DNA of 63,973 nt, counting the filler, from Reclinomonas americana ATCC 50394 (Eukaryota): NCBI GenBank assembly GCA_048213135.1. It is 18 parts of 18 records of this genome, joined end to end, with 100 filler letters (N's around TTAATTAATTAA, not from the genome) between each part and the next. Parts side by side here need not be neighbours in the genome. Positions count along the whole stretch, not along the records: positions 1 to 9,807 come from AFZH01018877.1; positions 9,908 to 11,663 come from AFZH01018878.1; positions 11,764 to 13,132 come from AFZH01018879.1; positions 13,233 to 21,760 come from AFZH01018880.1; positions 21,861 to 24,629 come from AFZH01018881.1; positions 24,730 to 29,410 come from AFZH01018882.1; positions 29,511 to 32,629 come from AFZH01018883.1; positions 32,730 to 35,326 come from AFZH01018884.1; 10 more parts are not named here. One strand, given 5' to 3'. The notes under the pieces are model-generated. The model did not search any database and was not told the DNA's origin. It saw only the letters and a list, made by a program, of their open reading frames with translations. Each line of letters starts with the position of its first letter. The stretch's first letter is position 1. Shown piece by piece: positions 1 through 63,973 of the stretch. Both the position numbers and the translations under genes were made by a program.

Positions 1-22
1 TCTCTCTCTCTCTCTCGTCTTC

Positions 23-74
<52 letters not shown>

Positions 75-129
75 CTCCTCTCTCTCTCTCTCTCTCTCGT
101 CGTCTCGTCTCTCGTCTCTCGTCCTCCTC

Positions 130-225
<96 letters not shown>

Positions 226-244
226 TCTCTCTCTCTCTCTCTCT
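1..244. repeat. (CT)n microsatellite with short (CA)n at the contig start
   Basis: Near-pure TC dinucleotide run, directly visible. Confidence 0.95.
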
Positions 245-600
245 GCCCGTTCCCTTCCTGCGCGTTTCTGCTTGTTTCCTCTTCATCCTTTTCTCTCTGC
301 TTTCCTCACTCTTCGCTTCCTCTCCCCGTCCATTCTGTGTTGCCTCTCAGTGCTTCCTCTTTAACCCCTCTGTTCACTCCTTGTGTCGTCTTAATCCCTT
401 ACTTTTCCTCTCCTGATCATGTCTCGCAGTCTGTCTTCCACTCGCTCTCTCTCTCTCCCTGCGTCTCGGTTGCTTGCTAATCACTCATCCTCTCCCTATA
501 CACTCCTTCGTCCTCCACGTTCTTCCTCAGTCTTCGCAGTCGTCCTCCTTCTCATTCTCCTCCCACTCTTCCCCTCACCTCCCGCTCCCCCATCTGGCAG

Positions 601-1389
601 CTTCTGGCCATCGCATGGCCACTCTCTCGAGTCCGCGACCGCCGCTTGAGCAGCGCACATTTCGACGAGGCCGAGGAAGAAACTGCGCTGCGCGACGCAC
701 TCTCCTCGTCGACTCCGCACGATATGACGCGGCCGTCCACGGCCAGGGGCAGGCACTCGTCGGCACCGCTGTTGGTGGCCTCGCCGCCCTCCACGGTGTT
801 TGAGCGCTTCGTGTGGATCCTGTTTGAGACGTCACTGGTGGCGGCGGTGTTTTTGTGCATTGTATTCTGGGCGCTCTTGTATGACCCGGAGGAGGATGGC
901 TGGGTGAGTGGCTGGTTGGGCGGAAGTGTGCGTGCAGTCGACTCATTGTGGTGTGCAGGTCAACTGGCAAGTGCATTTTGCAAACGGGATCTTGGTGCGT
1001 TGTGGGAAGCGAGTGCGCGTATTATGCGAATGCGGTTTTTCATTGGTCTTGCGCAGTGCTTGGCGGAGGTTGCACTGGGCAAACTCAAGCTGCCAGTTGG
1101 GCATGTCATTTTTGTGAGCACATGTTGCGTTGCGGAGTTGGGGAGAGAGAAAGAAGCACAGAAGAACCTGAGAGTGAGAGGGAATGAGAGGAAGAAAGAG
1201 AGAAAATAGCAAGCGAGCAACGCAGTGCGGGAAGCAGCGACACAGGGAACCTCGAGCGAGGTACACTGCGTGTGATGTTCCGACATTTTTCTGCTCTCTC
1301 TTGCTTTCTTCTTCTTCGTCTTCTTCCTCTTGTTCTTCTTGTTCTTCTTGTTCTTCTCATTGTTCTTCTTGTTCTTCTCATTGTTCTTC

Positions 1390-1421
<32 letters not shown>

Positions 1422-2046
1422 CATCATCATCTTCTTCTTCTTCGTCTTCTTCTTCTTTGTTGTTCCTTTTCTTCTTCTTCTTCTTCTTCTTCTTCTTCAT
1501 CTTCTTCTTCTTCTCTCTCTCTTTCACTCCCTCTTCTTTCTTTTGTCGCGCTCTGCAGCTGGAGACCGAGAAGCCAAAGAATCGTACCTGAAAGACAGAC
1601 GACAGAGTCGCGGAAAAAAGGCGAGAGCACAGCGACTGTGAGAAAGAGAACACATCGAAAGCACTCTCCTTTGTTATTTGACTCTCTCTCTCTCTCTCTC
1701 TCTCCACCCCCTCACACAGACTCGGTGACCTACCTCATCTGCATCCTCATCTGGCGCTTCTCCTCGCCAACCGCCTTCTGGCCATACCCATTCCTCGACA
1801 CAAGTCAGGTGAGTGCGTCCTTTTCCCCTCCACTCCCCTCCTCCACCATCTCATTCCCCGCCGCAGGCCATCGCCCCGGCCTACTACATTGGCATTCCTA
1901 TCTTCCTCTTCATCCTCTACCTGCTGGTGCACTTGCTGGTGCGGCTGCGCGACTGGTTCTTCGAGAGACGGCGAAGCGCCAAGACGTCGCACAAGATACT
2001 GAAATCGGACGCGCTGCCCGACGACACGCCTGGCGACGAGGTGTAA
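601..2046 (+). CDS. Multi-pass membrane protein, rolling stone (Rost)/FAR-17a-AIG1-like; 5' part not resolved
   Basis: Spliced exons give ...FERFVWILFETSLVAAVFLCIVFWALLY..., VNWQVHFANGIL, CLAEVALGKLKLPVGHVIF, SVTYLICILIW...WPYPFLD and AYYIGIPIFLFILYLLVHLL, ending TAA at 2046. The W..L..(Y/F)W, H.N and YPFLD pattern resembles this family. Confidence 0.7.
1300..1530. repeat. (CTT)n/(GTT)n simple-repeat tract inside a ~600 nt intron
   Basis: Trinucleotide runs between the exon ending ~1113 and the exon starting ~1720. Confidence 0.85.
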
Positions 2047-2243
2047 TGAAGCGATTCTAACCGTGTCCTTTTTCATTCTATCTGGCCTTGATGGCGCCGA
2101 CCAGCTTTGCCCATCGCATGCCGGCCACCTGCAGATCCTCTGCTTCCCACGAGCACTCCCAGTGCGCCGAGCACACACCACGCTCATTCTGCACCACGTG
2201 CTGCACCTCCCACGTCCACTCGCCGAACTCGTCGGCACTGCAT

Positions 2244-5200
2244 TCAATCAAACGCAGTGAGTAACTCTGTGAAGAAAAAGGCAACCTCTCGTGACTGTGT
2301 GTGCGTGCGCGCACGCAACATGCTCATGCCGGCCTGCTCCACCGTGCGCATCGACTCCACGTCCACGCGAATCGGCGATGCAGGCGCACAGGCCACGCCA
2401 GAGCGGTGGACCTGCTGCACCCACTCCACCAGCGACGGCGGCTGCAAGAAATCGCCACCGCGGCGGTGATGGTGGTCGTCGATTGGCTGCCACTGGCACT
2501 CAAGCGTGGGCGGCAACTCCAGCGTGCCTGTCGGCTCATGCTCCACGACGGCCACCATGCGCACCAAGCGCAACACACTCGGCAGAACGGTCACGGACAC
2601 GCACAGCTCTCCATCGCCATCTGAGACAACGACACGCAATCGCTGCGATCCGCGCTCGTGGTCAACGAGAACAAGTTCCGTAAGGCGCCGCCGACGGCCT
2701 CCCTCGACATGCGCACCGCCTGCCACGGCCGCGCCCACGATGCGACGCACGTCACTGAAAGACAGGCAGCGCTGAAACATAGACGACAGCGATTCCCACA
2801 GCGGCACTGGCGGAGGCGGAGGTGGTCGTGGCGCTCTTGCTCCTTCTGCTGCCGCTGCGGATGCCTCTCCAGTCTCCTCACCCACCGCCTCTTCCTCCTG
2901 ATCCTGATCCTCCTCCTCCTCCTCCTCCATTTCCTCTTCCTCTTCCTCTTCCTCCTCTTCCTCGACTTCTTCTTCCTCCTCCTCTGGCTCCTCTTGATCC
3001 TCCTCTTCCTCGAACGAGTCACCCTCGCTGTCGCTGGCAAGCGCGTCAAATCGCGAGCTCATCTGGAGACGCTTTGTGCGCCGACTGCTTGCCGCTGCAC
3101 CACCCGCCTCCGTCGTCTCCACCGCCGGCAACGCAAACAGCGATGCGGCCTCGGCTTGCCGATCCACGCCCACGAAGCGAGCCGGCACTCCGACAAAGGC
3201 CAGGCGACCCACACGGACCAACCAGCGACCGTCACCGCTGCCATCATGGAAGAGCGCCTGCACTGCGCCTGCCACCGACATGTGCACCATGGTGGCTGCA
3301 ACAGACGACGACATCGGCAGGGGCACTGCATGAGGGAGAGCGGCCACCAGCGCAAAGTGCAGTTGCCGCTCCAGTGCCGCCGACCGACTCCGATGGCGTT
3401 GCATCATGTTGGGCTCTCGGCGACCGCGATCACCATGCCCGCCGCTTGCTCCCCTGCCACCACGACCGCGATCACCACCTCTTCCTGCTCCTCCACCTCC
3501 ACCTCTGCCGCCACCGCCACGTCCGTACGCCTGTCCGAAACGATCACCACCGCGGCCTCCGCGACCACCGTACGCACCACCACCAGCACCACCAACCATT
3601 GCCTGCTCCTCACTCATTCCTGCTCGTTGCTGCTTGGCGGCCGCCACGCTCGACAAGTACGTGTTGTGCGTCTTGCGTGTGTTGCCTTTTTTCGAAAACA
3701 TGCGATGGCCCTTCTCGTCGCGTCGAACCTGCTTCTTGTCGCGGGACGTGTGCTTTCCGTGCGATTTCGTGGACGACGACGCGGAAGACGATGTGGATCG
3801 CTTGTCACCGTTGCCACCACCAGCATCATCATCGTCGTCGTCACCGCCCTTGCCACCACGCTGCCGCTGCTGCAGACGCTTCTCCTTTTCTTGCTGCTTG
3901 CGCTGTTGCTGCGTTGGTCCTCGTGATGACTGCGATGGTGGTGGTGGTGGTGCTGCGGACCGCGCGGCCGATGGTGCGGCAGGCGGCGTCGGCGGCATCA
4001 ATTGTGGCGACTGTGGGGCCACGGGGAGAGACGGCGCGCGCTGGCCCACACACTCCACAGTCGCGGTAGAAATGGCACGGAAGAACACGGCAGCAGTTGG
4101 GGAGCCTGCGAGTGGCACTTGTTGGCATTTTGTGCGGAAGGGAGACAAGGGATGACTCAACAACGTACCTGGCAGGAAGCAGTGCTCGACATGGGGCTTG
4201 GTGGGAGCCCAGCCGGCAGACTGGTGTCGCAGGAAGCGCGATTGGGACGATTGAATGGCCGACACGGCACGCATGAGCTGAAGACGAGCAGCGGAAAAGT
4301 TAGATCGAAGGTCAAAGAGTGGCAACACGAAGCAATCGACGGCGAACCTGCGCTGGACCGCCGGTCAGTTGCACCGAGCCCTCAGCAATGTGCACATGGC
4401 AGCCGGTTTCCTCCTCCAGCAGCGCCACCTGTTTGCCACCGGCGCCAATCAGCATGCCGGTACTGCCGGGGAGCGTGGTCAAGTTGAGAGTCTTGCACAA
4501 GTGGGTGTGCTCGTACTTGGCCAGGCGAGCGGACATGTTTTTGATTTGCTGTTCGTCGAGAACACACTAAGGACAAGGAGAACACGCATGTATAGCAAGC
4601 GGGCAACTCACCTTGTCCAGGCGGCTGTCCCACGTAGCCGGATCCAAGAAGCGTCCACGCTGACCGGATCGCATTGTCGACACCTGCCAATGGCGGCACT
4701 TTAGCACGAGGAACACAACACGGTGAAGCAACTGACTGCATACGCACCGTGCACAAGAACGCCACCGGGTGCTCGGTGTGCGTGCTCATCCACCACCGCA
4801 AATCATCGTTGCCAACCGGATTCCATCGGTTCACGTGCAGCGGAACCAAGCAGTTGAGCAGCGCCAAGACCAACACCACAAGCAGGCCTTGGGGAGTGGT
4901 CGACCCATCGCCCGAGCGCATCTCACGAAGTGGTGTGCACAACCGAGCAAGAATCCACTCGCTCAGCACCTGCACTCGGCCGTCGATGGCACCCGCCAGC
5001 AGCGCACCGTCCTCGTGGAGTCGCATCTCAACGCTGCGCTCGGCCAGCATGCCGCTGCTCAGCACGCATGTGGTGAGGATGGTGATGCGCGTCACAGAGG
5101 TGGCATCCGCCGACTCCAGGAGATGATTGAAGCGGTCGCAGATGGCATTGACGAGGCGGTCGGCAAAGATGGGCGCGTACTGTCGACACAAGAGAGAAGC

Positions 5201-7961
5201 AATGAGACGCGAGGCGATTGACACGGAGAGAGCGCCAGCTTCTCAATCACACCTTGAACACGTAATTCGGTGCGTTCTCCACGCCGTCGAGCAAGCGGCC
5301 AATCAGCAGCGCGTCAGTGAGATCTGCGAGTGATCGCACAATGAGCCAAGTAGAGAGGGTGGGGCTGCAATATCACATTTGCCAAACCTCTCTCAGCGCG
5401 CTCCACCAGCGTCTGGCACAGAGCAGACTGACATTCGGCAGAGTCGGCAGGCATGCGATCGAGGAGCGCCAGCATATCACCGACTTTTGTGCCGACAGCC
5501 TTGTACCGCAGCTGCCTCACAATGCTGTGCAGTATTGAGCGGCGGAAGGAGAAGAAGGAAGAAGAGAGAGGGACGAGTACCTTTCCATGTGCACGCGCAC
5601 ATATCGCGGCATATCAGCGCGCTCGTGCTGCAACCGGTCGACCTCCTCAAACGCGAACTGCTCTCGCTGCTCATCCTCCGTGTCGGCCGGCGCCAGCAGA
5701 TGGCCAAATGCAGTCAGCTCCTCCGGCGACAGCTTGCGGTGTGTGTCGGGGCGGAAGAGTGCAGACAGAATCGACACATTGTCTGCCTCTTCGTCCAGCT
5801 GAGGTCGGCTTTTGGTGTGCAGCTGACTGTCGTCATCCACCACAATCGACGAGCCGTCGAGGAAGTGACATGTGATGCCTGTGAGCACGAGATGAGAGAG
5901 GGGACAGTAAAGAGAGAACGGAGAATTCACAGAGCAGGAGGCGTCGAATGAAGACGGAAGAATACTTGGAACGCAACTGGGATACTCCGTGACATCCACG
6001 CGGGTGACGGTGGCGCACAGCATTCGCACGCTGCGTAACAACCGCCCCGACTCCACATTCCACACGCACAGCTGGCCAGTGGTGGTGGCAGCAACGACCA
6101 CGTGAGCTGTGCACCAATAACGAGTCACGAAGCATGAAGCAAATTCAAATAGGGAATGGGAGCTCACTGCTCACCATCTTCAGCAAACGCGAGAGCAGAA
6201 ACCATGCCGGCAGACAGCACCTCCGTCGTGTCAGCGTCGATACTCAGCGACACACTGTGTAGGGCAGCAAGGTCAGGCGGCAGCTCACAATCTCTTCCCG
6301 CATCACTGACTCAACGGTGGGATCTCCAACACCAGCGGCTCGAGCAATCCCGAGTCGCTCAAGTCAGGCGCCAGCCGTGCAACCACCACGCAATCGGAGC
6401 CAAATGCCACCATGTGCCCGTCAATCGCCGCCACGTGGATCGCCAGCTCCGACACAGCGTGCAAGTAGCCGACTGACAGAAGCTGCATCTCCAAGTCGCC
6501 CAAGTGGAGAATGCTGCGCGCACATTCTGTGAGTTGCGACGTACATGATTGGCATCAGAAGTGGAAGGAACGCAACTTGGCGGTGCCGTCGTCGAATCCC
6601 AACGCCAGCAGCGGCCATTGGATGTCCACGGCGGTGACTTCGGCAGCGCAGCGGACTGAGTGTTCTTGTGGACCGCCTGTGAAGAGGGAAGGGGGTGAGG
6701 GAAAGGGGAAGGAAGGAGGAGGAGGACGAAGAGGAGGAGGAGGAGGAGGAGGAGGAGGAGGAGGAGGAGAGAGGAGGAGGAGGAGGAGGGGAGGGCAAGA
6801 GAGCGCCAAGATCAAGGGACAAGGGGCAAAGTGCTGACGGAGAGGAAGAGAATGGAAAGGGGAGAAGAGGACGGAGGCGATGGCGAGGAAGAGAAGAAAC
6901 GAGAGAGAAAGCGAGAAGGAAAGCAAGAACAAGAAGAAGAAACACAAGAAGAACAAGAACAGAATGATGAGGAATAAGGAGAACAAGAACAACGGGAGAA
7001 GAAGAAGAAGCATAGAAGAGGAGGAGAAGGAGCAGGAGAGGAGGAGGAGGAGGAGGAGGAGGAGGAGGAGGAGAAGAAGAAGAAAAATAAGAGGAAGAAG
7101 AAGAAACGAGAGAGAAAGAGAGAGAAACAGGAAGAGCGAGATGACCAACACAAAACAAGAACGAGCAAGAGCGAGATGACCAACACAAAACAAGAACGAG
7201 CAAGAGCGAGAACAAGAACAAAACAAGAACAAGAACAGCGGGAAGAAGAAGAAGAGTGAAAACACAGCAGTACGTCGACACCCCCACACATCCTTCCTCC
7301 ACCGCCCAGATATCACCACACAGTCACCTCCCTCTCCCCCTTCCTCACCTCGATTACTCTTCTTGGTCTTCACCCTGCCCAACACCGGATACTTGGCCAA
7401 CACCCACTGCGTGAGACTCCCATTGTCGCGCAGCACCTGAGGCGCCCGACACACCGCCACCACCGACTGCCACGCAGCAGCAGCACCTCTGCTTGCCTCC
7501 ACCACTGCACACTCCGCTCCTTGCCTCCTCCGCAGCACCACAGTCTGCGTGGGAATGCATGCATCTGGGCGCATAAATAGCTCCAGCGTGCGAGCTGCGT
7601 TGCGTGCGGGCCCGAGCGCGACAGTGAGCGCACAGGCAGTGCTCAATGCGCATGCACAGTGGGCGGCATTGTCGGGAAGAGAGCGCGAGGAGAGGGTGAG
7701 AGAGGGGAGTGCTTCTCCACTGGACCAGTGCTCGAGCAGGCGCGTCCATGTGTGGGTGGCGCGTGAGGAGGAGGCGTTCCAGGCGCGGTTGACTAGGCGC
7801 AGAGAGAGGAGCTATATTTGAGAGTGTCAATGTGTGTCAGGGAGAGTGTGTGTGCTGTGGGCGCACTCAACATCGTTGAGGCAGTGTTCGCTGAAGAGCA
7901 GCACGTGGTCAATGAGCTCCGGAGGGAGCAGGAAGGGTGAGGGTTCCTGCTCACTGCTCAT
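2244..7961 (-). CDS. Large F-box protein with WD40-like repeats, a KH domain, and RGG-rich and acidic C-terminal regions
   Basis: ATG at 7961: MSSEQEPSPFLLPPELIDHVLLFSEHCLND|LLSLRLVNRAW (F-box consensus). WD-like segments AEVTAVDIQWPLLALGFDDGTA and ATTTGQLCVWNVESGRLLRS. KH segment GMLIGAGGKQVALLEEETGCHVHI (~4350-4470). RGG repeats at ~3430-3590, poly-E at ~2880-3010, TGA at 2244. Confidence 0.75.
6680..7350. repeat. Purine-rich low-complexity intron ((GAG)n, (GAA)n) containing a 35-bp direct repeat
   Basis: GAGCGAGATGACCAACACAAAACAAGAACGAGCAA occurs twice (7134-7168, 7169-7203) with a partial third copy. Confidence 0.8.
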
Positions 7962-8000
7962 TCGATCGAGAAAGACTACCGTACTGAGGACAAGTCCTGA

Positions 8001-8046
8001 AGACCTTTGCGTGAAGTTCCTGCAGACCTTTGCGTGAAGTTCCTGC
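8001..8046. repeat. Perfect 23-bp tandem duplication just upstream of the F-box gene start
   Basis: AGACCTTTGCGTGAAGTTCCTGC x2 (8001-8023, 8024-8046), ~40 nt upstream of the minus-strand ATG at 7961. Confidence 0.95.
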
Positions 8047-8247
8047 GACTGTCTTCACGCAGGCATACTTGTGATCATTGTAGACCTCCTACGAGGGCCA
8101 CGGGCCGTGGATAGAACGTCGAGGGTCAAGCATAGAGGCTACAGAACGCATTGCAGAAGCTCTGACCAACAACAAGTGTCAAACAACGTAACAGCCAAGC
8201 GTAGTCGCTCTTCCCCCTCTCGCGCTCTTGCTTGCGTTTGTGCGTTT

Positions 8248-11200
8248 TCACTCACACGTTATCTCCAATCGCCTTCTGTCGTACTCAAACACAATATCGA
8301 GGCTGACGTAGGGTGCACCCGATGCGTCCACTGCATCGTGGTGCACTCGAACGAGTGCGTCGAGGTTGTCGTCGTAGGTGAAGCCGGGCTCGGCGAGGAA
8401 TTGTAATTCGTGCAGCACCGGGTCGCGTGTGCGTGGTGCCAGAAGCGAGAGTCGAGGGTTGGTTGCTCGTGAGTTGATCTGCGCGAGGAGGTAGAGGGAG
8501 AGAGAAGGAGAGGGAGAAAAGAGAGAAATGGGAGACAGAGATGAGTGTCCAGCAGGGAGATGGTACCGCGCCTGCCTTCTCAAACCTCGACATAGTCGTG
8601 CACGCGGGCCACGAGTGATTGCAAGCGAGAAGGCAAAAGAGAGTGCACATTGTCTTGTCGACGCCGCACCATCTCCCCGAATGGCATCCGCGAACCGGTG
8701 ACAGTCGATCCCCGGCCTGTGCACCAAAAGCATGTCAACAACGGGCGGAACATGTCGTGGGGGCCGCCGCCCGAAACCAACCATTGCTCTCTTCCGTCAC
8801 GCCGTGAGCATTGTGCATTTGCATGCGCAGAGTGAACTGCGTGGCCGAAGCACGAGGAGTCGCTGTTGTTGCTGCGGCGGGTGGCTTCGTGAACAGCAGC
8901 TTCACCACGGGATCCTGTCGTGCAAGGGCAGCAGCGGCGGCGGCGGCGGCGGTGGCAGCTGCCGAGGACGACGTCGTGCGCTGATTACGCTCCTGTGGCG
9001 GAGCATACATCATAACCGTCTCCAACTTGTCGCCAACCGGAGGCGGCTGCTTGTCGTGCTTGGGGCGAGCGGCAGCTTGCCCATTCGCCGCCGCGCCATC
9101 GCTGCCACCCCAGCCGCCATTTTCCTCTCCTTCATCGTCATCGTCGTCATCGTCGTCTCTATCAACATCCATGACGACGTCTCCATTGGCGGCGCCGTTG
9201 GCGTGTTGTGCGCGAAGAGCAGAATTCATCTTCCTCCGCAACCACAGACGACCGCGATCGGCGACGCGAATCGCAATCACTGCGCACCGCGGTGAGGGAC
9301 CAAAAAAAGATGAAAGACTGCGCATCGACAACATTCACGCAACGTGACAGCCGGAGGCAGGCGATTGCCCACGCAGGCTCATCTGAATCACTGCCGGCCG
9401 GTCCGTCCACAAATGCGACATATTCAAAGCATTGCAGCGACATGTCTGCCAGTCGTGGGTGCGAGGCGCCGACGGTGTAATTGAGCTTGGTCTGGAGTGA
9501 CAGCTGCTCAAAAAGGAGAGGTCAGCGAAAGCACACAAAAGCATGGCAATCTTCTTTGGATGACCGACCTGCTTGCGTGGCCGTACAGGGACCGCCAGTG
9601 GCAAGATGAGCGACCGATCATGTTGTTCCGTGCGATCCGCCATCTCGGCATCGTCGTCCGTGTCGACGGGAGCGTGAGTGACACCGACGTGATCTGCTGG
9701 GGACGGGAGGATAAGGACGAGGTACACAGAAGGCGGGGAGAGGGAGAGGAGAAAATGAGCACATAGGGTGCAATATGGCGAGAAAGAGAGAGAGAGAGAG
9801 AGAGAGANNNNNNNNNNNNNNNNNNNNNNNNNNNNNNNNNNNNNNNNNNNNTTAATTAATTAANNNNNNNNNNNNNNNNNNNNNNNNNNNNNNNNNNNNN
9901 NNNNNNNGGGGAAGATGGAAGGGGAAGACCAAGGGGGAAGACGAAGGGGAAGGAAAAGGAGGAAGGAGAAGGGGAGGGAGAAGGGGAGGGGAGAAGAAGG
10001 ATGGAAGAAGGAAGCGAAGAAGGAAGCAAAGGGGGGAAGCAAAGGGGGGCGAAGGGGGAAGCAAAGGGGGAAGCAAAGGGGGGAAGCAAAGGGGGAAGAG
10101 TAAAGGGGGAAGAGCAAAGGGGGAAGAGCGAGCGAAGGGGGAAGAGCGAAGGGGGAAGGCGAAGAGGGAACCGATGGGGGATGGCGAAGCGTGAGAAAGG
10201 AGGAGAAAGGGGGAAGGGCAACGCGATATGATAAGGAAAGCGATAACCATGCAAACAATCATGGGAAAGGAATCACGGGCGATGAGACAAACCTTCATTG
10301 GCCGGCCGTTTCTGCGGAGACGGTGAAGGAAGGGTGAGCGATCAGATGGAGAGGTAAAAGAAGAATGAGGGGGAGAGAGAGAGACAAAACTCGAGATAGA
10401 GATGGTATTGATTGCCCACCACCGACACACCTTTTCCTGCCGCTCACTCTCCGAGGCAACTGGCTTCACGGGGGCCACATTGGTGTTGGGCGGGATCAAC
10501 CGTGTTTCCAGATCGAACAGCACTACAACACACGCAGTCGAGTCACAACTCACAATCCGCTTTGTGTGGCACGCTCTCAAAACACCCACACCTTCCAGAT
10601 CACGCAGTCCGCTGAATACGAGATTGACCAGCTTGGGCGGCAGGAAGCGCACCAAGGAGAACACATCAAAGAAGAATGCCTACGCCAAGACACCGTCAGC
10701 CGAGGTGGAGCAAGACAGAGACCGCACAGATACGCACATGTTTGGTGCGATAGAAATCCTCCTCGAGGCGCGCAGACAGGCGACTGATTGGAATCACATA
10801 CGCCATGAGCTTGGGGTCCTACATCGCCAGTGAGTAGGGATGCAAAACGAACTCACCCCACGAACACAGCAACGCAACTTTGCATTCTCGCTGTTCGGCC
10901 AACTTCTCCGTCAAATCCAGCACGCCGGCCAGCTGCGGGTTGCGGTACCACGACCAAATCACTCGCAGTGCTTGATTCCTCTCGGCTGCGACAAGCGCGT
11001 GTGAGCGCACCGCATGCTCGCGGAACCACAGCGAAGCGCAACACACCTGGCGAACAGAATGGCGTCGGCTTTGGGTACTCGAAGCCACCCTTGCCTTTCT
11101 TGGCCAGGATCAGCTCCCACCAGTGCACAGTGTCGGGTTCCGGGGACGTGGTGCTGCATGACGACGGTGAGCAACGCGTGCACAGCAACATGTACGGATG

Positions 11201-11573
11201 ACAGGACGCAACAACTTGACTGTCGTGCTGTGGCAGTGCTTCGCCTCCGGTGTGGTGTTGGCCAAGATGGTGCACGCGGCGGCGACAATATTACCTTCTT
11301 CCACGAATTCGACACCCGCTCGTGCATTGACGCCGAATCGGTGTTGTTGGAAGACTGCATGGAGGGAGAGAAAGGGGAAGGGAGAGGGAGAATGAGAGGG
11401 AGGGAGGGAAAGGGAGTGGTGGGTGAGGAATGCAGAGGGAGAGGGAGCGCGAGGAAGAGCGAGAGAGAAAGGGGGAGGGGGATCGGGAGAGGGATCGGGA
11501 GAAGGAAAGGGGGAGAGAAGAGACAAACGGACATACTGGCACGCTAGAGAAGACAAGATGCAAGCAGACGCAG

Positions 11574-11627
<54 letters not shown>

Positions 11628-11763
11628 AGAAGAGAGAGAGAGACGACGAGTAGTAGAGACGACNNNNNNNNNNNNNNNNNNNNNNNNNNNNNNNNNNNNN
11701 NNNNNNNTTAATTAATTAANNNNNNNNNNNNNNNNNNNNNNNNNNNNNNNNNNNNNNNNNNNN

Positions 11764-11816
<53 letters not shown>

Positions 11817-12380
11817 GAGAGAGAGAGAACGGCCAGGGTAATTGAAGCGCAACAATTGACGTAGGGATTGAGCGGGATGATGAACTGCGGCTGTGGATCC
11901 AAGTCGATGAAGAACACTCGAAAGTCGCCAGCTTCCGGTTTGCGGATCGGGTACGAGATGTGACCGAGGAAGTTTTCCTGCGCGGCATGACTTGCGTGAT
12001 CAGAGGAGGAGAGGACCGTGGCCAAGACAACAGTCGCAACGTTGTAAGCGAGTGGGAGGCAGCTCAACTCGACCGCCACCGCGGGGTTCAGTGCTCTCCG
12101 ATTGACGGGTGAGAGGGTGAGAACCTGTGAGAGGAAGCCGGACTGTGCGTCGCCCGAGTATTCGATTTGAATGACCTGCAGAGAGAAGGATGTGAGAAAA
12201 GAAGATGTGAAGGTGACAACTCAAATCACAAACCTCGCACTCGAGGGGCATGTGGTCGCTCGACAAGGGGTTGCGGGCAAACGGGAGGTTCAGCAGCGAA
12301 GCCGGGCATTCGGCGTAGGCGCGCCATCCTCCTATGGCCTCGGCGTGGCAGTCGTAGTAGTAGAGGACGCGCTCGCCTTT
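8248..12380 (-). CDS. BRWD/PHIP-like protein fragment (degenerate bromodomain-like region) with a long C-terminal extension; spans two scaffold gaps
   Basis: KGERVLYYYDCHAEAI and DFRVFFIDLDPQPQFIIPL resemble PHIP GDEVYYFRQGHEAY and FTMKYHDMPDVIDFLVL. YVIPISRLSARLEEDFYRTKHAFFFDV resembles a bromodomain C-terminal half. Exon phases match across the 9808-9907 gap (...KRPANE G|CA...), and the chain ends LEITCE* at 8248. Confidence 0.5.
9808..9907. other. Artificial scaffold/contig linker (first of 17)
   Basis: N44-TTAATTAATTAA-N44 (stops in all six frames). Others start at 11664, 13133, 21761, 24630, 29411, 32630, 35327, 37392, 38840, 44220, 50751, 52639, 56323, 59321, 61383 and 62689. Confidence 0.99.
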
Positions 12381-13033
12381 CTGAATGGGGGAAAGAGGGG
12401 GTGGAGGGGTGAGAGAGGCGGACAACGGGCATGGGAGGAGTACAGGGGAGGAGAGAGAAGGTGGAGGGAAAAGGCAAAGAGATAAAGAGGAGGGGAAGGG
12501 GAATGGGAGCAGAGGTAACAAACGCTGCAATGCAGCACGTGAGGGGAAGCGAGGCAAGGGACAGCGACGCAAAGAAAGAGAGTGCAAGAGAGGGCGAGAG
12601 TTGAAGAGCTGCACAAGGTGACAAGTGAAACTGGGGAGGATGTGGTGATGGAAGGCAACGAACGGAGAGACGAAGAATGAGAAGAGGGGGAGAGGTTACG
12701 AGGAGACAAGAAGCGAAGCACTGACGCTGTGGCAAGAGGAATCCGACGGGTGGCAAGCTGAACAACGGGCGATGATAGGGCTCCAATGCGGGACAACGGA
12801 AGGTGAGAGAAAGCAGCAAGCAATGAACGGGTCGAGATAAATTGGAAGCATCATGCATGAATTGCCAGAGACAAGTGCACGACGGTGAGAGAATATGCGC
12901 ACACACACCCGAGAGCACAACTCAGCGAATGCGTGTGAGAGAGCGAGAGAAAGAGAGAGAAGGAGAGAGAGAGAGACAAGTCAAGCATGAATCATCAGAC
13001 GATCACCAAATGCACTCAACAGCGCGCAAACGG

Positions 13034-13075
<42 letters not shown>

Positions 13076-13244
13076 GGAGAGAGGAGGAGGGGAGGAGAGG
13101 ACGACGCCCTCGCGACATAGGCAATCAGAGAANNNNNNNNNNNNNNNNNNNNNNNNNNNNNNNNNNNNNNNNNNNNTTAATTAATTAANNNNNNNNNNNN
13201 NNNNNNNNNNNNNNNNNNNNNNNNNNNNNNNNACTCTCACACTC

Positions 13245-13324
<80 letters not shown>

Positions 13325-14162
13325 CCTTCACCAAACACGCACCTGAATGAACATTCTCGCCATGAAAAACTCAATCGGTTCTGTCAACCACTTTGACGAC
13401 GGAGGTGCCTCGTGTGCGCGAAAGTTCGGCGCACTCATTGCTCCCACAGATAAGGAGGAAGACAAGGAGGAGGAAGACGATGCCATGAGAGAGACACACA
13501 GAGTGCGCGCTCTCCACGAGCGCGCGCGAATGAAAAGAGTGGGACGAAATGGTCGTGTCCCGCAGAAACAGATGCGTGTGCGCGCGCGCGTGTGTGTGTG
13601 TGTGTGTATGTGTGTGTTTGTGTGTGTGTGACTCGCTGTCTGTGTAATGGGCGCAGCTGCAGCATGAGATGCAGAGAAAACGTCGACGTCGTACGTTGCA
13701 TTTTGCAGTTGTCTGTGTGCAACTCTGTAGGGTTTTACGACAAGCGTAGTGCCAGTTTAAGGGGTGTGTGTGTGTGTGGCGCAACAGAGAGCAGCGCGTT
13801 TTCCACTGCACTGCTTGCGACGTCGGCTTGTCCTAAGGAGAGGGCAACAAACCGTGTCGTGCGAGCATGAGGTGCGTTGTTGGTGCTGGATCTCTCTCTC
13901 TCTCTCTCTATGTGTGTGTGTGTGCATTCATTGCTTTCTTCTCGCTCTCTCCTTCCTCCGTCTCAAGTCAAGTTTCGTTGTCACGCAGTTGATCTCGCGG
14001 AGTGAACGCTTTCTGCAGCGCACAGCAGGTTTGTGTCACATAAGAGTATATGTGTGTGTGTGAGAGAGAGAGAGAGACGACAAGCGCGCAGGCCACGGGA
14101 CACACTCACTGTACTTGTGTAAACAAAGATCGCAGTCACACTTCGTTGTCGTGTGAGAACTC

Positions 14163-20496
<6,334 letters not shown>

Positions 20497-20798
20497 TGAG
20501 AAGTAAACAATGCAGCAGCAACTGCTGTCGCTTGTAGATTCTGCCCGCAGTAATTTAGGCGAGTGATGTGAAGATTAAGTCAACAACTTCGACGTCGGCG
20601 CTGACCGATTGATGCCTGCAAGTGGAGTCTGGTGAGTGCACGCTGCTAGCGTTCAGAGGATGGAGCACGCACTGCTGCAGCTGCAAGCGTGCAATCCAGT
20701 CGACGACGTCGTTTGCATTGTTCCGCGCAGGACAGACTTGTCTCGGCGTGCGGAAGAAGTGACAAGAGAAGAAGAAGAAGAAAGCGTGTCGTGCGACC

Positions 20799-21760
20799 AT
20801 GAGGTGCGTCGTTGGTGTTGAAACGCTCGTGCGTGTGTGTGCATTCGCTCTTCGTTGATTTCATCTCGCTCTCTCCTTCCGTCTCTCTCTCCTGTCCCCC
20901 TCTCTCCCTCTCTCCCTTGCATGGCCATTGATGTTCCTTTTTTTGTCGGCAGCGCTCCTCCTCCACCCGAGAGGGAGGAAGGCTGGGAGATGGGTCAGCG
21001 TGGTGATGTGCAAGCACTTCGCGCGTTGGTGGCGTGTGAAGGCGCACAGTCACTGCTGAAGAGAACGGAGATGGACGATGATGTGTGGTCGGCGTTTCAC
21101 TGTGCTGCTTCCAGAGGCCTCCTCGCTGTGCTGGAGTACCTGTGGGAGGAGAGTGGCATCGGCCTGCAACTCGCGCACATGGCCGACAACAGTGACTGCA
21201 CGCCGTTGATGACAGCGGCATACAATGGGCGACAGCAAGTGGTGGAGTGGCTGCTGGCCGATGAGCGACGATGCAATGTGTGGGCGGTCACCAATGATCG
21301 CGATAGCAATTCGTGGTCCACGGCACTTCATTACGCCGCCGTCGAAGGCCACATTGATGTTGTGCGACTGCTGGCCTCTCGCTATACTGGCCTCATTCCA
21401 ATGGTCGACAAAGAGGGCAAGACAGCAGCTCAATTGGCTCGCGGCAAGGACCACTTGGAAGTCGCCGAGTTGCTAGAGCGCCTCGCAGCGCAGCTCCCAG
21501 GTGGGTCTCCTGCTTCTCGACTCGCATGTGCTTCTCTCTCACTCAATTTATCGTGTTGCGCAGAGGCACGACAACAGGTGAGACTGATCCTCTTGTCTCA
21601 CTTGTGCGAGTCCATAGTGTTCGCTGAAGTTAAACATCAGGTTGCTGACAAGGACGCCCTCGCTGCCCACCTTCGACTTGGCGCCGACGTGCATCAACAA
21701 CAACGGTGCGTCAGGCTGTGTGTCGACAGTATTCCTCTTCTCATATCTCGCTGATGTGTG
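20799..21760 (+). CDS. Tandem paralog of the ankyrin-module gene (start exon, first ANK module, linker exons), truncated by a gap
   Basis: ATGAG|GT at 20799, ANK exon 20953-21500, and the same 14-nt and 65-nt linker exons as gene 1. Confidence 0.85.
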
Positions 21761-22648
21761 NNNNNNNNNNNNNNNNNNNNNNNNNNNNNNNNNNNNNNNN
21801 NNNNTTAATTAATTAANNNNNNNNNNNNNNNNNNNNNNNNNNNNNNNNNNNNNNNNNNNNGGGAGAAGAGGGGGAAGAAGGGGAGGGGAGGGGGAGGGTG
21901 GAAAAGAGAGGGGGGAGGGAGGAGAGAAGGAGAGGGTGAGAAAGTGAAGGACAATAGAGAGAGAGGAGGAGGAGGAGGAGGAGGAGAAGGAAAAGGTGAA
22001 AGAACGAAGAGAGAATAAGGAAGAAGAACAAAGGAGAAACAAATAACAAATGCGAGCAGCCAATGCCAGACTGCATTGTCGGGTGTGTGCAACTGGAAGA
22101 CTGCAAAGAGTCACAGGCAACAGAGAGACAAAGAAAGCATATATGTGTGTGAGAGAGAGAGCGCGCGCAGAAAAAGAGAAGAGGCACCCCAGAAGGAAAA
22201 AGTGAGCAAAACAGACCGTAAAGAACAACAAGATAAACAAGATAAGAACAGATGAAGTCATCGATCGACAACGTGCGACATGATGCAAGTGGTGAAACCG
22301 AAGGGAGGCACGATGGAGCGACAGACTGAAATTAAGGCAAAGTGCAACTGGAAGACTACAAAGAGCGATGGATGAGAGACATACAAGAGACAAGCAAAGA
22401 GTGAGAGAGAGAGAGAAGGGAAAACGTACACGCAACAAACCGTGAGAGAAACAGAGTATTGATGAGAGCTAGAACAGCATCGCAACGAAAGAGAAGTGAG
22501 GGAACCGGGGAGGACAGAGAGAGAGAGAGAGAGAGCTCGAACCCGCTGTGTCTCTTACTGTCTTCTCCGTACTTCGAGTCCTTTGATTTCGCTCTCTCTC
22601 TTTCTCTCTCGCTGAGTCCTCATGACCATTGAGTGCCGTTCCACTCAC

Positions 22649-23402
22649 CGCTCACGACACTGCTTGCCTATTCTACCAGGCAGCTCCGCCGCCAACTTGC
22701 TCCACCGCCGAGCGCCGTGCTCCGTCACCAGCATACGCAGTTTCTCGTCCTCTTCTGGGGTCCACAGCCCTGCCCGACGAAAAACAAGGATTTGAGTGAC
22801 GTTTGTGGGACGTGGAATCGCCGACACGCGCACTCACCGCGGACATAATCGCGCGATTCCTGCTTTCCCGGCTGCTTGGTGTCTCGATATCCAGGCGACA
22901 ACTCCGCGGATCGGCCAGGTGAACTGAAGCCCGACATGTCAGACAGCGGCGAGGTGCTGCGAGGCGACGGGCCACCCGAGGCCGCACCCGGTGGCTGTGC
23001 ACGGAGAAGGAAGTGAACAGTGAGCACGAACGTACGTGGAGAATCAAAAAGAAGGCTTTCGTACGCAACAGCCAAAAACTGCGGCATCATCAGCGGTGGA
23101 ACCCACATGCCGTTACCACCGCCACCTCCGCCACCGCCACCACCGGCGTAGCCCACGCCGAGATGCGGCGCACTTCCTGGCGCAGAGTACATTGGCGTGG
23201 CATTCGGGCTCGGCAGCGAGACGCTCAATAGATCGCCACCCATGGCACTGTACATTGGATACGCCTGTGAACGGATGGCGGCATACTGTTGTTGCTGTTG
23301 TTGCTGCTGCTGCTGTAGGTAGTAGGCGGATTGAGGATTGCTGTAGGGTGATGAGACGGGAGAGACTGCGGCGGCTGATGGCGAGAGGCGCGAAGCAAGC
23401 AT
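22649..23402 (-). CDS. c-Myb/R2R3-type Myb transcription factor (partial)
   Basis: GLWTPEEDEKLRMLVTEHGARRWSKLAAELPGRIGKQCRER is a canonical Myb repeat, preceded by a Q/S/P-rich region. Downstream exons were not found before the gap. Confidence 0.9.
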
Positions 23403-24362
23403 TGGGTCCTGCGGGAGGGAGTGAGCGATGAGAACTAGTTCTGTATCTAACGCGCCACACCGAACTGTCTGAAACACACGGTGAATCGGCAACAAGTCAA
23501 ACCCGCCAATGAGCACACACACGCCATTCTCGCACCCCACACACAACATAAACATACACACACAGACACGCGAAAGAACACACGATATGAGCACTGTCAC
23601 TTGGTGATGGATGAAGCGGACATACTCCACAGAGAGATGCTCACGTGCGACGGATTAAGCACAAACTCGGCGACGCCAATTGTTGGAATGAAGCACAGAA
23701 AAGAAAGAAACACACTCAATGTGAAGCAGTGCACGTGCGTGTGTGGCGAGAGAGAGAGAGAGCACGGGCGGAGATGACTGATGATTACAAACCCCCAAAC
23801 TGTGTCCGATCGCTCATTTGCCACTCAGTCGCATGCTCTCACACACAACACAACAAAAAGCACACTGGCATTCACATGCACACAAGCTCACACAAAGCGC
23901 AAACAACAGCGCGCGCTCAAGCAACCCGCAAAATACACACTACTGTGTCTCTTTCACACACGCGCGCGCACAGAGACGCACACACACGCACAGAAAAGGA
24001 GATACACGCGCACACAGAGAGCACATGAGCGCATGAGCGTGTGAGAGCGAAAGGCGGAGATGCTGATATGCGAACCGACAGAGGCACACATAATGTGTAA
24101 ACAGAACCCACATGCAAAGTGCGAGTGGGAGAGCGCATGAGAGCGCGCTTGTACGTGCGAGAGTGTGAGAGAAGTGTGCGCGAGTGTGTGCGAGTCAAAA
24201 GACGCAAAGAGGTGATTGATTGAGAATAGAAAGTAGCCGAGTCGCGCGCGCGCTCTCTCTCGCTTCCTGTCTCTCTCTCACACACGCGCGCTCTCCACAC
24301 TCACACTCACTCATTCACACACACACGCGCGCGCAGTGTGCACACTTCAACTCGACTCACCA

Positions 24363-24629
24363 TCATCTTCCCCCACCCTGCTGCTGCTGCTGCTGCGCAT
24401 ACACATCTCCCATCACCACACCACTCATTGCCGCCGCCGCAGCCGCCGCCGCCGATGCCGGCGACACAGGCGCAGAGACGTGTGTCGGCGACGCGCCGGC
24501 ATGCTGCTGCACTAGCGCGCCCTCCGACGCCAACAACGCCAGCATGCGCTGCTGATGCTCGTGCGTCGGACTGAACTGGATGAGCACCGTGGGAGGCGGC
24601 AGTGGCGGGGAGGTCGGTGGTGGACTGGC
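24363..24629 (-). CDS. 3' end of a low-complexity (A/Q-rich) hypothetical protein
   Basis: Open frame from the gap to TGA at 24363 (...HQQRMLALLASEG...YAQQQQQQGGGR*). No domain recognised. Confidence 0.4.
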   Translation of the reverse strand, partial: ASPPPTSPPLPPPTVLIQFSPTHEHQQRMLALLASEGALVQQHAGASPTHVSAPVSPASAAAAAAAAMSGVVMGDVYAQQQQQQGGGR

Positions 24630-24903
24630 NNNNNNNNNNNNNNNNNNNNNNNNNNNNNNNNNNNNNNNNNNNNTTAATTAATTAANNNNNNNNNNNNNNN
24701 NNNNNNNNNNNNNNNNNNNNNNNNNNNNNGTGCTGGGCGAAGGCCGCGGGGCATAGAAACGAGTGCGTACGAGCGGTCGAACGCGCGCACGCAGAGAGAC
24801 AGCGCAGAGCGCTACGTATACGCGCGAGAGAGGACAGAGAGAAAATTGAGTGCACGGCAGCATGGAGAGGCAATCTGAGATTGTGTTGTTTGGATTAGTA
24901 AAC

Positions 24904-24934
<31 letters not shown>

Positions 24935-25301
24935 GGAGCGTGCGGCCGTCTCACGCTGCATGCGCACCGTCCCACTCAACAGCTCGACTGGTCCGGATAC
25001 CGCGAGAATATTTGTCACGCCCCTATTTGTCCACATTCACCACATTCGTGTCGCGTTGCCAGCAAAGAGGCAAGCAGTGGGAGACTCTGTTCTTGCTTTT
25101 TCTCTCTCTCTCTCTCTCTCCCAAGCGCGCGCGGCAGCATCTTCTGCCGCACACGTTCAACCGTCCCTGCAGATCTAGACAACTGCTAGCTGGTCATTTG
25201 TGCGTACGCCCGCGTAGTTTCCCTCGCAACAAGACCACCTGCGCTCACCTTTGCCTTCTCATGTGTGTACAGCAGTGCGCACGACGCTGGCAGAGACAAG
25301 C

Positions 25302-28300
25302 ATGTCGTCACGATTGCCTCTTGTCCGCGCGCGCCATGGACATGGCGGCCGGCGCCACTCGAGCTCCCGCGCAGTGCTGATGTGCCTCCTCGTCGCACTG
25401 CTGTGGCTGTCGGTCTTGTGCAGCACAGCTGCAGCAGCAGCCACAAGTAAGTGGAAGAGCACACACACACGCACCACACACCGCACACACTCTGCAGTTT
25501 CTTTGGAGAGCGCACTCTCCTGAGAATTTTTCTGTTGCAACAGCACCCACTATCGCGCTCTCTCTCTCTCTGTCCCTCGCGCTGTTGGAGTCTCTCAAGT
25601 GCGCGACATGTGTGCGTGTCTCTCTGATGAGAGTGCACCAACAGCGCGCACCGTGCAGCTTGTGCAGTGTCATGCAGAATAAGAGATGACCGTTTGCGCA
25701 CATTCGTACCCAAGTCACTGCTTCCCCTTTTTCTTCTCTGTTGTCTGTCCTCTCCATTTTGGCAGTGTGCAGGTGCCATGTATTTGTTTATTCTTTCCTT
25801 CTCTTTGTTTTGCACGCGCGCGCGGCTTGTAACAGGTGGAGAGGCCCCACACAATGCAAACTCATTTTTCGCGCCAAATTTCTCTCTCTCTCTCTCTCTT
25901 GTCATCGCAGCCCTCTTTCCGAGCAACATTGCCATCAAGGCCGGCACCGCTGGCCAGATCGTCGACATCAATGTCGCTGGTTCGGCCATTGCCTGGTCGA
26001 CTGCCTCCACTGCCACTCTCTTCCTCGACCGCGCGTGCACGGGCGTGTCGCCGACCACTGTCGTCGTCTCCAACTCTGCTGCCTCGCTCACCTTCAACGC
26101 ATCGGGTGATGGCAACGGTGGTGAGCGCTACCTGTGCATCGATGTGGACGGTGCGGGCACGGCCACACACAACGAGTTTGTGGCCACTGTGTTTGTCTGT
26201 TGCGTCTCCCACTCTTACCCGGCCGTGATCATCATCATGTCTCCGTCATTGACTCTCTCCCTCTCCCTCCCTCCCTCCCTCCCTCCCTCCCTCCCTCCCC
26301 CCCCCCTTTCCACCACCACCATGCAGATGCCATTGGCACTCAGCTGACCAAGACGCCGCAACTCGTGAACGGTCTCGCCGACTTTCGCTTCAAGGCCACT
26401 GGGCAGCACTTTGCCAATCGTGAACTGGGCGCTGGTGGCGCGTTTGGCCTGTACTCGGCCGCGGATTGCAGTGGATCGCCGGCACCAAACTCGAGCGTGA
26501 CTCCGCAGGCCAGCGATCCGGCCGGTCTGTACGTTGACTTCTCGGTGGCCACTGGCGCTTCGTTTGCGCAGGGCGCTCTGGGTGTGACGGCCGCCGGCTC
26601 CTGCAAGCTGGTGACGCCGGGCGTGTATTATCTGTGTGGCAAGTTGCGTCGTGGTTGCTGGGGGAGGATGAAAGAGAGTGTCATCATCCAAGTGTTCTGC
26701 ACCGTGCCACCTCCTGTATGGCGTGTATTGGCGTGTGCCTGGCTCTCTTGCATCTTCATTCTCGCAGTTCTCGCTGTGTCGGCGTTTCTGTTTTAGTGTC
26801 CCTTCCTCTCTTCTCTCTCTTCTCATCACTCATCTCCCTCCCGCCCTCTCTCTCCCCCCTCCGTCGTCTCTCATCGTCTCCTTTCCCCTTTGTCAGGTTC
26901 CAGGCCGGCGGCACCGCCGTGTACCGCCTGCAGCCCCTCCCACTCATCGTGACCGCCGCCTCCTCAACGCCAGCAATCTCCTTTGCTGCTCCACCCGTAC
27001 TCAAGTACGGCAGCGCCAACTCAATTGTTGTTGGCTCATCGGCTTACAACCTCACCGACTGCACGAGCTTCAAGTTGGTTCCGGCCGGCGCCGACTGCGC
27101 CACTCTGTCGGATTACTCGACACTGTCCGGAAGTATCGGTGCGGTATTTGTGGGTGCCGGTGCCGACACCTGCCAGTTCATAACTGGTTGTCGCCTGTAC
27201 CGCGCGACCATCACTCCGAATGGATCGAGTGGCGGCGGTGCCTACAAACTGTGTGTGGCGGCCAACAACGGACCGTACGTGTCGGCTGGAGAGTCATTTG
27301 CCTCTGGCTTCATGACTGTCGGTGGCCTCAGCCCGCGTGGCCCGATGCCCACGTCGACTCCGTTGGCCGCTGACGACATCGACAACGGCCCTGCCACCGC
27401 CAAGCCGACCTTGTCAACACTGGCAGTGACGGCAACCACGATCCAGTTCACCTTCGCTCGCGAGTTCTTCCGCCGTCCGCGCGTGTTGCTCGGCTTTGCC
27501 AGTGTCGGTAGCCAGCAGCCTGCTGGCCCAATTTCCACCCTGGCCAACGAACCGACCGACGGCACGTTCGCATTCTGTGCGGAGCCGGTGGTGACGGTGG
27601 CGAAGCTATCGACTCGCTGCCATGGCGTGTCGACTGACGGCCAGCCGGGACCCACCATCACACTGAGTTGCGTTCACTACGATGAAGGACAAGGAATTGA
27701 AGTGTGACTCATCATCCTCTCTCCACTTTGCTGCACATGCAGGCTACTTGGCGTACTATGTGCACCACACCAATGCCCTGTCGATGGATGGTCAGCGCAC
27801 GCTGACAAGCAAGGCGTGGTTGACGGATGCGGTGAACAAGAACAGCTCGACTGTTGCGTGTTTTGTTTGAGCCGTCGTCGCTTGCGCCTCCCTCAGACAA
27901 CTTAATCGCTGTCTTCCACTCGTGCGCAGTTGGTGAGCGTGTCATCCGCGTACCAGTTTGCATCGGTGCCAGCCATTCCTGTGGCCGTCATCGGTCTGCA
28001 ATCAATTCGCCAGTCGAGTGTGAGCGATGATGGTCGCGTTCGAGGCGACAACATTTCGGTGACAAGCAACGCAGCTTCGCGCTCCAGTTTCGTGATCAAG
28101 GGAACAGTGAGTGGCGACTCGCGCATGGAGGCAGTGTCTGCGCGCTTCGCTGTGGCACCGACACGCCCCGACAACACCAACAACAGCGGATTCGTCATGC
28201 TGTCGGGAGGTGCGTTCTCATCTCCCCTTTTGTTGGAGAGGCATCTTGTCGTCTCTTTGTCTGACCCTTTGCGTGTGGCGCAGAGACGACGCACACCAGC

Positions 28301-29410
28301 AGCACGACGACGCAGACAGCCAGTCTGGTGACGCCGTCGACTCCCAACGGCCTGCTGCGTGCCACCATCAGCGTGCAGCTGTTTCTGCGCGGCTGGAAGT
28401 CGTCTGCAATCACCGTGCAGAACCGCATCGACAAGCAGTCGCTGCAGTTCACCACCAAGCGCCTCGGCAACGAGGACTATGTGACGGCGATCTCATACAG
28501 CGCCAGCGGGGCAGACGCATCCGACATTGAGTACGTGACGTGGGTGGCGATTGGTCGTGCGGCGCAAGGCGCACCGATCTCGTGCCCTGCCGGCTACAGC
28601 GGCTCCAACTGCGGCGTGTGCACGCTGCCCGACGGTACCACGACGTGTTCACTGAACCGTCGTGCGGTGCTGAGCTGTGCCTATGGCACCACTCAGATTG
28701 TTGCCGAGTGTGCCGAGGGTCGCGAGTGCTTCGAGGCGTACGGCTCCGCGCAATGCGGATGCTCGCCGTTGGGTGCCGAGTGCTCGACTGGTGGTGACTG
28801 CTGCACGGGCAGCTGTGCCTCTGGCATGTGTGCTCCAGCGTGTATTGCGAATGGCAACACTTGCTCAACCGACGACGAGTGCTGCTCCGATAACTGTGCG
28901 CTCGGCACATGTGAGTCGACGTGCAACCCCGCCACCACGTGCTCGGGTCATGGAACATGCAAGAGTGACGGTACGTGTCAGTGCGATGCTGACTATTACG
29001 GCGCATCATGCAACGTGAACTGTGTGGCGGCCACGACGTGCTCTGGACACGGAACTTGCCAGAGTGACGGCACTTGCCTTTGCACTGGCGACTACACCAA
29101 TGCCAGCTGCAGCTGCAGTCCCACTGCCACCTGCTCGGGCAACGGAACGTGCAAGAGTGATGGTACATGCCAGTGCACGGGCGACTACACGAATGCCAAT
29201 TGCAACTGCAGCCCGACCACCACCTGCTCGGGCAACGGAACGTGCAAGACTGACGGCACATGCCAGTGCACTGGCGACTACACCAATGCCAGCTGCAACT
29301 GCAGTCCCACTGCGACATGCTCCGGCCACGGAACATGCCAGAGTGACGGCACATGTCTGTGCACTGGCGACTACACCAATGCCAGCTGCAACTGCAGTCC
29401 CACCACTACG
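25302..29410 (+). CDS. Secreted/surface protein with H-type lectin-like domains, Cys-rich knot-like repeats and tandem EGF-like repeats; 3' truncated
   Basis: Hydrophobic signal LMCLLVALLWLSVLCSTAAAA. H-lectin-like segments IQFTFAREFFRRPRVLLGF...ITLSYLA, YQFASVPAIPVAVIGL...SRSSFVI and IEYVTWVAIG. CIANGNTCSTDDECCSDNC motifs and repeated CSGHGTC..DGTC.C EGF units. Confidence 0.8.
28920..29410 (+). repeat. Coding tandem repeat, 93-bp unit in the 3' copies (31-aa EGF-like CSPTATCSGNGTCKSDGTCQCTGDYTNANCN)
   Basis: About five similar units running into the assembly gap. Confidence 0.9.
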
Positions 29411-29524
29411 NNNNNNNNNNNNNNNNNNNNNNNNNNNNNNNNNNNNNNNNNNNNTTAATTAATTAANNNNNNNNNNNNNNNNNNNNNNNNNNNNNNNNNN
29501 NNNNNNNNNNAGTTACTGGCTGCC

Positions 29525-32500
29525 TCAGTCTTCGTTGGAGAACACGTCAGCATTCTGTGCCGTGTAGTCCGTATCAATGGCCAGACAGTGAGTGCAGGCG
29601 TACCGCACTTTTTCGGTGAGAATCTCCCGCGTTGAGTATCTCGGTAGCGTGATGGAGAAGAAGCATGTGGCGGCCGTTGGCAAAGAGTCATCTGCAAGCA
29701 AACAGAAAGCACATGAGCAACACGACCGTGTGACACACAGGAGATGCCAGAAGAAATCACCTCGTTGTGCGCCACGCTTGAACATAAAGTTCCGCGAAGC
29801 GTACTTGGGCAGGCGTGCCATACCAGACACGAAGCGCAAGAACATGGAGCGCTCGCGAGGCGTGAACGACTCGAGTGCCTGGAACAGCCACTGGATTTGG
29901 TCGGATTCGGCAGTGTAGCCTTCGTACGACGCTCGCTCCTTCAGCACCGCCACTTCGAAATCTGGTCGGCCGCAAATGCTCGCCTCCAGCTCATCCCACG
30001 TGTACATGGAAAGCACGGACGAGGGAATGACCTCCAGCAGACCGTCGCGAATGGCAGCCACTTGCCTGCTCGACTCGGAGAGCCGTGCACGCTCGTACAA
30101 CAGGGCCCATTCCATGCAATTCTCGGCACTGTCGCACATGTGAGATACCGACACACACGCCAACCACATCGCAGCAAAGCCACGGCAGAAAAACGCAACG
30201 TCACGCGAATCTCCGAGCCTCCGTCGCGCAACTCGCGAGTCGAACCGTCAGACAGCGCCACGGCAAAGGTGAGGTCCGTGGAGCCGACCAATGGCGACGC
30301 TTGCGAGAGACGATCCAAGTTTTGCGCCGCACGGAAGTCGCACAGTGCCAAGTCGGCACGAGTAAGCGCCTCGCCGACCTGTGACATGTGCAACACAATG
30401 ACACTCAGTATCAAGAAACACAGACGGCGACAAAAACTAGGAGACACGCACCAGCTGCTTCCAAACAACAGGATTGATGCGCAGGCTGAGGCAGTCGTTT
30501 GTTCGCATTGCCAGACCCATGAGTTTGCCGAGGAAGCGGAACATGCGCAGGTGATACTCGGTGCACGCTGAAGGGCGCACGACCATGGTCTCGCGATGCT
30601 GTCCGACATTATCGGTGCCTGCCATCAAATATGTCAGTCACTTAATCCACGACCAGTGGCAGCACGCGAGATACCATTTGGCGCCTGGCAGAATAGTGGC
30701 ACGGCATCGGACATGAGCTCGTCGGAGATCAGGGCCAAGCATTCGCGGTAGGGACCGCCTGCATCTTCGGCACCTTCGCCCTGGAACTCGACCTTGAACG
30801 ATTTCTCCATGCGCTTCAGTCCCTTGGAGAGCAGCTGCTCCATGCATTGCGCGAAAAGCGAGTTGCGACCGTCGGGGTCGTTGGCCGGATCTGTCATGCA
30901 CCAACACCATGCACGTCAGCAACAACGTCGAGAAACACAAACAAACAATGAGCGCGAGGCAACGTGACTTCTCATGTGTCGCAGAGCGCGCGGTCGATTG
31001 ACACGAATTACTGGTCGCTCGTCCACAGCCGTCTCTCGCAGCACCTTGCTGACAAACTCGGTCTTGACCTTGTCCACGATCAGGTAACGCACAGCGTACG
31101 ACCACAGCTGCGCCGTAGAGTACTGCACCACAGCTGCGAGGATGCCGAAGAATGATGAGCACACTTGACATTCTCTCTCTCACACACACGAAACGACGAG
31201 CACAAACCACTGCCACTTCCGCTGCCGCTGCCGCTGCCACCGTCCTCGTCTGTGGGCGGTGGCAGAACTGACATGGACGACTGCACCGACATGGGGCCTG
31301 CAAACATCGACCAATGAGGAGAGATGCAGACGATGCAGGAGAATGTACGACCCGAACACACCCATGTCCACCGCAGTGACAAACGGCAACAGACTGTTAA
31401 AGTTGAGGTTGAGCTGTCGAATGGACTCGAGATTTTGCATCAGCACTGCATTCGACATCTGCGCGCCATGCGTGAGACACAAGTAATGCCAACTGTGGCG
31501 GCGGCAACACTTGCGCACCTGCTGCAACAGCTGGTGCTCCTCCAGGTCGATCGGCACCTCGTGGATGTTGAGAGCGTCGATCGAGAGATTGCGAGTCGAC
31601 GAGTAGGAACTGATGGTCGACTTGAGGTACGCAAATACCTCCAGCGGGATCCTGCACGTCCGACACGGTCGATGAGTGCATCCACACGAGCAAAGACGGG
31701 GCACACGGGACGGATACACACCTGTAGTCCAGCGGTGTGGTCGAACGTCTTGAAGTCGGCAACTGCAGAGGCACGACAGAATCCGCGACAGCATGCTCGG
31801 CCACCATTGGCGACGGCAGCACGTGGCCAGAGAGGAGGGCCACGCAGAACTTGCGGAATTCGAGCAAGTTTTGCACGGGGTCTGCAAAAGAGCACACACG
31901 TGTCATCACCCCAAATCCACATGCGCTCGACAGAATGGCGGGTGGCGCGTACCATTCTCGACAACACGTGCGATGCTGCGCGACGTCAGCGGCAGATACA
32001 CCACGTCGCGGTTGGCGGCTCCCTCGACCGGACGCACCGCGGCCAGCAGGCCATCGTGGTAGATTCTCTGCACAGTGTGCGGTTCCACCTTGCCGTTGCG
32101 TTCCAAGAACACGGTCTGGAACTGCTTCAGCGATCCAACCTCGATGACTGCAAAAGGGACACAATGTCAGAGAGTGTGCGCTGAACAAGCTGGCATGCTC
32201 AAGTCTGCGCGCACCGTCAACTTCCTCGCGGCACACAGAATCCGGCAACTCACGCGCTCGCAGAATGGCTCGCGCAACGGCATCGCCGCTGGAGGCACGT
32301 ACACCCACTTCGTCGTCCGACTGGCCACACATGACCACGGCTGCATGAAAAAAAATCCCCGCCCACAGCATCAGCTTTCGCTGCAGATAACAACGAGCAT
32401 CAATAATAAAAAGAAGAACTCAACTGTCTTCGATTAGATCGCCAAGCACCGTGTTCGCAGCTGCCTCTCGGATCGACTTTCCAGTTCCCGGCAACTTCCA

Positions 32501-35500
32501 GTTGAGCTGCTCATGAGTGCCAAACTCCAGCAGCACACTCAGCGTTCCGCGATACACCTACAACACACAAACACAGTGTCAGCGCCCAGAATATTGCCAG
32601 CGTGCCTCATCCGTCGCAAATAAAAAAAANNNNNNNNNNNNNNNNNNNNNNNNNNNNNNNNNNNNNNNNNNNNTTAATTAATTAANNNNNNNNNNNNNNN
32701 NNNNNNNNNNNNNNNNNNNNNNNNNNNNNAACCACTTCCTCGTCGACGCTCTCCAACTCAACATTGGCAGTGTCGAACATGCGGGCCACGCAAGTAGCTC
32801 CGTAAAGCGCCGAAAGCGAGCGGTACAGCTCAAACACGGGGCCTGTGAGCGGGAAATGAGGGCGGTGGTCTTCAACATCGGCTGGTGAGCCTGCACACGT
32901 CCACGTGCACGTACCGAGCAGGGCACGACCGCGCGCATGCACCTTTGTCAGCAGCTTCAGCTTCTTCGGGCCGCTGTCTTGATCGGAGGCCGCATTGGCG
33001 CCAGCGGGCATGACTGCGACCGCTGATGCGATTTCGGCCTCGAAACGCGTCTGCACAGCACAGAAGTCAGTGGTCACGACGATGGGAGGGGGGGTGGGTG
33101 GGTGGGTGGGTCGATGCAGCACCTCAATGTCGTTCCATGGCAGCGTAGTGAGCGCCACCGCGCCCTCCTCGCCTGACTTGTCTTCAAACAGGTCCAATTC
33201 GGCCGCCGGCTCCACTGCACGTGCAGGCACCAGGGAAGACAATGAGAAAAGTGGTGCTGATTTCTCCAATCCGGCATGGAGCGCTCACCAGCGGCAGCGT
33301 CCACAGACCCAGTCGACGTGGTACGCAAAACGTGGAGAAGCACCTGCAAGCGGTCCTCCAACGCCGGCAGACTGACCACCGCAACTTTGCCGTGTCGCAC
33401 GTAGCTGAGAACGGCGAGCAGATACTCTGCATCCAAACTGTTAGCCTTCTATTGTGCGCGGAGACAGTGAGGGATCGACGCGACAAGAAAAAAACCTCGC
33501 TTGGCCAGTTGCTTCACGACACTGGGTGACAACGTGCTGGCGGACAGGGCCCGCATGGCCGTGTACATGAGCGCACCCAAGATACGCGTCTTGGTGAACA
33601 GCTCCGTGTGTTGGAGGTACAGCTGAATGAGCCGTTGCACGAACGGAAGGAAGTTGGGCAGCGAGTCGAACACGCTAAGAACCACAGGACGCTACACAGC
33701 GAGGAGATTGAGCAAAGCGGAAACCTGCAAAGGATTGTAACGGCAAAGGCTCCGCAAACCTCCTCTTGCACTCGCACATTGTCCCACGAGGCCTTCTCCT
33801 GACTCAGAGTCGAATGCATAAACACGTTCATGCTGTCGCTGACAATCTCGTCAATCATGTGAGCTCCGCTGCCGTTCACGGAGATGAGAGCACGCGTGCG
33901 CGACATGGGCGTGCTACCGCCTGCAGACACAGTTGTAAGCACTTGCACATATGCCACGCACAGCGCAGCGGCAAGCTTCAAATCACGCACCGAGGAAACT
34001 CAATAGTCCCAGAGCAGTCTCCAGCTGTGCCGCGTGCGCGCTGCTCGTGATCGCCAGGTCCTCTGCTCCACTGGCCACAGCGCTCTCCACAAGGCGCAGC
34101 GTCTATTGTTTACCGAGATACGAGTCAGCGTGGGACAATGTGATGAGTGGTTCTGAGACTTGCACACACGACTCACCTCGTCGAGGGTGACGCCAATGTA
34201 TTCACACGCAGGAATGCGCCAGTATTTGCGTTGCAACATTCCTGTTGATGGAACGACGTTCAGATCGCCGCGCACATGCGCCAACACGCACCAGATGCAC
34301 ACAAACACACAGACCGCGCAAGATGCGCAATGAGTCCTGCGCCATGTCCATGATCTCCGTCGGCATTGACGAGCCGCACAGATCCAATGCACACAACGGG
34401 TGGCCGCGACCGATGAGTCGGACAAAGTGCTCCATGACACGATGCACGGGATCGATGAAGGCAGACCCAGAACCAGGGACAGGCGAGTCGGAGCTGACTT
34501 GGAGAGCGCTCAACACGTGCGCCGCTGCGAATGACAGTGATGAGCACGAGTGAGCAAGGCAACAAATGCCAAAAAACAATCAACACAAACGTACCTTGCG
34601 ACTTCGGCAACCACGCCTGCAACAGGCCAATGATTTCACTGCGCAGGAAGCCCGTCTGGAGGATGTGGAACAGCACCGACAGCCGCTCCTCGTTGCTCAT
34701 CAGCCACTGCGTGCCAGTCGGCGTGGGTGCAGGTGACGCCAACTCGCCGGCGTCGGGAGCCACGCCGGGGTGTGCACTGCGCTCGATGCAGCAATGCAAC
34801 AACGACACAATGTGCTCCATCTGCGCGTCGCAATTGTGGTGTATCAAGTGAGCAACTTGTACAAACAAACAGGCGAGCAATCCACAGAGCAGGGCACTGC
34901 ACCTCCAGATTAAGAGACTCCTTGACGTTGGGCGGACACTCGCCTTCGCCAATCATCGCCAACAGCTCGCAAGCGCGAGAAAGCTGGCCAAACAGGATGT
35001 TGATGAGGCTGTCCAGGAAGGCTGTGGCAGATGGTGGAAGAGTTCGGGTTGAGTAAGTACACAGGCGCCATCAGTGTTTCGGGACAGCACAACGAACCAA
35101 GTGCATGTGCATCGTGCAGCATCGTGTCAGAGCTCAAGTGCTCCATGCACGACAGAATCAGCTCGAAGAGAACGAGCGACGCGCGTCGCGACAAGAAGCT
35201 GCCGTCGGCTGTCTCTGACGCCAGTCCGGCACGCAGCGCATCGTCCACGGTGCGAATGCCGCCCGTCACATCGGTAATCTGCGAGTGCATGCACTGCGAA
35301 TGAGACACTCGACGCGATACTGCCCCNNNNNNNNNNNNNNNNNNNNNNNNNNNNNNNNNNNNNNNNNNNNTTAATTAATTAANNNNNNNNNNNNNNNNNN
35401 NNNNNNNNNNNNNNNNNNNNNNNNNNGCATCTGGCTGCGGGAGCTGGTGCCGGTGGCCTGCGGCAACACACAGAAACAGAAAAGAGGAGACGTGTCAGTG

Positions 35501-38500
35501 GCGACGGCGGCTGAAGGAAGGTGCGCATGTCATGCACGTGAGAGACCTTCAGTCCACGAATGGCACGCTGCAGCTTGAGGAATTCGCCACTCCCAAAGCC
35601 ACCGGCGGCAAGGCCTGGCGTGACGGGGGTGAGCGGGCTCATGGCTTCCACCACGTTGATCTGGCACGGCTTTGTCTCCAACAGCAGTTCAATGCGCGGT
35701 CGGATTGGCGCGCACACAGCTTCCAGCAGTGCGTCACTAAGCGCGCGCACATACACACAAAACACACAAATCAGCAGCGCAAAAAAAGAATCAGAACAAA
35801 TCCGGACGGACGCAACGCTGACAGCTCGTTGCCGAGAGGGTGTGCGCCCTTTTGCTGATTGAGGAACACTCGCAGCTTGTGAGCACGGTTGGCGAGAGCG
35901 GTGACGTCGGCCACTGCGCCGGCGTCCAGCGTCGACAACGCAAACGTGCTTCCAGATGACGTGGCCGCAAAGTGTTCCTCGGCCGTGTGGACGGCATGGC
36001 AGTGCTTGAGGAAGACAGCAAAGAGGCCGCGAACCAGCATGTTCACTGTGTCCCTCAACGACGTCAGCACAGCGACACCAAACAGCGCAGATGAGAGGCG
36101 TCAGTAACGCACCATTCTCCTTGTTCTTCATCTGCTTCGCGTCGACATTCTTCGACGACAGCGTCGAGTCGAACCATGCCACCACCTCCGCATCACCCTG
36201 GTACAGTCGGCGCAGGAACTCGTCTTGCGGTCCGAGACTCTGCGTGCAGCGGTGGTGGTGCATGTTACGCACGAAGCACGAGAGCCGAGAACAAGCCATT
36301 TCTTATTCTCCTTACCTGTCGGCCGTTCTTAAAGACAAGCGAATGGAGCCACGGCGTGAGAAGGCTCGCCGCAGGCGGCAAATGACGCGTGCCGAATGCA
36401 CGAGCCGTGAGCTGCAACAAAAAAATGCACGAGAGGGTTAGCGCGTGTGTGCACTCGACGCACTGCTACAAGCATCGCAGTTCACCTTGCACACAGTCGC
36501 ACACAAAAACTGACTGATGGAGCTGAAGAAGCGCTCGTACACGGGCGTGACTTTCATCCTGCACTCGCACACCGTCAGATACGAAAACAAGGGCAAATAG
36601 AAAACTGCCGCCAGCGCACGCAACTCAAAGCCCCAAGACGGCTCGCCCTCGCCCGAGGTGTGGAAGTGGACGTACAATTCGTGACCGGCGACATGGAAGG
36701 GCTTGTCGGGGAACCGTGTGAGGCAAATGTCACCGACTTCGCACTGGTGCTTCATGTCGCGACCAGGCTTGGTGAACAAGCGCAGCACGTGATCACTGTT
36801 ACGGGGGCAAATATTAGCAAGGTGACCGAAAGGCAAGCACGGCGGCATACAACTCACCTGCGCGCAGTGCTGCAATTCGGGGAGAACGCCACCACGAGTG
36901 CCAGTGCACCCGGGAAGCTGGCATGCCACTCGGCGTCCGTGTTCAACGCATAACTGTGTCGGCGACACACCACCACATGAGACTTGTCACCAACGAGATC
37001 AGGGCATGAAAAATGACGCAGGACACAACTTGTGCTCGCTCGCATATGTCGTCGGCTCAGCGGGGGCGGCCGGGGCGAGCAGCAAGGAGAACTTGTGGAA
37101 GAGCTCACACATGTCGGCCAGAGTGCCCATCATGCCGCCAAAGTCACCGCGATTCTCCGCAGTCAGGAAGTGCACCGCGCAAAGGACTGGTGGCAGCGCC
37201 TCGACGATGAACGAATCGTGAATCAGATCGACGAACTCAATGGCTCGTCCCTGGCACATGCGATCAGTCACAGACACGCGCGCGCAGCGAAGCAGTGACA
37301 CATACCCCCAGCTCGCGGATGCAGTGCCGCACGGCGTCATTGACGGCCTCAATCATGGTGTGCAAGAAGCGCGAGAAATGCGGGGTCAGCTNNNNNNNNN
37401 NNNNNNNNNNNNNNNNNNNNNNNNNNNNNNNNNNNTTAATTAATTAANNNNNNNNNNNNNNNNNNNNNNNNNNNNNNNNNNNNNNNNNNNNCGCCGAAAA
37501 TCGACAACATGAGAGAGAGAAGCGCCTGTGAAGAGCAGCGGGAGTCGGCGCCAACCTCAGAGATGATCGACAGCGCCACTTGCTTCAACTCCATCATGCA
37601 CACATCCCACTGTTCCACAACGCGGCAGTTGCGCAGACCAGCAGGCGGCTGCTTCACTTCGCCAAAGTCGAGCAGCGAGTCCACGTAGCTCTCTGTTTCA
37701 CATTCGCCAGCACGTGAGTTTGCGGTCTGTGTGGGGGAAAAGTCGCCGGTGACAACTGTCTGCCTACGCAACGGCGGTGTCGGTCGTCGATGCGGAACTG
37801 CGTGGAGGCGGCCAACATGGCGGGCACCGAGCCGAACGACTCGACGTTGACCACCGCTCGGAAACCAAACGCTTCTCCTCCGCCGTTGCTGGAACTCTTC
37901 AAGTGGAACATGACACTCTTGCCGCTGACCTTGATGCCCTCCAGTGACCGCTGCGCAAAGTCCTGAGCTGTAAACTTGAACGACTCCACGCTGAAGTCGA
38001 CGCCAGTCAACAGCAGCAGCTCGTCGCTGCGGAGAACGCCATGAGACAGAAGTGAGGATGAAGACAGAGGACCATAGCGCCATACCCTTCACACAGCCGT
38101 GATTCGGGGCTGAAGGAGACCGTGAGGCCGGTGGCACCCTCCACTTCGACCTTCTTCTTGAGCGAGCCACCGCGAGTGTATGGGTGTGCCGTTTGCACAA
38201 TCTTCTCAATGGTGCGGAAGTTCTGATGCACACAGTTCTTGTCCAGGAAACGAATGTGCGTGCGCAGCAATTGCACCACAGCGTGCGCGCAAAAGACAAT
38301 GGCCTCCACCTCCGGTTCGCTCACATCCGCCCTGCTCACCCATCGTAAGACACACAAATACGCACACACTCCAACAAGGAGAGACTGCACACCGATCGCC
38401 GAGAGCATTGAGACGCTGTCGGAAGAGTTCGAGGATCCTGAAGAGCGAGTCGAACGTCTGCGGCGTCATCTCGATCGAATACGGACGATACAGCTCGCCG

Positions 38501-38839
38501 TCAACAGGATAGCAGTCAAACTTGAGCAAGTGCTCAATGGCCTCGGCCTGCGATCATGCGACCGGGGGTTATTACGCGGCACAGTGGTCACATGTATAAC
38601 ACACCCAGACAGCAGCACACACACCAGCATGAGCGCGCCGAGCTTCCAGCCGGCGAGCGCTGGTCCAGTGCAAAGTGCGTCAAGCAGAACCATCGGCTGG
38701 AAACAATCGATGCGCAAAATGCGCGCCAGACGCTGTCGAATCTGCGGCTGCGACGTGCTCTGTCGCAGACGCTCCACATATGCGTCACACACAAACTCGG
38801 CCTCCGGTTGCTGCGTGAAGAGGACGTACACGAGGTCGA
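29525..38839 (-). CDS. Giant HECT E3 ubiquitin ligase (HERC/HECTD-like) with CUB-like domains; spans three internal gaps, 5' end missing
   Basis: FKVEFQGEGAEDAGGPYRE, FRFLGKLMGLAMRT, IRVTAENCMEW, FLRFVSGMARLP and catalytic LPTAATCFFSITLPRYS, with TGA at 29525. Upstream VQTAHPY...VEGATGLTVSF and LYVHFHTSGEGEPSWGF CUB-like segments. Confidence 0.9.
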
Positions 38840-38939
38840 NNNNNNNNNNNNNNNNNNNNNNNNNNNNNNNNNNNNNNNNNNNNTTAATTAATTAANNNNN
38901 NNNNNNNNNNNNNNNNNNNNNNNNNNNNNNNNNNNNNNN

Positions 38940-40734
38940 TTCTGTGTGATGGCGTACACGAGTGCGTTCCAGAATCTGTTGTTGTGAAGTGATGTTGGTG
39001 CGAGAGCAAAGAGAGAGAGAGAAGGAGAAGAAGTGAGTGACGAACCCAGAACTCGGCTCCAGCACCGCTTGGAAATAGAAGAGCCACCTGTGTAAATAAG
39101 CGATGAGCCATGCGCTGATAAAAATGGCGGCGACGCCGGGAGGACGCAACTCAATGCCATGATGGTCGTCATTGATGGCCTCGTAGATGCGATTCTGCAC
39201 ACAAGTCGTCAGCACCAACAACGCTGCGGCCAGGAAGAACACACATCGAAGCAACGCATTGCGCAACGGTGAGACCCGGTAGCCAGATAAACACAAAGAC
39301 CACCGTCTGTCACGATGAAGAGCCACGTGAGTTGAGCTTCACGAGGCGAGAAGGATACAGTGTGGCCATGCGCAACGTAAAAGATCATTCGCTTCGCCAC
39401 CTTGCCCTGGTACTGCTTGTGGGAGGTGTACGTATTGATTGACTTGGCCAACTGCCGTCGGTAACTTGACAGACCACTGTTGCAATCACCATGACATGAG
39501 CACGATTCCCGCGCAGCGCGCAGCGAAACACGACAGAAGGGGGCCAGCGCACCGAGCAATGAGAACCAAGAAGATAAGATTGATGATAAACGTCTGCGCC
39601 ACAACAGAAGCATGCAATGAGGAAGGCAGGCAGGCGCGCACACACGCGCGCGCGCGGAGACATCACCACGCAACTCCGAACAGGAAGCCATATCCGAACG
39701 CCCATCGAAACACATTCCGCGGCCCAATGATCCAGCACCCGTTGCCCACCGGCCCAAAGTCATTGTCAGCCTGCACACCGTGTATCAGAAAGAACGGCGA
39801 ACGGCGGAGAGCGAGAGGCGCAGAGAGAGAGAGAGAGAGAGAAGACGCAAATACGCACCAACAGTGTGATGGTCATGATCACAGGAATTCTGTGGCATGA
39901 GTGTGCATGTGTGAGAGAGAGGGAGAGGGAGAGTGAGAAGCAGACTGCATTGCCGAGGATGAGCGAGCGGGGTGATGCGACGAACCCCCAGGCGATGATG
40001 TGATAGGCGACCTCCATTTTGAAGAACTTGCCCGTCTTCTTGTAGACCACCGTGGCCCTGCACACACTGTGGAGTGAGCGACAGACAGAGACACACACCC
40101 AGTGTGTCTTCTCTCTTTGCACACACCAGATGGTGACGTTGAGGGCGACCTGCCAGATGAGCGAGCTGAATCCGCCGAGCTGGATGAGACTCGCCTGGAA
40201 CTTGCACAGAGGCGTGCTCACTTGCAGCGTCTCCGGTAATGACAGACCAAGCATCCAACCAACCGCTGGAGAAGCAGAGGCGCGTGAAACGATCAGTGAG
40301 AGAGAGAGAGTGCAAGAGACAGACAACGAACCATCGACCAAGTCAGCGATCGCCAGCATCAGCACAAGCCGACTGGCGTGATATCTGCGCGCAGAAGAAA
40401 GCATCAGCAATCAATAGTGTCACTCTTTGAGAGAGAGAGAGAGGGAGGTGCACCGTAGTCGTCGCATGAGCACATAGGAAACAATAATGAGCACTGATCC
40501 ACCGATGCCTGTTCGCGAAGAGTGAGTGTGTGTGCGCGTAGGTTTGTGTGGCAGCAGTGTGCATTGCGCGCACCAAAACCCGCACTGGCACCGGCCACAG
40601 TCACCACTGTGGAGTGCAGGCTCGACATTGAGAGAGAATAGCACACAGTGTGTCCTGTCAGGCAAGAAGGACGCGAACACTTGACAGACGAGCATGAGCG
40701 CTGCTGCTTCCTCTGCGCCCGTGCTGCAAACCAT
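38940..40734 (-). CDS. cAMP-receptor-like (CAR/GCR1-type) 7TM GPCR; 3' truncated
   Basis: GIGGSVLIIVSYVLMRRLR, SRLVLMLAIADL, LCKFQASLIQLGGFSSLIW, EVAYHIIAWGIP, FGPVGNGCWI, KVAKRMIFY and NRFWNALVY. Confidence 0.85.
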
Positions 40735-40871
40735 CGACGAGAGCGAGGTGACGCAGGTGGAGATCCGCCCACAGGTGGTCCGCCTGCTCACAGCCGCCAA
40801 GGACAAGTTTCGGAAGAGAGAGGGCGACATTGTCAGTCCACACGCGCTCACTCTTGCACGCGCTCAGTGAC

Positions 40872-42510
40872 ATGGCGACTCTGGTGGAGCTGCTGGGCGA
40901 CGACGTGAGTGCCGAGTCGCGGAGTGCGCTGATTGATGAGGGAGATGGGCGAGGACGCACTGCGTTGCACTTTGCGGCGCACATGGATCACGTGGAGGTG
41001 TTGCGCTTCTTGTTGCAGCGTGGCGCGGATATCGATAAGCAGGATCATGTTGAGTCGAAGTGGCGACAGAGCAGAGAGAGAGACACTCACATTGAGAGAG
41101 AAGAGACTCATTGTGTGTGATGATGTCGATGATGCAGCTGGGGCACTCGGCGATTGTGGTTGCGGCGATCTGTGAGAGCGAGGCAGCGCTGCGGTTCTTG
41201 GTGGAGCAAGGCGCCGACCTGAACTTGGTCTCCAAGGTCGACCCGTGTGGCCTGCTGCATCACGCTGGTCTGTGCGACGGGAGTGGGGCGATGGCAAGGG
41301 CATGCAGTCACTGATATCTCTCTCTCCTTCGTTCAGCGATGCACATGGGTGTTGATGTGGTCGACTTTCTGCTGCGTTCCGGTGCGCGTATGACCGACGT
41401 GGGTCGCGTACAGCAGGATAATGGGAGCCCGCTGTTCAAGTTTGCCAGCGACGGCGATGTGGAGACGATGCGCAAGCTGCTGGAGGCCGGTGCGAATGTC
41501 AATGTCACGGACTCGAATGGTCTCAGACCATTCCATGCGGCCATTGGTGCGGTTGTTGTCTTCAGTCTCTAGTAGCGTGCCTGCTTGCTTGCTCGCCTTA
41601 CAGTCGGATGCAGTCACCGGTCAGCTGGACATGGCGCGCTTCCTGCTGGAGGCCGGTGCAAATGTGGAACACCGAGTGCGTGGCGGCGGCACCGCGATGC
41701 ATTTGGCCGCCGGCACCGGCAACGTCGAGGCGCTGCAGTGGCTGGCCACGCTCGAGGCGGCTCCGAGGCTATTTGGATTCGACAATGACCTGGAGACGCC
41801 GCTGGATGTGGCGCGGGCCACCAGTCACTCGTTGCGTCCGTACTCCCCGAGATACTCTCATGTGTTCACATATCTCAATGTCTGCGCACAGGGCGTGCGA
41901 GCGTGCTCTCCTCGAGTGCACGATTCGTGGTGAGACAGGCGCGGCGATCGAGTCTCGCTGGCGAACGGTGCGCATCTTGTCGTGCGAGCGAGATAGCAGA
42001 GAGATTGCTGAGCAGCGTGATGCAGGCAAATGACATGAAGCTGCGTGCCAACAACCTCGTCAAGGAGGGCAAGTACGAGCAGGCGCTGGCCATTTACGAG
42101 GAAGCCACGCAACTGGCGCCGGAGAACTTTGTTGCGTGCCACATGACGCAGTGTGACGATTGGGTTCTCGCTCGCTCACGTTTTTTTCTGTGTCATGCTG
42201 CGCAGTCCCTGTACGGCAACCGCTCGCTCTGCCACTTCAACATGAAGCGCTATCCGCGTGCCATTGAGGAGGCCGACGAGAGTCTGCGCATCAACCCGTG
42301 GTGGCCCAAGGTCGGCATGCATTCATTTCGCGGCTCGTCTCTCACTTCCATTAACATGTGTGTGCGCAGGGCTACATTCGCAAGGCCGCGCCGCTGATTG
42401 TACTCAAAAAGTACGACGCCGCTGCCGACGTGTATCGCATCGGGCGTCTGTTCAACCCCGACGATGACGATCTCATCGAGGCGGTGAAGCAGCTGGCCAG
42501 ATACACATGA
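40872..42510 (+). CDS. Ankyrin-repeat plus TPR protein
   Basis: GRTALHFAAHMDHVEVLRFLLQRGADID, GANVNVTDSNGLRPFHAA, and TPR ANNLVKEGKYEQALAIYEEA...SLYGNRS...NPWWPKGYIRKA. TGA at 42510. Confidence 0.9.
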
Positions 42511-42578
42511 GCTGGCGCAGAGGAGAGGTGCGGGTGTGTGCAAGGGGGTGCAGCAAATGAACTAGACCACGTATTCAT

Positions 42579-43338
42579 TTATGATTCCGGCGGTGGTGGT
42601 GCGTCAATGGAGCGGGGTCGAGGCCGCGCTGCAGCAGCGCCGCGCTGACCCGACTGGTACTGAGAGAGGAATCTCTCGAGCTCGCTGTTGGAGATCACGT
42701 CGGCGCCACCGCTCATCTGCTCCGTGTGCATTGTTCGCGACGGGTCGTTGGCCATGAACGCCGACAGACCTGCTGCCGACGAGGCCGGCAGCGCAGGCAT
42801 TGGTGGAGGTGTCGACAATGGGGATGGAACAGGCATTCGGCTCTCCGCAAACAAAGCAGGTGATGGTGGTGGTGAAGGTGTAACAGATGAGGGTGGTGGT
42901 GGAGATGGTTGTGAGGGTGGCGACGCCGTGGAGCTTGTGGCGCCTCCGCCAATGAACGAATCCAGGTGCACACTGCGATGAAGCTCGTGTCGAATCGAGT
43001 GGAGATCATCCACGCGACGGCGAATGTCGGCTTGCAGCTGCACAGGAGAGTCAGCAACAACAACAACAGAGCACAGAGAGGGCAGAGAGAGAGGATGGAC
43101 CTCGTCGAGTCGGTTGTCGCGAGAGAACTGGTTGAAGGCGACGCGGCCGACGCGCAGGAAACGCACTGCCGAGCCCGCCATCACTCCCACTTGGCGTGCA
43201 ATGCGAGGCAGATCGCGTGGGCCTGTGACTGCACCATCAACACAAATCAACTTTGTGCTCTTGTGCGTGACACGCACCAGCAATGACGGCACCGGCGCCC
43301 ACAATGACCAGCAGCTGGCCAATGCCAATGTCAAACAT
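42579..43338 (-). CDS. tatB: Twin-arginine translocase subunit TatB, mitochondrial type, nuclear-encoded with 2 introns
   Basis: Exons 43338-43278, 43222-43101 and 43037-42579 give MFDIGIGQLLVIVGAGAVIAGPRDLPRIARQVGVMAGSAVRFLRVGRVAFNQFSRDNRLDELQADIRRRVDDLHSIRHEL, matching bacterial TatB (MFDIG...GP..LP) and plant mitochondrial TatB (GPKDLP.IAR..G...G.A). Confidence 0.85.
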
Positions 43339-43418
43339 CCGCTCACCAAGCAACAAGACAGGACGACGGGATTGATGCATGCGCTTATACATTTTGTGTT
43401 TCTTAATGCCTGCTGCTG

Positions 43419-44219
43419 TTATTGCATGTCGCCGTAGATGAAGCTGCGGAACATCTCCAGGGCAACCACAGGTTGGCTGCATGCAATCACCAACGTGAGT
43501 ACATCGCGCGACGTGAAGTGGATATCGAAAAACACAAACAAACGAAACTCCATCGGGACCATGTGGCCCGCGTTGAAGACGACCAAGAAGCGCAGGTTGT
43601 CGGCACGCTTCATGAAACCCTTGGTCTCACCGTCGACCTTCCACGGATTGCGACGAGCTCGCCTAAAGTCCTCCTGGTACTCCCACTCCATCGATCGCAG
43701 CCAGCTGTCGGTGCCGGCAAAGTTGCAGATGAAGTCGTCGGCACCGTTGTAGAACAGGACCGGCAGCTCGCGCAGGATCTGGGTGACCTCCTTCACCTGT
43801 GATGACCACCAGTCCTTGTAGAACTGACGGTGGACGCGCAGGTTGCAGGGCTTCCAGCGCGGCGCGTTGTCGTCCACGTGCAGTGCCTCGCGCACGGCCG
43901 GAATGGACAGGTAGCGTGAGACCGGCTGTGAAAAAAAACAAGGGTTTGAGAGAGAGAGCGAAACGCAAGATCACGGCCGAGCTGTCCATCGTACCGTAAA
44001 GTCGTAGCACAGTGAATTGTTGGGCGGGCACTGCTTGGTGACGTCGTAGACGTTGAGTGAGCCGTGCGAGCGCTTAATGCGGCCAATGATGCCGTTGCAG
44101 GCCTGGTTCTCCTCCTTGGGTTCGCCAGCGGCAATGGCTCGCTTGCAGCGTGGCCACTGCTTCTGGGTGAGGAACTCGTACAGGTTGTGGTCGATCAGGC
44201 CGTGGTAGTAGCTGTGCAG
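43419..44219 (-). CDS. Serine carboxypeptidase (peptidase S10), 3' part
   Basis: NVYDV, LPVLFYNGADDFICNFAGT and FLVVFNAGHMVPMDQP, with the catalytic Asp and His present. TAA at 43419. Confidence 0.95.
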
Positions 44220-44349
44220 NNNNNNNNNNNNNNNNNNNNNNNNNNNNNNNNNNNNNNNNNNNNTTAATTAATTAANNNNNNNNNNNNNNNNNNNNNNNNN
44301 NNNNNNNNNNNNNNNNNNNACTCACACTCGCCTGCATCTACGCACAACA

Positions 44350-44734
44350 GCGGTGGCAGTGGAGTTCATCGCCGCGCAGTACCCGTTCTATGACACGGCG
44401 AGCGCACGGCATCCGCACGAGAAGAAGGTGGTGGCGCAGCTGAAGGCCAACGACATTGACCTCACACCGCCGCAGCGATCCAAGCTGATTGGCCTGCTCG
44501 GCTCGCGTTACAATGCACGCACGGATACCATTACGATTACGGCGACAGAGTGCGACTCGGTCGCCGAGAATCAGCAGCGTTGGTGCGGAGTTGTCGTTTT
44601 TTTGGCTGTTGGCTGCTGATGCTGTTCTCCGTTTCTCACTCGTGCACGTGCACACGCACAGTGAGGATCTGTTGCGCGCATTGGTGGATGAAGCACGTCA
44701 CCCTGAACTGGGCGGCAGCATACGGGACGAATGA
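44350..44734 (+). CDS. MRPS35: Mitochondrial ribosomal protein mS35 (Rsm24), 3' part
   Basis: HPHEKKVVAQLKANDIDLTPPQRSKLIGLLGSRYNARTDTITIT.ECDSVAENQQR matches the mS35 KVVL...KLIKL.G.RY...TD.L.I..D......N pattern. Confidence 0.85.
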
Positions 44735-44889
44735 CACGACGACTGATGACGATTGTTGTTATGTTTCTCAACTTGCTTCTCCTCTCCTCCGTGGTATCTC
44801 TTTCTATGTTTTTTCCTTCTTGTAAACTTGCGCGCCTAGACTTAACACACATGCGTACGTACGGTCAGTCGCTCTTGTCTGTTTCGCGT

Positions 44890-45092
44890 TTATTGTGGTG
44901 GCTGTGGGTATCCGTAGCCCGGTGCAGGGGGATACCCGTAGGCGCCGGTGTAGTATTGAGGGGCTGCGGCGACTGGTACCTGTGCGGGAGCCCCAGCGGG
45001 TAGCTGTTGCTGTGGCGGTTGTGGTGGTGGCTGCTGCTGCGGCGGCACCTGCTGCTGGTGTTGGTAGTGTTGTTGATGTTGCTGCTGCTGCT

Positions 45093-45142
<50 letters not shown>

Positions 45143-47465
45143 ATCAATGTGTGCTGATAGTAGTATTGTTGCATGGCGGCTTGCTGCTGTGGATCCATCG
45201 GCGACTGCCCGCTCACCACGGGCGGCGATGAGAACTGTGGAACAGCGCTGGTGGGTTGCCGTGCAGCAGCGGCGTAGCCAGCTGGCATGGCGTGAACCGG
45301 TTGCATCTGTGGTGTGGTGGTCTGCGGCTGTGCCACAGGCTGCTGGAGGTACGGCGACGAGGCAACCGGCACCGGTTGTGTCGGGGTGGCGGTGCTGGCG
45401 GGAGGCACAGCGGGTGACTGTTGTGCACCCTGCAGCGAGCCGACGTACAACCTGGCAACGCGGTCAACCACAAAGGGAGACTGCAGTAAGAGTATGCATC
45501 AATCGTCGTCACACACCATTGCTCTTCGCGAAAACGCTGCCCCGGCGGCAACAACGGTGCCGTCGACATGAGACACACGTAGACGGTTCCATTGGCTGCG
45601 GCCAGCGGAATGTTGCCCAACAGGTACTGCAGCACAAGCGCGTCGTTGAGCACAGCCACTATTCCCACACACGCAATCGAGAAGCACCTTTTTAGGCGAC
45701 CCACTGAGCTGGCTCAGCAAACTCAAGAACTCGTTGGTGATCTGACTCGGGCGGAATACACCCACCACAATCGGCGGCAGCTGCTGCACTGGCACCGTCA
45801 ACGGTGCAAGCGTAAACGCCACGCTGGTGGGCAGCTGTTGAATCTTTTCGTGTGACCACGAACTGGGAGAAGCACACAAGTCGTCAGCAAGACAGACAGA
45901 GAGTACAAAAGCCAGGCGTCTGCGTGTCGCCATAACTAGAATCGCTTGCCCTCGGGCGACCCAATCTCAGGCAGAGTGCCGGCGTAGATTTGACCCGGGA
46001 TGGACAGCGAATCCACTCGCACAGTTCCATCCCAGATGGGACCCGTAGCCGACGCCTGTAAGCAGACACACACGCACACACACACACCAAGTAAATGAAC
46101 CTGTCACATGACTACGCCACAAAAACAACTTCTCCGCTCGCAACATTCATGTGTAGCGGTGGCGGCTGTGGTGGTGTTGGCGGTTGTGGTGCCTGCGGCT
46201 GTGGTAGATGCTGCATGGGTGGCTGCGGCAGCACACCGTACTGCGGAACAGCTGGTGCCGCCAGTTGCTGCGGTGGCTGCGGCTGTGGCGGCTGTGGCGG
46301 CTGCTGCGGAATCGCTTGCATGGGAGACACGTACGAGGAGCTGTCGACGGCCATGGGCGTGGGAGCCGCATGACCGGGAAGAGGCGGTGTCGGCATGGTG
46401 GCCACCACCGGTGCCGCCATCAAGTGTGGCACGTTGCGCAGCCACGCAGTACCCCGTGCAAGATCCACATGTTCCACTCCGTGATCGTGCCGTTGCGACG
46501 CCGACTGGATGGATGCACACGCAATGAAAAATCGTCAGGAGGAACCCGAGACTCGCGCTGTGGACCACGTACCATAAAGAGTCGCTCATACTCTGGCACA
46601 TGGTCACGCGTACATATCACCGACAGAAACACCTCTCGATGCGCCTGCACTCACCAAAGCGCACGCGTGAGCAATCGGGTGTGGCGACACGGGTGCGACG
46701 ACGACACACATACATCGGACATGAGCTGCACAAGATCGTCGACAGATCTGCCAAAGAACTCGACGGATTCCATGTTGGGCAGCGCACTGGCGGCCGACGA
46801 GGTCACCAGCACACAATGCCGCAATATCGACATGTCATGGTGCAACAGGAGCCACTGCATGCCGGAGCATGATGAGACGCAGTGGGATGGCAAGAAAGAC
46901 AAAAGGTGCGAGACACAAATTGACAGCACCTCCATGGCCACACCAAGTCCGTCGGCCACCGCCGCCTCACTGCATCGACTCCGTCGTGAGAAGAAATCAA
47001 CAATTCAGTCTCTGACAGGAGACAAGTCGAACCTCCACAGACTGGCCTCGTGTGGACTGAAGCAGTCCGACTGCAGTGCACGCAACACTCCCTCCACGTG
47101 CGGCCTCACGGGGAACTGTCGCACAGTGCCACCACTTGCAAACGTGCCAAACGGTGGACTGCTCGAGAATGCAATCACGCAGAACTCGACCGCATGCTGC
47201 GTGCCAGACAAGAAGCTCAGCAAGTGACAGCTCTCAAGCAAGAGAACACTCTGTATGTGTCACAGACCGTGGACTTCTCTTGCGTTGGCGCACTGGCGAA
47301 TCGCCTGTGTGCAAGTGCGTGTGAGAGAGAGAGCGCACGAGACACACACGCGCATGCAACACGAGACTTGAGCAGTGTGGGGAGAAAGTCCTTGTCTGTG
47401 CACAGCTCGACGGCCTCGGCAGAGGCCTCGACGACGAGAGCCACGCGCACTCGAGCGCGTGACAT
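44890..47465 (-). CDS. MED25: Mediator subunit MED25 (VWA domain, ACID-like domain, polyQ tail)
   Basis: RVALVVEASA...FLPTLL, EFCVIAF, AAVADGLGVAME and RHCVLVTSSAASALPNMESVEFFGRSVDDLVQLM align with the MED25 VWA domain. IWDGTV and VGVFRPS...FLSLLSQL resemble ACID. Q-rich C-terminus. Confidence 0.75.
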
Positions 47466-47532
47466 TTGGGCGGTGATTGCAACAAAGCGAGCTCCGTCCC
47501 TGTCTGTCCACGTCCATTCTCGCTCCCACACA

Positions 47533-48402
47533 ATGCTGAAGTCAGGCCCCTCCTCGCTCTCCTCGGCCTCCTCCAGCGCCTTCTTTGTCACCGTCAACGG
47601 CCAAGTGGAGAGCGCACAGGTATGCTGCTGATGTTGTTGTCTCTCCTGCTCCCCCTCCCCTTTGCTCTCTCTCTTTCTCACCCTCGCTGCGCAGATGGAT
47701 GGCGTCGGCTCGTTGTACTGCCGACTACAGTTTGTGCACGGACCCAACTGGGAGATTGAGCGCGGTGATGGCGAGGTGCGACGCAAGCAAAAAAAAAACA
47801 CCCCCCCTGCAACAACGAACTGCTCCTCATCATCATCATCATCAATGTGCGCAGCGTGTGGTGCCTCGCGAGTCGTGCACGCAAGTGAGCGAGCTTGGCG
47901 GCAACGGCGCCATACCTCTCTTCGTGTGGAACTTCCCGTTTGAGATCTCGTTTCGCTCCACCAATCCACACGGGTGGCCGCAGCTGTGTGTCACCACGTA
48001 CTCGATTGGAGGCAAGGGCAAGGAGACTGTGCAAGGCTACGGTGCTGTCCACGTACCGTGTGGTCCAGGAAGGTTCTTTTCACGACTAGCGGGGAGAAAG
48101 GGGCGAGCGGAACGAGTGCTGATTGCCGCACGTTCTTTTTTTGCAGGTACACGCGATACATTCGTCTGTTCAAGCCGGTGGCGTCGTCGGCGCTGCAGGG
48201 TCTGTTGTCCTCATTAAGCGGCTCCTCGCCGCACTTCATCGATCCGACGCTTCCGAGCAAGAGCGAAGGGCGCGAAGTAACGCGCGTGCAATCGGGTGGC
48301 GTGGTCAAGGTCGATTTCAGCGTCGTCACCAGGAACTTTGACGTGTACAGTGAGGAGAGTGAGGAGTACGAGGAGCATGTGCTCTCCGATACCACCTTGT
48401 AA
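47533..48402 (+). CDS. B9D1: B9 domain protein 1 (ciliary transition zone)
   Basis: FFVTVNGQVESA, LYCRLQFVHGPNW, VWNFPFEISFRSTNPHGWPQL, VQGYGAVHVP and EGREVTRVQS.G. TAA at 48402. Confidence 0.95.
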
Positions 48403-48476
48403 TTAAACGAGACGATGGAAGTTGTCACGCACCACGACAGACACAGCTGTCCCTCTCTTCACAAATCACAATCGCA

Positions 48477-49261
48477 ATGGCCGAGCTGGTGATCAGCGAG
48501 TACGAAGAGCTGCTGCGAGTCAAAGGTACACTGTGGTGTCTCGCCCTGCATGTTCATGCACTGCTCAGGTGTCTCACTCTCTCTCTCTCTCTCTCACACA
48601 CACACGCGCGCGCGCAGACATGCGCATCGAGCAGCTGTTGAGCGACAAGCGCTCGCTGCAGGTCGCAGTCGCCGACGCGATCAAGCCCGAGCAGATGGAG
48701 TCGATGATACGCGAGGTGGAGCAGTGGCGACAGCGGCTGCGACAAGTGGAACAGGAGCGCGATGAGCTGGCGCGGGTGGTGGCCGAGTATGAGGCGCGCG
48801 CCGAGAAGGATCGCCTGGCATTCGAGCGCGCCTACCAGTTCCTCAAGGGCAATGCCGAGATCCACGTCAAGGAGTTTGCTACGCTGGAGGATGGTAAGGG
48901 GGGAGGACGTCGACACGCAGGAGAAAGGAGCGAGGCGACTCACGCTGTCTGTGCAACAGACTTGCGGGCAATGACGTTTGAGCGCGATCACTACCTGACC
49001 GTGGCCCGACAGCAAGAGGAGCACATGCAAGTGGGTGGAGTGTGTACGTGCTGATTTACTTAGGGAGTTGTCTCATGCGGGAGATGGGATGCGCAGCGAA
49101 TGGAGGCCGAGTTCGTCGCTCACATGCAACACATGCAAGCGGAGATGCCTCGACCGCCACCACCGCCACCACCATCACAATCATCGCATGGTGGCACTCG
49201 ATTCAGCCCGCAACGGCCCATGAGGCCGTCAGACCTTGCGGGCCGTGCACCACAATTGTAG
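48477..49261 (+). CDS. Hypothetical coiled-coil protein with Pro-rich tail
   Basis: Four exons splice in frame: MAELVISEYEELLRVK|DMRIEQLL...EVEQWRQRLRQVEQERDEL...PPPPPPP...APQL*, TAG at 49259-49261. Confidence 0.75.
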
Positions 49262-49262
49262 T

Positions 49263-49443
49263 TTACATAAAGTCGTCCAAGTCGGCAGATCGAGTCGATG
49301 AGTTGCTCTTGATGCTGCTGCCGTTGCTGCTGCCACTGGCGACTCCGCCATTTGCCACATCGCTGCCTTCGTCGTCGGCATTGTCGTCGTCGTCGTCAAG
49401 CAGGTCGTCGGTCCACACTCGTCCGACCCAGTCGTCGTCGTCT

Positions 49444-49475
<32 letters not shown>

Positions 49476-50750
49476 CTCACCGTTGCGCAGACTGGACACG
49501 TCGACAGCATACCGCAGAATCGCTCCAATGCCGCCAAAGCCTCGCGTGAATTGCGTGCCTTGTGGTGACGCTGCGACACCCGAGGTGCGTCAGATGGGCA
49601 AACGAGGTTGGACAAGAACGAGAAAACTCACCATCGGTGATCGTCACAACCTCGCATCCGTACGACTTTGCCGCGTGGTCCAGCAGCCACTCCACCAGCG
49701 GCTGCATGTCCTCCACGACCTCATCGGCCGCCAACGTCAGCTGCGCGTTGGTCGATCGGCGCACAACATACCGCACCACTGACGAGCGACGGCGGTTCAA
49801 TCAAATATGTTGATGGGAGAAGCCACGACATCTGCTAACACAAACACATACTGTACCTGGACCACTGTGTGTCTGCAGCTGAAGGCGCCACAGAGGCGAC
49901 GACTCCCACACCAGCAGCTTCTCCACTGCGCCCATGTCGATGAGGGCCGCCTGTCGCGATTTCCACGACATTGAGGGAGGAGTGCATGATAGCAGCAACG
50001 GACAAAAGAGACAAACCATGGTGTCGTACACGCCAAAGCACATGCAGCCAGTGTCGCGTTGAATGTGCGAGAAGAACTCGTCGAGCTCGGCGCGCACTCG
50101 AATGTACTCCACGTGACCCAGGTGCGGCGCAGCAAGTGCCACCGCCTGGTGCAGACCACTCTCGCCACCGTACGCAGTGTCCACCTTGCACAAGATCGTC
50201 CGCGCCACTCGCGGATCCAAGCTGCCACCTCCATCAGTGAGTAAACACTCGCAGGGCCGCAAAAATGTTGATCACAGTGCACCCACCTGTCGGACTGCAC
50301 AAACTCGTCCTTGAGGTCGGCCGAGCCACCCACCACCAGGCCCGACACGGTCACTCGATTGTTGGCAAGGAACAACTCGGTGGCAATCTCCGCCGCTCGC
50401 TTCACCTGCATGCACGCGAGGACAGGTAAGTTACACACAGCAGCGTTGACACTGGTGTGCATGGCAGGGGGTAGGGGAACGTACATACGCGGCTCGGGCA
50501 ATCATTCGCAGTCGAGCAAAGCGCACCGAGCTCTGACCACCCTGCGCTCACACACACACACGATCGACTCAGCCATCACTCCTCCTCTGCGACGCACACC
50601 CGCAACAGGGAAACACACAACTCGTCGATGCTTGCATGGCAGGTCGACTCCCATGTGACGCAGCACGGTCTTGCGAGCGCCACACACCGTGGCAAACAGC
50701 ACGCCGTGCCCGTCCATGATCACAAATCCATACGTCTCCTTGTCGACCAA
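49263..50750 (-). CDS. eRF1: Divergent eukaryotic release factor 1 (M and C domains; N domain lost in the gap)
   Basis: YGFVIMDG, VDLPCKHRR|GGQSSVRFARLR, GLVVGGSADLK, VDTAYGGESG, DTGCMCFGV, MGAVEKLLVWE, GTQFTRGFGGIGAILRY, and an acidic tail ending DLDDFM*. Confidence 0.92.
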
Positions 50751-51136
50751 NNNNNNNNNNNNNNNNNNNNNNNNNNNNNNNNNNNNNNNNNNNNTTAATT
50801 AATTAANNNNNNNNNNNNNNNNNNNNNNNNNNNNNNNNNNNNNNNNNNNNGTGCGAGTTGTCACGCGAGGACCAAATTAGGCATTTTTGTCGGAAATACT
50901 CTTGTTACCAGCACGCATGCAAGTTGGATGGCTGCCACGTGCAGAGTATGCTAGCGATAGCACTGCTCTGTGCACGCACGCATACTCGTGGAGCAACAGA
51001 GGACTGCAGTCAAATTTGAACAGATATATCGAAATCATGATCAGCCTATATAGCTATCGCGATCGAGTTTGCGCTCCTGTACCTGTCCCTGATATGCACG
51101 ATTACTAGATCACAGCAGTCGCATTATCAAGCACGC

Positions 51137-51998
51137 ATGGTGCGCCTGTGGAGACTGAGCACAGCTGTCGGATTTGCGTCGACTGAACGGATTCATTCCG
51201 AACTTCAATCGGTTTTCACCCCGTTTTTCTCTGTGCACACTCATGGAGAGCGCCGTGCTTGGTGCGTTGCCCTTCCAAGGCGACGACCAACGCCAGTAAC
51301 CTCACCACCAGCACCTCTCGCAGAGTTCCGCGATGGTCTGATGGGCGCCGATCTGGCGAGTTGTCTCAGTCGCTTGCAGTGCGTTCGTGAGCGCAATTGA
51401 AGGCACTTTGATCGCACACGAAAGTGACTCTCTCTCTCTCTCTATCATTGCAGTGGTGTGGAGCATGAACATCAGCAAGTACTGCAGGCCGCCATGCAAG
51501 AGGGTGAGTGCGTCAGGTCGCACGCTGATCACCACAACGTTTTTCCGACGCTCTCTTTTTCTCTCTCTTACTTTCACTGGTGCAGCTGCCGACGCCCAGC
51601 AAGAGTACGAACGAGAGCTGGCGGCAACGCATCGTGCAGAGGCCGCACTGCAGCGGCGTCTGGAGCAGCTCACGTCGCAGATGAGCGCGTTGCATCACTT
51701 GCAAGCGGCGCATGGATCTGGAAGCCGCGATCGCGCCTCTCCCGCAGCTCAGCTGGGTGGCCGCGGCAGTGGAGGCATGTCGCCGCTCCAGTCGCGCATG
51801 CTGCAGTACGACGACAGCCGCCAGCAGGATCCGGAGCTCGAGGAAGAGTCGTACGTCGCCATTGACGTCGACGTTGGCGAGCACGAGCATGAGGGGGAGG
51901 CTGCGGTGAATGGCGACGATGGCGAGGAGGAGCATCAGCACATGCGCATGTTGTTGGCGGACGACGATGGCGAGGAAGACGACGACGTCGGCCAGTGA
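51137..51998 (+). CDS. Hypothetical coiled-coil/acidic protein
   Basis: Exons splice in frame to ...HQQVLQAAMQEAADAQQEYERELAATHRAEAALQRRLEQL...DDDVGQ*. The start is uncertain. Confidence 0.55.
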
Positions 51999-52138
51999 CG
52001 ATGCGGGACATTGTGTGGAGACGACTTGTCGGACGGAGGAGAGGAGGCCGAGGCCACGGGCGGTGTCGTGTAGAGAGTAACAGCCAGTGTGTGTGTGAGA
52101 GAGAGAGGAGTGCACCTTTGAGTGAAACGAGACACGCC

Positions 52139-52368
52139 ATGAGTGCTGGTGTGTGTTTTTCCCGCGTGTGTGTGTCTGTCTCTCCGTGTGGCTCACTGGC
52201 GGTGGTGGTGGTGGTGGCAGCTTCAGTGGCCGACATTGCAATCCGCGTGGAGAAGGGTGTGTCGCGGAATCAGCGTCTGGTGGTGTGGGACGGTCTGTAC
52301 CCACTCGATGTGGCCTTGTACGTGCTCTCGCTGCGGACGCACGGCGAGAAGTCGTGGAAGCAGCAAAC

Positions 52369-52429
<61 letters not shown>

Positions 52430-52621
52430 ATCTGTCTCTCTCCACCTCCTTTCTTCCTTGCTCTTCTTGATCTCATAGGTGTTTGCAGTTGGGAGGCACG
52501 GAGCTGTCGTTTGAGATCTCCAATGATGACCCGGAGGCCGACCACCGGTACGACGTGATGCTGGAGGCGCTGGACCACTCGCGAACGCTGGTGGCACGAC
52601 GCATCTTCGAGATGGAGATTG
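52139..52621 (+). CDS. Hypothetical protein with an N-terminal FN3-like segment; 3' truncated
   Basis: RLVVWDG...LYVLSLR...SWKQQ...HRYDVMLEA shows FN3-like W/Y/W/Y spacing. A (GT)n intron lies at ~52370-52430. Confidence 0.45.
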
Positions 52622-52738
52622 GTGAGTTAGTCTGCAATNNNNNNNNNNNNNNNNNNNNNNNNNNNNNNNNNNNNNNNNNNNNTTAATTAATTAANNNNNN
52701 NNNNNNNNNNNNNNNNNNNNNNNNNNNNNNNNNNNNNN

Positions 52739-55700
52739 GATACTCGTGGTGCGACGCCCGCAACGCCTGCTGCAGGTATGGCTGCACCGATGACAGCGGC
52801 ATGTCGTCCGGCAGCAAGGCCAGTGCGCGCACCAGGTCCACGTACTTCGGGTAGCGCAACATGAGCGACAGCGCGGCTTCTCGCAAACTCTGCTTGGCGC
52901 CCGTCCTGCATGGCACGGTACGTGCGTGAGCGTGCAGACCATACGCAAAAAAGAAAAGCATGCGCGCACCATCGGTTGACCAGCGAGTCACGCATCTCGC
53001 CCGGTGGTGGATTCATGAGCATCTCAATCAGGTCGAAAAAGAAGGCGCGGTGATGTGGCTGTGGCTGAGGCAGCACAAAGCGGCCGCCTGTTGACGAGCT
53101 GGCGCCGGCAGCTGAGGCGGCAGTCGCAGCCGAGGTGGTTGTCGTTGTTGTCGTCGTGGACGAGGATGAGGACGAAGATGCACCACCAGCTGCGTCGCCG
53201 GCATCACCAGTGAACGAGGGTATGGTGGCACTCGCCACAATGCAGTCGGCAATGCTCGCATCCGGGAAGAGGCAGTAGTACTCGGCGGCTGGCAGGTTAC
53301 CCATGCTGTACACAATGGCACGCAGGGCCTCGCGATGTTGGCCGGCCTACGCGTGGTGAGTTGGCGGTAGATGCACACTTCTCTCTTGCGCGGAAACACA
53401 CCTTTTTGAACAAAATCAGTCGCTCGTAGTACAGCGAGCTCTGCGCCAGACGCGTCTGCAGCGTTTGCAAGTGGTACGCCGTGGAGGTCTCCAGCAGCGC
53501 AATCAGCTTGCTGCGGAATTCACCCAGCATGCCGGCCTCATTGCCGGGCAGCACCAGCAAATCGCCGTGTGGCTCACTGGACTCCATTCCCTTCCAGTAC
53601 GTGATCTGCTCAATGTACTTGATGGCCAACTGGGTGTGGTACTTGCCGTTCTGTACGATTGCACATATTGGCGTGTCAGTCAATCGCCATCATAAATGAC
53701 TGGAGCACCCAAACAAACCTCCGAGCGCAGGTGCAACACCAGGTGTTCGAGATACTCGCGCTGTGCGTCCTCCGAATACACACCGAGGTATTCGAGCACT
53801 CGCTCCGTGTCCAATGAAGCAGCCATGGGGCTCGTAAAGATCTGCGCACCGCTTCGTGAGTTTCCTCGCCACCACCACCACCACCACCACCAACGACAAA
53901 GTGCACACCTGGAGACCGGCAGTCGGATCCTCGGCCAGCACCCACGACGACGATCGGAAAATCAGCTGTGGATCTCCGCACTCTTCGAGAACACGCACGG
54001 TCCACTTGATGCACTCCTGCGTGGTGAGGATGGGTGCACCCGACTGTTTCCGTGACCCAGAGTTGAACGAATCCGACACATCCACTCGTGCCGCCAGCGC
54101 CGACGATGATGGTGCCAGCGCAAGCGTCTCCCACGTCTCCAGCGCCTCGGTGTACATGCCCCGCGATCTATACAGGAGGGCCCGCGCGTGCTCACTCTGC
54201 AGAATAACAGTGAGGAAGGAACGCAAGCACCAACAATCAGTAGCAAGTACATCGAACCTGTGGCACTCGCTGAAGCAGCGGGAGACCATACTGCAGCGAC
54301 ACGTGGTGCGAGGTCGACGAGAGCAGCTCATGCAGCGCGGCAAGATCACCCTCCGAGTAGATCACCACCAGCGCGTAGTCAACTGACTTGGCGATTTGCT
54401 GTCGTGTCTCTTGGTCCCACGCCTCGCTGCCGGCAAAGAGATAGCCGGCGGCGCGAACTTGTTGCAGGTACACGCGCACCGCCTGTCGCGCTTCACTCAC
54501 CAGCGCCCGCTGCGTCTCCGGAGCCACCAGCTGCGCTCGGCCGCCCACACGAGCCAGCAGAGCCGCGCGTACGGCTTCGCTCATGGAGGACACAGAGCGG
54601 GCGGCCACCGATGCCGACGGTCGCGAAAAGTCCACGTCGGGACACTTCAAATCCTCAAATAACCGCACCACCTGCACGCATACAAACACAGTGAGCATCC
54701 GTGCGTAAATCTTCGGTCCCCACAGGCATCGGAGAGATCCACAGTACCTCACGCGGGTCCATGTTGGCTTTCTGGAAATGTGAGAAGGCCTGCTCGAACT
54801 CCAAGTGTCGCAGCAGCGTCCATCCCGCATACATGTGCAAGTCACGCTCCCGATCACGCTACAATGCCTCCTCGTGTCAGTATCTGCGGAGATACAAGCA
54901 GTGGTGTTTGTGTATCTGTGCGCGCACCTTTTCATTGTCGGCTCCCACAAAGAGCTTCGACAACAGATCGAAAGCCTCTTGCACCAGCAACTTGTTGATG
55001 AGGTTCTCCACTTGTCGCAAAAGCGGAATGGTGACGAGCACATGAATTTGGTTCTGCATGGCCACAAACACTTTTGTGCCGTTCTCCGCCAATCCCAGCA
55101 CTGTGGATACACGACAGTGAGACAGCCGCATTGGCGACAACTGCCAGGGCTCCCAACCAAACCATTGCCGAGTGGCACAGTGTCCACGAGTGACTGATCC
55201 AGAATGTTGTGGACCTCCATCATGTTGTTCTGCGCGCTGACGACATACGGGTACGAGTGGGCGATGCACGCCGGCGTCGAAGACCAGGTGACTGTCGCAC
55301 GCGAGTTGACCGTCGACACGGTGGCATCGGCGCCACTGGCCGCCGAAGGCGTACTGCTTCCGGCTGCACCACTTGCTCCTGATCCACTGGCAGCGCCCGC
55401 CTTGCCGGCTTCGGCAGCCACAGCTCCCTCGACCGCATCCGACTCCATCACGCCAATGTCGAAATACAAGCCGGTATCTGAACACCGGCGTCAGTCATCT
55501 CTCTCCGACTCACTCACAAATATACACACGCTCGGGCATCGCACACAACTGTTGACACGAACGACAGCCTCTCGGGTGTCGCGACAGACGGCCACCAGCG
55601 GTCCATCCTTCTTCTTGTCGGTGAAGCGGGCCAACAGCGACGAGTGACCCGTGTCGACATTGTAGAGCGAGTAGTCCTTGCGGTTGCCGAGCACCAGAAT

Positions 55701-56687
55701 CGGATGCAACACCGCCATCGACATGACATGATCCGGCAGATCCACCTCCTTCAGCTTGCGATACGGCGAGGCGCCATTGAGGCACGCCACCAGCACCACC
55801 TTCTTCTTCAGACCAATGTACAGCAGTGTGTTGCCGCCCGACACACTCTCCTCCTCCACAGCCGCCGCCACCAGCAAGCCCATCGACTTGCCCGCAGCAG
55901 CATTGGGCAACAGCGCGCTCTTTGGCGACGCCGAGTCCACGGCCACACACAGAGCTCCACGCGCCTCGCGCACCGAGCTGAGAAACTGCAGTCCGCGATC
56001 CGGCAACGCACTATGTAGCGTCACAGTCTCATCCGACAGCACCGCCAGCGTGGAGGTGCCGGGAACCACGCGCAATGCATCAATCGGCCGCCCTCCCGAG
56101 CGCCTCACCACGCGACTCTTGCGCGTCTCACTGCTGTCGCCCGCCGCACCCGCCGCGCCACCCGTCACCGACGACGACGACGATGACAGCGATGAGGAAG
56201 CGAGCTCGGAGACAGCCAGTCCGCCCTCCAGCAACTCGCCAATCTTTGTGTGTGACAGAGATGTGAGAGGCAGAGGGAGAGAAGAGTGCATGCGACGGGC
56301 AAACTCACATGACCCTGCAGATNNNNNNNNNNNNNNNNNNNNNNNNNNNNNNNNNNNNNNNNNNNNTTAATTAATTAANNNNNNNNNNNNNNNNNNNNNN
56401 NNNNNNNNNNNNNNNNNNNNNNCCGGCACGAACTCCTCATAGACGCGCCCTGAGGAATCCGATGCACGTTGCAGTGCGAATGTCTGAATGACACCCGTGG
56501 CCGTGCCCAGAAACACATAGTCGCCTGCGGAAAGAGGAAGAAGAAGAAGAGTGTGTGAGTGCGCGTGACATGGCTGCGCGTTCTCTCCCTCTGGTGGCTT
56601 TTTCCTCTCGTACAACTCACCGGCACTGTCGATGCACGTGACCTTGCCGGAGACGGCATGGTCGCTGCACGCAACACTCGCCTCCAT
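52739..56687 (-). CDS. Vps39/Vam6 or TGFBRAP1/Vps3-like tethering subunit (CNH domain, Vps39 domains, clathrin-repeat-like region); spans a gap, 3' truncated
   Basis: VTCIDSA|GDYVFLGTATG, LKEVDLPD...ILVLGNRKDYSLYNV, YPYVV..MEVH, FSHFQKANMDPRE, YRSRGMYTEALETW, YHTQLAIKY, AAEYYC and ALALLPDDMPLSSVQPYL. Confidence 0.85.
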
Positions 56688-56776
56688 TGTCAACACGCCC
56701 AACACACACGGTTCGCGGTCTGATCCAACCAACGACCTGTGTGAGGAGAAGTCGCCTGTACACACACACACGCGCC

Positions 56777-58242
56777 ATGTATCGCAACTCATACGACACG
56801 GATATCACCACGTGGAGCCCTGGTGAGTGAGCAACTCAGAAAGAGAGAGAGAGGTGAAAGGGGAAGGGAAGAGAAGGGAGAAAGAGAGAGTGCGCGGGAA
56901 GCAGACTCTTCTTGCTGCATGCACTCAGGCATCAGTCTGCTTCTGCTGGCATTTGTGCTGTGCACCGACTCGCACATGAGTGCAGTCGTGTGCGTGAGTG
57001 GGTGCCTTTGGGGGCGCGCGTGTGTTGAACGAAATTGACACGCTCGCACTCACTCGCACACCCGCGCTCTCCCGCTCGTCGTGCGTGTGTCTGTGCTGCC
57101 ACTGTGCAGTACTCTCCTCTCTCCGTCTTTCTTTGTGCATTGCAACATGAAACGCGAGTGAGTGAGACAAGTGCGCGAGGGCGCGAATTTGACACACTCT
57201 TGTCTGCACACAGTGGGCCGCCTCCATCAAGTGGAGTACGCCATGGAGGCTGTGAAGCAGGGCAGTGCCACTGTCGGTGTCAAGTCCAAGACACACGTCA
57301 TTCTCGTGTCACTCAAGCGGTGCGATTCGCATGCTCGAGACTCGCAAATGTGATGATTGCTCACACTCACATTGTGCGTGTGTGCGTGTGTGTGTATCAG
57401 TGCGCCGCACGCTGAGCTGTCGTCGTATCAGAAGAAGGTGTTCAAGATCGATGAGCACATTGCGGTGTCGGTGGCTGGTCTGACGGCCGACGGGCGGCTG
57501 CTGTGCAAGTTTATGCGCAACGAGTGCATGACACACCGATTCGTGTACGAGAGCGCGGTGCAGGTGTCGCGCCTCGTCACGCGTGTCGCCGACAAGAGTC
57601 AGGTGGCCACGCAAAAGTCCGGCAAGAGGCCGTTTGGTGTCGGTCTCCTGGTGGCCGGCTTTGACGTTTCGTCAACACTCTCCCTTCCTTTCTTCTCTTG
57701 CATCTCTCTGATGTTGCTGTTGTACCGCACACAGAAAACCGGCCCGCACCTCTTCCAGACGTGCCCCTCTGGCAACTACTACGACTACAAGGCGGTGGCC
57801 ATTGGCGCTCGCTCGCAGTCGGCCAAGACCTACCTCGAGGACAACTACACCAAGTTCGAGGACGGTGTGTTGGCTGCTTGCCATTCTTCTTTCACTCAAT
57901 TCCATCAACTCACTGCTGCTGCGGGTGCTAGCCTCGAGGGACGAGCTCATTCGACATGCGCTCAAGGCGTTGCAGCAGACGCTGGGCGAGAACGTGGAGC
58001 TGAATGCCAAGAACTGCACCGTGTGTGTGGTTGGCAAGGACAGCGCCGTGCGCATCTTTGAGGACCAAGAAGTGGAGGAGTTTGTTGCGTTGTCCACTCG
58101 TGGTGGTGTGAGGACCGCGCTTGATTCAATGCATTCTCACTTGCCCCTCGCGGCACAGTTGGCATTCATCGAGGCCGTGGAGGGCGCGGCAGAGGGCGAG
58201 GCACCAGCGGCCGCCCGCATGGCCATTGACGACCCAGAATAA
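56777..58242 (+). CDS. PSMA1: 20S proteasome subunit alpha type-1 (alpha6/Pre5)
   Basis: [37 protein letters not shown]...ELSSYQKK...[27 protein letters not shown]...[17 protein letters not shown] at 58242. Confidence 0.98.
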
Positions 58243-58420
58243 TCCCTGGACGGCGACGCACAGATCACACCGCCGTGGGCACGCACGCTCTGGGTTGCAC
58301 TCAACAGAGAGTCGATGTCACAATGAACAAAAAGCGCGTGAATCATCAATCAATCGATCAAGAGATAAGAGCGTAGCGTAGAGACAAGACCAGCACGACG
58401 AGTGAAGTGAGCGTGAAGCC

Positions 58421-59320
58421 ATGTCTGGCAAGTGTCCCCATCGCCACAAGGAGACTCTCGAGTCGGGCGCAGTCGTGTGCACAGAATGCGGTCAGGTGCA
58501 GTCACACGCACGAACTCACTCGCTCTCTCTCTCTCTCCCGTCACCAACCCTATTGCGCTCGCTCTCTTTACCCCTTCCACCCCCTCCCCTTCCCGCCCCT
58601 GGCGCTCTCCTGTGCAGGTCATCGACGACAATGTGATTGTGTCAGAGATTCAGTTTGGAGAGACGTCGGGTGGCCAGTCGTTTGTGCAGGGCCAGTACGT
58701 GCACAAGTCAAGTGCGTGCAGCACTGATGAGTCCAGTATTGTGGCTATCTTTGTTTTACTCTCTTTGTTGCAGGCGAGCATGAGCTGAGTGAGAGTCGAC
58801 AGGTGACGCTGAACCGAGGTGAGCATGTGTGATTTGCTGTCACCTCCCTCTCGCCTGTCTCTCTCTCTCTCTCATTCCGCCCCACGCTCTCTCAGTCAAG
58901 GACGACATGCGACGGTGGGCCACTGCACTGCTGGCCTTCTCCGAGAGCCGTGTCGATCGTGCGGTGCGCTTCTTTCGCCTGGCCATGGAGAAGCGATTCC
59001 TGCAGGGTCGCAACAGCCAGACTGTGGCCGCTGTGTGTCTCTACATGTCGTGCCGTGTCGAGAATGTCAGCGGTACGTACGTAGTGTGTGTGACGCGAGA
59101 TGCTGTCAGGTCATTCACTCAACTCACCCACGCCTCTGCCGCCAGTCGTGCTGTTGGATTTCGCAGAGTGCACATCGGTGAGTGGCGCGACACAACGCGC
59201 GCGCTTGTGTTCTTTCGTTGCTAAGATGGTAGCGGCGCAGACTAACCTGTACGTACTCGGTTCAACGTACGTCAAGCTTCGTGAGTTGCTCATGCACGAT
59301 CACCACCTGAACCTGCCGCC
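58421..59320 (+). CDS. BRF1: TFIIIB subunit BRF1 (TFIIB-related), 5' part
   Basis: Zn ribbon CPH...VVCTECGQVIDDNVIVSEIQFGE, ESRQVTL, FFRLAMEKRFLQGR...VAAVCLYMSCR, VLLDFA and NLYVLGSTY. Confidence 0.93.
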
Positions 59321-59420
59321 NNNNNNNNNNNNNNNNNNNNNNNNNNNNNNNNNNNNNNNNNNNNTTAATTAATTAANNNNNNNNNNNNNNNNNNNNNNNN
59401 NNNNNNNNNNNNNNNNNNNN

Positions 59421-62400
59421 TGTACGGATTGCCCCACCATCGCAACATTCGTGACAGGTGCGCGCCATTACACGTGTGGCAGCGGCGGCGGTGGCAATTA
59501 CCTGACGTCTTCCGAGTCGCAGATTGTTTGGCACGGGCAAGTTGACGCTGGAGGCGTTGAATTTCGAGCCGATTGACTACTATGGCCGCATTCTGCTCGG
59601 TATGGATCACTCGGATCCAGTGGATGAGGACGAGGATGAAGAGGTTCCACCGTGCATTGTCAAGCACATCAACTCGTGCCAGGAGCCCGACATGAAGTCG
59701 TACTTTTTGTGGGTGGACATTATCCGTGGCCGCAGCTTTCCGACCACATTCGACAGTGTCGGTGTGGAGGTGACGTGGGGTGCCGATCGGAAGCATTCCA
59801 TGTTCCGCACACCACGAGTTGCGGCTGCTCGTGTCTGAGCGACGAGAGCGGCGGGGGATCCTGACTTGTCTGCTGCAGAACGGAATCGTCAATTTCAGTC
59901 AGGAGGAGTTTGACTTTTTGCGAGCGGAGCACCCTGCCGACTTGGAGGATGTGCCCGATGTGATTATCCATGTGTTCACGTCGCGCATTGGATTCGAGAG
60001 TCGTCTCGGATTCATTCGCTTCAAGGTATGGCGGTGTGTGATCGCCATTGAGTCTTTGTTGCACCAGCGCGGTGACACGTTCTGCATCGATGTGTTTTAG
60101 CCCAAGGACATCTTCTTTGAGAATCGAAACAAAAAGTTCCCGTTGCGGTGGGAGCCGATTGTGCCGGACAAGGCGTCGGCGGCCTATCGCAAGAACGAGC
60201 TGAGTGGCTATCTGTTCTGCCGTGCTATCATGGGTCACATGAGCGAGATGCCATTGCATCGACCAAGCACCCGCCAGTACATGCAGCAGCGATTGTACGA
60301 GTTCCGTGCTTTCATCTATCAGGTGAGTGGATGGTGCACGACAGCCAGTGATGCGCACAAATCAAGTCTCACGAAAAGGAATTCGTTTATCCAGGCGCGT
60401 GGTCTGCCAGCGCAGGATTCGAGTGGCACGAGGTGAGAGTCAACGAGAGAGTGTCATGCTGTGATAGTCCTTTTAAGTCCCGTTGCGCTCACCGCTGTCG
60501 CGCTTCTTCAGTGACCCGTATGTGCGCATCAAGTTCAGCTCTGCGCCACAAAAGAGAACGCGGACGATTCCGTGCTCCCTGTGTCCAACCTGGTGCGCAC
60601 GAGCTTCTGTAGTGCCATGTGTTTGTGTTGATAACTGATTGTGCGGTGTAGGTACGAGATTCTTGTCACCGATGTTCTGCTGCCGGTCGACCTGGATGCT
60701 GCGCCGGAGATTTGCGTCGAGGTATGGCAGTCGCAAGGTTCGGCGACCTCATTTTGATTCGCTGTTCACAAATGCGCCGCGCCACGCAGGTGTTTGACGA
60801 GGACACATTCGGACCGGACGATCTGTTGGGCCGGCTGCAGATCAGGCCTCGAGAGTTGCCAGCGCGCTTCAAAGGGCGACCCGATTGGTGCGTGTGGTTT
60901 GCGAGCGCGTTCGCTTAACTTCCATTTGGACTCATATTAGCGGACAACGCACAGGCGACAATTGTTGCTGGAGGGTGCGCCTCGTGGTGAACTACTGTGC
61001 TCGTTCCAGCTGCTGCCGGTTGAGCAGGCGCAGCGTAGCCTGCCACCACAGAGCATTCGGCCAACCATGTCGGTGCGTCTGCTTGTCCCTCTCTCACACT
61101 GACATCGCTGTTCGTCGCCTGACATATGAGTGTGTACTTGTGATGCAGAGGTGCCGTGTGGATCTTGATGTCGTCGGTGTGCGCGACATGGCTGCGTACC
61201 GGTCGACAGGCTCCATCACTCGCCGTACTGTATCGCGACCCACGATTGTTGTGGAGATGCAAGTGGATCCTGGCCCTCGCAACCAAGACCTAGGTCCCAC
61301 CAGCGATCCGCCACAGGACCCCATGCGTTTCAGCACTGATCCGCTGCCGAATCCGTTTGACTACAACGTGCTGCAGGTTCTANNNNNNNNNNNNNNNNNN
61401 NNNNNNNNNNNNNNNNNNNNNNNNNNTTAATTAATTAANNNNNNNNNNNNNNNNNNNNNNNNNNNNNNNNNNNNNNNNNNNNATAGTGCCGTACTCACAC
61501 CGCGTTCTCAGCGGGGAAGACACGGAACGCGGATTCTATCAAAAGATGCGTGCCAGTGTGGATGCCACATACGTACCAACAGAGCGCAACCGAGCAGTCG
61601 TCGGCAAGGTCAAGGTGAGTCGAAGGAAATCGGCGATGCGTGTTCGTGCAAGAGAAGCCGGTCAGCTGATGCGCCTGACACGCAGCTCGCGTTCCGTGTG
61701 ACTCGGCTGGAGGAGAGTGCCGGTCTTGCTGCGCTGGCTCTGGCTGCACGCGACCGCCGACCGCTGGCGCAGCGGTATCGGGCGAAGCGATATCGAGTGC
61801 GTATTCATGTGATTCGTGCGTGGCACCTCAAACCCTCGAAGCCCGACGGTGTGGCCGACCCCTACTTGGTGTTCCTCACGGGTGACGGCAAAGGCGATGG
61901 TAAGAGCAAGGGTGCTATCGCTGCTTTCCTGTGATGGATCGAGCTCAACCACCGAGATTTACAGGTCACAAGGTGGTGCTGCGCGAGCAACACATGCAGC
62001 GCACGCTGGATCCCGATTTCTACACCAGCTGCGAGCTGAAAGCCGTCATTCCTGGTTCGTGTATCGTGGGTGGATGGATGATCAATGCAGCTCGCCTCGC
62101 TGACTTACTACATCGGTGCAGGCGAGAATTTGCGCGTGCAAGTGTGGGATCACGAGTTCCCCTCGATTCAGTTCGATGACATGATTGGTGTCACCGACAT
62201 TGATCTGGAGAATAGGATTTTCAGGTGCGTACCCGTGAACTGATCAATGTCGTGCGTCAACTGCGCACTGATCTATGTGTGTCACAGCGAACGATGGGTC
62301 AACGAGCCGACCAAACCGATCGAGAGGAGGCCGCTGGTCAACGCCACGGCATTGCACGCACAGGTCTGCCTTCATCCAGCTTTAGTGGATGTCGTCCATG

Positions 62401-62688
62401 GACTGCAGCGAAGTCTCAAATAATCGTGAATGTGTGTGGCAGGGATCGATTGAGCTGGCGGTGGATATTCTATCGGAGGAAGAGGCGCGCCGGATACCCA
62501 TGCGACCGCTGCGGCGACCGCCGCCAAAGGAGTTCCATTTGCGCGTCATTGTGTGGGATGCACGCGAGGTGCCGCCAAAGGATGCAGTTGCGCGGATAAC
62601 TGGCGGTGCACATTTGTTGGGTTTTTCCGGTACACTCACTACGCGAGTCACAGCAATCGAGCGATGTGCTGGTGCAAGTACATGCGTT
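59421..62688 (+). CDS. Ferlin (multi-C2-domain membrane fusion protein), internal part; spans a gap
   Basis: YEFRAFIYQARGLPAQDSSGTSDPYV, VFDEDTFGPDDLLGRL, VRIHVIRAWHL...DGVADPYL, IGVTDIDLENR, KPIERRPL and QGSIELAVDI...PPPKEFHLRVIVW. Confidence 0.92.
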
Positions 62689-62788
62689 NNNNNNNNNNNN
62701 NNNNNNNNNNNNNNNNNNNNNNNNNNNNNNNNTTAATTAATTAANNNNNNNNNNNNNNNNNNNNNNNNNNNNNNNNNNNNNNNNNNNN

Positions 62789-63952
62789 TGTCTGGCCAGT
62801 GTTGGGATCAGTGGACGACAGTGTGCCGACAACGCCATTCATGGCGAGTGGTGGAGTGTACGTCGAGGTGGACAGAGTCGGCGGCGTTGGCACAACATTG
62901 GCTGCGATGCAGATAATAGAGTGTGCAAGTGAGCGAGTGCGAAAAGGAAAAGCAAAAGAACAAGCCACCACACGGACCTTCGCTGATCGTAAATGTGGAA
63001 CTCGCCGTACCACCTGCTCCATCGCTCACTTGCACAATCACTTGCAGGCTGTTGCCGGTGAGACCAGCAACATCCGACCGCAAGCTGATGCCGCTGATGT
63101 TGAACGATCCCATACTGGTGCCGCCCGTGATGGTGTACGTCAGGGTCTGGCCCGTGTTGGCGTCTGTCGAGGCGAGAGTGCCAATGATGCCATTTATGGC
63201 GAGTGGCGGGGTGTAAGTGCTGCTTGACAGAGTGGGCGCCGTCGGGTTCACATTGGCTACGCAAGAGACAAGAGCGATGGGTCAGTGAGGGCAAGAGAGA
63301 CGAGCGCAGTGCGAGCCAGTCCAACCTTCGTTGATGAGGAATGTCGCTGTGTTGGTGCCGCCTGCTCCATCGTCTACTTGCAAAATCACTTGCAGGTTGT
63401 TGCCCGTCAGCCCACCCACGCTGGAGCGCAAACTGGTGCCACTGATGTTGAAGGATGACTGATGCGTGCCGCCAACAATCGAGTATGTCAACGTCTGGCC
63501 AGTGTTCGGGTCCGACGATGCAAGAGTGCCAATGACGCCGTTGGTCGCCAGCGGTGGCGCGTACACACTGGACGACAACGTTGGAATTGACGGCACCACA
63601 TTGGCTGATTGGGAGGTAGATGCAGTGAGTACATCAGCCACACAACGATTGATGACTTCAGAGACAAACACACCTTCGTCGATGACAAATGTTGCAGTTG
63701 TCACACCACCAGCACCATCGCTGACTTGCACAATCACTTGCAGCGCATTACCCGTCAGGCCAGCGACATTCGACCGCAGACTCGAGCCGCTGATGTTGAA
63801 CGACGCTTGATCCGCACCGCCCACAACAGTGTACGACAGCACCTGACCAGAATTCACATCGGTCGACGACAGCATACCCACGACGCCATTCAGCGCCAAG
63901 GGCGGAATGTATGTGGATGTAGACAAGGTCGGCGCCGTGGGATTCACATTCG
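62789..63952 (-). CDS. Cadherin-like repeat protein, internal part, one 93-aa repeat per 279-nt exon
   Basis: Exons 63952-63674, 63604-63326, 63256-62978 and 62901-gap. Repeat consensus N..PT.PTLS...Y.PPLA.NG..G.L.STD.N.GQ.L.Y....G.....FNISG..L.......LQVIVQV.DGAGG.....F.I.E. Confidence 0.8.
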
Positions 63953-63973
63953 CTGCGCGACGCAACTCACAAG

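Follow-up and report, generated by a model that had tools for sequence, protein, structure and literature searches.

A class of 5′ splice sites displaced by one base in a 64-kb window of Reclinomonas americana

Pairing of spliceosomal RNAs in a displaced register has been described for human 5′ splice sites, with an excerpt of PMC4856993 describing a shifted U1 register and an excerpt of PMC11162779 reporting experimental support for U6 pairing displaced by one base at the STAT3 D2 site. In humans the shifted register is a rare type found at few sites, whereas in the window of Reclinomonas americana considered here (the whole stretch of 64 kb, to which all counts refer) about 25% of predicted introns begin with GTTGCGT or a related 7-mer and belong to a shifted class.

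All junctions were predicted from DNA sequence alone. The gene finder was supplied with GT..AG, a coding signal and a branch and acceptor term, with no donor motif (donor-blind), and a second round was donor-aware. Exon-position statistics from the donor-aware round are partly circular, though they are matched by the blind set and by the motif-only count. The gene finder is the sole basis for all junctions except five or six, and it errs at times, calling a false intron at 29760 within the HECT domain and misplacing the acceptor of 50621. The coding model of the frame test was trained on 14 intron-free ORFs only.

A sequence-only reading had listed 20 donors of this class. All 20 of these 7-mers are found at the coordinate and strand given for them, and the accompanying tally of the exon base at -1 (A 10, T 6, C 4, G 0) is exact; an open frame reaches each donor, and a YAG lies 60-254 nt 3′ of each. 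The list itself was incomplete, as 17 further introns of the same class bring the curated set to 37, spread over 20 of the 32 predicted genes (Table 1). The proposed excess of GTTGCGT over position-independent expectation is borne out: it ranks first among the donor 7-mers of the donor-blind prediction, with 10 of 123 introns where independent position frequencies give 0.31 and the 8083 GT sites of the window 0.44 (p=7e-12 for the latter). A mixture model of the blind donors separates aAG/GTGcGt (39%; the slash marks the cut), /GTTGCGT (22%) and background (38%). GTTGCGT occurs 29 times on the two strands of the window, never directly preceded by G, and relative to the donor-blind gene models 22 copies are sense, 2 antisense and 5 intergenic (sense against antisense, p=3.6e-5). 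The shifted class is not a selection effect of a reader. The introns are independent of each other and are not copies of one element; they are short GT-AG introns (median 75 nt) with a CTSAY branch site (30/37) and a YAG acceptor (37/37). At least 30 open codons are present on both flanks of 31 of the 37, and the frame needs the intron in 29; the other 8 read through in frame, so that the frame does not require them. When the cut is placed before the first G, the frame test gives a consistent offset at 27 of 40 shifted sites (chance 1/3, p=1e-5), which is about equal to canonical donors (48/65).

Independent evidence places the cut ahead of the first G at 30199, 42131, 41049, 50621 and 57666. 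The best-anchored GTTGCGT case is 30199(-), where the proposed HECT junction is supported by all six homologues, which align without a gap through the conserved V-T-x-E-N. A cut at GTT/GC leaves a one-residue gap and a lower score in all six, and cuts at G/TT and GTTGC/GT both break the frame. In the ankyrin gene, the exon upstream of 41049 ends at position 33 of the 33-residue profile (residues 68-98 match positions 2-32, with one residue left) and residues 2-32 of the next exon match positions 2-32, so that 33-residue repeats abut exactly. The same holds for the 34-residue TPR_2 repeats at 42131, where residues 85-113 before the intron match positions 6-34 of 34 with one residue following, and residues 2-31 after it match positions 3-32. 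The eRF1 junction before the GGQ motif is likewise upheld, with the last R of exon 1 at residue 182 of 1dt9_A and the first G of exon 2 at residue 183; as no gap exists between the two, the alternative GTT/GT, which adds one residue, is not favoured. For the PSMA1-type junction at 57666 there is support from solved structures, in which D103 matches 135 and T128 matches 137, and from P0001 (80% identical), where a gap of exactly 23 residues equals the intron in size and identity picks up again at K-T-G.

Other junctions are anchored less firmly. The Pfam match of the S10 peptidase stops at GHMVPM immediately 5′ of 43548(-), and the proposed splice yields D, as in two solved relatives, but the anchor is weak because this intron reads through in frame. 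The second proteasome intron (58084..58158) falls within the variable C-terminal tail and also reads through in frame; its basis is the motif, a TCTCAC branch site and CAG only. The four GTTGTGT sites carry a second in-frame GT 3 nt downstream, and homology settles only 50621 among them.

Table 1. Curated introns of the shifted class. Claimed, on the earlier list of 20; new, added in this analysis; blind and aware, donor-blind and donor-aware gene finding; a slash marks the cut.
Position	Strand	Donor	Length (nt)	Status	Basis	Remarks
1124..1245	+	t/GTTGCGT...CAG	122	new	blind	needed for frame; flanks 214 and 270 codons
2238..2319	-	t/GTTGCGT...CAG	82	new	blind	flanks 681 and 52 codons; branch motif
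5879..5977	-	a/GTTGCGT	99	claimed	blind	multiple of 3 and reads through; not demanded by frame alone
6255..6315	-	c/GTTGAGT	61	new	aware	needed for frame; branch motif
6514..6576	-	a/GTTGCGT	63	claimed	blind	flanks 411 and 69 codons; internal in-frame stop
7812..7871	-	t/GTTGAGT...TAG	60	claimed	F-box-like exon junction read by eye only	absent from gene models; needed for frame; flanks 61 and 418 codons
9280..9343	-	c/GTTGCGT	64	claimed	aware	blind run: same acceptor, donor 48 nt upstream, same frame
10819..10878	-	a/GTTGCGT...TAG	60	claimed	aware	
11154..11212	-	t/GTTGCGT	59	new	aware	flanks 149 and 99 codons
20324..20393	+	a/GTTGCGT	70	claimed	aware	
22995..23069	-	t/GTTGCGT	75	new	aware	can read through in frame, so basis only motif, branch site, CAG
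23341..23547	-	t/GTTGTGT	207	new	aware	possible intron, weaker; second in-frame GT +3 nt
26199..26326	+	t/GTTGCGT	128	claimed	blind	flanks 189 and 155 codons
26643..26896	+	a/GTTGCGT	254	claimed	blind	flanks 172 and 269 codons
27667..27742	+	a/GTTGCGT	76	claimed	blind	flanks 376 and 41 codons
27853..27929	+	t/GTTGCGT	77	claimed	blind	
30129..30199	-	c/GTTGCGT	71	claimed	HECT homologues	HECT ligase gene
35737..35816	-	c/GTTGCGT...TAG	80	claimed	aware	blind run: in-frame GT 9 nt downstream picked instead
36954..37029	-	a/GTTGTGT	76	new	aware	
37693..37772	-	c/GTTGCGT	80	new	blind	
38976..39150	-	a/GTTGCGT	175	new	aware	possible intron, weak flanks
39195..39267	-	c/GTTGCGC	73	new	aware	
39307..39376	-	c/GTTGCGC	70	new	aware	
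39594..39674	-	a/GTTGCGT	81	claimed	aware	
40807..40867	+	a/GTTTCGG	61	new	blind	
41049..41137	+	t/GTTGAGT	89	claimed	repeat register	between two ankyrin repeats
41831..42015	+	c/GTTGCGT	185	new	aware	flanks 145 and 126 codons
42131..42205	+	t/GTTGCGT	75	claimed	repeat register	between two TPR repeats
43477..43548	-	a/GTTTCGT	72	claimed	Pfam and structures	serine carboxypeptidase (S10) gene
45863..45936	-	a/GTTATGG	74	new	blind and aware	
46056..46144	-	t/GTTGCGA	89	new	blind	
50542..50621	-	a/GTTGTGT	80	claimed	structure alignment	eRF1, directly before GGQ motif
55478..55549	-	a/GTTGTGT	72	claimed	aware	CNH-domain gene; flanks 257 and 412 codons; second in-frame GT 3 nt downstream
57666..57734	+	c/GTTTCGT	69	claimed	homology	proteasome alpha-1/alpha-6 type gene
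58084..58158	+	t/GTTGCGT	75	claimed	aware	second intron of same proteasome gene
59818..59878	+	a/GTTGCGG	61	new	aware	flanks 104 and 73 codons
62587..62653	+	a/GTTGCGC	67	new	aware	possible intron, short downstream frame

The bases on the exon side carry the signature of the shift. As the sequence-only reading had held, G is absent from -1 of shifted donors: it is found at 0 of 32 sites of the form GTTG.G (A13 C8 G0 T11) compared with 66 of 71 canonical GTR.G donors (Fisher 1e-21), and in the donor-blind set at 0 of 13 compared with 28 of 43 (p=4e-5). Depletion is strong against canonical donors but modest against the local background (0/29, p=0.0125-0.015), because G is scarce before GTTG in this DNA regardless (13-14%); the expected enrichment of A at -1 is present but also modest (11/29 against a local background of 17.8%, p=0.008). 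The prediction of a one-base shift is followed at both exon positions in the tally of the window, position -1 of shifted sites resembling canonical -2 (p=0.33) and not canonical -1 (p=2.6e-18), and position -2 resembling canonical -3 (p=0.97). These -1 bases fit a U1 shifted by one base.

The intron side is displaced in the same way, with shifted positions +4 to +7 repeating canonical +3 to +6 more strictly (G 27/29, C 22/29). Among donors with T at +3, G at -1 goes together with G at +5 (12/15) and any other base at -1 with a base other than G at +5 (39/40). Other canonical hexamers have shifted twins as well, GTTCGT with GTTTCGT and GTATGG with GTTATGG; the canonical G/GTATGG is seen at 60026, 60722 and 38085 and the shifted GTTATGG at 45936(-). 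The one-base offset is thus shown for all exon and intron preferences, and the proposal of a single motif for both classes is supported, in the form A-G-(G/T)-T-G-C-G-T with the cut at the first-occurring GT.

GTTGCGT-type sites are a real donor class, for which we infer the following mechanism. The best explanation is probably a one-base-shifted register at A/GUUGCGU sites, most likely read by U1. A shifted site is the normal extended motif A-G-G-U-G-C-G-U in which U replaces the second G. The sole remaining GU then starts one base upstream, at the G which is normally last in the exon, so that the cut falls there, giving A/GUUGCGU and not AG/GUGCGU. The reader of the motif, presumably the U1 snRNA 5′ end, would sit one base further downstream of the cut. 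In this lineage the U1 5′ end may be complementary to GUGCGU, with G-C at positions 5-6 and not the usual two pseudouridines, and the later contact of U6 with the conserved C-G-U would also be displaced by one base.

Duplex calculations bear on which U1 could act in this way. With the textbook 5′ end, AUACUUACCUG, as printed in an excerpt of PMC4856993, canonical sites pair predominantly in the canonical register (87/87) at -7.0 kcal/mol, while shifted sites reach a mean of only -1.2 kcal/mol and just 9 of the 35 adopt the shifted register. This poor pairing predicts an altered or a second U1, and something like a modified U1 or a variant snRNA would be required should U1 pairing be the mechanism. 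With a hypothetical U1 carrying G-C at positions 5-6, the shifted register is taken by 29 of the 35 shifted sites, at a mean of -6.5 kcal/mol, and the canonical register by 84 of the 87 canonical sites (-10.1 kcal/mol).

A second, dedicated U1 variant could instead read GUUGCGU with full complementarity, so that two U1 species would serve two donor classes; an example is A for C at position 8 on the GUGCGU-matched 5′ end. Such a 5′ end, AUACGCAACUG, fits all 35 shifted sites in one register (mean -10.4 kcal/mol) and canonical sites poorly and inconsistently (47/87 in the canonical register, -5.3 kcal/mol), the intronic part of the shifted class is as uniform as a tight reader would make it, and excerpts of PMC3561869 and PMC10870369 attest variant U1 genes for animals. 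We nevertheless consider this unlikely, as the tracking of canonical -2 and -3 by shifted -1 and -2 is explained by a single U1 without a second gene, and the seeming presence of a shifted twin for every canonical hexamer type suits one reader better; snRNA genes were looked for in the 64-kb window and none was found. Quite unlikely, too, is a definition of these sites not by U1 but by later reading of U-G-C-G-U through the U6 ACAGAGA box, U5, Prp8 or a protein, with cleavage at the nearest upstream GU. The very weak binding of textbook U1 to shifted sites would agree with this, as would the C-G-U that U6 would contact, conserved in the two classes but at a distance from the cut that is greater by one base in the shifted one, and the displaced U6 register at STAT3 D2 (PMC11162779, excerpt). 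However, the exon side, with A and no G at -1, mirrors the U1-paired -2, which a purely intronic reader would not predict, and U1 forms good duplexes with the canonical sites.

That many junctions are mis-set or are no introns at all, being gene-finder artefacts, retained in-frame segments or products of a nearby GT or GC, is very improbable. The origin of the junctions in DNA sequence, the 8 introns that read through, the false calls at 29760 and at the acceptor of 50621 and the second in-frame GT of the GTTGTGT sites would all allow it; set against them are the five junctions fixed by homology or repeat register, the frame, flank, YAG and CTSAY counts of the curated set, and a sense bias and enrichment obtained without donor information. 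Hardly credible is an ordinary U1 in its normal register with an extra U bulged at +2/+3, where G+1 and U+2 would pair, followed by GCGU. Bulge registers at +2/+3 have been validated in human sites (PMC4856993, excerpt), and the intronic motif GU-U-GCGU alone fits bulge and shift equally. A bulge leaves -1 opposite C9 of U1, so that G would be expected there as at canonical donors, and the bulged register is rejected on its absence from the shifted, the blind and the motif-only sets.

With the one-base-shifted register, most likely read by U1, as the favoured explanation, Reclinomonas americana may offer a natural system in which to study the choice of cut site.

Donors of the type |GTTGCGT, predicted to be cut before their first G and called the shifted class here, account by our gene finder's own count for 40 of 158 introns (~25%) in 20 of 32 gene models, next to a canonical class of AG|GTGCGT-like donors (GTR.G). 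The gene finder scores coding potential with a 3-periodic Markov model of order 3, which was started from 17 ORFs and then self-trained; it allows GT..AG introns of 35-400 nt with the GT as its only donor information, and in version 2 YAG and a CTSAY branch motif are scored as well. Without that acceptor term, version 1 was very noisy; it gave 107 introns with GTTGCGT as the top donor 7-mer (n = 7), and GTTGCGT was again at the top (n = 10) in the 123 introns of version 2, the blind set. From its share among all 8083 GT sites, 0.44 would be expected (p = 7e-12), and independent position frequencies predict 0.31. A mixture model with two components and background resolved the 123 blind donors into aAG|GTGcGt (39%), |GTTGCGT (22%) and background (38%), and the 29 copies of GTTGCGT in the window lie predominantly in sense orientation within blind gene models (22, with 2 antisense and 5 between models; p = 3.6e-5). 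The 158 introns and 32 models stem from a donor-aware round, in which the learned mixture was fed back; its donor statistics involve some circularity and were treated accordingly. Its intron at 29760 is false, as it sits inside an uninterrupted HECT-domain match, and its acceptor for the donor at 50621 is wrong, the true intron being 80 nt long.

The 20 introns listed in the sequence-only reading of this DNA (GTTGCGT, GTTGAGT, GTTGTGT or GTTTCGT) all have their 7-mer at the coordinate and on the strand reported, and the accompanying tally of the base preceding the donor (-1) is reproduced exactly (A 10, T 6, C 4, G 0). An open frame leads into each site, and a YAG lies 60-254 nt downstream. 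Curation by hand of the 40 GTT donors of the gene finder removed the weak sites 4732, 6943, 21469, 34866 and 51360 and added the missed sites 7871 and 43548, giving 37 shifted-class introns, the 20 claimed and 17 new. These have a median length of 75 nt; all begin with GT and end with YAG (37/37 each), and CTSAY lies 8-50 nt ahead of the acceptor in 30 of them. The frame requires 29 of the 37, and at least 30 open codons flank 31 of them on both sides. The predicted introns thus combine the GT start, AG end, branch motif and restored frame of U2-type GT-AG introns. Their -1 bases are A 16, T 12, C 9 and G 0, and their donor 7-mers include GTTGCGT (21), GTTGTGT (4), GTTGAGT (3) and GTTGCGC (3), among others. 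Within introns 26199-26326 (+) and 26643-26896 (+), long C- or CT-rich tracts (CCCT repeats) separate donor from acceptor, and the former intron has no CTSAY motif near its acceptor.

The window (63,973 bases, 56% G+C) is a pseudomolecule that strings together 18 small contigs, with linkers of 44 N, the 12-mer TTAATTAATTAA and 44 N between them (17 linkers and 34 N runs in total) at 9808-9907, 11664-11763 and 15 further places, so that the order and orientation of neighbours carry no information; (AG)n microsatellites occur at two contig ends or more. Comparison of 280 stop-to-stop ORFs of at least 110 aa with Pfam gave few matches, about 25 ORFs having any family: ankyrin, TPR, teneurin-type EGF, HECT, peptidase S10, B9-C2, eRF1, CNH, proteasome, TFIIB and a few weak others. 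B9 proteins are ciliary, and the organism with this B9-domain gene is presumably a flagellate. The proteasome protein has an environmental protein as its best relative (80% identity) and named matches in green algae and heteroloboseans (65-74%), and the HECT protein matches a brown alga and a choanoflagellate (38-41%). For the 256-residue exon at 26898-27665 (+), in a gene with four shifted donors, no relative was found at E<=0.001 among 1.84 billion representative proteins, and in the ESM Atlas the same orphan gene met weak clusters only, with recognition under the Atlas's own reliability mark. A word-based search for longer homologues of the eRF1 exons, which are too divergent for such a search, gave none at E<=0.001; the eRF1 frame at 49263-49560 (-) terminates in a long acidic tail (a D/E run after GFGGIGAILRY). 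The source of the window is an intron-rich eukaryote whose proteins are mostly without database relatives.

The window also contains several repeats. An ankyrin-repeat exon run (14157-18015 and 20822-21751, both +) shows the same intron ends more than once, such as CCAG|GTGCAGTCT at 15578 and 17185, which suggests tandem duplication, and none of its 13 predicted introns is of the shifted class. Minus-strand copies of GTTCCGT at 29055, 29148, 29241 and 29334 lie inside the teneurin-type EGF ORF 28265-29410 (+), and their 93-nt spacing indicates tandem 31-residue repeats that are near-identical at the DNA level. An Rfam search of the window gave no match at the gathering score and no snRNA even at E<=1, where nine weak matches appeared; the miRNA-like ones at 13028-13289 straddle an N linker. 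A palindrome at 22505-22622, with weak matches to plant miRNA families on both strands (E 0.06-0.5, far under the gathering score), is probably just a hairpin-forming repeat.

The predicted position of the cut, before the first G, is fixed by five independently anchored junctions.

Shifted-class junctions with a homology or repeat-register anchor
Junction	Position	Donor	Strand	Evidence
HECT	30199	GTTGCGT	-	cut before first G is gapless in 6/6 HECT homologues, through conserved V-T-x-E-N
TPR	42131	GTTGCGT	+	profile coordinates: 34-residue repeats abut exactly
Ankyrin	41049	GTTGAGT	+	profile coordinates: 33-residue repeats abut exactly
eRF1	50621	GTTGTGT	-	last exon-1 residue is 182 of 1dt9_A; first G of GGQ is 183
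Proteasome alpha	57666	GTTTCGT	+	collinear with solved structures and an 80%-identical protein; gap of 23 residues = 69-nt intron

At the HECT junction, a cut after GTT (a GC donor) would add a residue, require a gap and lower the score in 6/6 homologues, and the cuts G|TT (a non-GT intron) and GTTGC|GT break the frame. The earlier statement that conserved motifs determine the cut holds for HECT, eRF1 and proteasome alpha, all collinear at the junction; it is weak for the S10 peptidase (43548), where alignments to solved structures end at the donor and leave the short last exon uncovered. The other introns of the proteasome alpha gene begin G|GTGAGT, G|GTGCGA, G|GTGTGT and t|GTTGCGT, the last of these in the variable tail, without a homology anchor. 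In a frame test whose coding model was built from nothing but 14 intron-free ORFs, a cut before the first G gave the consistent frame at 27 of 40 sites of the shifted class (p = 1e-5 against a chance of 1/3), a proportion close to that of canonical donors (48/65).

The base at -1 separates the two classes. G is present there in 66 of 71 GTR.G donors and in none of 32 GTTG.G donors (Fisher p = 1e-21), with the same division in the blind set (28/43 versus 0/13, Fisher p = 4e-5), and it is missing from all 29 GTTGCGT copies in the window and all 37 curated introns. Donors with T at +3 divide accordingly: those with a -1 G have G at +5 in 12 of 15 cases (GTTCG, GTTTG, GTTGG; canonical register), while those without it show no +5 G in 39 of 40 cases, their G lying at +6. 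The -1 profile of the shifted class resembles the profile of canonical -2, the position that pairs with U10 of U1 (p = 0.33), and is unlike canonical -1 (p = 2.6e-18), its -2 profile resembles canonical -3 (p = 0.97), and its positions +4 to +7 correspond to canonical +3 to +6 (G, C, G, T) in stricter form (+4 G 27/29, +5 C 22/29, +6 G, +7 T), as would follow if the mismatch at the former +1 has to be compensated by other positions. Shifted twins exist for other canonical hexamers too (GTTCGT/GTTTCGT, GTATGG/GTTATGG). Together, these profiles, the displaced +4 to +7 and the twin hexamers agree with the proposal that both classes fit one motif and are the signature of AG(G/T)TGCGT, apparently cut at its first GT. 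The depletion of -1 G predicted by the sequence-only reading is strong against canonical donors and modest against the local background (0/29, p = 0.0125-0.015), because G precedes GTTG just 13-14% of the time in this DNA; the enrichment of -1 A, also predicted, was found (11/29 versus 17.8% in the local background, p = 0.008). The class shows the intronic offset and the exon -1 preference of Roca-and-Krainer-type sites, and a displaced motif as its probable basis is well supported by the sequence statistics and the five anchored junctions. Intron phases (0/1/2) are 14/7/14 in the shifted class versus 38/46/18 for donors with -1 G (p = 0.007), and the former agree with what a one-base displacement of the canonical phases would give (p = 0.87). 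The G content of the codon positions (0.37/0.19/0.38) accounts for the canonical phase bias and for part of the shifted one.

Bulged +2/+3 U1 registers were reportedly described by Roca in 2012. Tan 2016 (PMC4856993) treats bulge +2/+3 and asymmetric-loop U1 registers, and sites of these kinds seem, like the present ones, to have gained one base between +2 and +5 when set against the consensus. These registers retain the exon pairing of -1 G and -2 A, whereas the sites here never have a -1 G (0/29, 0/32 and 0/37), and the bulged-U register is rejected because this G would be retained. Plain tolerance of T at +3 leaves the displaced G and T unexplained. U12-type introns, with their donor consensus RTATCCTT and TCCTTAAC-like branch site, likewise form a second sharply defined donor class next to the main one, but RTATCCTT and the U12 branch site are absent from the shifted class, which has the CTSAY branch motif and shares branch and acceptor with the canonical introns here. 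An introner or other repeat origin was rejected after the 37 introns, each with its 40-nt flanks, had been compared all against all by blastn: they are not copies of one another, and the matches are overlapping flanks of neighbours, CT-rich low complexity and one 18-nt identity. The latter joins the introns 39195-39267 (-) and 45863-45936 (-), otherwise unrelated, around the branch site (GCTGACGACTTGTGTG region).

The displaced motif has its closest counterpart in the human 5' splice sites with a U1 register one base downstream of Roca and Krainer 2009, as related in excerpts of PMC4856993 and PMC11162779. These also start with GU, have the usual exon-final G as first intron base and place U1 complementarity one base deeper in the intron, and the layout of the test oligonucleotide ACA/GUCAAGUAUA (PMC4856993/PMC11162779) is the same as that of A|GUUGCGU here. 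Human non-canonical registers amount all together to 1.5% of sites (PMC11162779, excerpts) and the shifted ones to a handful, as against ~25% of predicted introns here. The core differs too, AAGUAU in the human sites versus UGCGU here, which pairs poorly with the textbook U1. The canonical class shares its atypical aAG|GTGcGT consensus and CTGAC/CTCAC branch motif with the Mamiellophyceae, where the consulted passages give AG|GTGCGT for Micromonas (PMC3879977) and GTGCGTG for Ostreococcus (PMC2483917). A change of snRNAs to suit GTGCGTG was floated by Irimia and Roy for Ostreococcus (same passages of PMC2483917), while a one-base-shifted class is not described in the portions of either account at hand; the organism here differs in being intron-rich, with proteins mostly lacking database relatives. 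For the STAT3 tandem donor D2, a U6:5'ss helix one base off has been proposed with experimental support (PMC11162779, in part), and a like U6 displacement would be required by the conserved CGU of the present sites. D2 itself is a single regulated human site and not a genome-wide class.

How such sites might be recognised was approached by duplex calculation. With the textbook U1 5' end, which may not be the organism's, canonical sites reach -7.0 kcal/mol, with 87/87 predominantly and 81/87 purely in the canonical register, and shifted sites a mean of -1.2 kcal/mol, with the shifted register in 9 of 35. In such a duplex, pseudouridines would lie opposite the G and C that hardly vary in the shifted class, which is odd given that no positions are better conserved. 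If U1 is hypothetically given G-C at positions 5-6, canonical sites reach -10.1 kcal/mol (84/87 in the canonical register) and shifted sites -6.5, with 29 of 35 adopting the shifted register. Since the textbook U1 pairs poorly with shifted sites and the hypothetical G-C end pairs well, we infer that the U1 of this lineage may be matched to GUGCGU. The main rival is a second, variant U1 snRNA with A at position 8 for the shifted donors: adding this A raises the shifted class to -10.4 kcal/mol and 35/35 and spoils the canonical sites.

In a more far-reaching reading, about a quarter of this lineage's introns would be defined by a U1:5'ss duplex lying one base off the scissile bond. The enabling change would be a U1 5' end that co-evolved with GUGCGU (G-C at 5-6) or else a second U1 with A at 8. 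The CGU that U6 would contact lies one base further from the cut in the shifted class, and the U6 ACAGAGA contact would have moved by one base too. The two donor classes would thus reflect two registers or two snRNAs, all within the major spliceosome. Such a genome-wide uncoupling of cut-site choice from the U1 helix, by a matched or a second U1 and with the U6 contact displaced as well, is advanced tentatively, with doubt slightly outweighing belief.

A report of a lineage-wide shifted donor class was not found in the full-text literature, a coverage outside which most subscription papers fall. Shifted-register donors as a kind are known; no printed account was found in which they form a major class and obey a strict -1 rule. 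U1 departs before catalysis, and the debate on how the exact phosphate is chosen still draws on a small number of human sites that are rare or engineered. One in four introns with the motif displaced by one base would offer hundreds to thousands of natural test cases, together with a sequence rule in which -1 G goes with the canonical register and -1 non-G plus GTT with the shifted register. This rule yields a sharp and cheap prediction about the U1 5' end. It also has a practical side, as gene finders with a single donor matrix would mis-splice by one base, or miss, about a quarter of the introns in such genomes and thereby produce frameshifted protein predictions.
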